From Azolla caroliniana (taxonomy: Eukaryota > Plantae > Polypodiophyta), in the NCBI GenBank assembly GCA_043228905.1, contig JBHGNT010000015.1, forward strand, positions 2,604,001-2,668,000: 64,000 nucleotides of DNA, written 5' to 3'. Shown here one piece after another: positions 1 through 64,000 of this stretch. Both the position numbers and the translations under genes were made by a program. The stretch's first letter is position 1, and each line of letters opens with the position of its first letter. The notes beneath the pieces are model-generated. The model worked only from the letters and a program-made list of their open reading frames with translations, searched no databases and was not told where the DNA came from.

Positions 1-453
1 GGATGCCATCGTCTCACCGGCGCCGGATATCGGTTTGCCGCCGGATCACTGGCTCCATCGCCGGTCTGGTTTTGGTTGGCCAAAACCCTTTACGAGTAGC
101 TAGCCCACCTCCACTCTTAGGTCAAGTTACCTTGAACTCTCTATGCTCCACACATAGACACAAAGATAATATCTTTTGCTCTACCTTATATATGATGAGA
201 GCCGTATTTGTCGTGCCTATGTGGGATATCTCACAATTTTCTCTTTTCCTTTCACAAACTTTATACCCTCATATCTTAACATTTAGTTGTCCGTTTCTCG
301 TGTAATAAAGTGCATTCGAAACCTCCATCATTTTGTACTTAGATATTAAATTTATTTAAAATGTTATCTTCACAATTATTGTATTATGTGATTCATACTC
401 GATTTCGTATGTTTTATGGGATTTTCACACTATTGCCGAAAATCTTCACGACA
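1..453 (-). mobile_element. Partial LTR related to the gag-only (TR-GAG-like) family, inserted into gypsy integrase
   Basis: Ends ...TTTCACACTATTGCCGAAAATCTTCACGACA, matching the LTR termini at 18953, 21826 and 34012. Followed by target ACGT (454-457) within the IEDV codons of gypsy IN. Confidence 0.7.
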
Positions 454-1189
454 ACGTCCTCAATCAAAAACCGGCATACAGCTGTCGTCGTCTTGTTCTG
501 CAGGGCTCGGCCTTCAACCTGGTTCGTTAGATCTTCCCGAGCCAACACCAGATACCGCATCTGTCCTATCCCCATCGGCATCGTCACCAAATCCACCATC
601 CACTTGAAGTGGACAGTCAAAGGGTAGGTCGGGTGAAGCTCGTCCCGATGTCGGATCATGGAGTGCACCTGGTAGCTTTCGCAAGTCGTCACGAACCGAT
701 GCACGTCCCGATATAGTCCCGGCCACCAGTACTTCCCCTTTAGCTTTTCAAACGTGGTCCACGTTCCACGGTGTCCAGCCCACGGGCTTTCGTGGTACGC
801 CGCCAGCAAATCCTCTTGTTCCTCCTTCTTCGCCACCACTCGGAGTGGGATGTTGTCCCTCTTCTTCGGGTGCTTCCATATGTACCCGTCCCAGAGAAAG
901 AATCGATACACTTTCTTTCGGATCTGGTTGGCCTCATCCTTTGTCCATGCCGCGTCCGGTGTCATTGTTTTCAGGAACCCTCCGATCTGTAGCCACTCCC
1001 CGTTGTACTTGCTCTCGTCGAAATCGTTAAGCGTCGGAGTGCATTCCCTGCCGGTTGTTACGTAGGCCGCCTCGAAGAAGTTCACGCCGACTTCCTCGTC
1101 CTCCGAAACCATGCCGCCCTCGTTTTCGAACCTCGCCCTTGAAAGCATGTCGGCCATGGTATTGTCTTTCCCGGAAATGTGTCGTACTT
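454..1189 (-). pseudogene. Ty3/gypsy pol fragment (RNase H end to integrase HHCC and core start), possibly the continuation of copy E
   Basis: Translation RHISGKDN..ADMLSR..YHESPWAGH..KWMVDLVTMP is near-identical to the pol of copy A. Cut by the gap on one side and by an LTR on the other. Confidence 0.9.
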
Positions 1190-1289
1190 NNNNNNNNNNN
1201 NNNNNNNNNNNNNNNNNNNNNNNNNNNNNNNNNNNNNNNNNNNNNNNNNNNNNNNNNNNNNNNNNNNNNNNNNNNNNNNNNNNNNNNNN
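1190..1289. other. Assembly gap (100 N)
   Basis: Run of N. Confidence 1.
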
Positions 1290-1615
1290 AAAGAGGGAGC
1301 AGCCGTGAGAGAGAGAGAGAGAGATAGAGCGCGAGAGTGGAAGAGGTAGACGCCTCTGTGTATTTCCGCCGCCTGTGGCGAGGACAGCGAGCTCAAGGTC
1401 GTCGCCTTGGAGCTCGTCATTGTATACTTCTCTGTATAGCGTTGTTTGGAGTCTTGTACTCCCGTGGTTTTTTCCCGTCTGGGTTTTCCACGTCAATCCC
1501 TGTGTACTCGCGTTTCTTTTGTTTCTCGTGTGGTTCCTATTCTCTGCTCCATTGATCCGCGATTACTCGGTTGTGGCCGAGCAAAGAAGGTGAATCGAAG
1601 CGTTGATTCCCGTCA
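1290..1615 (+). mobile_element. Partial copia family-1 LTR (3' or solo LTR, copia1c) inserted in the RNase H of copia1a
   Basis: Reverse-complement match to LTR 11853-12459. Ends ...GATTCCCGTCA and is followed by host RNase H sequence CATCC (AGKEMIWM on minus), not by a PBS. Confidence 0.8.
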
Positions 1616-1976
1616 CATCCATATCATTTCCTTGCCGGCTTCAACAGCCGCCATGTACTCCGCCTCCGTGGTTGACAACGCAACCGTCTTCTGCAGCCTC
1701 GACTGCCACGAAACGGCTCCCCCTGCATACGTCATCACATACCCTGATGTACCGAATCGGTGAAGCCGTCGAGTTCGGGCTTACCGGAGCCGAATCGGAG
1801 GCACACGTTTGCCGTGCCCTTCAGGTATCGGAGTATCCACTTGGCCGCGTTCCAGTGCTCTTTGCCGGGATTGCTCATGTACCGGCTCACCACTCCGACT
1901 GCATATCCGATGTCCGGTCTCGTACACACCATGGCGTACATCAAGCTCCCGACGGCTGAGGCATACGGCACTTTCA

Positions 1977-4282
1977 TCATATCCTCCTTTTCGGCCTTTG
2001 TCTTGGGACTTTGCTTGCTGGACAGCTTGCAGTTTGCCGGGAGGGTCGATCCGATCGGTCTTGCTTCTCATGCAGGGAATCCATCTCGTCCTGCATGGCA
2101 CTCAACCACCTGCGGCTCTGGGTGTCGTGCTTTGCTTCTTCAAAGCTCTCCGGCTCCCCCTCGTCGGTTAGCAGCACGTGCTCTGGATCCGGAAATCTCC
2201 GGGGGGCCCTCCTCTCTCTTAGAGGATATCTCCGTTCGGGAGCTTCGATAACCGGTTCTTCCGATTCTTCTTCATCCGAGTCCATTTCGGGATCGGGGCC
2301 GGTTCCGGTATCATTTTCATCTTCTTCGGCCGGTTCTGTTTCTTCACCGTCTTCGGCCGGATCCTCGAGTGCTAACCGGTCCCTTGCCGGTCGGGACTGC
2401 TCCTCGTAGAGTTGATCCTCACCGGTCGACTTGGAGCTCTTCATCTTCTTCTCCGACTCCCAGTCGGCGAGTGTCTTGTCCTCCATGAAGATGATGTCTC
2501 GACTCCTGAATATCTTCTTGTCGACCGGGTCCCATACTCGGTAGCCGAACTCATCGTCGCCGTAACCGAGGAATATGCATGGCCGGGTCTTTGGATCTAG
2601 CTTTCCTCTCCGGTCCTTTGCCACATGCACGTATGCGAGACACCCGAACACCTTCAGATGCCGGTAGGACACTTCCTTACCGGTCCACACTTTCTGCGGC
2701 GTGTCTCCGTCCAAAGGTACTGAGGGTGATCTGTTTATCACGTATGTCGCCGTCGACATTGCCTCAGCCCAAAACCCCTTGGGTAATTTCGCATGCGCCA
2801 GCATACTCCGGACCCTCTCCATTATGGTCCGGTTCATCCTCTCGGCCAGCCCGTTCAGTTCCGGCGTCTTCGGCACAGTAAACTCGAGTCGGATTCCCTT
2901 CGAGCGACAGTACTCCTGGAACTGCCCCCGGTATTCCCCTCCGTTATCCGCTCGTGTCGCTTTCAGCTTCTTGCCGGATTCCCTTTCCACTCTCGCGTGG
3001 AGTTCTTTGAAGACGCACAACACTTGGTCCTTTGTCTTCAACGGTGCCGTCCACAGCTTCCGGCTGTGATCATCAATGAATGTTACGAAGTACTGGGCTC
3101 CGCCATGTGACTTCGTTTCTACCTGACACACATCAGTGTGCACCAACTCCAATGGTGCGCTACGTCTCGTCGGTGGCCTTGAGTGGAAGGAGGTTCGGTT
3201 CTACTTACCGGCCAGGCAATCGGTGCACCTCTCCAGGTGCACATGCCTCACTGGAATAAGGTTGTCTTCTGCAAGCCTCTTCATCCCCTTCTCACTCATG
3301 TGGCACAGTCTCTTGTGCCACAGCTCACCGGCAGTGTCGGCTGCCACGTTCAGCTCCTCCGGACATAGCCGGGAATTCATGAGGTACAGTGTGTTGATCT
3401 TCCGGGCCCGAGCCACTATCAAGCTCCCTTTGTTGAACCTCATGACACCGTTCCGGATGCTACCCGTGTAGCCTTCATTGTCTAGCCTCCCGGCCGAAAT
3501 CAGGTTCAATCGAACCTCCGGAACGTGTCGGACATCCTTCAGCAGCATCTTGCATCCGGTTGATGTCATCAGCCACACGTCTCCTATGCCGGCAATCCGG
3601 CATGTACCTTCATTTCCCATCCGGACACAGCCGTGCTCACCGGTTGTGTAGGATGAGAAGTATTTCTTCTCCGGGGTCAGATGGAACGATGCTCCGGAAT
3701 CGACCACCCAGGTCATCTCCTCACCGGCAAGGTTCAGCTCCGTCTCTTCGGTAATGAGCATTATCTCTTCTTCACTTGCCGCGAGTGCCGTCGTTCCTTT
3801 CCGGTCCTGTCCTCGCCGATCCGGACCTCTCCGGTCCGTGGCTCCCCGGTATGCACCGTTTCTCTCCGGTGACTTCTTCGAATCGGCGTCGTCGGCTCCG
3901 TTGTCCTTTCGGTAATGCCGACAATTCTTCCAGAAGTGCCCCGGCTTCCCACAGTGGAAGCATGTGGGCCTTCCTCTTGACTGCGACCGGGTCCCCGACT
4001 TCTCCCGTCTTTGCGGACTCCGGTTCCATTGTCTTCCCCGATCCGATTCGGTAAGCAGCGCCTTCGAGTCGGAGGCCGGTTCTTTATCTCTCCGACGCGC
4101 TTCTTCGTTCAAAATGCTTGTCTTTACCGTTTGTAAGGACAAGTTATCTTCTGTGCAGGAGGTGCTGAGAGTCACCACCAAGTTCTCCCAGCTTTCCGGC
4201 AATGTACACATCAGGATGATGGCTTGCATTGCATCCTCCAACGGGAACTTGATCGCCGCAAGCTGGTTCACGAATCCCATGA
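1977..4282 (-). pseudogene. copia1a gag C-terminus, protease and integrase (disrupted polyprotein)
   Basis: ORFs 3201..4310 and 1977..3152 carry CFHCGKPGHFWKNC, WVVDSGAS, LWHKRLCH and the IN core. Confidence 0.9.
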
Positions 4283-4286
4283 ACGT

Positions 4287-5001
4287 TGTCGTGAAGAAAA
4301 CCGCCCACAAGATGAATCGGAGGACAAGGCGTGGGAAACGACTCTACACACACACGCGCGCCAAGAAGTACCTAAGGACGAAGTAGGTACATACGAGGAT
4401 CCTAGGTGGGTAGATTCGGTTGGTATGCAGTTAATGCCAAACGGCCTCTTGACGGGCTATAAAAGGAAGAGGAAGAATAGAAGTGGGCATCTCCCGCGGA
4501 GAGGACGAAGTGCTGCCGAACCGATTTCGGAGCTTCTCTCTCTCTCCCGCTCTCTCTGTCTTCTGCTCCATCGCGTACCTGTGCAGGTTTCGAGGAGGCT
4601 TGCGCTGTTCCGTGGAACGCCCGAGTGCGTCCTGCAGCACCTCCGACCTGTTTCCCCTTTCTGTGCGTCGCGACATACAGGGGTCGGCATCTGTTCGCCG
4701 CCCTGTTCGTTTTCGTTAGTATCTATTTCGTGCCCCACTGAGGGTTGTAGTACTTTAGTCTGTTATTTTCTTGCATTCATAAGTACATATCTTTCGTTGT
4801 TGCGTCCATCTGCGTCGGCGTTTATTTGTGTTCTCTGTTTGTTGGGCCGTGTCCCTGTGTAATCGTCGGTTCTGCGCAATCGGAACTTCGGTTCTGTGTA
4901 ATCGGGGTCTCTCTCTCTTACCTCTCTCTCTCTTGTTCTTCGGTTCAAGACCCCCGTGGTCCCTCCTCCTTTCTACACGCAAGGGCGTAGCAACCCCGAC
5001 A
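4287..5001 (+). repeat. 5' LTR of gypsy A
   Basis: Direct repeat of 10732-11446 (offset 6445), with TATAAAA near 4458. Confidence 0.97.
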
Positions 5002-5004
5002 TCT

Positions 5005-5022
5005 TGGTGAACCCGACGTGAA
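5005..5022 (+). promoter_or_regulatory. Primer-binding site complementary to the tRNA-Trp 3' end
   Basis: TGGTGAACCCGACGTGAA is the reverse complement of the plant cytosolic tRNA-Trp 3' end (..TTCACGTCGGGTTCACCA). The same PBS occurs at 17621-17638, 21164-21181, 27944-27961, 41340-41357 and 49867-49884. Confidence 0.9.
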
Positions 5023-5044
5023 AGAGGCGGCAGAAGAGCAGAAG

Positions 5045-7171
5045 ATGAGGGGGTCGGATCTCGCAGAGGCCATGGCTTCGGCCGTGGATCGGATCGTAAA
5101 CGCGCGCGAGGGTACCGGTGCCCTCGACAGAGCTATTGAGGCGGTCGTCGGCACGATCGGCCGGTTCGATGGGAGGGATGCCACGAAGTATCTGGCGTCC
5201 TACGGTGCAGAAATGTTGATGCGGGACATTCCGGAAGAAAGGCGTCTTGCCGGTTTTCCCCGAGTGGCAATGCCGAGCATCCATGCGGAGGTGCTCGAGG
5301 TGCGGGCGGAGAGCCGTACCTGGGAGGAGTTCGAAGGTCGGCTCCTAGAGAAATACGGGCTGGACGACGCGCTCCGGCTTTCGAAGCGAAGGTTCATGGA
5401 ATGGGTGGAGTCCCCGGGGAAGGGAAGAAACGCGTCGGCACTCCTCCGGGAGTTCGAGGAAAACTTTGCGCGCCTTTCGGCGCTCGACCGAACCATCCTG
5501 GACACGAGCCGGGTCTTGCTGTTTGTCAAGTCGGTCGACGAGCGGGATCGGGAGCAAGTGGGCCTCTTGCTGGAAACCGAAGACGGGCTCACTACCGACT
5601 GGGCGGCTGTCAGGAAGGTCTGTGGCCGTTTCGACAAACGGCGAGAATGGGCGGATAACGGGGCGACCGGGTCGGGCTCGGTCGCAGCAAGGAAGCTCGA
5701 ACCAGCGCCACAGGTGCGCAAGGAAGAGACCCGGGAGTGGTTGGAAACCGGTTCGGCTTCGACCGGCGTAGTCAGAGGCTCAACCGGAGGAGCGGCGCTG
5801 GAGGAATTGACGAAGGCGATAAAGGACCTCCAAATCGCGCAGGCCCGAAGGGAAGGAGGCGAACCGGCTCGTGACCGACGGCCGGCGGCAGGAAACAGGT
5901 GCATGTGGTGCGATGAAGTCGGCCACGTTCGGAAGGACTGCGGCGACTTCGCGGAGGCGCTGAGGGACCGGGTGGTGTACCTGTGGGAAGGACGGGTGCA
6001 TGCCAGCGACACCCGAAGGGCCCTGAGCCGAAACGACGGAAAAGGTGGTATGAAAAGGTTGATGGAAGAGGCGGCGGCCCGACACGCGGAAACCGTCCAC
6101 TACTCGGCGTCGGCCGGCATTCGAGTCGGGGGCGGCGAGGCCCGAAAGGAAAGCAAAGCCGGATTCTGGCCGACGATGCTGGAAGGCCTTGCCGGTGCAG
6201 GGCTTAAAAGGGAGGAATCAGACCGTGCGGAGAAACGGGTACGGGAGATGACCGGGTGGAGCGACCCGGTCGAGGAAAGGACGGGCTTCGTGGAAGCCGC
6301 TTGCCGGAACTACGAGGCTCTGGTAGAAGAGAAGCGGGTGGGAAAACCCGGGACGACCGGGCCCTCACAACGATACGAGACCCGGTCTGGGCCACGACGG
6401 GACGAAGCCGGCAAGGCCGGTACGCAAGATAAACCCCAGAAGGGCGGGTACCGTCTGGGGACGGAGATAGAAAGAACCACGGACTTACGAAAGGTCCTGG
6501 AGGAACGGATCCTCGACAGCAAGGTGGAGCTGTCGCTACGGGAGGTGCTTGGAATCGCCAAGAAGGAGTTCCACGACTCCATCGTGGACTTGGTGAAACG
6601 GAAGAGGCTGTCAACGGAGACAGAACCGGAAAGACCGGTGGAAGTGCGGACGACGCACCTAGACGACATGGCGCTGGGAGACGAGTGGGCGGAAAGCCAC
6701 TATTCGAGACCGCACTGGGCCCGAGCGACCACGGAAACCCCGGTGAAGATCGGCGATGTCCAGGGACCGGTGATAGCTTTGGTGGACCACGGATCGGAGA
6801 TCAATTTGATGTCCATGGACTTCTATAAGAAGGGCAAATGGCCGATCAACACCAAGCACGGGTGGAAAATAAGGGCAGCAACGCGCGCCACCGAGGAACT
6901 GCACGGGGCCTGTCCGAATGTGCGAGTCAAGATCGGCGACGTCGAGATTGACCAGCACTTCTTCGTGCAGGAGACGTCTTCGCATCCGGTCATACTGGGA
7001 GAGCCGTATATCACGGCGGCGCGAATGGAGACCAAGGTGCTGGACAATGGTTCGGCCTATGCGCGGGTCAAGAGCCAGGACGGGCGCCATTCGGTCCAGT
7101 TTTTGACGGTTAGGCCGAACCACGAGCGTAACCGCGACTCCCTCGGTTCCGATAACCGAGAGGATTTTTAG
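5045..7171 (+). CDS. gag: Gag-protease polyprotein of gypsy A
   Basis: Open frame with first ATG at 5045. Contains the CCHC knuckle CMWCDEVGHVRKDC and a protease-like ALVDHGSEINLM..ILGEPYI, and ends EDF*. Confidence 0.9.
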   Translation: MRGSDLAEAMASAVDRIVNAREGTGALDRAIEAVVGTIGRFDGRDATKYLASYGAEMLMRDIPEERRLAGFPRVAMPSIHAEVLEVRAESRTWEEFEGRLLEKYGLDDALRLSKRRFMEWVESPGKGRNASALLREFEENFARLSALDRTILDTSRVLLFVKSVDERDREQVGLLLETEDGLTTDWAAVRKVCGRFDKRREWADNGATGSGSVAARKLEPAPQVRKEETREWLETGSASTGVVRGSTGGAALEELTKAIKDLQIAQARREGGEPARDRRPAAGNRCMWCDEVGHVRKDCGDFAEALRDRVVYLWEGRVHASDTRRALSRNDGKGGMKRLMEEAAARHAETVHYSASAGIRVGGGEARKESKAGFWPTMLEGLAGAGLKREESDRAEKRVREMTGWSDPVEERTGFVEAACRNYEALVEEKRVGKPGTTGPSQRYETRSGPRRDEAGKAGTQDKPQKGGYRLGTEIERTTDLRKVLEERILDSKVELSLREVLGIAKKEFHDSIVDLVKRKRLSTETEPERPVEVRTTHLDDMALGDEWAESHYSRPHWARATTETPVKIGDVQGPVIALVDHGSEINLMSMDFYKKGKWPINTKHGWKIRAATRATEELHGACPNVRVKIGDVEIDQHFFVQETSSHPVILGEPYITAARMETKVLDNGSAYARVKSQDGRHSVQFLTVRPNHERNRDSLGSDNREDF

Positions 7172-7227
7172 AGAGGGCTGCCAAGGCGTGGGGCCGCGAC
7201 AGTCCGGACACCCCGGGAAAACCCCAC
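7162..7227 (+). promoter_or_regulatory. Programmed -1 ribosomal frameshift signal (G GAU UUU, 6-nt spacer, stem-loop/pseudoknot)
   Basis: Heptamer 7162-7168 lies just before the gag UAG. Stems GGGCTG/CAGTCC and GTGGGG/CCCCAC. Conserved in copies C and D. Confidence 0.8.
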
Positions 7228-10200
7228 ACCTGTACGATAAAACCGAAGAAACCTTGTACCACAGGTAGGGAATTTCTGTTCTCCGACAGCGGAGCGTGTA
7301 CGATAGTCGGCATCGGCGGCCGAGAGAAGACAAAGGCGGAGGGGAGACTTCGAGCGTGCGGAGTTCTCGGCCCGGACGAGGAAATCAACGGGGCCGTGGA
7401 GGCGGTCTCACTCGACGACACCTTGGGAATGCTGGGAAAGGTAGTCGAAGAAGGCCTTAACGAAGACCGGACGATACCGGTGTGTTCCGAGGAGATGTAC
7501 GAAGTCATCGCGGACTTCGGTCGAGGGCTCGAGTCAGTTCGGACGGCCCACGTGAACACCAAGTACAAGACTGTGGACCGGAAGGTAAGGCCAGTAGCGG
7601 CACCCTTACCGGAGGACAGCGCGTCGAGAATCAAAGGGGTTGCATCGGACCCTAGTCTACGAGATCCGGCCTGCATAGGGCACACCTTCACTGACGAGAC
7701 GCTCCGAGAGCTCAAAATCGGTGGGGGCGGGTTCCTACTGCCGGCGGAGGAAGACCGGTTTCGGAGAATGCTCGGAAGGCACGGGAAAGCCTTCGCATTC
7801 TCGCCGGAGGAAATCGGGTGCGTTGACCCGACGATCGTGGAGCCGATGGTGATATTCACGGTACCGCATGTACCATGGAATCTCAAGCCAATCCCGGTTC
7901 CGAGAGCTCACATCCCGAAGTTGATGGAGCTGCTGAGGCAGAAAGTTGATATGGGAATTCTCGAGCCGTCGAGCGCCCCATATTCGAATCGATGGTTTAC
8001 CGTACCGAAGAAAAACGGTTCGCTGCGCTTCATCCAGGACCTGCAGCCGGTCAATCGAGTGACCATTCGGAACGCAGGAATCGGACCGACCATAGACGAG
8101 TTCGCGGAGGCCTTCGCCGGAAGGTCAATTTATTCGGTCGGGGATCTATACTCAGGGTACGACCAGTTCCAGCTGGCCGTGGAGAGCAGAGACATTACGA
8201 CGATGCGAACTCCCCTCGGCCTAGTTCGGATGTGTACACTGCCGCAAGGAGGGACCAACTCGGTGGCCCACATGGTGAATGCGATGAACAAGGTTCTGAG
8301 GGACTGTATCCCGGACATCACCATGCCGTTTCTGGACGACATCCCGATCAAGGGATGCCCGGTGGAAGAAAAGGACGAGACGATCGGGCCGGACGGATGC
8401 CGGCGATTCGTGGCGACGCACATCGACGACTGCGAGAAGGTGCTGCAAAGGCTAGAGGATGCGAGACTCACCTTCTCCGGGGAGAAGTCGGCCTTCGGGC
8501 AGTCAGAAATCATGGTGGTCGGACACCTGTGCGGACCATATGGCCGGAAACCGTCTCCGGCAAAGGTAGAAGCCATCTCCGCGATGAAGCCCGACTGCAG
8601 CTCGGTCACGGAAGTACGGAGATTCCTGGGGGCATGCGCGTTCTACCACATGTGGATCCCGCATTACGCACACGTCGCGGAGCCACTGTACGGGTTGCTG
8701 AAAAAGGGGCGAAGGTTCGAATGGCTAGACAAGCACGCGGAATCGGTCCGGAAGCTGAAAGAGGCCCTTGCAGCGGCACCGGCAATCCGGAAGGCGGTTT
8801 ACGGGAAGGGTACCCCGGTATTCATAACGGTGGATACCAGTCCGACCGGGATCGGATGGGTCGTGAACCAGGAAGACGAGGACGGCAATCGGTTTCCGAT
8901 CCGATTCGGCGCGAAAGTCCTCAGTGAACGGCAGCGAGGATACGCCCAGGTTAAACGCGAACTCTGGGGTATTGTTTCGGCGGTTAAGGCCGACAAAGAC
9001 TACCTGATAGGGACGGAAGTGATCATCGAGACGGATTGCCTGCCGATTCTCGGTATGGTTTCCGGATGCGCGACTCCGGACCTGGCGATGCTCAGGTGGA
9101 TAGCGTACATCAAGTCCCTGGACCCGGAAATACGACACATTTCCGGGAAAGACAACGCCATGGCCGACATGCTTTCGAGGGCGAGGTTCGACGACGAGGG
9201 CGGCATGGTTTCGGAAGACGAAGAAGTCGGCGTGGATTTCTTCGAGGCGGCATACATAACGACCGACGGGATGAGCACTCCGGCGCTTAACGAGTTCGAC
9301 GCGAGCAAGTACGACGGGGAGTGGCTGCAGATCGGCGGGTTTTTGAAGACAATGACGCCCGATGCGTCATGGACGAAGGACGAGGCCAACCGGATCCGGA
9401 AGAAAGCGTATCGATTCTTTCTCCGAGATGGGCATCTATGGAAGCACCCGAAGAAGAGGGACGGCGTCCCGCTCCGAGTGGTGGCGATGAAGGAAGTACA
9501 GGAGGAGCTACTGGCGGCCTACCACGACAGCCCTTGGGCTGGACACCGTGGAACGTGGGCGACGTTTGAGAAGCTGAAGGGAAAGTACTGGTGGCCGGGA
9601 TTGTACCGGGACGTGCATCGGTTCGTGTCAACTTGCGAGAGTTGTCAGATGCACTCGATAGTCCGACACCGGGACGGGCTTCACCCTACGTACCCTCCGA
9701 CTATCCACTTCAAATGGATGGTAGATCTGGTGACGATGCCGATGGGGGTAGGACAGATGCGGTATCTGGTCCTAGCGCGGGAAGACCTGACGAACCAGGT
9801 GGAAGGCCGGGCCCTTCAGAACAAGACGACCGCGGCCGTGTGTCGGTTCCTAGTCGAGGACGTGATATGCCGGTACGGGTGCGTCGGGAAGATCGTGGCT
9901 GACCGAGGGGAGTTGGACGCCGAAGAGGCCGCGGAGCTGTTCGACCGGCTTGGAGTCAAGCTCTCGCTCACCACTGCGTACAATCCGGAGGCGAATGGGA
10001 AGGTGGAGCGCGGACACGGACCGATCGTCAAGGCGTTGATTCGGGCATGCGGAGGCCAAGTCGGCAACTGGCCGCGACTTCTACCTTATGCCTTGTGGGC
10101 AGACCGGACCACGCACAGTTCGGTAACCGGGTACATGCCGACGGAGCTCATGTTCGGCCAGAAGCCGACCATGCCGATTGAACGGACGATCTCCTCGTGG

Positions 10201-10659
10201 GCAACGGTCGATTGGAGGGACGAGATGAGCCGGGAGGAGTTGTTGGCCGCACGTATACGACAGCTCGAGCGAAGACCGGAGGACGTGGCACTGGCTACGG
10301 AAAAGCTCCGGGTGGCGAGGACAAAGAACAAAGCCCGGTTCGACCGAACGCACCGGCTACGACCGAAGAAAATCGACGAAGGTGACTGGGTGCTCGTCTA
10401 CGACAGCAGCCTCGACAACCAGCACCGAGCAACAAGGAAGTTCGCACGGAGATGGTTCGGGCCGTACACGGTACAGAGCGCCAACGACAACGGGACGTAT
10501 CATCTGGCGGAACTCGACGGTACGAGAATAGCGATACCCGTGGCCGGGAAGAGGATCAAAGCTTTCAAGAAGCGGCACGACGACGAACCCGACCCGATTC
10601 TCCTGGACAGCAGCGACGACCGACCTGAGGCCGAGGAAGGGCCGGCAGGCGAAGAGTAA
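7162..10659 (+). CDS. pol: Pol (RT-RNase H-integrase) of gypsy A, in the -1 frame relative to gag-pro
   Basis: The frame is open from 7162 (GFLERAAKAWGRDSP...). Motifs: RT LPQG/FLDD, RNase H TVDTS..ELWGI..ETDC, IN HHCC, DDE and GPY. No chromodomain. Confidence 0.92.
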   Translation, partial: GFLERAAKAWGRDSPDTPGKPHTCTIKPKKPCTTGREFLFSDSGACTIVGIGGREKTKAEGRLRACGVLGPDEEINGAVEAVSLDDTLGMLGKVVEEGLNEDRTIPVCSEEMYEVIADFGRGLESVRTAHVNTKYKTVDRKVRPVAAPLPEDSASRIKGVASDPSLRDPACIGHTFTDETLRELKIGGGGFLLPAEEDRFRRMLGRHGKAFAFSPEEIGCVDPTIVEPMVIFTVPHVPWNLKPIPVPRAHIPKLMELLRQKVDMGILEPSSAPYSNRWFTVPKKNGSLRFIQDLQPVNRVTIRNAGIGPTIDEFAEAFAGRSIYSVGDLYSGYDQFQLAVESRDITTMRTPLGLVRMCTLPQGGTNSVAHMVNAMNKVLRDCIPDITMPFLDDIPIKGCPVEEKDETIGPDGCRRFVATHIDDCEKVLQRLEDARLTFSGEKSAFGQSEIMVVGHLCGPYGRKPSPAKVEAISAMKPDCSSVTEVRRFLGACAFYHMWIPHYAHVAEPLYGLLKKGRRFEWLDKHAESVRKLKEALAAAPAIRKAVYGKGTPVFITVDTSPTGIGWVVNQEDEDGNRFPIRFGAKVLSERQRGYAQVKRELWGIVSAVKADKDYLIGTEVIIETDCLPILGMVSGCATPDLAMLRWIAYIKSLDPEIRHISGKDNAMADMLSRARFDDEGGMVSEDEEVGVDFFEAAYITTDGMSTPALNEFDASKYDGEWLQIGGFLKTMTPDASWTKDEANRIRKKAYRFFLRDGHLWKHPKKRDGVPLRVVAMKEVQEELLAAYHDSPWAGHRGTWATFEKLKGKYWWPGLYRDVHRFVSTCESCQMHSIVRHRDGLHPTYPPTIHFKWMVDLVTMPMGVGQMRYLVLAREDLTNQVEGRALQNKTTAAVCRFLVEDVICRYGCVGKIVADRGELDAEEAAELFDRLGVKLSLTTAYNPEANGKVERGHGPIVKALIRACGGQVGNWPRLLPYALWADRTTHSSVTGYMPTELMFGQKPTMPIERTISSWATVDWRDEMSREELLAARIRQLERRPEDVALATEKLRVARTKNKARFDRTHRLRPKKIDEGDWVLVYDSSLDNQHRATRKFARRWFGPYTVQSANDNGTYHLAELDGTRIAIPVAGKRIKAFKKRHDDEPDPILLDSSDDRPEAEEGPAGEE

Positions 10660-10717
10660 AGGCGGGCCGGTTTTCTCCGTGCCAACTTAATTTGGCGCAT
10701 GCCGGTGGATGCGCGGT

Positions 10718-10731
10718 TAGGTGGGGGCGGA
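10718..10731 (+). promoter_or_regulatory. Polypurine tract of gypsy A
   Basis: TAGGTGGGGGCGGA immediately before the 3' LTR. Confidence 0.8.
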
Positions 10732-11446
10732 TGTCGTGAAGAAAACCGCCCACAAGATGAATCGGAGGACAAGGCGTGGGAAACGACTCTACACACACAC
10801 GCGCGCCAAGAAGTACCTAAGGACGAAGTAGGTACATACGAGGATCCTAGGTGGGTAGATTCGGTTGGTATGCAGTTAATGCCAAACGGCCTCTTGACGG
10901 GCTATAAAAGGAAGAGGAAGAATAGAAGTGGGCATCTCCCGCGGAGAGGACGAAGTGCTGCCGAACCGATTTCGGAGCTTCTCTCTCTCTCCCGCTCTCT
11001 CTGTCTTCTGCTCCATCGCGTACCTGTGCAGGTTTCGAGGAGGCTTGCGCTGTTCCGTGGAACGCCCGAGTGCGTCCTGCAGCACCTCCGACCTGTTTCC
11101 CCTTTCTGTGCGTCGCGACATACAGGGGTCGGCATCTGTTCGCCGCCCTGTTCGTTTTCGTTAGTATCTATTTCGTGCCCCACTGAGGGTTGTAGTACTT
11201 TAGTCTGTTATTTTCTTGCATTCATAAGTACATATCTTTCGTTGTTGCGTCCATCTGCGTCGGCGTTTATTTGTGTTCTCTGTTTGTTGGGCCGTGTCCC
11301 TGTGTAATCGTCGGTTCTGCGCAATCGGAACTTCGGTTCTGTGTAATCGGGGTCTCTCTCTCTTACCTCTCTCTCTCTTGTTCTTCGGTTCAAGACCCCC
11401 GTGGTCCCTCCTCCTTTCTACACGCAAGGGCGTAGCAACCCCGACA
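10732..11446 (+). repeat. 3' LTR of gypsy A
   Basis: Identical by eye to 4287-5001. Confidence 0.97.
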
Positions 11447-11852
11447 ACGTGCTCACGTGTTCCACCATACTCTCGCCGTCCCGGTACTTGAGATTCACTA
11501 TCTTCCTCATCAGGGAGGTCCGGTTCAACGCATTCTTCCTCTCGTAGAGGCCCGACAGCTTCCGCCACATCTCATATGCGTTGGTGTCGTTCGCAACATG
11601 TTGTAGAACGCTCACGTCGACGTATTGCCGAATGGTTGCAACGGCTTTCCGGTTCAGAAGCCTCCATTCCGACTCAAGTACCCCTTTCGGTATTTCCGAC
11701 CTGTCAATCGGTTCGTACAGGTCCCGAACAATCAGAAGATCCTCCATCTTGATCTTCCAGTCGGCGTAATTCTGCGCAGTCAGCACCATCATCCCCGGCT
11801 GCCCGCTGCCGCCGCCTTCCATTTTCTGCAGCAACCAGCTCTGATACGAGTT

Positions 11853-12459
11853 TGTTGAGAATCGACGCTTCGATTCACCTTCACCACTCGGCCACAACCG
11901 AGTAAGCGCGAATCAATGCAGCAGAAAATAGGAACCACAGAGAGAAACACACGAATACGCAGGGATTAACGTGGAAAACCCTATACGGGAAAAACCACGG
12001 GAGTACAAGACTCCAAACCAACACTATACAAAGAGAAGTATACAATGGCGAGCTGCAAGGCCACGACCTTGAGCTCGCTGTCCTCGCCACAGGCGGCGGA
12101 AATACACAGAGGCGTCGTCCTCTTCCTCTCCCACGCTCTATCTCTCTCTCTCTCTCACGTGCTGCTCCCTCTTCACTCCTCTTGAGTGGAAAAACAGAAA
12201 AAATGATCAGCAGCAACCAAAACTATTTGCCCTAAGTCATATTTATACAACATATGACTTTCGGGCTATTTACAAGTGTAGCCTCAAGGACTCTTGGCAA
12301 ACATATTCACAAATATGTCCCCGCATCCGGATCTCTCTCCGGGTACATTCGTCATCCGGCTCCGTAACCGGGGTCTTCAGCATCCGGCTCCGTAACCGCA
12401 ACCGGGCTTGCCGTCATTCATCTCCGGACATCCCATCCGGAGGGACCGAAATCCCAACA
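11853..12459 (-). repeat. 5' LTR of copia1a
   Basis: TG..CA, 607 bp, adjacent to a Met PBS. Homologous to 15674-16307 and 44717-45338. Confidence 0.9.
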
Positions 12460-15400
12460 CTTCATTGAGAAGGTTCGGTGAAGCGCTTTCTTCAGCATCC
12501 GTATCTTGACCTGGTCCCGTCCGACGATCAACATGTCGTCCACGTACAGGAGGAGTATTAGAAAGTCTCCTCCTTCGAACTTCTTCACAAACACGCAGTG
12601 ATCGGACTGCGTTTTGTGGTACCCTTCGTCGGTCATGAAAGAGTCGAACTTCCGGTACCATTGCCGGGGAGCCTGCTTCAGTCCGTAAAGACTCTTCTTC
12701 AACCGGCATACCAGATGCTCCTTCCCTTTCTTCTCGAATCCTTCCGGTTGCTGCATGTAGATCTCTTCTTCGAGGTCACCGTGAAGGAATGCCGTCTTCA
12801 CGTCCATCTGTTCTACCTCGAGGTCCATGCTTGCCGCTATGCTCAGCACCGTCCGGATGGAGGTCATCTTCACTACCGGGACAAATATCTCGTCGAAGTC
12901 GACGCCCTTCTTCTGCTGGAACCCCTTCACCACGATCCTGGCTTTGTATCTCGGGGGATTTCCGGCATCTCCCGGTTTCAGCTTGAACACCCACTTGTTT
13001 CGAAGTGCCCGCTTTCCTTTCGGCAACTCCACAAGTTCATATGTGTGGTTCTCATGCAGGGAATCCATCTCCTCCTGCATGGCACTTAACCACCTGCGGC
13101 TATGGGTGTCAAGCTTTGCTTCTTCAAAACTCTCCGGCTCCCCTTCGTCGGTTAGCAGCACATGCTCTGGTTCCGGAAATCTCCGGGGGGCCCTTCTCTC
13201 TCTTAGAGGATATCTCCGTTCCGGAGCTTCGGTAACCGGCTCCTCCGTTTCCTCTTCATCCGAATCCATTTCGGGATCGGGGCCGGTTCCGGTATCAGTT
13301 TCATCTTCCTCGGCCGGTTCTGTTTCTTCACCGTCTTCGGCCGGATCCTCGAGTGCTAACCGGTCCCTTGCCGGTCGGGACTGCTCCTCGTAGAGTTGAT
13401 CCTCACCGGTCGACTTGGAGCTCTTCATCTTCTTCTCCGACTCCCAGTCGGCGAGTGTCTTGTCCTCCATGAAGATGATATCACGACTCCGGAATATCTT
13501 TTTGTCGACCGGGTCCCATACTCGGTAGCCGAACTCGTCATCGCCGTAACCGAGGAATATGCATGGCCGGGTCTTTGGATCTAGCTTTCCTCTCCGGTCC
13601 TTTGCCACATGCACATATGCGAGACACCCGAACACCTTCAGATGCCGGTAGGATACTTCCCTACCGGTCCACACTCTCTGCGGCGTGTCTCCATCCAAAG
13701 GTACTGAGGGTGATCTGTTTATCACGTATGTCGTCGTCGACATTGCCTCAGCCCAAAACCCCTTGGGTAATTTCGCATGCGCCAGCATACTCCGGACCCT
13801 CTCCATTATGGTCCGGTTCATCCTCTCGGCCAGCCCGTTCAGTTTCGGCGTCTTCGGCACAGTAAACTCGAGCCGGATTCCCTTCGAGCGACAGTACTCC
13901 TCGAACTGCCCCCGGTATTCCCCTCCGTTATCCGCTCGTATCGCTTTCAGCTTCTTGCCGGATTCCCTTTCCACTCTCGCGTGGAGTTCTTTGAAGACGC
14001 ACAACACTTGGTCCTTTGTCTTCAACGGTGCCGTCCACAGCTTCCGGCTGTGGTCATCAATGAATGTCACGAAGTACTGGGCTCCGCCATGTGACTTCGT
14101 TTCTACTTGACACACGTCAGTGTGCACCAACTCCAATGGTGCGCTACGTCTCGTCGGTGGCCTTGAGTGGAAGGAGGTTCGGTTCTGCTTACCGGCCAGG
14201 CAATCGGTGCACTTCTCCAGGTGCACATGCTTCACTGGAATAAGGTTGTCTTCTGCAAGCCTCTTCATCCCCTTCTAACTCATGTGGCACAGTCTCTTGT
14301 GCCACAGCTCACCGGCAGTGTCGGCTGCCACGTTCAATTCCTCCGGACACAACCAGGCATTCATAAGGTACAGTGTGTTGATTTTCCGGGCCCGAGCCAC
14401 TATCAGGCTCCCCTTGCTGAACTTCATTACGCCGTTCCGGATGCTACCTGTGTAGCCTTCATCGTCTAGCCTCCCGGCCGAAATCAGGTTCAATCGAACC
14501 TTCGGAACGTGTCGGACATCCTTCAACAACATTTTGCATCCGGTCGAGGTTGTCAACCACACGTCTCCTATGCCGGCAATCCGGCACGTACCTTCATTTC
14601 CCATCCGAACACAGCCATGCTCACCGGCTGTGTAGGATGAGAAGTATCTTCTTTCCGGGGTCAGGTGGAACGACGCTCCGGAATCGACCACCCAGGTAGT
14701 CTCATCGCCGGCAATGTTTAGTTCACCTTCTTCGGTGATGAGCATGATCTCCTCTTCACTTGCCGCGAGTGCCGTCGTTCCTTTCCGGTCCTACCCTCGC
14801 CGATCCGAACCATTCCGATCCGTGGCTCCCCGGTAAGCACCGTTCCGTTCCGAAGACTTCTTCGAATCGGTGTCGTCGGCTCCGTTGTCTTTTCGGTAAT
14901 GCCGACAATTCTTTCGGAAGTGCCCCGGCTTCCCACAGTGGAAGCATGTGGGCCTTCCTCTTGACTGCGACCGGGTCCCCGACTTCTCCCGTCTTTGCGG
15001 ACTCCGGTTCCGTTGTCTTCCCCGATCCGATAAGGTAAGCAGCATCTTCGGATCGGAGGCCAGTTCTTTATCTCTCCGACGCGCTTCTTCGTTCAAAATG
15101 CTTGTCTTTACAGTTTGTAGGGACAAGTTATCTTCGGTGCAGGAGGTGCTGAGAGTCACCACCAAGTTCTCCCAGCTTTCCGGCAATGTACACATCAGCA
15201 TGATGGCTTGCATTGCATCCTCCAACGGGAACTTGATCGCCGCAAGCTGGTTCACGAATCCCATGAACGTGCTTACGTGTTCCACCATACTCTCGCCGTC
15301 CCGGTACTTGAGGTTCACTATCTTCCTCATCAGGGAGGTCCGGTTCAACGCATTCTTCCTCTCGTAGAGGCCCGACAGCTTCTGCCACATCTCATATGCG

Positions 15401-16307
15401 TTGGTGTCGTTCGCCACATGTTGTAGAACGCTCACGTCGACATATTGCCGAATGGTTGCAACGGCTTTCCGGTTCAGAAGCCTCCATTCCGTCTCAAGTA
15501 CCCCCTTGGGTATTTCCGACCTCTCGATCGGTTCATACAGGTCCCGAACAATGAGCAGATCCTCCATCTTTATCTTCTAGTCGGCGTAGTTCTGCGCATT
15601 CAGCACCATCATCCCCGGCTGCCCGCTACTGCCGCCTTCCATTTTCTGCACTGCAGTCGCTCTGATACTAGATTGTTATGAATTTGACGCTTTCAAATCT
15701 TTCTCCTCTCGGCCACAACCGAGAAACACGAGTCAATGCAGCAGTAAATCGAAAACACAGAGAGAGACTCGAATGCACAGGGTTTAGCGTGGAAAACCCT
15801 AGACGGGAAAAACCACGGGAGTGCAAGACTCCAACTATCACTATACGCAGGGAATGTACAATGGCGAGCTGCAAGGCGACGACCTTGAGCTCGCTGTCCT
15901 CGCCACAGGCGGCGGTATTACACAGAGGCGTCGACCTCTTCCTTTCTCTCTCTCTCAATCTCTCTCTCGGCTGCTCTCACTTCGCTCCCTCTAAGTGGAA
16001 AACAGAAAAATGAGCAACAACAACAAAACTGCTTGCCCTAAGTCATATTTATACACATATGACTTTCGGGCTATTTACAAATATAGCCTAGAGGGCCCTT
16101 GGCAAACATATTCACAAATATGTCCCCGCATCCGGATCTCTCTCCGGGTACATTCGTCATCCGGCTCCGTAGCCGGGGTCTTCATCATCCGGATCCGAAA
16201 CCGGGTCTTCATCATCCGGTTCCGATACCGGGTACTCCTCATTCGGGTCTTCATTCCCGATTCCCGGACATCTGACCATCCCATCCGGAGGGACCCTAAT
16301 CCCAACA
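12460..16307 (-). mobile_element. Ty1/copia element copia1b (same family), 5' LTR through RT, interrupted by copia1a
   Basis: LTR 15674-16307 and PBS TAGTATCAGAGC. Gag-PR-IN-RT (KTAFLHG, LYGLKQAP, YVDD) has point stops near 15578, 14791 and 14275. Inserted in gypsy E gag (flank CATAT). Confidence 0.92.
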
Positions 16308-18325
16308 CATATCGCTGCGAGGGCCCGGCCCCTCCTGTTTTCCTTACTCACTTGTCCTCCCCCAGAGCCTCGTAGTTTTGACAAGCGGCTTCGACGAAGC
16401 CCGTCTTTTCTTCCACCGGGTCACTCCACCCGGTTACCTCCCGGACCCGTTTTTCCGCGTGGTCCACCTCTTCTTTTCTTAGCCGTCCGTCGGCGAGGCC
16501 TTCTAGCATCGTCGTCCAGAACCCGGCTTTGTTCGTTTTCGGGGCCTCGCCACCTCCGACCCGAATACCAGCGGACGCCGAGTAGTGGACGGTCTCCGCG
16601 TGACGAGCCGCCGCCTCCTCCATCAGCCTTTTCATACCCCCTTGCCTGACGTTCAGGTTCAGGGCCCTTCAGGTCTCGCTGGTGTGCACCCGACCGTTCC
16701 ACAGGTACACCACGTTGCTTCTTATCGCCCCGGCGAAGTCCCCATCCCTGTTTTCAGCCAGAGGTCGTCGGTCACAGGCCTGTTCGCCACCATCCCTCCG
16801 TGCCTGGGCGATCTGGAGATCCCTTACCATCCGCGTCAGCTCCTCCAGAGCTACTCCCCCGGACGAGCCATTGACCATGCCGGTTGAAGCCGACCCGGTC
16901 TCAAGCCAATCTCGGGTCTCTCCCCTTCGCGTTGGTGGTGTTGGCTCGAGCTTCCTTGCTGCGACAGAGCCCGCCCCTGTCGATCCTTTGTCAGCCCATT
17001 CCCGCCGTTTGTTGAAACCGCCTGACCCTTTTCACTACGGCCCAGTCGGCCGTCAGCCCGTCATCAGTCTCCAATAGGAGGCCTACCTGCTCCCGATCCC
17101 GCTCGTCAACCGACTTAACAAACAATAGGACACGGCTTGTGTCCAGAACGGTCCGGTCAAGCACCGAGAGGCGTGCGAAGCGTTCCTCAAACTCCCGAAG
17201 GAGCACTAACGCGTTCCTTCCTTTGTCGGGGGTCTCCACCCACTCCATGAAGTCCCGCTTCGAAAGTCGAAGCACATCTTCAAGCCCGTATCTTTCGAGG
17301 AGCCCACCTTCGAACTCCTCCCAGGTCCGGCTCTCGGCCCGTACCTCGAGCACCTCCGTATGGATACCTGGCATCGCCACTCGAGATAATCCGGCTAGAG
17401 GCCTCTCTTTCGGAATGTCCCTCATTACCATCTCAGCCCGGTAGGATGCCAAGTAGCTTGTGGCATCCTTCCCACTAAACCGGCCGATCGTACTAACAAC
17501 CGCCTCGATAGCCCTATCAAGGGCGCCGGTGCCTTCGCGAGCACTCACTATACGGTCCACAGCCGAAGCCATGGCTTCTGCGAGGTCCGACCCCCTCATC
17601 TTCTACTCCTCTGCCGCCTGTTCAGGTCGGGTTCACCAAATATGTCGCGTTGTTATGCGCGTGCGTGGAGAACAAGGCGGAACCACTGGGGTCTTGGACC
17701 GCAGAATAGGTGAGGAAGCGAAAGGAGAGAGAGAGACACGCTCACACACGTATAGACAAAGAAGCGCGCGGGAACGCAGCCCAACAACACAAGAGACACA
17801 AGTTGAGCAGGAGATAGGGTAAAAGGGACGCGTAAATAAATATATGTATGCAGACGACTCGAATGGTTACAGCCGATCAGGTCGACGAGACGGGTGCCGA
17901 CGCCTGATCACCCACGCACACAGGGGAGCAAGATGGAGATTCTGTCGAAAGCACACGGGCGTTCCACGGAGCAGAATCAGCCTCTTGAGTACTTGCGCCA
18001 AGAAAGCTATGGAGAACGACAGAGGAGAAGAGCTCGGTCCCAGTCCGACAGCACTTCGTCCCCTCTAGCGCGCGATGTCTTCTCTCCCCCGTCTTCCTCT
18101 CTTTTATAGCTCAAGGAGGGAGGCCGTCTTGCCCGTTTACATCACATTAATTCTCTGTCCTTTCGGACAGAGATACTCCTCGATTCTCCCTATAAACTAT
18201 TGCTACCTAGGATCTAACCCTTTCGCCTACCTATCTACTTTACGTCAAGGGACGTGCCCACGTGTAAGGGTCGGTTCACACACATTATACACGGTTTGCG
18301 CCTGGGGACGGTTTTCTTCGCGACA
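16308..18325 (-). mobile_element. Gypsy copy E: 5' LTR (17643-18325), Trp PBS and decayed gag
   Basis: MRGSDLAEAMASAVDRI gag with frameshifts and a deleted CCHC. LTR TGTCG..CGACA. Right flank GCGT lies inside the TR-GAG LTR. Confidence 0.9.
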
Positions 18326-21300
18326 GCGTGCGTGTGCTACTCGAGCGACCACCGGGGTCTTGGACTGGGGAGGATGTTTGCAGAATTATCGAAGAGATGA
18401 CGATCAATGTAAGATTAGATGAAATAGGTTTACTCGAGAAGAAGAAAAATTGTACACTTGAGAAGTAGAAAAATATGAAGAAGATAAAGACAAATATAAT
18501 TATATTGATGATAATGGTGTTGGTGATATCACATATTGAGCCCCCCTTACACAAGCCCAAGTAGAGGCTTTTATAGGTCTTTCCATGCTTGTGACATGCA
18601 CAAAACCATGGGCTAAAACCATGGTTTTGTGCACACGGTTTTGCTTATGTCATGCAAAAACCATGGGTTTAGAACCATGGTTTTGTGCACATGGTTTTCT
18701 ATGATTGTTTCATCTAAAATTCGTATATAAAAAGGAAATATATAGAATCTACACTATATGATAGTTGTCCTAATGGTAAGGCAATTATCTTGTATCTTAG
18801 AGGTGTAAGGTTCAAACCTTGCTTGCACCCCTCTGTATGAACTCAAGTGCCACTAGGCCTTAGGTTTATTTGGTAAGTGCATGTGCAATGTTGCACATCC
18901 TTGGTTTATTCGTCTCACTCGGTTTCACACCATAGCCGAAAATCGTCATGACATCCACCCCCACCAAACCCGCACATCCTCCGGTATGTGCCGAGAAAGG
19001 TGAAGAGGTGAGATCTTTGGCAACGGTGATCAACCGAGTTCCTCTGCACGCTCGTCAACCTCGTCTGACTTCGTCTTCCACTTCGAGTATGCGCAATCTT
19101 TCCAACCGAATCACCGTAGCCACCCGATCCACCATATCTGGCGCTCACACCTTCTTCCCCGATTGGTTGTAGTAGATCTACCGAATGATGTCGTTGATCC
19201 GACTGCTCTTCCTTCGTCCACCGCACGTGTCCTTCGATTGGACTCCTGGCCACTCCTCGTGCTCACCGTCTTCAATTGGGTGTTGTGGATCGTTCGTGTC
19301 GATCTTTGATTATGCCACGTTTGCCCTTGTCCGGATCGGTCTTTGCCGATCGCTTTTTGGCTCGGTTGGCCTTCGTCTGCATTCGCATTTCGCCGAGTTC
19401 GGCTCGACTGATTGATTCTAGCTGGGTCGGCCCCCTTTTGGATCGGAATCGTCCGATCGATTTTCGCCGAATCTGGTTTCGGCCGGGTCGGCCCCGGCCG
19501 ATCGGCTCCCATGTGCATCTTCCTTCGTTCGGGCCGGAATCCCGGCCGGATCGTCTTCCAGTTCGACTGGTTCTCGACTCTTCCCTCCTTCCCGCATGCA
19601 GCCTCTCCATCGAACTCAACTGCGGCTTCATCCTTGGCCTCCTTGTTGGCCATATCCTTCCCTCCGTGTATGCTCGCCTCGAGCCATATTATCTCCTCTT
19701 CGCTACCTCCTTTATCTTTGGTCTTATGTCGACACACGGTCTCGACTACCGAAGTCTCCAGAACCGGTGTGAAGGAATCCCTTCGTTCATTTACCTTGTC
19801 TTCCTCATCACCCTTCCGGTCGTCCGCTTTTCCATCGACACATTCCGTCTCTCCGGCCTCACGTTGGCGCACGTGCACAACCGCCGAAGTCTCTAGAATA
19901 GGTGTGGGGATATCCTTTCTTCCTCGATGTTCTTCCTCTTTGTGTTGGGCTTTCGGATTCCCGTCACCACCTTCCGTCTCTCCGGTCTTACGTTGGCACA
20001 CGGGCACAACCGCCGAAGTCTCTGGAACAAGCGTGGAGAAAGTGTCGACATGGCTATCCGTCATTGATTCGTCCATAGCCACCTCCGACTTGATGTCATT
20101 TGTCATGGCTACCTCCTCAATCTCTTCAGACTCAAACACTTTATCTCCCTCGATCATGCAAGATTTTCTCATGCTTGCACCTTCATCACCCGATGTTTCA
20201 TACACAATGCATGTTCCAAAACATTTATCCTCCCTCGAAGTGGCTTTCCCCAGCCTCGAGTCATCGGCCTCCTCCTTGGCCGTCGTTTCTTCGTAAGACA
20301 AGAAGGTGACTTGTTTCGCACCTTCTCTCTCGGTACCGTCATACCGAACCTTAGCCTTTGTATTGGCCACTTCATTAACCCGCATTTGTTGGGAGGTCTC
20401 TTCTTCCTCGATCACCATTCGCCTCGGTTTTGTCTCCCTTTTAAGCTTCATTTCTTTTGGTGGTGGTGTGTTGTTGCATCTCGTCCCTCTTCGATCGTCC
20501 CTCATGGGCCGTCTTGTTGTCGTCGATATTCTCGCTCGCCCCTTATCGTGTAGTCGGCATACACTTTCCACTTTGCTCCAATCCTCGATGAGGCCATTTG
20601 CACCATCATCTTCTTCGAGTTTGAGGCCGATGGACATCCTTTCCATTCGATCGATTGACTTCACGAACAAAAGGACCTTATCGACCCCCACTAATCTTTG
20701 TTCCTGCTCTGAGAGTTGAGAAAAACGATGCTCGAGGTCTACGAATGCTTGTGTCGCGCCTTGGTGGGTCTTTGTCGATGTCACCCATTGGTCGAAGTTG
20801 CGTCGATCTCGTCCCTTTAGTCTCTCATAGCCATATTCCTCCAATAGAGCCTTCTCGAAAGTCTCCCACGAATCATGAGCATAGAAGCTCTTTTACGTCT
20901 TTGAAGATCAGTTGAGACACCACCCGACAAAAGTAATCCAGCCTCATAGCTTCGTCCACACCTCTTGAATCCATCTCCGCATTGTAGACTTTTAGAAAAC
21001 TTTGGACTTCAGCGCTGTTGAAATAGCTCACTTGCTCGACTACCCTATCGACGGCTTGTTGGGCTTCATTTCATCTTTTCCCTTCTCTCAGAAACTCCAT
21101 CATCCTTTTTGACATTGCCTCCATGAGATATTCGCCATCCATCTTCGTCCTCCCCTACTGCTCTTCACGTCGGGTTCACCAAATGATGTCGCGAAGATTC
21201 GCGCGTGCGCGTGCTACTCGAGCGACCACTGGGGTCTTGGACTGGGGAGGATGTTTGCAGAATTATCGAAGAGATGACGATCAATGTAAGATTAGATGAA

Positions 21301-21826
21301 ATTGGTTTACTTGAGAAGAAGAAAAATTGTACACTTGAGAAGTAGAAAAATATGAAGAAGATAAAGACAAATATAATTATATTGATGATAATGGTGTTGG
21401 TGATATCACATATTGAGCCCCCCTTACACAAGCCCAAGTAGAGGCTTTTATAGGTCTTTCCATGCTTGTGACATGCACAAAACCATGGGCTAAAACCATG
21501 GTTTTGTGCACACGGTTTTGCTTATGTCATGCAAAAACCATGGGTTTAGAACCATGGTTTTGTGCACATGGTTTTCTATGGTTGCTTCATCTAAAATTCG
21601 TATATAAAAAGTACATAGAATCTACACTATATGATAGTTGTCCTAATGGAAAGACAATCATCTTGTATCTTAGAGGTGCAAGGTTCAAACCTTGCTTGCA
21701 CCTCTCTGTATGAACTCAAGTGCCACTAGGCCTTATGTTTATTTGCTAAGTGCATGTGCAATGTTGCACATCCTTGGTTGATTCGTCTCACTCGGTTTCA
21801 CACTGTAGCCGAAAATCGTCACGACA
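18326..21826 (-). mobile_element. Non-autonomous gag-only LTR element (TR-GAG-like, TRG1)
   Basis: LTRs 21187-21826 and 18326-18953 (the latter clipped by E). Trp PBS 21164-21181 and PPT GGTGGGGGTGGA. The 2.2-kb interior has one gag-like frame and no pol. Confidence 0.88.
19111..21142 (-). pseudogene. Divergent Gag capsid fused to a long acidic, repeat-containing tail (one stop and one frameshift near the 5' end)
   Basis: MDGEYLMEAMS..WETFEKALLEEYG..VLLFVKSID..DWSKVESVC aligns with the gypsy A gag N-terminus. The tail has 3x (P)xLETSxVVxVxQR(K/E)xGETE. Confidence 0.75.
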
Positions 21827-21832
21827 ACGACA

Positions 21833-22624
21833 ACGCTTCTTTAGGTGACTTGGCATCTCGAATGTGGCCGCTAATCATGTGGTTGTGGACACATATTGCC
21901 AAGCAATACATGACTTGATTTGTCGCTTGCTCCCATGTTGCGTAGTCGGCGTTCTTTGAGTCGGGTCGATTTTCTTGTGCGCTGTTGATGTAGCTCCAAT
22001 ACCCTTGGCCGACAGGGTATTGGGTCATCTTGTACTCCCAAGATGAATAATTGTTGCGGTCTAGCTTTTCATTAGGGAGCGAACTACCCATTTGTGTGTT
22101 CATTTTGATGTAGTGCCTTCCTTTTTCGATTTCCTTCGCTCGATCACTTACTCGTACTACGTAGCGGATAGCCGGAATTTGTCATTGTCGTTTCGAACAT
22201 ACAATTATGAAGAGGTGGATAGGCTTAGTGGATGTGCTAAACCACACACTTTGATACCATGTTAAGAATTAGGTGATTAACTACGGGTTCATAAGTACCT
22301 AATTATGTGATTAGTTGATAAGCGGAAGATTAAGTGATATGTGTGTGAGAGCAAGAGAGAGAGGAAGTTACATTTAAATACCTAGAATGAGGTATATATA
22401 CATCTCATGTGCAAAGGTGCACATGTGTGAGTAGAATATAGGTACTAAGGTGTAAGTCCTATATTAAATGTACTTAGGAGTGGAGGATCTAGAATATCCC
22501 ACTTAAGTACAAGGTCCTATTTAAGGTGTTATAGTCAACACTCCTAACTAGATTCTATCTAGGTAACTACGAAGTTACATGGTTGACTAAATAACTAAAC
22601 TAAGTTGAGCTTGATCTCTCAACA
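21833..22624 (-). mobile_element. 5' half of copia2 (LTR 22260-22624, Met PBS, gag start), inverted relative to its 3' half
   Basis: LTR matches 44598-45653 in the opposite orientation. Outer flank ACAAA (minus) equals the TSD at 45654-45658. Gag breaks at KEA|W. Confidence 0.9.
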
Positions 22625-23965
22625 TTTGTCATGGATTTCATGATTCATTTATGTAGATTTGAACTTTCTTGAATGAAATGTAACTGGATGCAATTTCATA
22701 ACATGCGCTATTTGTGTTAAAACACTTCCTAGTGCAAAATCAGATGCATCTACTTCTATGATAAATGGCATTTCCAGGTCAACGTAGACCAATTTTGGAG
22801 CAAATGTAAATGTTTGCTTCAAGTTATGAAATGCCTCATATACACTTCACGTCCATAGAAAGTATTAGTTCTTCTATGTTAAGTTTGTGAGGGGGCAAGA
22901 CAACCTATGAGTAACTCTTGATGAATTTACGGCAGAAATTTGCAAATCCCAAGAAACATTGCACATCGTGAATTGAACCTGGTGTCTTCCAATCTAGAAT
23001 AGTTTGTACTTTCTTCGGTTCCATAGAAATACCCTCCGGTGTCGTGCCTTTCGGCTCCGGATACTATATACGTTTTTCACGTAGTGTACAAAATACACTA
23101 CGACACCGGAGAGACCACATGTCCTAAAAATTCTACTTGATTGCAGTTAAATCAACACTTCTCTAGTTTGGCATAAAGACCATATTCATTTAATTGTTGT
23201 AAAACTTGTATATTGTGCTCCTGAAGTGTCTTCGAGTAGATTAATATGACATCCAAATAAATTATTGTGAAAATAACAAGGAAATCTCGAAAGATATCAT
23301 TTGCCATCCATATGTTGAAAAACTGTTGAGTCATTTGTAAGACCGAATGGCATTATTGTGTACTCAAAGGGACCATATCGCATGTGGAAAGTTGTTTTCC
23401 ATTCATCACTAGGTGATTTTGAACAAGGTTGTAAGCTCCTCGTAAGGCTAGCCTTTTGAAGTATTTGGCCCCATTGAGAAGCTTCAAGAGATTTGGAATC
23501 TCAATGGTAGAGCATATCGGATCATAACCTTATTCACAACCTTTTGAGTTATTTGACTCCATTGTGAGCTCCAAGAGATTTTGGATCTTAACCTTGTTCA
23601 ACCCTTGATAATCTATGGCCAAATATAAAGATCCATCTTTCTTCTTAACGAAAAAAATAGGAGCACCGACAAGAGATCAAGAATAGACCCATTAGCAAGA
23701 TTCTCATCAATATATTCTCGAAGAACTTTCAATTCTGATGGCAAAAGGTTATAAATTGATCCCCACAGTGGTTCCTTTTTGGATGCATATCGATAGGATA
23801 ATCATTTAGCCAATGATTAGGAAGTGTATTGGCCTTTACCTTATCAAACATATCAAACAATTCTTGATAATTTGATGGTAAATGCGCCTCTGAATCTTGT
23901 CGGTTTGAGAATGGGGTTATGACCACTGCAAACACGAACATCTCTTCTACCATAGCTTCTTTATG
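22625..23965 (-). pseudogene. 5' part (RT to RNase H start) of decayed Tcn1/Tf-like chromovirus H
   Basis: Remnants [65 protein letters not shown] and HEIHDK. Confidence 0.85.
23040..23105. mobile_element. 66-bp mini insertion with gypsy-family att ends (mini solo LTR/TRIM)
   Basis: TGTCGT...ACGACA termini and CCGG duplicated at 23036-23039 and 23106-23109. Removing it restores the host RT codons VSPEG. Confidence 0.85.
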
Positions 23966-24517
23966 TTGTCAAGGCATGGCTCACCTAGAAGTGTAGCGTT
24001 TCTCGAACAGAAGATAACGTGAAAGTGAGGAAGGAATCGCTGGGATTTTGGACGGAAGAGACGAAAAGAGTAGAGATGTAATGTAGTAAAGAGAGATCAA
24101 TGAGATATGACAAAATAAGATGTAAAATGAGATTTGAGGAAATGTAAGAAATTTATAATTATTTCATGAAAGAGTTACAAAATGGTTGCGAGTGTCGTTG
24201 AACCTTTGCACTTTTTATGACAAGGTAACCACTCTTCTTTCTTGAAAGTAAACCACAATGTTCCTTTCTATCTTTTGATGAGGATATGTCTTGAAACTCC
24301 ATCACTTTTGTTGCGAGTTGAGAACCACAACCGCTAAGTTAGTTCTTCTCTTGTATTCTCAAAATTCTTTATAATCTTCACTTTTGCTCCTCTCTCTTAT
24401 GTTATATCTTCTAGTATATTTATTTTTGATATCCCTTATGTCTCCTTTTTGTGTAAAGGGATGCTCTTGCATGTGTGCAATATGGTGCACATGTAGTAGA
24501 TTGCATGTTTAGACTAT

Positions 24518-24523
<6 letters not shown>

Positions 24524-24549
<26 letters not shown>
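24524..24549. repeat. (TA)n microsatellite
   Basis: Direct observation. Confidence 0.95.
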
Positions 24550-24793
24550 TGTGGTGTGCATGTGTTCCTTTGTGCCACCCTTTTAGGACACCCTTTTTAG
24601 GATGCATGTACCTAAGCCGATCCACTCTTTTAGCACACCCTTTTTAGCTCAGACAACCCAAATGGCTACCTTTATATCAACTATAAATTGAATAAGAAGT
24701 AAGAAGCTAACTAGGCTGGTTTTGATCTCTTATGTGCATTTCACATATTGGTGGAGAAGCGGGGTACCTGTCCCCCACGTCCAAGCATCCACC
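24550..24793 (+). mobile_element. Short (~196 bp) LTR plus tRNA-Ala PBS of a truncated element
   Basis: TGTG(24550)..CACA(24745), then TGGTGGAGAAGCGGGGTA (24749-24766), 17/18 complementary to the plant tRNA-Ala 3' end. Confidence 0.6.
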
Positions 24794-25110
24794 TGTCACG
24801 GATAGATCATAAGCTCAAGAGACAAGAAAGAAGATAGACAAATGGATGAGTAGTATTAACGGAAAGACTCCATAACTAGTGTTGTTCACCTTGAATTCCT
24901 TCAAGGTGAACTCCTCTATTTATACTACATGGCATGCATACTTGTTGCACGCATGTGAATCTACAATAGAGCATGTAGGTATGCATGCATGTGCCAAGTG
25001 TAAATACTACAAGGGAGCAACTATGCACATGATGCTAGCAAAACAATAAGGACCAATTACATACATAACTGTGTACTAGATATATTGGTTAACCCATGAT
25101 ACTAGATTAT
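24794..25110 (-). mobile_element. Probable LTR fragment interrupted by copia3
   Basis: Begins TGTCAC, has a minus-strand TATAAATA near 24917, and resembles the layout of the G LTR. Confidence 0.35.
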
Positions 25111-25405
25111 TGTTGAGAATCAAGCTCAACTTGGTCTAGTGTGTGAACTCACCTTGAGAGTGAATAGACACTCCAACGGTCAAGAGTCACCATTATGTCA
25201 CCTCTTTGTATTCTAGCATTTAGTATGAGTCACAGAATCATATTCTATGACACATAACTTATGAGCTTTCACATTCCCCATGCTCCATGAGTCTTGTAGT
25301 TAATGAAGAGAGAGGGTGACTATATAAAGCACCCTCCTCCCACCTTGTATTTTGTTGAGTCTTTCTCCTTTGTAAATATACTTTTACCTTGCGTATTCTT
25401 TGTGT

Positions 25406-25459
<54 letters not shown>

Positions 25460-27329
25460 CACACACATAACTCACATCTCTTCCGCTTCACAAGAATCCA
25501 TCTCTTGATTCTTTACATGGTATCAGAGCGATTTGGTAGCTCGATCTAGCCCATTCACCTCATTGTGATCGTGTGTTGTGCTCCACGCCGACGACCAAGA
25601 ACCGGCTCATCGCTATCATAGCTTCGCTACATAGCACACATTCGAAGAGAGAAGAAGAAGAAGAATCGACACAGTGAATACTCAACTGGGGAGTGCTCTC
25701 CCTACTGAGAAGTTGGATTGAAACAACTTCACATCTTGGGAGTACAAGATGCACCAATACCTTGTTGGACAAGGCTATTGGAGCTACATAAAAGGAGCGC
25801 ATGAAGATCGACCCGCCGAACCAGCTCCCGGATACGCGACATGGGAGCAAGCCACAAGCCGCGTGATGTATTGTTTGGCGACATGTGTTCACGACCACAT
25901 GCTCGGTTACATTCGAGAAGCCAAGACGTCGAAGGAAGCGTGGGAAAATCTACGAAAGATTTTCGCCGCCAACATGACCGCGAGGAAGCTTCAACTCCGC
26001 CAAGAGTTGAACAACATTCAACAAAGGGACATGTCCATCACGACATACACCTTGAAGATCAAGGAGCTTTGCGACTCGCTCGGCTCAATAAGCGTAAGTA
26101 TAGATGATGATGAGATGGCGCAAATATGCCTTGGCGGCCTCGCACCACGGTTCGGTGCGATGCGATTTGCCGTTCTAGCACGAGAGAAATCTCCCTCCTT
26201 CGAGCTCCAATCAATGCTATTGGTCGAAGAAAACCACGTGCGTACAAGGCCACATGCTCTACACGCACTCTAACGGAGGAAGAGGACGCGGACGAGCGAG
26301 AGGCTGATTCGGCCAAGGACAAGGCGGACGAGGTCTGACCTACGACAACAACTCCCAATTTCGGCCGCAAAACGGAGGCCAACGAGGAACCTTCGCAAGA
26401 AGGGGGAGCTTCCACTCCGGCCCGAGCCGTCAAAACGCAACCGAATGCGGATATTGTGGAAAGCTCGGCCACCACGAAGAAGAGTGCCGAAAGAAGATGC
26501 GTGAATCGGCTTCCACAAGCTGACAACTCACAAATTACGCGCACAATTCCGACTACGAAGAGTATAGCGGAATGTACGGGCACAACTCCGACTACGAAGA
26601 TCGTGGCGGAATGTATGCACACAACTTCGACCGTGGCGGAATGTTCATGATGAAACATAGAGCAAACTCTATGTCGGCCACTACCTCAACTAGTGCCTCC
26701 GGTCCGAAAGACGTATGGTTCGTCGATTCCGGTGCCTCGAACCATATGACATCGCATCAAGAATGGTTCCGAGAACTTCGAGAGCCGGAGCGACCCGGTT
26801 ATGTCGAAACCGGAGATGACACTACGCACCCAATTCGGCACATCGACAATGTTCCCTTCGGAAAAGAAGGTAAGCAAAATTACATTAAAAATGTCTTGCA
26901 TGTACCAACCATTACGAAGAATTTGGTCTCCGTCTGCCAAATTGTAGAGCAAGGGATGCAAGTTCGATTTAATCAAGGCGGTTGCTTCATCCAAAAAGAG
27001 GGCCGACTCATCGCACGCGGACAAAGAGAGGGCCGAATGTTCGCAAAGGGCATGAAAGCTGACTCCGACATAGAGTTGTGCCACAAGCGAATCGGCCACA
27101 TCAACCTCAACAAACTCAAAGCAATGAAATCGAAAGGAGTCGTCATCGGACTCCCGACATTCAAAGAAAAGGAGATTGAAGGTGTGTGCGAAGCATGCCA
27201 ATTCGGCAAGCAACACCGACAGCCATTCCCGAAAGAGTGAAACGTGAGCAAAGGTCTACTCAACGTAGTCCATTCCGACGTATGGGGACCGGCGCAGACA
27301 GCTACATTCAGCGGATGCCGATATTACGT
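25111..27329 (+). mobile_element. Ty1/copia element copia3, 5' part (LTR 25111-25517, Met PBS 25518-25529, decayed gag-PR-IN start)
   Basis: TGGTATCAGAGC, MHQYLVGQGYW, WFVDSGASNHM, CEACQFGK and HSDVWGP. Cut at YY|V by gypsy B. Its 3' part is absent from the window. Confidence 0.9.
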
Positions 27330-30300
27330 TGTCGTGAAGAAAACCGTCCACAAGCGGAATCGGTGCACCGGAGCGTAGGAACCGGCTCTTCATACACGTG
27401 CGCCTTATGTTGTGCATAGAAGATCCTCGGTAGGTAGGAAGTTAATAGGAAACGGCTCCTTCCTTGCCTATAAAAGGAGGAAGACAAGGAGGGGAGGGGG
27501 AATCACGGAGAGTCGAGGACGAAGTGCTGTCGGTTTGTGTGCGAAGGCTTCTCTCTCTCTCTGGTTCGTAAACTCCATAGCTTCCTTCTGTGCAGGTTTC
27601 GGGAGGCTCGCGCTGCTCTGAGGAATGCCCGAGTGCTTCCGGCAGCACCTCCAACCTCCTCCTTCCTTTCTGTGCGTTTACGAACAGGTATCGGCATCTG
27701 TTCGCCGGCCTGTTCGGTTGTAACCGACTTCGTGTTTTGGTTGTCTGTCTTTGTTAATACATACATACATTCGTGTCTCTCTGTGTCGCTGTCCCACTCG
27801 CGTCTTTGTGTCGAAGGGCCGTGTCCCTGTGAATCTACTCTCGCACGTAGTGGGTCTCTTCTCCTTTCTCTCTTGCTCTTCGGTACAGGACCCCCGAGGT
27901 CCCGCCTCATTCCACGCATCCGCGAGGAATACCTCAACATCTTTGGTGAACCCAACGTGAAGGAGGCGGCAAAAGAGCAAAAGATGAAAGGGTCGGATCT
28001 TGCAGAGGCCATGGCTTCGGCCGTGGATCGGATATTGAGCGCATGCGAGGGCTCCGGTGCCCTCAACAGAGCCATTGAGGCGGTTGTCGGTACGATTGGC
28101 TGGTTCAGCGGAAAGGATGCCACGAAGTATTTGGCGTCCTACGGGGCAAAAATGCTGATGCGGGACATTCCGAAAGAGAGGCATCTTGCCGGGTTTCCTC
28201 GAGTGGCTATGCCAAGCATCCATGCGGAGGTGCTCGAGGTGCGGGCGGAGAGCCGTACCTGGGAGGAGTTCGAAGGCCGACTCCTAGAAAAATACGGGCT
28301 GGAAGACACGCTCCGGCTTTCGAAACGAGACTTCATGGAATGGGTGGAGTCCCCCGGCAAGGGAAGAAACGCGTCGGCACTCCTCCGGGAGTTCGAAGAA
28401 CGCTTTGCGCGCCTTTCGGCGGCGCTTGACCGAACCGTTCTGGATACGAGTCGGGTCCTACTGTTCGTCAAGTCGGTGGACGAGCGGGACCGGGATCAAG
28501 TCGGCTCCTTGCTAGAAACCGAAGACGAGCTGACGACCGACTGGGCTGCGGTTAAGAGGGTCTGTGGCCGTTTCGACAAACGGCGGGAATGGGCTGATAA
28601 CGGGGCGGCCGGTGCGGGGTCTATCACAGCAAGGAGGCTTGAACCGGCACCGCAAGGGCGAAGGGAAGAAACCCGGGAATGGCTCAAAATCGGTCCGGCT
28701 GCGACCGACATGGTCAGTGGCTCGTCCGGAGGAGCAGCGCTGGAAGAGTTGACGCGGGCGATAAAGGATCTCCAGATCGCCCAGACTCGAAGGGAAGGCG
28801 GCGAACCGGCTCGTGACCGACGGCCGGCAGCAGAGAACAGGTGCATGTGGTGCGACGAGGTCAGCCACGTCCGGAAGGACTGCGGCGATTTCGCAGAAGC
28901 GTTGAGGAACCGGGTGGTGTACCTGTGGGAAGGCCGGGTGAACGCCGGCGACACCAGAAGGGCCCTAAACCGAAACGACGGACGAGGAGGTATGAAGACA
29001 CTGATGGAAGAAGCAGCGGCCCGACACGTGGAGGCCATCCACTACTCGGCGTCGGCCGGCATTCGGGTCGGGGGCAACGAGGCCCGAAAGGAGGGCAAAG
29101 ATGGATTCTGGTCGGCAATGCTGGAAGTTCTTGCCGGCGCATGGCTAAGGAAAGACGAAACGGACCGCGCTGAGAGACGGGTCCGGGAAATAACCGGGTG
29201 GAGCTATCCGGTCGAGGAGAAGACGGGCTTCGTAGAAGCCGCCTGCCGGAACTACAAGGCTCTGGTAGAAGACAAGCGAGTGGGGAAAGCCGGAGCGGTC
29301 AGGCCCTCACAACGGTACGAGACCCGATTCGGGCAACGACGGAACGATGCCGGTGGGTCCGGCTCGCAAGATAATCCCAGGAAGGGCGGATACCAACTGG
29401 GGACGGAAATAGAAAGGACTACGGACCTACGAAAGGTCCTAGAAGAACGGATCCTCGACAGCAAAGTGGAGCTGTCATTGCGGGAGGTGCTAGGGATCGC
29501 CAAGAAGGAGTTCCACGACTCATTGTGGACCTGGTGAAACGGAAGAGGCTGTCGACGGAGACGGAACCGGAACAACCGGTGGAGGTGCCGACAACGCACA
29601 TCGACGACATGGCGATGGAAGACGAGTGGGCGGAGAGCCACTATTCGATGCAACACTGGGCCCGAGCGACCACGGAGACCCCGGTAAAGATCGGAGATGT
29701 TCAGGAACCGGTGGTGGCGTTGGTGGACCACGGTTCGGAAATAAACCTAATGTCCATGGACTTCTATAAGAAGGGAAAGTGGCCGATCAACACCAGGCAC
29801 AGGTGGAAGATACGGGCGGCGACACGCGCCACCGAAGAACTGCACGGGGCCTGCCCGAATGTGCGAGTAAAGATCGGCGACGTCGAGATTGACCAACACT
29901 TCTTCGTACAGGAGACGTCCTCGCACCCGGTCATATTAGGGGAACCATACATCACGGCGGCGAGAATGGAGACCAAGTTGCTAGACAACGGTTCGGCCTA
30001 CGCGAGGGTCAAAAGCCAGGATGGGCGCCATTCGGTCCAATTTCTGACGGTGCGATCGAACCACGAGCGAAACCGCGAATCCCTCGGTGGCGAGAACCGG
30101 GAGGATTTTTAGAGAGGCGTGAGGCCGAGACAGTCCGGACACTCGGGAAAGAACCCACGACTGTACGATAAAACCGAAACCGAAGGAACCCTGTACGAAA
30201 GGTAGGAAATTTTGCTTCTCCAACAACGGAGGGTGTATGATAGTCGGCATCGTCGGCCGAGAAAAGACAAGGGCGGAAGTGCGACTTCGAGCGTGCGGAG

Positions 30301-33300
30301 TTCTCGGCCCGGACGAGGAAATCAGCGGAGCCGTGGAGGCGGTATCCTTCGACGACACCTTGGGGATGCTGAGGAAGGTTGCTGGAGAAGACCTTAACGA
30401 AGACCGGACGATACCGGTATGTTCCGAAGAGATGTACGGAGTCATCGCGGACTTCAGTCGGGAGCTCGGGTCGAATCGGACGGCCCGAGTTAGCACGAAG
30501 TACAAGACTGTGAACCGGAAGGTAAGGCCCGTCGCGGCACCCTTGCCGGAGGGGAGCGAGTCCCGAATCAGAGGGGTGGCGTCGGACCCCAGTTTACGAG
30601 ATCCGGCCTGCATAGGACACACCTTCACCGACGGGATGCTCCGGGAGCTCAAGATCGGTGGGGGCAGGTTCCTACTGCCGGCGGAGGAAGACCGGTTTCG
30701 GAGAATGCTCGGAAGGCACGGGAAAGCCTTCGCATTCTCGCCAGATGAGATCGGGTGCGTAGACCCGACAATCGTGGAGCCGATGGTGATATTCACGGTA
30801 CCGCATGTGCCGTGGAGTCTCAAGCCGATTCCGGTACCAATAGCTCACATCCCGGAGGTGATGGAGGTACTGAGGCAGAAAGTCGATATGGGTATTCTCG
30901 AACCCTCGAGCGCGCCATACTCGAACCGATGGTTTACCGTACCAAAGAAGAACGGAACATTGCGCTTCATTCAGGACCTGCAGCCGGTCAACAGAGTGAC
31001 CATTCGGAACGCAGGAATCGAACCGACCATACACGAGTTCGTAGAGGCCTTCGCCGGAAGGTCGATTTACTCGGTCGGTGATCTGTACTCGGGATACGAC
31101 CAATTCCAGCTAGCCGTGGAGAGCAGAGACATTACGACGATGCGAACTCCCCTCGGCCTAGTGCGAATGTGTACCATGCCACAAGAAGGGTACCCCGGTA
31201 TACATAACGGTGGATACGAGCCCGACCGGGATAGGATGGGTTGCCAACCAAGAAGACCAGGACGGCATTCGGTTCCCGATCCGATTCGGCGCGAAGGTCC
31301 TCAGTGAGCGACAACGAGGGTACGCCCAGGTTAAACGCGAACTCTGGGGTATCGTTTCAGCAGTAAGGGCCGACAAAGACTACCTGATCGGGACAGAAGT
31401 GGTTATCGAGACGGATTGCCTGCCGATTCTCGGCATGGTTTCCGGATGTGCGACACCGGACCTGGCGATGCTCCGGTTGATAGCGTACATCAAGTCCCTG
31501 GACCCGGAAATACGGCACATTTCCGGAAAGGACAACGCCATGGCCGACATGCTTTCGAGGGCAAGGTTTGATGACGATAGCGGCATGGTTTCGAAGGACG
31601 AAGAAGTCGGCGTGGACTTCTTCGAGGCGGCGTACGTCACGACCGATGGGACGAGCACTCCGGCACTTAACGACTTCAACGAGAGCAGGTACGACGGCGA
31701 GTGGCTCCAGATCGGTGGATTTCTGAGGACAATGACGCCGGATGCGTCATGGACGAAGGACGAGGCAAACTGGATCCGGAAGAAAGCTTACCGATTCTTT
31801 CTCCGGGACGGATACTTATGGAACCACCCGAAGAAGAGGAACGGCGTCCCGCTTCGGGTGGTGGCGATGAAGGAAGAACAGGAGGAGCTGCTGACGGCCT
31901 ACCACGACAGCCCTTGGGCTGGATACCGTGGAACGTGGGCCACGTTCGAGAAGATAAAGGGGAAGTACTGGTGGCCGGGACTATACCGGGACGTGCATCG
32001 GTTCGTGACAACTTGCGAGAGCTGTCAGATGCACTCCATAGTCCGGCATCGAGACGAGCTTCACCCTACGTACCCTCCGACCATCCACTTCAAATGGATG
32101 GTAGATCTAGTGACGATGTCGATGGGCGTAGGACAGATGCGGTATCTGGTCCTGGCTCGGGAAGATCTGATCAACCAGGTGGAAGGCCGAGCCCTTCAGA
32201 ACAAAATGACCGTGGTCGTATGTCGGTTCCTGATCGAGGACGTGATATGCTGGTACGGGTGCGTCGGGAAGATCGTGGCCGATCGCAGGGAGTTGGACGC
32301 CGAAGAGGCCGAGGAGCTGTTCGACCAGCTAGGAGTCAAGCTCTCGCTTACCACTGCGTACAATCCGGAGGCGAATGGGAAGGTGGAGCGCGGACACGGA
32401 CCGATCGTCAAGGCGTTAGTTCGGGATGCGGGGGTCAAGTCGGGAGCTGGCCGCAGCTGTTGCCTTACGCGTTATGGGCTGACTGAACTACGCACAGTTC
32501 GGTAACTAGATTCATGCCGGCAGAGCTCATGTTTGGACAGAAGCCGGTCATGCCGATGGAACGTACGATCTCCTCATGGGCAACCGTGGACTGGAGAGAC
32601 GAGATGAGCCGGGAGGAACTGTTGACGGCGCGCATACGGCAGGTCGAGCGAAGACCGGAGGACGTAGAGCGAGCTACGGAAAAGCTTCGGGTGGCAAGGA
32701 TGAGGAACAAAGCCCGGTTCGACCGAACGCACCGGCTCCGACCGAAGAAGATCGAGGAAGGCGACTGGGTGCTGGTCTACGACAGCAGCCTCGACAACCA
32801 GCACCGAGCAACACGGAAGTTCGCAAGAAGGTGGTTCGGGCCTTACGTGGTACAAAGGGCCAACGACAACGGGACGTACCATCTGGCGGAGCTCGACGGC
32901 ACGAGAATGGCGATACCGGTAGCTGGGAAGCGGATCAAAGCGATCAAGAAGCGTCACGACGACGAGCTGGATCCGGATAACCTGGACCAGGACGACGAAC
33001 GATCTAAAACCGAAGAAGAACCGACAGGCGGGGAATAAAGGCTGGATAGGTTTTCTCCGTCCCAACTCAATTTGGCGCATGCCGGTGGATGCGCGGTTAG
33101 GTGGGGGTGGATGTCGTGAAGAAAACCGTCCACAAGCGGAATCGGTGCACCGGAGCGTAGGAACCGGCTCTTCATACACGTGCGCCTTATGTTGTGCATA
33201 GAAGATCCTCGGTAGGTAGGAAGTTAATAGGAAACGGCTCCTTCCTTGCCTATAAAAGGAGGGAGACAAGGAGGGGAGGGGGAATCACGGAGAGTCGAGG

Positions 33301-33721
33301 ACGAAGTGCTGTCGGTTTGTGTGCGAAGGCTTCTCTCTCTCTCTGGTTCGCAAACTCCATAGCTTCCTTCTGTGCAGGTTTCGGGAGGCTCGCGCTGCTC
33401 TGAGGAATGCCCGAGTGCTTCCGGCAGCACCTCCAATCTCCTCCTTCCTTTCTGTGCGTTTACGAACAGGTATCGGCATCTGTTCGCCGGCCTGTTCGGT
33501 TGTAACCGACTTCGTGTTTTGGTTGTCTGTCTTTGTTAATACATACATACATTCGTGTCTCTCTGTGTCGTTGTCCCACTCGCGTCTTTGTGTCGAAGGG
33601 CCGTGTCCCTGTGAATCTACTCTCGCACGTAGTGGGTCTCTTCTCCTTTCTCTCTTGCTCTTCGGTACAGGACCCCCGAGGTCCCGCCTCATTCCACGCA
33701 TCCGCAAGGAATACCTCGACA
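27330..33721 (+). mobile_element. Gypsy copy B, defective, with non-matching flanks
   Basis: LTRs 27330-27939 and 33112-33721 (~6 differences in 610 bp) and a Trp PBS. Carries frameshifts and a ~557-bp RT deletion at ~31190. Flanks are ACGT (copia3) versus ACGG (TR-GAG LTR). Confidence 0.93.
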
Positions 33722-34012
33722 ACGGTTTTGCTTATGTCATGCACAAACCATGGGTTTAGAACCATAGTTTTGTGCAGATGGTTTTCTATGGTTGTTTCGT
33801 CTATAATTTGTATATGAAAAGGAAATACATAAAATTTATACTATATGATTGTTGTCCTAGTGGTAAGGCAAATATCTTGTATCTTAGAGGTGTAATGTTC
33901 AAACCTTGCTTGCACCCCTCTGTATGGACTCAAGTGCCACTAGGCCTTGGGAGGCTTATTTGGTTTATTCGTCTCACTCGGTTTCACACCGTAGCCGAAA
34001 ATCGTCACGACA
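33722..34012 (-). mobile_element. U3 half of a TR-GAG-family LTR (TRG2) inserted in the LTR of gypsy C
   Basis: Matches 21512-21826, ends CACGACA, flank GCGT. Confidence 0.88.
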
Positions 34013-34953
34013 GCGTGTGAAAAAAGGCGAGACCACGGGGGCCCTGAACCAAGGAGCAAGAGAGACAAGAGGAAGTGAAGAGCGCACAAGTGCAAGGCCT
34101 ACTAGACCTGTCAGCAACCGACAGGACTTTCCCGCTAAATGAACCACCAACGCGTATACCGACTTAACCAAGAAGCACACTCGAGAGAAACGAAAGAGGA
34201 GACATCTAGAAACACAGGTAGGCGCGAACAAGGTATTCAATTCCAATAACAGTGACGATTACAACGATTGCAACCCTACAGAGTATGATGATAGAGAAGG
34301 AGAGAGCTCGGTTCCCAGTTATGTACAATTGATATCAATTCGTGCACACTCGTGCAAGGGTGGGTTCACGCCTTTAATTCCTTGATTCCTCTTAGGGCCG
34401 GTTTTCTTCACGACATTCACCCCCACCAAACCGCGCATCCACCGGTATGCGCCAGATTCTATCAATCGCCGGAGAAGACCGGCCTGTAATCATCCGTCAC
34501 TTCCCGGATCCTCGTCTGCTCCGAACCGGTCATTGTTGTAGGTCACGCTTCCCGGGTCCGGTTCATCCTCTTGCCGCTCCTTGAACGCGTTGATCCGCTT
34601 CCTGGCTACCGGCATTGTTAATCACGTCCCGTCAAGCTCCACAAGATGATACGTCCTGTTGTCGTTCGCGCTCGTTACGGCGTAGGGCCTGAACCACCCC
34701 CTCGCGAATTTGCACATTGCCTTGTGCTGGTTGTCGAGGTTGTTGTCGTACACCAACACCCAATCGCCTTCCTCGATCTTCTTTGGCCGCAGCCGGTGCG
34801 TCAAGTCGAACCGGCTTTTGTTCCCCTCCCTCGCCGCATGTAGCTTTGCCCGTGCGTCAGGTCCACCGGCATGATAGACTTATGCCCGTACATCAGCTCC
34901 GCTGGCATGAACCCTGTTACCGTATTGTGCCTAGTCCGGTCCGCCCACAACGT

Positions 34954-35615
34954 TGTCGTATTGTTACGCTCTTCACGTTCGGAAAGATGCAGGACCACGG
35001 GGGCCTCGAACCAAGGGGTGTGAGAAAGAGGGGAGAGAGAGAGAGAGAGCAGCTTGTAGAAACACAGAGGAGGAAAGAGACGGAGAACAAAGTCTTAATT
35101 ACAATCGACAAAGATTACAACCGGCAAGCCGGTGACGGACCCAACCCAGGCGGACACACACACATACACACGACGCTCACGCAGGCACTCAACCCAACTT
35201 CACAGTGGAGCCTCTGCCGAAAGCACACGGGTTGTCCACGAAGCAACACAGTCTGAAATCCTACAGAGAAAGTAGAACGATGGAGGAGAGAGCTCGGTAC
35301 CAGTCCGTTAGCCCTTCCTCCTCGCTCCCAAAAACGCGATCCCCTTTTTTCTTCCTTTTTTTACCTCACTTCTCCCTCTCTTTTATGACCCAAGGAGGGA
35401 GGCGGCTACCACTCATTACATCATGTTTATTCCCAGTCCTTTTGGACAGGGATATGCCTCGATTTCCTCCCTACCGAATGCATACTACTTAGGATTTCGC
35501 CTCAGGCAACTTGTACCTACCTACGTACTATACAACAAAACTTGTGCCCACGTGTAAGGGCCGGTTTCCGCATGCTATACCCGGTTTCCGCCTAGGGACG
35601 GTTTTCTCCACGACA
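34954..35615 (-). mobile_element. Solo LTR (F) of the Trp-primed gypsy group
   Basis: TGTCG..CGACA with TSD ACGT/ATGT inside the YALW codons of C integrase. Confidence 0.85.
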
Positions 35616-38600
35616 ATGTGTAAGGAAGGAGTCGTAGCCAATTCCTAGGCCGACCGTGTAAGGAAGGAGTCGTAGCCAATTCCTAGCCAATTACTAGCGC
35701 CTTTACGATTGGCCCGTGTTTGCGCTCCACCTTCCCGTTTGCCTCCGGATTGTACATCATAGTGAGCGAGAGTTTAACCCCTAGTCGTTCAAATAGCTCT
35801 TCGGCCTCCTGTGCATCCAATTCCCCATGGTCCGCTATGATCTTTCCCACGCACCCGTACTGACACACTACCTCTTCGATTAGAAACCGGCATACCGCCA
35901 CAGTCGTCTTGTTCTACAGTGCGCGGCCCTCCACCTGGTTCGTCAAATCCTCCCGTGCAACCACCATGTACCGCATCTGCCCTACCCCCATCGGCATCGT
36001 TACTAAGTCTACCATCCACTTGAAATGGACAGTTGGCGGGTAGGTCGGGTGTAGCTCATCTCGATGTTGGACTAGGGAGTGCAGCTGACAACTTTCGCAC
36101 GTCATTACGAACTGGTACACATCCTGGTACAGCCCTGGCCACCAATACTTCTCTTTTAATTTCTCAAACGTGGCCCACGTCCCACGGTGTCCGGCCCAAG
36201 GACTCTCGTGGTACGCCGTTAACAACTCCTCTTGCTCACCCTTTCTCGCCACCACGCGGAGCAGAATGCCACCTCACCTCTTTGGGAGCTTCCATATACT
36301 TCCGTCCAATAGGAAGAACCGGTACGCTTTCTTCCGGATCTGGTTAGCCTCCTCTCTGGACCATGCCACGTCCGGCGTCATTATCCTCAGGAACCTTCCA
36401 ATCTGGAGCCACTTCCCGTCGTACTCGCTATCATTGAACTTGTTAAGCGTTGGAGTGCTCCCTGCCCTTGTCGCTACGCAAGCCGACTCGAAGAAGTCTA
36501 CGCCAACTTCTTCGTCCTCCGAAACCATGATGTTCTCGTCGTCGAACCGTGCTCTAGAAAGCATATCGGCCATGGCGTTGTCCTTTCCGGAGATGTGTCG
36601 TATCTCCGGATCCAGAGATTTAATGTACGCGATCCACCTGAGCATTGCCAAGTCTGGAGTCGTGCATCCGGAAACCATACCGAGGATCGGCAAGCAGTCT
36701 GTCTCGATGATTACTTCTGTCCCGATCAAGTAGTCTATATCGGCCTTGACCGCCGAAACAATACCCCACGGTTCGCACTTAACTTGGGCGTATCCTCGTT
36801 GTCGCTCACTAAGAACCTTCGCCCCAAACCGGATCGCGAACCACGTGCCATTCTCGTCCTCTTGATTGATCACCCATCCTATCCCGGTCAGATTCGTATC
36901 TACGGTTACGTAGATTGGGACCTCCTTGCCGTAATCCGATTTCCGGAGAGTCGGTGCCGCAGTAAGTGCCTCCTTCAGTCTCCGAATCGACTCCGTATGC
37001 TCCTTGCCCCATTCGAATTTACGCCCCTTCTTCAGTAGCCCGTAGAGTTGTTCCGCGACGTGTGCTTAGTGCAGAATACAGATGTGATAGAACGCACACG
37101 CCCCCAAGAACCTTTGGACCTCCGTAACCGACCCGCACTCGTCCTTCATCGCAAAGATGGCCTCCACTTTCGCGGGAAACGGTTTCTGGCCGTAAGGCCC
37201 GCACAAGTGCCCAACTACCAGGATCTCCGACTGCCCGAAAGCTGACTTCTCTCTGGAGAAGGTGAGCCGCGCGCTCTCAAGTCTCTGTAGCACCTTCTCG
37301 CAGACGTTGATGTGGTTCGCGACGAACTTCCGGCATCCGTCCGGCCCAACCAATTCGTCCTTACTCCCCACTAGACATCCCTTGATCGTGATGTCGTCCA
37401 AGAATGGCATGGTGATGTCCGGGGTGCAATCCCTCAGCACTTTGTTCATTGCATTCACCATGTGCGCCACCGAGTTGGTCCCTCCCTACGGCAAGGTACA
37501 CATCCGCACTAGGCCGAGAGGAGTCCGCATCGTCGTGATATCCCAGCTCTCTACAGCTAGTTGGAACTGGTCATACCCTGAATATAGATCACCGACCGAA
37601 TAGATTGACCTTCCGGCGAAGGCCTCCGCGAACTCGTCGATTGTCGGTCTGATACCTGCATTTCGAATAGTCACCTTGTTGACCGGCTACAGGTCTTGTA
37701 TGAAGCGCAGCGTGCCGTTCTTCTTTGGCACAGTGAACCACCAATTCAAATACGGGGCACTCGACGGCTCGAGGATGCCCATCTCCACTTTATGTTTCAG
37801 CAGCTCCATCAACTTTGGGACGTGAGCTCTGGGTACCGGGATTCCACGGTACATGCGGCACTGTGAATATCACCATCGGTACTACGATCGTCGGGTCTAT
37901 GCACCCGATCTCCTCCAGTAAGAATGCGAAGGCCTTCTCGTGCCTTCCGAGCATCCTCCGAAACCAGTCCTCCTCTGCCGGCAGTAGAAATCCACCCCCA
38001 CCAACCTTGAGCTCCCGTAGCGTTATGTCGGTGAGCCGGTGTCCTATGTCGATTGGATTCTACAAACTTGGGTCGGACGCGAACCCTTTCATCCGCTCCT
38101 TGCTGTCCTCTGGCAAGGGAGCCGCGACTGGCCTCACCTTCCGGTCCACAGTCTTATACCTTGTATCCACGCGAGCTGTTCGGTTTGACTCGACCCTTTC
38201 TCCGAAGTTAGCAATGACTTCGTACATCTCCACTGAGCTAACCGGAATCGTCCGGTCTTCACTAAGGCCTTCTTCGACCACACCGCGTAGTTCCCCCAAG
38301 GTGTCATCGAAGGAGACCGCCTCCATGGCGCCGCCAATCTCTTCGCCAAGGCCGAGAATGCCGCACGCCCTGAATCTTTCCTCCGCCCGCTTCTTTTCCC
38401 GGCCGTTGATGCTAGCTATAGTACAACCTCCGTTATCAGAGAACAAAAATTTCCTATCTATGGTACATGTGTGGGCTTTTCCTGGGGTATCCGGACTACC
38501 GCGGCCCCACACCTTGATAGCCCTCTCTAAAAATCCCCTCGGCTATCACCGTCGAGGGTCTCGCAGTTACGCTCATGATTCGGCCTCACCGTCAGAAATT

Positions 38601-38633
38601 GAACGGAGCGTTGCCCGTCCTGGCTCTTTATGT

Positions 38634-39271
38634 TGTCGTGAATATGCGCGTGCGAGCGTGCTTCGCTTGAGCGGGACCACCGGGGTCTTGGACCAAGGAG
38701 GATGTCCGTCAAGGTATTGAGAAGAGGACGATGTGAATGTAAGATTGGAGGAAGACCTATTACACTTGAGAAGATTGAAGATTGTACACTTGAGAAGTAG
38801 ATAAATAATTACAAGATAGATGTGAAGAAGAAGAAATAGAAGCTTATATTATTGATGGTGATGATGATCATGATATCATATTGAGCCCCCCTTACACAAG
38901 TGTCCATGCACAAAACCATGGGCTTGGAGCCATGGTTTCTGTGCACACAGTTTTGCTTTGTGACATGCAGGAAACCATGGGCTTAAAACCGTGGTTTTGT
39001 GTACACGGTTTTGTTTGTTTGTTTCCTACGGAATACTGAATATGAGAAAGAAATATAGAACATCTAAAGCACTTAGTAGTAGCTTTAGTGGTAAGGTAAT
39101 TGCCTCTTACCTTAGAGGTGCAAGGTTCAAATCCTACTTGCAACCCTCTACATGCACTCAATGCCATTGTGACCTAGGTTTATTTATTTTCATTTTTACA
39201 AGTATTCGTGAAATGTGTGTGGATCCTCAATTTTTGACTTTTTCTCACACTAGACATGCCACATCACGACA
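38634..39271 (-). mobile_element. Solo LTR of the TR-GAG family (TRG3)
   Basis: TGTCGTG..CACGACA, homologous to 21187-21826. TSD ATGT/ACGC (C>T decay) within the ARVK codons of C protease. Confidence 0.88.
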
Positions 39272-41978
39272 ACGCGTGCATATGCCGAACCGTTGTCTAG
39301 CACCTTCGTTTCCATGCGTGCCGTTGTAATGTACAGTTCGCCGAGTATCACCGGGTGCGAGGATGTCTCCTGCACAAAGAAGTGTTGATCTATCTCGACG
39401 TCGCCGATCTTTATGCGTACATTTGGGCACGCACCATGCAACTCCTCCGTAGCGCGCGTTGCCGCGCGTATCTTCCATCCATGCTTGGTGTTGATCGGTC
39501 ATTTCCCCTTTTTATAGAAATCCATGGACATCAAGTTGATTTCAGATCCATGGTCTATCAATGCCACCACCGGCTTCGGAATGTCCCCGATCTGAACAAG
39601 GGTCTCCGTAGTGTCTTTGGCCCAATGCAACTTCGAATAGTGGTTGTCCGCCAACTCGTCCTCTAGGGCCGTGTCTTCTAGGCGTGTCGTCCGCACCTCC
39701 ACAGGCTTCTCCAGCTCCGGCTTCGTCGAGAGCCGCTTACGCTTTACCAAGTCTACAATGGAGTCGTGGAACTCCTTCTTGGCAATCCCGAGTACCTCCT
39801 GTAACAACAGCTCCACCTTGCTATCGAGGATCCGTTCCTCAAGGACCCTTTCGTAGGTCCGTCGTTCACTCGATTTCGGTGCTCAGCCGGAAACCGGCCG
39901 GCTTCTTTCTATCCGGCACGCCGGTGTTGGCGGCATCATTCGGCTTCGGTCCGAACCGGGTCTCGTACCGTTGTGAGCGACCGGCCCCTCCAGCCTTCTC
40001 CGCGCGCTTGTCTTCTACCAGAACCTCGTAGTTCTAGCATGCGGCTTCCACGAAGCCGGTCTTTTCTTCAACCGGATCGTCCCATCCGGTGACCTCCCGA
40101 ATCCACTGCTCCGCGCGGTCCGCTTCCTCTTTCCTCAGCCAAACCCCGGAGAGGCCTTCTAGCACTAGCGGCCAGAATCCGGAGTCTGTCGCCTTCCGAC
40201 CCTCGTCGCCCCTAGCCCGGATACCCGCCGACGTAGAGTAGTGGACGGCCTCTGCGTGTCGCGCCGCAGCTTCCTCCATTAACCACTTCATTCCGTCGCG
40301 CCCGAAATTTGTCTCTACGGCTCTCTGAGTATCACCAACGTGCACTCGTCCGTTCCATAGGTACACCACATTACCCCAGAGGGCTACGGCAAACTCCATG
40401 CAGTCTCGTCGGCTATGTCCGACCGCGTCGCACCACATACACCGTTGTCCAACCGGTGGCCTTCGGTCGCGTGGCTGCCCTCCAGTGTCTCTCCAGGCCT
40501 GCGCGATCTACAGGTCGCGCACCATTTGTGTCAGCTCCTCAAGAACCGCTCCCCCAGATGGGCCCTTGACCGCACCGGTCGATGCTGAGCCGGTTTCAAG
40601 CCAATCCCAGGTTTCCTCCTTTCGTGCCGGCAAAGGCTCGTCAAACTTCCTTGTCGGGGTGGGTCCCGTCACCGACGATTTCTCGTCGCCCCACTCTCGC
40701 CGTTTGTCGAAGCAGCTGCAGACCCCTTTGATCGTGGCCTAGTCGGTCGTCAACCCATCATCTATCTCCAGTAGGAGACCCACCTAGTCCCTATCCCACA
40801 CGTCCACCGATTTGACAAACAACAAGACACGGCTCATGTCCAGCACGGTCTTGTTCAGCATTGAGAGCTGTGCGAAGCATTCTTCGAACTCCCGGAGGAG
40901 CACCGATGCATTCCTCCCCTTTCCGGGAGTTTCCACCCACTCCATGAAGTCCCGCTTCGATAACCGACGCACATCATCGAGCATGTACCTTTCGAGGAGT
41001 CGTGCTTCGAATTCTCCCCAGGTCCGGCATCAAGCCTGTACCTCGAGCACCTCTACATGGATGCCCGGTGTCGCCACCCGAGGGAACCCGGAAAGACGCC
41101 TATCCTCCGGAATGTCTCTCATCACCATCTCAGCTCGGTAAGCCATCAAATAGTTTGTGGCGTCCTTTCCACCGAATCGGCCTATTGTGCCGACAATTGC
41201 TTCAATGGCCCTATCGAGGGCGCTCGTGCCCTATCGAGGGCGCCCGTGCCCTCGCGAGCACTTACTATCCGATCGACTGCTATTGCCATGGCTTTGACAA
41301 GCTCAGATCCCCTCATCTTCGACTCCTCTGCCGCCCGGTTTCACATCGGGTTCACCAAATATGTTGTGTTGTTTCGCTTATGCGTGTGAAATAAGGTGGG
41401 ACCACGGGGGCCCTGAACCGAGGAGCAAGAGAGACAAGAGGAAATGAGGAGCGTGCAAGTGCAAGGCCTACTAGACCTGTCAGCAACCGACAGGACTTGC
41501 CCACTGAATGAACCACCAACGCGTATACCGACTTAACCAAGAAGCACACTCGAGAGAAACGAAAGAGGAGACATCCATAAACACAGATAGGCAAGAACAA
41601 GAGATTCAATTCCAATAACAATGACGATTGCAACGATTGCAACCCTACAGAGTATGATGATAGAGGAGGAGAGAGCTCGGTTCCCAGTCCGACATCACCT
41701 CCTTCTTACCCCAAAACGCGATACTTTCTTCTTCTTCTCCCCTCCCTTTTATAGGTCGTCGAGCGGGCTGTTACATCAAAACACGTCCCCTTTATTCTCT
41801 GTCCCTCGGACAGAGATACGCATCGATTTCCTAATGAATATGTCATACCTAGTATACTTATATCAGTCGTCCTATTCCTAGTTATGTACAACTGATATCA
41901 ATTCGCACACACTCGTGGAAGGGTGGGTTCATGCCTTTAATTCCTCGATTCCTCTTAGGGCCGGTTTTCTTCACAACA

Positions 41979-44900
41979 GCGTGGGCGAACTTAAAGAAAA
42001 TGTTTGCCGCCAACACAACCGCCCAAAAGCTTCAACTTCGACAAGAGTTGAACAACATTTGGCAAAAAGACATGTCTGTGTCAGACTACACCGCCAAGAT
42101 CAAGAGTGTTTGCGACTCGCTTAGCTCCATCAAAATAAATGTCGATGAAGATGAGATGGTTCAAGTATGCTTGGGTGGCCTCGCACAACAATTCAACTCG
42201 TTGAGGACGGCAATCTCCTCCTTAGTTCTTCAACCTTCAATCAATGCTAATGGTTGAAGAGAACCACGTGCAAACCAAAACCAAGACATCTAAAGGACAA
42301 ATGTTCTTCTTAATTCGGATGATGGCCGAGGATCAGGTCAAGGTCGAGGCGGTAGAAGAGGTCGATTCGACCCATCACATCAAGGGAACTCAAACCTTCG
42401 ACAACAAGACGGAAGCCATCAAGGAACCTTTGGAAGAAGGGGGATCATTCATGCCGAACAAGGTCGGGAAATAAGGCCCACAACTTGCAATTATTGCGGA
42501 AAAATCGGCCACCACGAGGAGAAGAGCCAAGAATGAAGAAGCGAGTCGGCTTCGACAAGTCGACAACTGACAAATTATGCCACCAACTCCGAATACGATG
42601 ACTACGGCGGACTATTCGTAATGAGGCATAGAGTGAACTCTATGTCGGCCTCCGACTCGGCAAGCACCTCCAATTTGGAAGACGTGTGGTTCGTCGATTC
42701 CGGCACCTCACATCATATGACATCCCACAAAGAGTGGTTCAATGACTTGCGTACACCGGATCAACCCGGCTTTATAGAGAGGGGAGATGACACTACACAT
42801 CCCATTTGGCACATCGGCAATGTCCCATTCGGGAAAGAAGGTGAGCAAACTTGCATCAAGAATGTATTGCATGTGCCCACAATAACGAAGAATTTGGTCT
42901 CCGTCGACCAAATCGTGGAGCAAGGCATGCAAGTCCGCTTCAACAATGAAGGTTGTTTCATCGAGAAAGATGGCTAACTCATAGCCAAGGGACGAAGAGA
43001 CGGTCGAATGTTCATCCTCGATTCGAATGAGGTGAAATCAACCATGAATGCCAAAGGTCTCAAAACTAAGAGAAGCATCGAGTTGTGGCACAAAAGAATC
43101 AGCCACATAAACCTCCAACGGCTTCGAGCAATGCAATCAAAGGGAGTCGTCATCGGACATCCGGCATTCGAGTTGAAACGAGTCGACTGAGTATGCGAAA
43201 CATGCCAACTCGGCAAACAACATCGACTCCCATTCCCGAAGGAGAGCTACTAGAGCAAAGGCCTCCTCGACGTCATACATTCGGATGTATGGCGATTGGC
43301 TCAAACGCCGACGATCGGAGGATGTCGATTCTACGTCACATTCATTGACAACTACTTGCGCTACGTGTGGATCTTCCCGATGAAGAAGAAGAGCGAAGTG
43401 TTCTCCCACTTCCAAACGCTCAAAGGCCAAGTCGAAAAAGAAACTGGTCGGCACATTCGATGCCTACGATCGGATGGAGGCAAGGAGTACTTCTTCGATG
43501 AATTCACCTCCTACCTCCAAAGTGAAGGCATTCGGAGAGAATTCTCGTGCCGACACACACCCCAACAAAATGGAGTTGCCGAAAGGAAGAATCGGCAAAT
43601 ACTCGAGGTAGCATGTTCCATGATGCATGAGAAGCACATGCCGAATTTCTATTGGACCAAAGTGGCATCCATGGCCGTCTAGCTCATGCACCAGTGCACC
43701 ACTAATGGAGTGCATGAGCTAACTCCATACGAGCTCCTCGTCGGAAGGAAGCCGATCCTGTCACACCTCAAGGTGTTCGGAAGCATTGTGAATGTACGCA
43801 TCCCGAACGAACAACGGCAAAAGCCCAACACGAAGTCAGAAGAATGTATCCTCCTAGGATACTCGTCTGAGAAGAAGGCATACAATTGCTATAACCCTTC
43901 TACCCGAGCGGTTTGGGTAAGTTGAGATGTAGTCTTCGACGAGTCTGCATCCTGGTACGCACTAGAGACAACTTCAACTCCGACTCCGCTCGACCCGGAA
44001 TCCACCGAACAAGAGGTAGAAGATGGAGATCACTTCGAACACATGTTCGAAGAAAGTCCGATTACGACAAGGCTTACTGGGCCACAAGAGCCCCCGCACG
44101 ACCCAAGCACGCCGCGGCCAAGTACGACCTTGGACAAAGGCAAAGGTAAGATGCCTGAATACGAAGTCGACCACCCCAACAACAATGATTCGGATGTGTC
44201 GACTCCCTCACTAGACAGTGAGTTTGGTGTACCCATCATGCGGACACCCGGAGTAAATAAGGCGCTCACATCGGCGAGCAAAAAACTTTGACGCTCTTCT
44301 AGAGAGAAGAATCTCGTCACTCAGCTCGGCTACAACAAGTACATGGCCCATCATTATGCCTTCGCGATGAAGGTAGCGGCCGAACAAGAGCCCAAGAGCT
44401 CCACCGAAGAGGCTCGTAACCCACGATGGGTGGAAGTAGTCGACATTTGCCCACACAGTACAAGCCTTCGTCACCAGCTTGAGGGAGAGGAGCTGAGATT
44501 GCCACAGCGAAGAAAGCCAAAGGCCGGACGGAAGCACACGAAGCCAACGAAAGCCAAATCAGATGTCGGACACCTCACACTTGAGCTTGAGGGGGCGTGT
44601 TGAGAGATCAAGCTCGACTTAGTTTAGTTATTTAGTCAACCATGTAACTTCGTAGTTACCTAGATAGAATCTAGTTAGGAGTGTTGACTATAACGCCTTT
44701 AATAGGACCTTGTACTTGTGAGGACTACACGCTCTCGTGTCCAACGCTCGGCCACAACTGAGTCTAGGATCAAAACACAGAAAAACGGGTAATGTACGCA
44801 CGACACAATAAAGAGAAGAATACACAGGATGTTTACGTGGAAAACCCAAACACGGGAAAAACCACGGCAGTCCACAGACTGCAAACTATCACTATGTTAT

Positions 44901-45653
44901 AATATACAATAGATGAACACAGAGGCAACGACCTCTTGTTCACTGTCTTCGCCACAGGCGGCGGTTACAACAGAGACAACGTCCTCTTCGTCTCTCACTC
45001 TCTCTCTATACACGGTTGCACTCAAATCTTGCACCAACAAGAATGACCACACATCTACAATAAGTTTGGCCTAAGTCATATTTATACTAATATGACTTTT
45101 CGGCTATTTACAAATATAGCCCCAATGGACTCTCAGAAACATATTTACGAATATGTCCCTTCATCCAGTGAGCACTCCTCACCGGGCTTGCATCATCCGA
45201 CTCTTGCCGGGCACTCGTCATCCGGTTCTCACCGGATCTTCCATTGCCGGGTACTCCACATCCGGATTCGGCCTCGGCCGAGTGGCTCATCAACATTGTT
45301 CTTCTCACTTCCCATCCGGAGGGACCTGTTTCCTAACAGTACTTAAGTGGGATATTATAGATCCTCCCCTCCTAAGTACATTTAATATAGGACTTACACC
45401 TTAGTACCTATATTCTACTCACACATGTGCACCTTTGCACATGAGACGTATATACAACTCATTCTGGGTATTTTTGTATCTTGATGATGATGATGCTAAT
45501 TTAATATAGAGTTAATAATCCCCCATCTTGTGTTGTTCATAAGTGTAACTTCCTCTCTTTCCTCTCACACACATATCACTTAATCTTCCGCTTATCAATT
45601 AATCATATAATTAGGTACTTATTAACCCATAGTTAATCACCTAATTCTTAACA
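41979..45653 (+). mobile_element. 3' half of copia2 (gag-PR-IN, RT largely deleted, PPT, 3' LTR 44598-45653)
   Basis: Resumes at GCGT (AWANLKKMFAAN). Contains WFVDSG, YVTFID and QQNGVAERKNR, PPT GAGGGGGCG and TSD ACAAA. Confidence 0.9.
44717..45338 (-). mobile_element. Solo LTR of copia family 1 inside the copia2 3' LTR
   Basis: TG..CA with 5-bp TSD GTACT (44712-44716, 45339-45343). Homologous to 15674-16307. Confidence 0.92.
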
Positions 45654-45768
45654 ACAAAGAATTGTTGGCAATTATTGATTCTTTTGAGCAATGGTGTCAC
45701 TTCTTGTAGGACTGTCCTCACCAAATTATTGTTTACAACGATCATAAGAACCTCACATGCTTTTAAAA

Positions 45769-47046
45769 TGTTATAAAAATATACCAAAACTCCAAACTCG
45801 TAATCGAGATTTGAACCCATGACCTCTTCAAAGAAGATGTATAACCTCAACCACAAGAATAAACCATATTGTACATAATATTTTTTATAACTTTCATTAA
45901 ATATTTATGCATGTGTCCAAACCATGCTATATAAGCACGAATTCGAGTATTGATGAACCATTCCGGTTCAATGCCAATCTTTGGCATATTCTTGTAATCC
46001 TTGTTCTCCTTGTTAATACATTGTCAATTTCCTCGTATTTCTCTCTCGTTCCTCAAGTTCTCGTTCTTTTCTTCACTTCAAACTTGTCATTGGCTACAGC
46101 CCTAACAGTTTGAACTAGAATCCTACCCTTCTTCACTGCACTATCTTTTTTATCTCTTCTGTTTTCCGTTAAAGCTTTCATCCTATCTTCTCATAACCAT
46201 GGCGGTAGTAAGTGAACAAGATTATATGTGCCATCTAGGTGATCTTGAATGCTTAACTACTAAGATCACTCTTGGAATCTTATATTTCGAACTCTATTCC
46301 AGATTGTGTTGTTCCCCCTCCACCTTCTATTGAGCTTGATGAAAGTCCAAAATATGAGGTGAAAACCATTTTGGATTCCAAAGTTGTCACAAAAAATTGT
46401 ATTATTTTGTTAATTAGTTGGGTTATACACCTACAGATCGAACATGGGAGCCAACGGAAAATCTCAATAATGCCAAAAAAACTATACTTGAATTTCATCA
46501 TCGATATCTGAATAAGGCAAGTCCTAGTTCATGTATTGTGACTCGTGGAACGCATCGTCAAAGAAAGAGGATAATGTTATGAACATATACCAAAACTCCA
46601 AACTCGTAATAAAGATTTGAACCCATGACCATTTCAAAAAAAAGTGTAACCTCAACCACTAGGACAGATCATACTGCACTCTTATTTTTTATTAGATACT
46701 TAGGACACATATACAATATTATGAAATGTTGCCATTCGCGTGGGCTAACACATGATCACCAAGTGTCATGCTTGCATGAATGGCAAGTGGCAATGCTTAC
46801 ATAAATGACAAGTAGCGATCAGGTGTGCCTCAAGGTGGCGAGCATGCATGTGTCTAAACCTACTATATAAGCATGTATCCAAGTATTGATGAACCATTTT
46901 GATTCAATGCCAATCTTCCGCATATTATTATAACCCTTGAGTCTTCTCCTTGTTAATACATTATCAATTTCCTCGCATTTCTCTCTTATTTTCCTCTTCT
47001 CATTCTCGTCTTCACTTTAAACTTGTCCTTGGCTATGGCCCTAACA
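45769..47046 (+). mobile_element. 1.28-kb TRIM-like chromovirus derivative retaining a chromodomain-coding remnant
   Basis: LTRs 45769-46107 and 46575-47046, TSD TAAAA/CAAAA. The 467-bp interior has PPPPSIELDESPKYEVKTILDS and PPT AAGAAAGAGGATAA. Confidence 0.85.
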
Positions 47047-48160
47047 CAAAATGCTCAAGTCCTAAATCGACAACAAGTTTGATGGGAACCATTTTGACAC
47101 AGTTCAACTTTGTGATAACATATCGACCAGGAATACAATAAGTTAAAGTTGATGCCTTATTCAAATCTCTTATTTTGCACCAAAACCGGGGGACCCAACT
47201 TATGATCATGAAGAACAAGTCTTTTTTATCCCTAACCATTTGCGATTAATAGTAACAAATGTTTCTGAGACACCTTTATTTCTTGATTCTTTGCTCAAGC
47301 ATTGGTTCAGGTGATTTTGCACAATATATTTTAGACCACGTCGTTCCAAATCGTGGCTTCTTATTCACGCTCCAAGTTTTCCTGTATAGATTATGGGAAC
47401 TTTAGTTGGCATGATGGGTTGCTTTTGCGAAACATCCGTATTTATATTCCCAATGGACCTTCTCAACTTGAAGTCTTGCAACATTGTCATGATTCACCAT
47501 TGGCTAGACATTTCGAAGTTGTGAAAACATTGGAACTAGTTACTTGAAACTATTAGTTGTCACGAACACACCAACCATGGACTACGACGGAGCATGGATG
47601 ACGAGGGTACAACCAATAAGTGGAACCAGAAGTGAGGAGGCTCGGAACTCAAGAAGTTATGAGCGACAAGATTATGAACATAGGAAGCTAGGGTTAACTG
47701 GAGAGCATGAAGAAAAATATGAAGATCAAGGAGACAATATGGAATGAAACGAGAGTACTAGATTGATGTGTCAATGACTGGTGTTGAATCCCTTGAAAGG
47801 AACCAAGGAGGTTACAAGTATTTATACAAGTTCCGAGATTGAATGTCTCTAGAATATACTCGAGAAATATCTCTAGAATATGCCCATCTAGAATATATCG
47901 TACAATATTTCTAGAATATATTAACGAGTAGGATATTCCGATTCCGAAATGTACTATACTTTGGACTATAGAATACTAAACCATTATATACAAATGCATG
48001 ATACAAATGCATGCTCATATCAAAATGGTTGAGCATGAAATCTTGTTGATGTGAGGTTGTAGGTTCAATTATGTCACTGTATCATGACATTATCCTCCCC
48101 TTTACGACACCTTTTCGAAAGTGTGATGTAGTAGTGAGCAGGGAGTGGAGCACAAAGAGA

Positions 48161-48610
48161 CGTGAGAAACCATGTGTTGGCCTCATTGGAGACACGAACA
48201 CCAACTGACGTGAGCAACCATGGGTGGTCCTCATCGGGAACACAAACGGGTGTGAGCGACCATGGGTGGTCCTCATCGGGAACACAAACGGGTGTGAGCG
48301 ACCATGTGTGGTCCTCATCGGGAACACAAACGGGCATGAGCGACCATTTGGTCTTCACCGAGAACTGCAACACGAACAGGTGTGAGCGATCATGTGTGGC
48401 CCTCACTGGGAATTGGAACATGAGGGACCATGTACGGTCCTCACCAGGAATTGGAACTAGAACACGAATGAGCGTGAGTGACCATGCGGTTCTCACTAGG
48501 AACTAGAACATGAACGGGAGTAAGCGACCATGCGGTCCTCACCGAGAACTGGAACAAGAACATGCGTTAGTGACCATGTACGGTCCTCACCGGGAACTAG
48601 AATAACAATG
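48161..48610. repeat. ~39-45-bp tandem array inside element G
   Basis: About ten units of GTGAGCGACCATG(G/T)GTGGTCCTCA(T/C)CGGGAAC. Confidence 0.9.
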
Positions 48611-49242
48611 GGTGAAGGAGTGCAGGTGAAGCAATCAACTCGACTTCTTCTATCATGAGAGGGTAAATAGTCGACGTCGACCCAAAACACTGCACAAACG
48701 ATAGCGCTAGCGAGAAACTGATGTGATCCCCACCAGGAAAGTGAGTGGTTATGACCCCCACCGGAACTAGAAGGTGAGCGATTGAAATCGATCCTCGTCA
48801 ATGGAAAGTGGAGTACAAGCAAGCAATGATTCGATCCCCACCAGGAAAGTGAGCGGTTGTGACCCCCACCGAAATTGTGAAGGTGAACGATCAAAATCAA
48901 TCCTTGCTAAAATCGTGATGCAAAATGATACCTATAGATGATGACAATGACAATGAAGAGGGCGGAACAACGATGATAATGAAAGAACATGCAAAGTAGT
49001 GTTGATGATGATGAAGGTTGGGCGAAGTAGCTCGTTGATGAAGGCAACAAGAGGTGCTGAAAAATGATGATATTGAAGACGAGGGAGTGAAGACGATGAT
49101 GATGAGGAAGCTTCTCAACAAGGAATGACTGGGACTATGGTGACGATAGCGACTCTAAAACCAAGGATGTTGATGACTGTAACTCTAGAAGCAAGGACGG
49201 TGACGATGGTAACTCTAGAATGAAGGGCGATGACGAAGACGG

Positions 49243-52200
49243 TGTCGTGAAGAAAACCGTCCACAAGCGGAATCGGTGCACCGGAGCGTAGGAACCGGCT
49301 CTTCATGCACGTGCGCCTTATGTTGTACATAGGAGATCCTATGCAGGCAGATTCGGTAGGTGGGAAGTAAAGGGGAAACGGCTCCTTCCTTGCCTATAAA
49401 AGGAGGGAGACGAGGAGGAGGAAGGGATCGCGGAGAGTCGAGGACGAAGTGCTGTCGGTTTGTGTGCGAAGGCTTCTCTCTCTCTCTAGTTCGCAGACTC
49501 CATAGCTTCCTTCTGTGCAGGTTTCGGGAGACTCGCGCTGCTCTGAGGAATGCCCGAGTGCTTCCGGTAGCACCTCCAACCTACTCCTTCCTTTCTGTGC
49601 GTTTACGAACAAGTATCGGCATCTGTTCGCCGGCCTGCTCGGTTGTAACCGACTTCGTGTTTTGTTGTCTGTCTTGTTAATACATACATACATTCGTATC
49701 TCTCTTTGTCGCTGTCCAACTCGCGTCTTTGAGTCGAAGGGCTGTGTCCCTGTGAATCTACTCTCGCACGTAGTGGGTCTCTTCTATTTTCTCTCTTGCT
49801 CTTCGGTACAGGACCCCCGAGGTCCCGCCTCATTCCACGCATCCGCAAGGAATACCTCGACATCTTTGGTGAACCCGACGTGAAGGAGGCGGCAGAAGAG
49901 CAGAAGATGAAAGGGTCGGATCTTGCAGAGGCCATGGCTTCGTCCGTGGATCGGATATTGAGTGCAGGCGAGGGCACCGGCGCCCTCGACAGAGCCATTG
50001 AGGCGGTTGTCGATACGATTGGCCGGTTCAGCGGAAAGGATGCCACGAAGTATTTGGCGTCCTACGGGGCAGAAATGCTGATGCGGGACATTCCGGAAGA
50101 GAGGCGTCTTGCCGGGTTTCCTCGAGTGGCGATGCCGAGCATCCATGCGGAGGTGCTCGAGGTGCGGGCGGAGAGCCGTACCTGGGAGGAGTTCAAAGGC
50201 CGACTCCTAGAAAAATACGGGTTGGACGACACGCTCCGGCTTTCGAAACGGGACTTCATCGAATGGGTGGAGTTCCCCGGCAAGGGAAGAAACGCGACGG
50301 CACTCCTCCGGGAGTTCGAAGAACACTTTGCGTGCCTTTCGGCGCTTGATCGAACCTTTCTGGATACGAGTCGGGTCCTACTGTTCGTCAAGTCGGTGGA
50401 CGAGCGGGACCGGGATCAAGTCGGCTCCTTGCTGGAAACCGAAGACGGGCTGACGACCGACTGGGCTGCGGTTAAGAGAGTCTGTGGCCGTTTCGACAAA
50501 CGGCGAGAATGGGCTGACAACGGGGCGGCTGGTGCGGGCTCTATCACAGCAAGGAGGCTTGAACCGGCACCGCAAGGGCGAAGGGAAGAAACCCAGGAAT
50601 GGCTCGAAACCGGTCCGGCTTCAACCGGCCAGGTCAATGGCTCGTCCGGAGGAGCAGCGCTGGAGGAGTTGACGCGGGCAATAAAGGATCTCCAGATCGC
50701 CCAGACTCGAAGGGAAGGCGGCGAACCGGCTCGTGACCGTCGGCCGGCAGCAGAGAACAGGTGCATGTGGTGCGACGAGGTCGGCCACATCCGGAAGGAC
50801 TGCGGCGATTTCGCAGAAGCGTTGAGGAACCGGGTGGTGTACCTGTGGGAAGGCCGGGTGCACGCCGGCGACACCAGAAGGGCCCTGAACTGAAACGACG
50901 GGCGAGGAGGAATGAGAGACTGATGGAAGAGGCAACGGCCCGACACGTGGAGGCCATCCACTACTCGGCGTCGGCCGGCATTCGGGTTGGGGGCAGCGAG
51001 GCCCGAAAGGAGGGCAAAGACGGATTCTGGTCGGCAATGCTGGAAGGTCTTGTTGGTGCACGGCTAAGGGAAGACGAAACGGACCGCGCTGAGAGACGGG
51101 TCCGGGAAATAACCGAGTGGAGCGATCCGGTCGATGAGAAGACGGGCTTCGTAGAAGCCGCCTGCCGGAACTACGAGGCTCTGGTAGAAGACAAACGAGT
51201 GGGGAAAGCCGGAGCGGCCGGGCCCTCACAACGGTACGAGACCCGATTCGGGCAACGACGGAACGATGCCGGTGGGTCCGGCTCACAAGATAACCCCAGG
51301 AAGGGCGGATACCGACTGGGGACGGAAATAGAAAGGACTACGGACCTACGAAAGGTCCTAGAAGAACGGATCCTCGACAGCATAGTGGAGTTGTCATTGC
51401 GGGAGGTGCTAGGGATCGCCAAGAAGGAGTTCCACGACTCCATTGTGGACCTGGTGAAACGGAAGAGGCTGTCGACGGAGACGGAACCGGAAAGGCCGAT
51501 GGAGGTGCGGACGACGCACATTGACGACATGGCGATGGAAGACGAGTGGGCGGAGAGCCACTATTCGAGGCCGCACTGGGCCCGAGCGACCACGGAGACC
51601 CCGGTAAAGATCGGAGAGGTTCAGGAACCGGTGGTGGCACTGGTGGACCACGGTTCGGAAATAAACCTGATGTCCATGGACTTCTATAAGAAGGGGAAGT
51701 GGCCGATCAACACCAAGCACGGGTTGAAGATACGGGCGGCGACGCGCGCCACCGAGGAACTACACGGGGCCTGCCCGAACGTGCGAGTCAAGATCGGCGA
51801 CGTCAAGATTGACCAGCACTTCTTCGTACAGGAGACGTCCTCGCACCCGGTCATATTAGGGGAACCATACATCACGGCGGCGCGAATGGAGACCAAGGTG
51901 CTGGACAACGGTTCAGCCTACGCGAGGGTCAAAAGCCAGGACGGGCGCCATTTGGTCCAATTTCTGACGGTGCGGCCGAACCACGAGCGAAACCGCGAAT
52001 CCCTCGGTGGCGAGAATCGGGAGGATTTTTAGAAAGGGCTACCAAGGCGTGGGGCCGAGACAGCCCGGACACTCGGGAAAGAACCCACGACTGTACGATA
52101 GAACCGAAACCGAAGGAACCCTGTGCAATAGGTATGAAATTTTGCTTCTCCGACAACGGAGGGTGTATGATAGACGGCATCGTTGGCCGAGAAAAGACAA

Positions 52201-55200
52201 GGGTGGAAGTGCGACTTCGAGCGTGCGGAGTTCTCGGCCCGGACGAGGAAATCAGCGGAGCCGTGGAGGCGGTCTCCTTCGACGACACCTTGGGGATGCT
52301 GAGGAAGGTAGCCGGAGAAGACCTTAACGAAGACCAGATGATACCGGTATGTTCCGAAGAGATGTACGAAGTCATCGCGAACTTCAGTCGGGGGCTCGGG
52401 TCGGATCGGACGGCCCGAGTTAGCACGAAGTACAAGACTGTGGACCGGAAGGTAAGGCCAGTCGCGGCACCCTTACCGGAGGGCAGCGAGTCCCGAATCA
52501 GAGGGGTTGCGTCGGACCCCAGTTTACGAGATCCGGCCTACATAGGACACACCTTCACCGACGGGACGCTCCGGGAGCTCAAGATCGGTGGGGGCGGGTT
52601 CCTACTGCCGGCGGAGGAAGACCGGTTTCGGAGAATGCTCGGAAGGCACGGGAAAGCCTTCGCATTGTCGCCGGAAGAGATCGGGTGCGTAGACCCGACA
52701 ATCGTGGAGCCGATGGTGATATTCACGGTACCGCATGTGCCGTGGAATCTCAAGCCGATTCCGGTACCAAGAGCTCACATCCCGGAGTTGATGGAGGTAC
52801 TGAGGCAGAAAGTCGATATGGGCATTCTCGAACCGTCGAGTGCCCCATACTCGAACTGATGGTTTACCGTACCAAAGAAATACGGAACGTTGCGCTTCAT
52901 TCAAGACCTGCAGCCGGTCAACAGAGTGACCATTCAGAACGCAGGAATCGAACCGACCATAGACGAGTTCGCAGAGGCCTTCGCCGGAAGGTCGATTTAC
53001 TCAGTCGGTGATCTGTACTTGGGGTACGACCAGTTCCAGCTAGCCGTGGAGAGCAGAGACATTACGACGATGCGAACTCCCCTTGGCCTAGTACGAATGT
53101 GTACCCTGCCGCAAGGAGGGACCAACTCGGTGGCCCACATGGTGAATGCAATGAACAAGGTACTGAGGGATTGCATCCCGGACATCACCATGTCGTTTCT
53201 AAACGACATCCCTATCAAAGGGTGCCCGGTGGAAGAGAAGGACGAGACAGTCGGGCCGGACGGATGCCGGCGGTTCGTGGCAACACACATCGACGACTGC
53301 GAGAAGGTGCTACAAAGGCTAGAGGATGCGAGGCTCACCTTCTCCGGGGAGAAATCGGCCTTCAAGCAATCAGAAATCCTGGTGGTCGGACACCTGTGTG
53401 GACCATATGGCCGGAAGCCGTCGCCGGCAAAGGTAGAAGCCATCTCCGCGATGAAGACCGACTGTAGCTCGGTTACGGAAGTTCGGAGGTTCCTGGGGGC
53501 ATGCGCGTTCTACCACATATGGATCCCGCATTACGCCCACGTTGCGGAGCCGCTATACGGGTTGCTGAAGAAAGGGCGAAAATTCGAGTGGCGAGACGAC
53601 CACACGGAGTCGGTCCGGAAGCTGAAGGAAGCTCTTGCAGCAGCACCGGCGCTCCGGAAGGCTGTCTACGGGAAGGGTACCCCAGTATACATAACGGTGG
53701 ATACGAGTCTGACCGGGATCAGATGGGTCGTCAACCAAGAAGACGAGGGAGGCATTCGGTTCCCGATCCGATTCGGCGCAAAGGTCCTCAGTGAGCGACA
53801 TCGAGGGTACGCCCAGGTTAAACACGAACTCTGGGGTATCATTTCGGCAATAAAGGCCAACAAAGACTAATTGATCGGGACAGAAGTGATTATCGAGACG
53901 GATTGCCTGCCAATTCTCGGCATGGTTTCCGGATGCGCGACACCGGACCTTGTGATGCTCCGGTGGATAGCGTACATCAAGTCCCTGGGCCCGGAAATAC
54001 GGCACATTTCCGGAAAGGACAATGCCATGGCCGACATGCTTTCGAGGGCGAGGTTTGATGACGAGGGCGGCATGGTTTCGGAGGACGAAGAAGTCGGCGT
54101 GGACTTCTTCGAGGCGGCGTACGTGACGACCGATGGGACGAGTACTCCGGCACTTAACGACTTCGACGAGAGCAAGTACGACGGCGAGTGGCTCCGGATC
54201 GGTGGATTTTTGAGGACAATGACGCCGGATGCGTCATGGACAAAGGACGAGGCCAACCGGATCCGGAAGAAAGCTTACCGATTCTTTCTCCGGGACGGAT
54301 ACTTATGGAAGCACCCGAAGAAGAGGAACGGCGTCCCGCTCCGGGTGGTGGCGATGAAGGAAGAACAGGAGGAGCTGCTGACGGCCTACCACGACAGCCC
54401 TTGGGCTGGACACCGTGGAACGTGGGCCACGTTCGAGAAGATAAAGGGGAAGTACTGGTGGTCGGGACTGTACCGGGACGTGCATCGGTTCGTGACGACT
54501 TGCGAGAGTTGTCAGATGCACTCCATAGTCCGACATCGGGACGAGCTTCACCCTACGTACCCTGCGACCATCCACTTCAAATGGATGGTAGATCTGGTGA
54601 CGATGCCGATGGGAGTAGGACAGATGCGGTATCTGGTCCTGGCTCGGGAAGATCTGACGAACCAGGTGGAAGGCTGAGCCGTTCAGAACAAGGACGTGAT
54701 ATGCCGGTACGGGTGCGTCGGGAAGATCGTGGCTGATCGTGGCTGATCGCGGGGAGTTGGACGCCGAAGAGGCCGAGGAGTTGTTCGACCGGCTAGGAGT
54801 CAAGCTCTCGCTTACCACTGCGTACAATCCGGAGGCAAATGGAAAGGTGGAGCGCGGACACGGACCGATCGTCAAGGCGTTAGTTCGGGCATGCGGAGGT
54901 CAAGTCGAGAACTGGCCGTGGTTGCTGCCTTACGCGTTGTGGGCTGACCGAACTACGCACAGTTCGGTAACCGGATTCATGCCGGCAGAGCTCATGTTTG
55001 GGCAGAAGCCGATCATGTCGATGGAACGTACGATCTCCTCGTGGGCAACCGTGGACTGGAGAGACGAGATGAGCCGGGAGGAACTGTTGGCGGCGCGTAT
55101 ACGACAGCTCGAGCGAAGACCGGAGGACGTGGAGCAGGCTGCGGGAAAGCTTCGGGAAGCAAGGATGAGGAACAAAGCCCGGTTCGACCGAACGCACCGG

Positions 55201-56196
55201 CTCCGACCGAAGAAGATCGAGGAAGGTGGTTGGGTGCTAGTCTACGACAGCAGCCTCGACAATCAGCACCGATCGACACGAAAGTTCGCGAGAAGGTGGT
55301 TCGGACCTTACGTGGTACAAAGCGCCGACGACAACGGGATGTACCATCTGGCGGAACTCGACGGCACGAGAATGGCGATACCGGTAGCTGGGAAACGGAT
55401 CAAAGCGTTCAAGAAGCGTCACGACGACGAGCCAGATCCGGTTAACCTGGACCGGGACGACGAACGATCTGAAACCGAGGAAGAACCAACGGGCGGGGAA
55501 TGAAGGCTGGACCGGTTTTCTCCGTCCAAACACAATTTGGCGCATGCCGGTGGATGCGCGATTAGGTGGGGGCGGATGTCGTGAAGAAAACCGTCCACAA
55601 GCGGAATCGGTGCACTGGAGCGTAGGAACCGGCTCTTCATGCACGTGCGCCTTATGTTGTACATAGGAGATCCTAGGCAGGCAGATTCGGTAGGTGGGAA
55701 GTAAAGGGGAAACAGCTCCTTCCTTGCCTATAAAAGGAGGGAGACAAGGAGGAGGAAGGGATCGCGGAGAGTCGAGGACGAAGTGCTGTCGGTTTGTGTG
55801 CGAAGGTCTCTCTCTCTCTCTGGTTCGCAGACTCCATAGCTTCCTTCTGTGCAGGTTTCGGGAGACTCGCGCTGCTCTGAGGAATGCCCGAGTGCTTCCG
55901 GCAGCACCTCCAACCTACTCCTTCCTTTCTGTGCGTTTACGAATAGGTATCGGCATTTGTTCGCCGGCCTGCTCGGTTGTAACCGACTTCGTGTTTTGTT
56001 GTCTGTCTTGTTAATACATACATACATTCGTGTCTCTCTGTGTCGTTGTCCCACTCGCGTCTTTGAGTCGAAGGGCCGTGTCCCTGTGAATCTACTCTCG
56101 CACGTAGTGGGTCTCTTCTCTTTTCTCTCTTGCTCTTCGGTACAGGACCCCCGAGGTCCCGCCTCATTCCACGAATCCGCGAGGAATACCTCGACA
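49243..56196 (+). mobile_element. Gypsy copy D, full-length but disrupted
   Basis: LTRs 49243-49862 and 55577-56196 (~19 differences in 620 bp by eye), TSD ACGG, Trp PBS. Stops at 50891, 52857, 53868 and 54675. Confidence 0.95.
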
Positions 56197-57989
56197 ACGG
56201 GTAATGCTTCCTGTTGGAAGGGATTCAAACTGTCACGGACACACCAACCACGGATTACGATGGAGCATGGATGATGAGGCTACAACCGATAAGTGGCGCC
56301 GGAAGTGATGAGGCTAGGAACTCAAGAAGCTACAGTGAGCAACAAGATTATGAACATAGGAAGCTAGGGTTAATTGGAAAGCATGAAGACAAATATGAAG
56401 ATCAAGGCGACAATATGGAATGAAATGAGAGTACTAGACTGATGTGTCAATGACTAGTGTTGAATCCCTTGAAAGGGACCAAGGAGGTTACAAGTATTTA
56501 TACAAGTTCCGAGATTGAATGTCTCTAGAATATACTCAAGAAATATCTCTAGAATATACTCGTCTAGAATATATCGTACAATATTTCTAGAATATATTCA
56601 CGACTAGGATATTTTGATTTTGAAATATTCTATACAATAGACAATAGAATACTAAACCATTATATACAAATGCATGCTCATGTCAAAATGGTTGAGCATG
56701 AAATCTTATTGATGTGAGGTTCTAGGTTCAATCCTCACCGAATATGTATTTCATGTCACGGTATCATGACATTGGTGGCCTCAGTTTTGTCACTTTGCAA
56801 TGGACTATGTTTTCACTTGTGATGTATGTTTTCGATCAAAGTTTCCTCGACATCGACCATATGGTTTGTTGCAACCATTCCCGTTCTAAATGATCCATGG
56901 AAATCCATTTTTCTAGATTTCATCACAAATCTAAACCCATCTTCCAAAGGTTATGATGTTATTATTACAATGGTGGATCATTTTACGAAAATGGCACATT
57001 TTCTTCCATGTAGAAAGACTTTTACTAGTCATGAAAAGACAAATCTTGTTATGTAAAAAGTTTTCATGCATCATGGCCTTCTAGATGAAATCATTAATGA
57101 TCTCGGCCACAATTTATTGCGAAGTTTTGAACACACTTACTTAAGATCATTAGAATTTCTTGTAAACTATCATCAAGTTATCATCCTCAAACCAATAGTT
57201 AAATTGAACGCACATATCAAATATTAGAGTAGTATCACCATAGCTTTATCAAGTTTCAACTATCAACAAGATGATTGGATGGATTTCTTACAATATTTCA
57301 CTCCATTCTTTGCAAAAAACGGGATGTCATCCTCATTGGATGATGCTCGAATATCCAAAAGTCTCAAACAATCCTGTCTTCAAGGATCGTCTAGAATAAC
57401 TCAATGAAATTCAAGCCAAGCTTTATGATCGTTTGATTCATACTCAAGATTAGTACAAGAAGGTTGCAAATAGACATTGCTTAGATTATGCGCCTTAGAA
57501 ACCTAAGATTCAAGTTGGTGAACGTGTATGGTTATTACGTCATGATGTGAAAACTACTAGACCATGCAACAAATTGGATTTCAAACGTCTAGGTCCATTT
57601 GTAATCTTTGATCAAGTCAACGATGTTGCATTTCGTTTGGAGTTTTTGTCACATATATGTCTTCATCTAGTATTTCATTTTGATTGTTACAGCCATGGAC
57701 ATCAAGTTCCATCCCAAATTGGTTTGTTCCACCACCACCTCTGGTTCAACTTGCTGAAGGACCAGAATATGAGATAAAAGCTATTTTGGACTCCAAGGTC
57801 ATCCACAACAAGTTATATGACCTAATAGATTGGCTTGGATACACACCTAAAGATCGAACATGGGAACTTTCAAAGAACATTGCGAATGCCCCTAAATTTA
57901 AACATGAGTTTCATCTTTGCTACCCCAATAAACCAAATCCTACTTCATGTATTTTGACTCATGGAACTCGTCGTCAAACGAGGGAATGA

Positions 57990-58297
57990 TGTCAGAAAAT
58001 GTTAATATCTATATTTGAACCCATAACCTTTAAACAAGAGTCTTACACCCTAACAAATATGTTTTGATATTATTATTATTTAGAGTTATGTGGCATTGAA
58101 CACAATAGATGATTGCCAAATGGCATGCATGCATGTATGCCAAGTATTTGGTTCAACGCCAGTCTTCAACACCCTTGTCATATTGGTCTCCGGGTAATAT
58201 AAATTCTTGTCTTCTTGTTTTGTTATTGTCTTCTTTTCTTCAAAATCGGCATTGACTTCGAAGATTTGATTGTGAGAGTAGCATCCCTACATCTACA
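57990..58297 (+). repeat. Probable 3' LTR of chromovirus H (right end uncertain)
   Basis: TGTCA follows PPT GAGGGAATGA directly after the chromodomain. Resembles the TRIM LTRs. Confidence 0.55.
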
Positions 58298-58488
58298 GTA
58301 CTTGGAAAGAGTTTGAAAATGTCCAAAAACATTTTCTTATAAAGTTTCTACAAGTTAAGAAAAAAATGTCATACAACCTCCTCTTACTTCCCATTGAGAT
58401 CATAGCCATGGAACGGGTTGTTGAATACATGCTTTATCATGGCCATTATGGGGTTGGCTTTATCTACACGACTTCTCAGTATAATTTA

Positions 58489-58596
58489 TTCTCGCCTTTT
58501 TCCAATGAATGGCATATCGCTTTGGGAATAGTATCTACTCTTAGCATGATTTTTGGAAATTTAATTGTCGTTATTCAAACAAGCATGAAACGTATG
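58489..58596 (+). pseudogene. ndhB: Plastid-derived ndhB fragment (NUPT)
   Basis: [32 protein letters not shown] resembles plastid NdhB [32 protein letters not shown]. Confidence 0.75.
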
Positions 58597-58626
58597 TCGG
58601 GTTCTACCTAACTGAACTAAAGGCGC
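58597..58626 (-). pseudogene. 5' fragment of an organellar tRNA (trnW-CCA-like)
   Basis: GCGCCTTTAGTTCAGTTAGGTAGAAC resembles plastid trnW GCGCTCTTAGTTCAGTTCGGTAGAAC, truncated before the anticodon. Confidence 0.55.
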
Positions 58627-59201
58627 TTCTCCACCACTGACTGGAGTTTTTCTTTGGGAGAGTATAGGTGGCGGGACTACAAAAAGATGCACCCCTTACT
58701 TAATTTGATCTTTTTTACAAAAAAAAAGTCGTTGTTATCCTATTGGATCAGTCGTTCTTCCGAGTCACCCCAAAAATAGCGATTACTGGATGGTTTTTTT
58801 AGGCAATGAAACAGAATCTAGTTCTGAATATAATATTCATTCTCATAAGATAGTAGAAACTATTCTCAAAAATAGTTTGATAGATACTTATCCCGCAAAT
58901 ATTCTATCTAGTGGTAGTAATGCATCAAAGAGGCTATCATACTTTGATACAATGCTCTACCTTTGATCATATTCGATCATGGTTTCCAGTGTCCACACAT
59001 CTTCAGCCAAGCCCAATGTTTGCACAAATTTCTCTCACAACCACAATGTGCACTCTTGATTGTAACATTCATTGGTAAAGTTCTTGTCAAACATTGAGAG
59101 TCACTATTCACTTTCACATGTATAACGTGAAATGTAATATTTTTGGTCTCATGGGTCATATTGGACCTCCGAATATGATAATAGAATCTCTCTATCTATC
59201 T

Positions 59202-59285
59202 CTATTTGTGCATGTCATCCTTATGCAAGGGCCATGCTAGTCTTCTCTATATCGTTCCAATCTTATCATATGTCCCTAATGGCAC
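59202..59285 (-). pseudogene. U6: 3'-truncated U6 snRNA retrocopy
   Basis: GGGACATATGATAAGATTGGAACGATATAGAGAAGACTAGCATGGCCCTTGCATAAGGATGACATGCACAAA matches U6. The ACAGAGA box is mutated. Flanked by TCTATCTATCT direct repeats. Confidence 0.9.
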
Positions 59286-61862
59286 TCTATCTATCTATTT
59301 ATCCATCCATCTCTCTAGGTTGAATGGTTTATTCCATATATCAAAAGCTTAAATTCAAGGGAACCCAAGTTCCATCCTCGCTATGGTTAGTATCGGACAC
59401 GTAACCTAGTGAGAACTATAAACATCTATTTTTCTAATTATTTACATAACAGGATACTCGACTCGTTTTGAGATTTACACTACTATGTCCTTAAATGAAT
59501 TTTATATAACAGATAAAATTTTAAGATAGAGACCGTTGATGATACATGATACATCATGCCCTACATTTGATCCAAAAACAATAATATTTTTGAAGTACAA
59601 TATACTATTAAAAGAGCTACCTAATATAAAACCGGATAGCCATGGTGCCCCCGATGTTTTCGTCCATCTTTGGTGCTTCTGCCCAACAAATATATAGTTT
59701 GGAGTTCAATTATAGATTCGAACATTGAAACATTTTACACCTTTTTATAAGAGTAAAGTTACGTAAATGATATCACGTTTGGTAGAGAGTATGGTGTGCC
59801 TTCAAAGCATTGCAAGAAGCTCATTGATAAACTCATTATACTTATTTTCTCAACGAACTAAAATAAGACAATATTTCTTGTTCTATAGCCCCACACTTGG
59901 TTTGTTACAAGAATATTTCCATTAGCATCTAAAATGAACAAAAGAAATATGAAATGTGTAGACAACATTCTCTAGTGTGGTTAGTTGTTGAACTTTCTAT
60001 TGATTGTCCAATTGTTATTTGTATTTATTTTCTTGTACGTAGCATCAATACCTCATAGTAAGTTGTTGCACCTCAACTTTCCTTCACATTCTTCTAATTG
60101 GTTAAATATACTGTCAGTGTACTTAGATACTCTTTCCTCTATGCCTCCCTATTATATGGTGAATTGACCTACCATAAAGTTTCAAATGTTATAATAGCAT
60201 TGCAATCGTGACATGATATGTATTGGAACATTACGACTAGCACGACCTGATTGGTCATAGATAATAGGGTATCATGAATATAATTGCCTTTTTCTAAATC
60301 ATTGATGGCCTTTGCATAGGTAATTACTATTATGACATCACATTACAAACACTTGTTCCAAATTTACAAGATAGTAAGTGCAATGGACAATGTGACACAT
60401 CGGCGCATATTTGAGAAATCATCAATGTAATATGAAATATGAGTGGAATATAGAGGAATTTGAAGTAAATCGTTATGGCAAGAGTAAAGTGAACATTTGA
60501 CAAGCCAAAAATCACAAAAGGGGAGAAAAGTAGTACAGTTAGACAGCGAAAATAATTCAACCTATTCCTAGAGAAAGATCAAATTAGAATCACTTTTAAA
60601 GAGTAGAACTTAGACTCCCTAGCAAGTGCTAATACAACAAAATGATGACGAAATTGAAAATATGTATCACAAACAATTATTTGCTCTATTACTTTTGGAG
60701 GATTTGAAACTAAGACCGTCCTATGTTGTATTGGAAGTATGCATACAAATACAAATCAATATTAAACAAATATGTGTCGTATTGACAATATATACACAAA
60801 TACGAGTCTTTGTTTCCCTCTTTATTGTATGGGCACTACATTAGGCATTGATAATCTATTTTGAAGCTTCGGGAAAGACTCTATATTGCAATTTGCTACA
60901 AAAGAATTTTCAAAGTGCTCAAAAGAAAAAGAAACTAGATGTTTAGTATTAAATTATCTATAAGACTATATGATTTGTATTGATGTGGTCCCATGCATGA
61001 CGTATATATTGGATAAAGAACAAAGTTGTGCATGAACCCGATCTCAAACATGCATTTCATTAGAGTATCGTCGACTTAAGTGCAATGCCATTAAGCAATA
61101 TCTGACAATTTTAGAAAAGACGAGGATTGTAGCAAAACAACAAATGATACGGTTGAGGTTATTGGAGATGATGCTCATAGATCGTAAAAGTTCACATAAA
61201 GTAGAAGAATTTATGATTTATAACAAATGTCCCCCTTTCTTTTGGTACGGGTGGCCATATTTATGACTCATCTCTAAGTGAACGACATCATTTGAGAACA
61301 ATAAATGAACTTGCGATGGCATGAAAAATGGCTCTTCCTAAATTTTAGTTTTTGTTTAATCTCCGATTGTTAGTTAATGAGCATGATGGCACACATACAT
61401 GAAATACAAGCTTAGCATATGTATGACTACACTTTCTAGATTAATTACATTTGATTGATAACAGCCAATGATAATCTATGCATATTAGGCTTACGAAGTG
61501 CAAATGGCTTCAAAAAATATACGCATTTGCTTTCGAGGATTATTAACTTTTGTCGTTTTCTCACTAAAGATCCAACATGTAGGACATTCATTGGATCAAT
61601 AAAAACTACCAGACAAATATTGCTTGATTTTGGCAAATCGACGTCGGTTTTGGAAGTTAGTATTCATATTAAAGCATGGGGACATTATCACACCCATTAA
61701 AAGGTTGCAAAGCATATGACCGTAATCGACATGAAAATGACCCAACACATTGTAGTTGAGGCATTGTCCTACATTGCATTTCAACTTATGTGCATGCATA
61801 CATATATGTGTTTGTGTATGTGTATAGGTGAAAGGATCTCCTTTTTGCCCAAAACATTTATT

Positions 61863-61864
<2 letters not shown>

Positions 61865-61901
<37 letters not shown>
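61865..61901. repeat. (GT)18 microsatellite
   Basis: Direct observation. Confidence 0.97.
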
Positions 61902-61905
<4 letters not shown>

Positions 61906-63053
61906 ATATTTTGCAAGAATTGGAGAAATAATATAACCCAACAAGATACCTATACAAACTTTCTACACGTCTTTTCTAAAGAAGTAATTTTTATTATATA
62001 TGTTGTGTTGGCACATAGATCCCTGGAACTCTGGCATTTATTCATGTTGAAACAGCGTCTTGAAATCTTTTCTAGGGATTTAATGTAGCATTGTGCTTTG
62101 CATCTCTTGTTCACATTCAATTCTTTATTCCAAGACCTGGCCATGTGATGATGGCTCAAAGATAGATTGACACACAACTTCACGTATTAAAGATTTTTGT
62201 CTTCCCTTGCCTTTCGAATGGACATGCAGACACGAGGTTTAACATTTAGGAATAAGTTGTGTTCTTTTAGATTCTCAAATTTACCGAAAGGAATTTTAAA
62301 CGTGACATTGAAAACTTGTGTAGGAAACTTTAGAAATAACACGTAGATGCCCAAACAATGTGTGTGGATATGTGACAAAATATTGATGAAATGTTTCATG
62401 TTGTTGTGTTAATATCACCAATGCTTTCTATGTTGTTTATTCCAAGGGGATTTGGATGTAAGTGACATCTTCGTTCATCACTTATATCAAAATCAACCGT
62501 TTCTAGAAAGGTTGTTTCAAAGGGTGGTGGTGGATCCATTCTAGGTGGACTCTTACTCAATGAGAAGAGTAACAAGGAAATTAAGGACACAATAAATGGA
62601 AAAAAAGCTTTCTCTGAATTCAAATCATGTGGAATAATCATAAAAGTAAGTACAATTAATCAAAATCGTTGTGGGGCATATGTCGTATGACAACGTACAA
62701 CTGTGACCTTCAAAGTTACTATATTATGCCCATGGCGTGTTTGGGAGGACTTGATAGTACATTGCCATCTACCACCTTGCATGCACTTGTTTACATAACC
62801 TAGATGCAAATTAATAGCTACCATGTTCACTACCAAATTACTATTTTACATGTGACCATACATATGCAAGTTTGATATACAAAACTAACAATACAATCCT
62901 GTCCAAGTTATGTTAGAAAATTACAATCTCATAGTTTGTACATGTCCTTCGGATATTTTAGCAATTCATTGCAATGTCAAAAATGATCTATTCCACAACA
63001 TGTAACAAACATAATTACCTCAAAGTATATTGTATTACTTCACCTTGCATTTC

Positions 63054-63211
63054 CATGACAAGACAAAATTTGATAAAGCCATATTCGTTCTAGCTCCTTG
63101 CGTTCCAACAACGCCAAATCTCATTGTCACTAGCATATTCATGACAAGACAAAATTTGATAAAGCCATATTTGCACTAGCTCCCTACATTCCCCCAATGC
63201 CAAATCTCATT
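63054..63211. repeat. 86-bp tandem duplication
   Basis: CATGACAAGACAAAATTTGATAAAGCCATATT at 63054 and 63140. Confidence 0.9.
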
Positions 63212-64000
63212 ATATGAGGCTACTTTAATAGATACCAATGTACAATGTATGGGTTGAATGCATTGAAATACGCACAAGATGATAATTTGTTGGCATGGTT
63301 CTTTTAGTGTTCATAATCATCCTTAGTTCTTCGTCCATGATTCCATGTTATGCCCTTGCAAATTATATATGATGTTCCATTGCCCACATTAGGTATATGC
63401 TATCACATTACAAACATACCTTGCATTTCAAATTATAATCTAGGATGAGAAAATGCTTGCATAAGTCAATGTATTGATATAGTTTATTGTTATTGGTATG
63501 GTCTGAGCATATAGTAGTGAGAATAAACTTTAGGGAGAGATGAGAAGGCATATAAACATTAGTGTGACATTGGGAAGTTGAGGAGAGAACTTTCTATTTA
63601 ATAAGACCCCTCAGTATCTCCATAATATTGAGACAAACAATAGTAAAGAGCCTTTAGTGAGTATGATTCTCATGGTTCATAAACATTGCACATTCTCTCT
63701 TATCGCTCTATCAACATTTATAGTGACGTCCTTATCTGTTAAGATATATTGTTAGGATATATCGAACCATGTCATGCACGAATGCCGAGAGTAATACGAG
63801 CTCAATATTTGTTACAACCTCATATTTAAGTGCATTATACCACAAGCACCATGGCTTGGTGAAAATCTACCACTAAACCAACATTAGTTATTCCTAAATT
63901 GAAACAAATATGTCTTGAGATGAACTTCCACTTTACATAAGCTACATGTTCTTTAAAAACATAAGAGTGGATGGGTAAGTATGGGGACAAGATAATTGTA

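Follow-up and report, generated by a model that had tools for sequence, protein, structure and literature searches.

Cassandra TRIMs carry in their LTR a 5S rRNA-derived Pol III unit, which is placed in sense and transcribes the element. Chromatin boundaries formed by tDNAs or B boxes (TFIIIC), like the SINE B2 boundary elements, correspond either to loci of the host or to SINE copies that stand free. To our knowledge, no retrotransposon has previously been shown to have a boundary built into its own LTR, and small-RNA-gene promoters in LTRs are known solely as sense drivers of tiny non-autonomous elements (Cassandra, Helenus). In Helenus ('TRIMp3'), a group of TRIMs with tRNA-derived LTR sequence, box A and box B are conserved (Kojima 2024, PMC10886601). 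The tRNA-like part encodes no functional tRNA, lies in sense orientation and is proposed to act as promoter; the elements measure 311-1263 bp, and the one plant case is from Selaginella (PMC10886601). In Ty3, the primer-binding site is bipartite (Gabus et al. 1998, as reviewed in PMC5371799).

Here we describe tRNA-gene-like modules in LTRs of a non-seed plant, within a stretch of 64,000 nucleotides that was analysed as a whole (the window). Helenus is the closest known case, sharing with these modules an A/B-box tRNA-like stretch within a non-autonomous LTR, the lack of a functional tRNA and, as a plausible origin, a SINE or tRNA insertion. Unlike those of Helenus, however, the modules described here are antisense, lie upstream of an ordinary TATA-box promoter and face out of the element, and are carried, among others, by a gag-coding element 3.5 kb long and by a decayed autonomous chromovirus in its LTR. 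Cassandra is similar in having a cellular-type Pol III promoter in both LTRs of plant non-autonomous elements, but its unit is type 1 (5S) and sense, whereas the module here is type 2 (tRNA-like) and antisense. The likeness to Ty3 consists in a Ty3/gypsy U3 sequence complementary to the tRNA D and T arms; there the partner is the primer tRNA, whereas the module here does not fit the primer to which the PBS points, and self-priming appears to operate in one lineage. The likeness to tDNA and SINE B2 boundaries, A and B boxes edging a regulated domain, is putative and drawn from sequence only.

Modules in a TR-GAG family

The TR-GAG family and the LTRs of its autonomous partner, Gypsy A, are located as follows.

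18326-21826, minus strand: TRG1, a gag-only (TR-GAG) element; LTRs 18326-18953 and 21187-21826
18759-18880, plus strand: module of the TRG1 3' LTR; head 18759-18834, A box 18766, B box 18809
21632-21753, plus strand: module copy of the TRG1 5' LTR; A box 21639, B box 21682
33722-34012, minus strand: TRG2, a truncated LTR of the TR-GAG family; module 33846-33964 (plus strand), A box 33853
38634-39271, minus strand: LTR of the TR-GAG family, belonging to a truncated copy; module 39073-39197 (plus strand), boxes 39080 and 39124
4287-5001, plus strand: LTR of autonomous Gypsy A, the TR-GAG partner, without module
10732-11446, 27330-27939, 33112-33721, 49240-49862 and 55577-56196: further Gypsy A LTRs, module-free

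The LTRs of TRG1 are 96.5% identical to each other (self-BLAST). To the left of the 5' LTR is the PBS, TGGTGAACCCGACG, and the complement of the PPT occupies 18954-18970. The ORF at 19111-20844 (minus strand, 577 aa) gave no Pfam match; it resembles the Gag of Gypsy A, with 38% identity to residues 101-209. With LTRs, PBS, PPT, a single gag-like ORF and no pol, TRG1 corresponds to the definition of a TR-GAG. Gypsy A and TR-GAG have their LTR ends and the PBS, which is of Trp type in TR-GAG, in common, and the Gypsy A LTR is without module. In the 3' LTR of TRG1 the tRNA-like head is followed by a conserved tail ending at a T-rich run. The B box of TRG2 has decayed to TGTTCAAACC, and the best cloverleaf-like fold is found in the copy at 39073-39197.

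Modules in a chromovirus clade

The remaining carriers are listed below.

45769-47046, plus strand: chromovirus-derived TRIM; LTRs 45769-46107 and 46575-47046, PBS-like site 46108-46123
45792-45867, minus strand: module of the TRIM 5' LTR; A box about 45860, B box from 45817
46598-46673, minus strand: module of the TRIM 3' LTR; A box from 46666, B box from 46623
47558-56771, minus strand: element G, non-coding and non-autonomous; LTRs 47558-48089 and 56231-56771, PBS 56215-56230
48011-48086, plus strand: module of the G 3' LTR, 4-79 nt from the U3 edge; A box 48018, B box 48062
56674-56749, plus strand: module of the G 5' LTR; A box 56681, B box 56725
57990-58400, plus strand: X, 3'-LTR start of a decayed autonomous chromovirus; chromodomain ORF 57684-57989, PPT ending at 57989
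57996-58071, minus strand: module remnant of X; B box from 58021, A box essentially gone

The TRIM is 1278 bp long, and its internal part comprises the chromodomain end of pol and the PPT. The module of its 3' LTR contains a T8 run between the boxes, and the A box of its 5' LTR has decayed (3 mismatches). Like Helenus, it is a short non-autonomous LTR element with a PBS-like site and a PPT and has A- and B-box-like motifs in both LTRs, their tRNA origin being putative; it departs from Helenus in the sense Pol III promoter, as all modules of the window are antisense with a TATA box of their own downstream. TRG1 (3.5 kb, gag ORF) and X fall outside the TRIM class. Element G is flanked by a 5-bp target duplication (TTAGT/TTGGT) and harbours a nested Gypsy A copy at 49240-56196.

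A preliminary description had proposed at least three unrelated families, with all clear carriers non-autonomous. TRIM, G and X have PPT, LTR start and module in common and therefore represent one chromovirus clade, which leaves two lineages; X, moreover, adjoins the chromodomain ORF of a decayed autonomous element, so that the second generalization had to be given up. In G, the PBS is complementary at 11/11 nt to a site located 32 nt downstream of TATAAAT; the TRIM shows 10/12 nt at the same 32-nt offset, which is counted from the TATA box, the transcription start being predicted. Chromodomain-like ORFs are present in the TRIM and a chromodomain ORF in X, and Pfam Chromo was recorded on relatives. 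The clade of TRIM, G and X agrees in this with elements of Tcn1/Tf1-Sushi type: a PBS complementary to the predicted transcript start is seen in G and TRIM, and a chromodomain at the end of pol in TRIM and X. The clade thus appears to self-prime like the Tcn1 group, for whose clade in mosses and club mosses self-priming was predicted (PMC6317226).

In relatives, the complement of a T arm was found 30-60 nt past the LTR start in contigs L010-L012, as in X, TRIM and G, with a perfect arm in L011 (CCTGG / GTTCGAAT / CCAGG). The conserved blocks of the clade are the B-box and D-arm regions. Runs of T4-T8 between the boxes, which could stop Pol III early, occur in the TRIM 3' LTR, L002, L010 and L012. 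No module follows the PPT in the distant chromoviruses L008 and L009, nor in L007. The LTRs of L002 and L004 have an additional, sense-oriented tRNA-like stretch in R/U5.

Frequency, position and orientation of the motifs

A relaxed A-box/B-box scan of the whole window returned 5 matches, compared to 0.63 +/- 0.72 (maximum 3) in 100 composition-preserving shuffles. All matches within LTRs were antisense and fell within the initial 200 nt of U3. The strict A-box consensus TRGYNNANNNGG combined with a B box had no match in the window; A boxes of the modules deviate from the consensus by 1-3 mismatches, and in the chromovirus clade the A box decays faster than the B box. With element orientation set from PPT, PBS and LTR ends, the module was antisense to its carrier in every case in the window, lay 4-195 nt from the U3 edge and had the TATA box further downstream. 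The cassette consists of an A/T-rich stretch with a TATA-like motif, an A box and, 43-44 nt on, a B box, with a T-run behind it in most copies. The preliminary description was therefore right about the motifs at tRNA spacing, their antisense placement and their location at the U3 edge upstream of the TATA box; the motifs also exceed what shuffled sequence gives. No module was present in the window LTRs of autonomous Gypsy A, of a minus-strand Gypsy A-related copy or of Copia.

A further match, at 14285 in the interior of a Copia element, looks accidental.

The possibility that AT-rich U3 resembles loose A/B-box patterns by chance might draw on this Copia match and on the 1-2 mismatches that the A boxes require. 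We consider it negligible, given 0.63 matches expected per window, antisense U3 edges that make up < 2% of the search space, and the presence of the motifs in relatives; recurrence together with conservation refutes chance resemblance. The A-box string reported as shared by TRG2 and TRIM is a coincidence: the 12-mer TGTCCTAGTGGT is indeed letter-for-letter identical in the two, but its position reads TAGCTTTAGTGG or TTGCCTTAGTGG in other TR-GAG sublineages.

Conservation and folding of the module

Assemblies of one public study provided 27 further copies of the TR-GAG module. Twenty-five of these (23 recognized by regex, L015 and L020 by eye) lie within LTRs, 126-195 nt from the edge; the other two are a copy cut by a contig end and L023, whose placement is ambiguous. 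None of the 27 sampled copies was free-standing. The PPT complement comes next in nine of the further copies, and a T4 run directly follows the tail in seventeen. Among the sequencing runs examined, which were DNA or unstranded contigs, no RNA run contained the stretch; a 314-nt contig from a run presumed to be RNA spans 18718-19010, with neither strand nor ends indicated.

The TR-GAG module is a conserved island of ~110 nt in an otherwise unalignable U3. Between sublineages, the head is 71-79% and the tail 64-77% identical, compared to merely 29-31% for Gag and 46-52%, i.e. the random level, for the island's flanks. By segment, identity is 86% for the B box with the next 13 nt, 75% for the A box, 76% between the boxes and 73% in the tail, as against 55% upstream and 51% past the T-run; the 5' acceptor-like 7 nt are unconserved (52%). 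Box spacing is 43 nt across all sublineages, with no indel between the boxes in 25 sequences, and weak similarity reaches ~40 nt upstream of tRNA position 1. Conservation of the 50-nt tail about equals that of the boxes, so that what is kept goes beyond A/B-box function. The retention proposed in the preliminary description thus held up: the modules are heritable parts of U3 that appear to be kept by selection, judging from the island, the exact spacing and their occurrence in many sublineages and contigs.

A passive relic would offer a different account, in which an old insertion of a tRNA-derived SINE or tRNA retro-copy in U3 has been hitch-hiking since. Insertions that are antisense and at the U3 edge would be the tolerated ones, because sense copies bring poly(A) signals before R. 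SINE insertion into LTRs was proposed as the origin of Helenus, and 'not a few' LTRs have tRNA-like parts (PMC10886601); the modules are decayed, some with internal T-runs, the antisense bias amounts to just two independent lineages, and L002 and L004 do carry sense stretches. Neutral hitch-hiking is nevertheless hard to reconcile with an island at 71-79% identity between random flanks while Gag is at about 30%, with zero inter-box indels, and with similarity extending ~40 nt upstream of tRNA position 1, a region that a Pol III retro-copy would lack; with 0/27 copies free-standing, we regard a relic as fairly improbable.

The consensus fold of the module is better than that of column shuffles on both strands. 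The module strand forms a 10-bp helix from the A-box region to the tail (95% paired, 21% G-U), with no double compensatory change and a non-significant shuffle control. On the element's sense strand, which is slightly favoured (z = -4.5 and -7.2), a conserved 10-bp hairpin surrounds the B box, its apparent conservation being inflated in the 25-sequence set since the search pattern fixes this region. The hairpin would suit a conserved cis-element unrelated to Pol III, either an upstream enhancer for the LTR's Pol II promoter or a hairpin (RNA or DNA) within the 3' UTR of genomic RNA, with the A/B likeness due to ancestry or coincidence. Even conservation from the A box through the tail end, the unconserved acceptor-like 7 nt and the failure of tRNA models to match any copy agree with such an element. 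Yet LTRs of two lineages that cannot be aligned have the same boxes, tRNA spacing, orientation and position, the inflation of the hairpin weakens its weight, and the module strand has a 10-bp helix of its own with 21% G-U pairs. We rate this explanation as unlikely.

Relation to tRNAs and to priming

The Rfam tRNA model recognized no module at E <= 10, including in stretches of 251 nt and 2.4-2.5 kb, and ARAGORN with default settings found 0 genes in the window and 0 in 7 loci. At an 80% threshold, ARAGORN found 4/9 modules but also 43 sites window-wide; the isotypes Gly, Lys and Gln, presumed in part from low-threshold ARAGORN, are not claimed here. A tRNA gene or tRNA-derived SINE was rejected as identity of the module, both cloverleaf recognition (Rfam, ARAGORN) and, among the 27 sampled copies, free dispersed ones being absent. 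Capture of a tRNA/SINE head, as first suggested, is plausible but unsupported: no tRNA model matched, and the search for a free SINE with this head found none among the 27 copies. A nhmmer profile of the TR-GAG module detected no chromovirus module at E <= 10, and pairwise z-scores between the two sets (-0.7 to 3.3) were not significant; homology of the TR-GAG and chromovirus modules was dropped on these grounds.

The place of the modules just after the PPT resembles that of the U3 site in Ty3, and complements of D and T arms would mimic antisense A and B boxes exactly. A bipartite PBS of Ty3 type would mean that the U3 stretch on genomic RNA pairs with the primer tRNA at its D and T arms and thereby joins the two RNA ends as reverse transcription starts; in Ty3, tRNAiMet base-pairs through its T arm and D arm with U3 in the 3' UTR (PMC5371799). 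In TR-GAG, however, the PBS terminates in a Trp-type sequence, from which the module's acceptor and T arm differ. This comparison used what we take to be the full tRNA-Trp sequence. Gypsy A has the identical PBS and no module, and a tRNA PBS is missing from the chromovirus clade, where the self-priming pairing covers 11/11 nt (G) and 10/12 (TRIM). A Ty3-type U3 primer site is largely refuted by PBS and module pointing to different tRNAs and by self-priming in the chromovirus clade, and we hold it to be very improbable.

Discussion

On its outer side the cassette has the LTR tip recognised by integrase and on its inner side the Pol II promoter of the element; it points outward. Trp-type priming in TR-GAG versus self-priming in the chromoviruses argues for convergence on position and orientation; since replication differs between the lineages, a shared priming role is unlikely, and a role at the U3 edge is favoured. 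Use by Pol III or TFIIIC is the reading that fits best. We tentatively prefer, with a confidence somewhat short of even, that decayed tRNA-gene-like cassettes became fixed in the U3 of two independent Ty3/gypsy lineages of a non-seed plant and were kept for recruitment of the Pol III machinery. Such a cassette may still recruit TFIIIC at its B box, and perhaps Pol III itself. This would create a TFIIIC-bound, nucleosome-free boundary at the upstream edge of every LTR. Cassettes free of an internal T-run would in addition yield a short antisense RNA of some 100-130 nt that leads out of the element. Boundary or transcript could shield or tune the LTR promoter amid the repeat-rich chromatin of landing sites. 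A boundary would need TFIIIC binding alone, which fits the B box as the best-kept block. On sequence inference alone, TFIIIC binding is inseparable from other functions at the DNA or RNA level.

A more far-reaching version is possible, though on balance doubtful: at least two independent domestications of a tRNA-gene promoter as an outward TFIIIC/Pol III cassette in LTR retrotransposons of non-seed plants, so that each LTR would possess a chromatin boundary or a small Pol III gene for an antisense RNA, with selection acting on the element and not on the host.

If true, an antisense conserved Pol III-type cassette above the Pol II promoter of the LTR would put the same raw material to a different use, in a gag-coding family and in a chromovirus clade. 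Loose screens run at a low threshold could take the modules for tRNA pseudogenes or SINEs; default tRNA finders pass over them. If bound by TFIIIC, the modules would constitute the first boundary that a retrotransposon carries to its own advantage and would add many extra TFIIIC or Pol III sites genome-wide.

tRNA-like modules lie antisense in the U3 of LTR retrotransposons

The window is made up of nested plant LTR retrotransposons, with GC-rich Gypsy and Copia copies embedded in AT-rich DNA. The A-box string named in the preliminary description has two exact matches, at 33853 (+) and 46655-46666 (-); at 18766 and 21639 it recurs with one or two mismatches. When all GGTTCRA sites were listed, each of these strings proved to be followed 43-44 nt downstream by a B-box-like motif, in agreement with the tRNA-like spacing that had been claimed, and further module copies emerged at 39124 (+), 45817 (-), 48062 (+), 56725 (+) and 58021 (-). 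Pairing a strict A-box consensus with a B box gave zero matches in the window. A relaxed scan, tolerating at most 2 mismatches to TRGCNNAGTGG and at most 1 to GGTTCRANNCC at a spacing of 38-50 nt, returned 5 matches; 100 block-wise Markov shuffles averaged 0.63 +/- 0.72, with 3 as the highest count. Four of the five are LTR modules; the fifth, at 14285 within a Copia element, looks accidental. As first proposed, all modules of the window are antisense to their element and stand upstream of the TATA box; their distance to the U3 edge is 4-195 nt.

Elements carrying modules, and a neighbouring gene

18326-21826, minus strand: TRG1, a gag-only (TR-GAG) element; its PPT complement adjoins 18953, and left of the other LTR is the PBS, TGGTGAACCCGACG
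45769-47046, plus strand: TRIM, a short chromovirus-derived element; its interior holds a pol gene's chromodomain end together with a PPT
47558-56771, minus strand: G, a non-coding element with a nested copy of Gypsy A inside
from 57990: X, the 3' LTR of a decayed autonomous chromovirus; a chromodomain ORF (57684-57989) and PPT run into it
59183-59285, minus strand: full-length U6 snRNA gene, scoring 76.2 bits in Rfam; the X LTR starts about 1.2 kb away

The 577-aa ORF of TRG1 resembles only the Gag of Gypsy A, its autonomous partner and the main Gypsy family, and the two share LTR termini and PBS. DUF4100 was recognised in Gypsy A Gag, for which Streptophyta supplied the nearest protein clusters. 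The U3 of Gypsy A measures only about 175-200 nt, and no module was found in it. At 18310-18330 the 3' LTR of TRG1, which lacks its last 16 nt or so, meets the beginning of a same-strand Gypsy A-type LTR (TGTCGCGAAGAAAACC); this points to a junction left by nested insertion or recombination. Adjoining TRG1 are two inverted repeats of about 270 nt (21833-22102 and 25675-25941, 76% identical) with about 3.5 kb of AT-rich DNA between them, possibly representing the termini of a DNA transposon.

The modules belong to two lineages

TRIM, G and X have in common a PPT of the GTCGT..AAAG..GAGGATAA type, an LTR start (TGTYATGA) and the module, whose copy in X, the fourth carrier, is more decayed. TRIM versus X gave significant pairwise module scores (z = 5-6), and most scores of either of them versus G were significant too; TRIM, G and X are therefore one chromovirus clade. 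Modules of TR-GAG and of this clade showed no significant similarity beyond the boxes (z from -0.7 to 3.3), and an nhmmer profile of the TR-GAG module recovered no chromovirus-clade module at E ≤ 10. The modules had been assigned to at least three unrelated families; they fall instead into two lineages, with TR-GAG separate from the clade. The 12-mer said to be shared by TRG2, another TR-GAG copy, and TRIM is indeed identical in both, but the sharing is coincidental, since other TR-GAG sublineages carry different strings at this place.

G is flanked by a 5-bp target duplication with one mismatch, and its host sequence is an old AT-rich chromovirus, the element to which the X LTR belongs. Its non-coding interior holds a tandem repeat (48159-48365) with repetitive ORFs on both strands. 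The PBS of G (56215-56230, -) is complementary, over 11 of 11 nt, to a stretch of its own LTR 32 nt beyond the TATA box; at this same distance, the PBS of TRIM (46108-46123, +) pairs over 10 of 12 nt. By sequence, this pairing is a putative self-priming signature of the Tf1/Tcn1 type; for Tcn1, a clade of mosses and club mosses, self-priming has been predicted (Neumann et al. 2019, PMC6317226). The R-start motif with which the PBS pairs itself holds a B-box-like GGTTCAA or GGATTCAA.

The primers bear on another explanation of the modules. Ty3 is a case in which U3 pairs with the T and D arms of the primer tRNA (PMC5371799), and a U3 primer site of this kind would have precisely the appearance of antisense A and B boxes. 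We rejected this reading: the PBS and the module of TR-GAG indicate different tRNAs, Gypsy A has the same PBS without a module, and the PBS of the chromovirus clade pairs with a site in its own LTR.

Conservation of the TR-GAG island

Homologues of TRG1 Gag were found only in ENA metagenome assemblies, which evidently hold DNA of A. caroliniana or a close relative. In each of the four contigs L001-L004 the module is present, with 43-nt spacing and in antisense to gag. Between TRG1 and the L002/L004 type, Gag is 29-31% identical, as compared to 71-76% for the tRNA-like head of the island and 75-77% for the tail behind it, while the 100-nt flanks on either side (46-52%) are at the random level (46.5%). 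By segment, identity was 86% for the B box and the next 13 nt, 75% for the A box, 76% between the boxes and 73% in the tail, against 55% upstream and 51% beyond the T-rich run. The conserved TR-GAG unit is thus wider than the boxes: it begins with the A box and ends some 110 nt further on, at a T-rich run.

Scanning the metagenome contigs with a core pattern yielded 27 more TR-GAG module copies, none of them free-standing. Twenty-five lie inside LTRs (23 recognized by regular expression, L015 and L020 by eye), with the LTR edge 126-195 nt downstream, followed in 9 of the 25 by the PPT complement; one is cut by a contig end. In the last (L023:1514-1649, -), the only candidate for a different context, the tail leads into a T6 run and unrelated repeats rather than the usual LTR. 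A T4 run stands directly behind the tail in 17 of the 27. The view that the modules are passive relics of a SINE is weakened by the identity contrast between island and flanks, the lack of indels between the boxes, a weak similarity that continues upstream of tRNA position 1 for some 40 nt, and the absence of free copies among those sampled.

Between the island and the TATA box, the TRG1 type (18340-18700 and 38640-39000) has repeats around AAACCATGG and GTGCACA, the place of which is taken in the L002 type by CATGCAT-rich ones; both are possible enhancer repeats. L002 and L003 contain tandem elements with shared LTRs, in the order Gypsy A, LTR, TR-GAG, LTR and another PBS; in L003, an LTR with a module comes after each of two gag ORFs.

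Conservation in the chromovirus clade

A protein-representative search with the X chromodomain ORF recovered short relatives. Their contigs L010, L011 and L012 each show a B-box or T-arm complement 30-60 nt after the PPT and LTR start and, further on, the complement of a TGGTTGAGG-type D-arm sequence. In an alignment of eight sequences, the two conserved blocks are these B-box/T-arm and D-arm complements. The distant chromoviruses L008 and L009 were without a module.

Likeness to tRNA

ARAGORN at default settings found zero tRNA genes in the window and in seven loci scanned, and the Rfam tRNA model gave nothing at E ≤ 10, even with the searched stretch cut to 251 nt or 2.4-2.5 kb. At an 80% threshold ARAGORN drew cloverleaves for 4 of 9 modules, yet reported 43 sites across the window. 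L011 has a perfect T arm (CCTGG / GTTCGAAT / CCAGG), after which comes a near-complementary acceptor strand. The modules are honestly described as decayed tRNA-gene-like cassettes, with a plausible tRNA origin.

A 10-bp hairpin around the B box has a slight advantage on the sense strand. On the module strand, a separate 10-bp helix joins the A-box region to the tail, with many G-U pairs and no compensatory changes. Runs of T4-T8 between the boxes of several copies (TRIM 3' LTR, L002, L010, L012) are a caveat for a Pol III reading. A second tRNA-like stretch (L002:10050-10125, +; L004:395-470, +), with A-box-like TAGTTACTTCATTGG and B box GGGTTCAAATC, lies in R/U5 downstream of the TATA box, in sense and convergent with the antisense U3 module; the LTR modules of this genome are therefore not exclusively antisense.

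Interpretation

The nearest description is that of Helenus or 'TRIMp3', for which Selaginella is the only plant case, in a study also noting that a fair number of LTRs have tRNA-like parts (Kojima 2024, PMC10886601). The tRNA-like promoters in these TRIM LTRs are in sense, whereas the modules of the window are antisense, and our full-text literature search found no account of a cassette placed in antisense and upstream of the Pol II promoter of an LTR. As to function, recruitment of TFIIIC or Pol III would fit best. That the modules act as a cis-element unrelated to Pol III is a rather improbable candidate, retained because the tail is conserved as well as the boxes. The feature itself is real: it is inherited and conserved in both lineages, and the antisense cassettes are a fresh variation on the known theme of a small-RNA promoter in an LTR.
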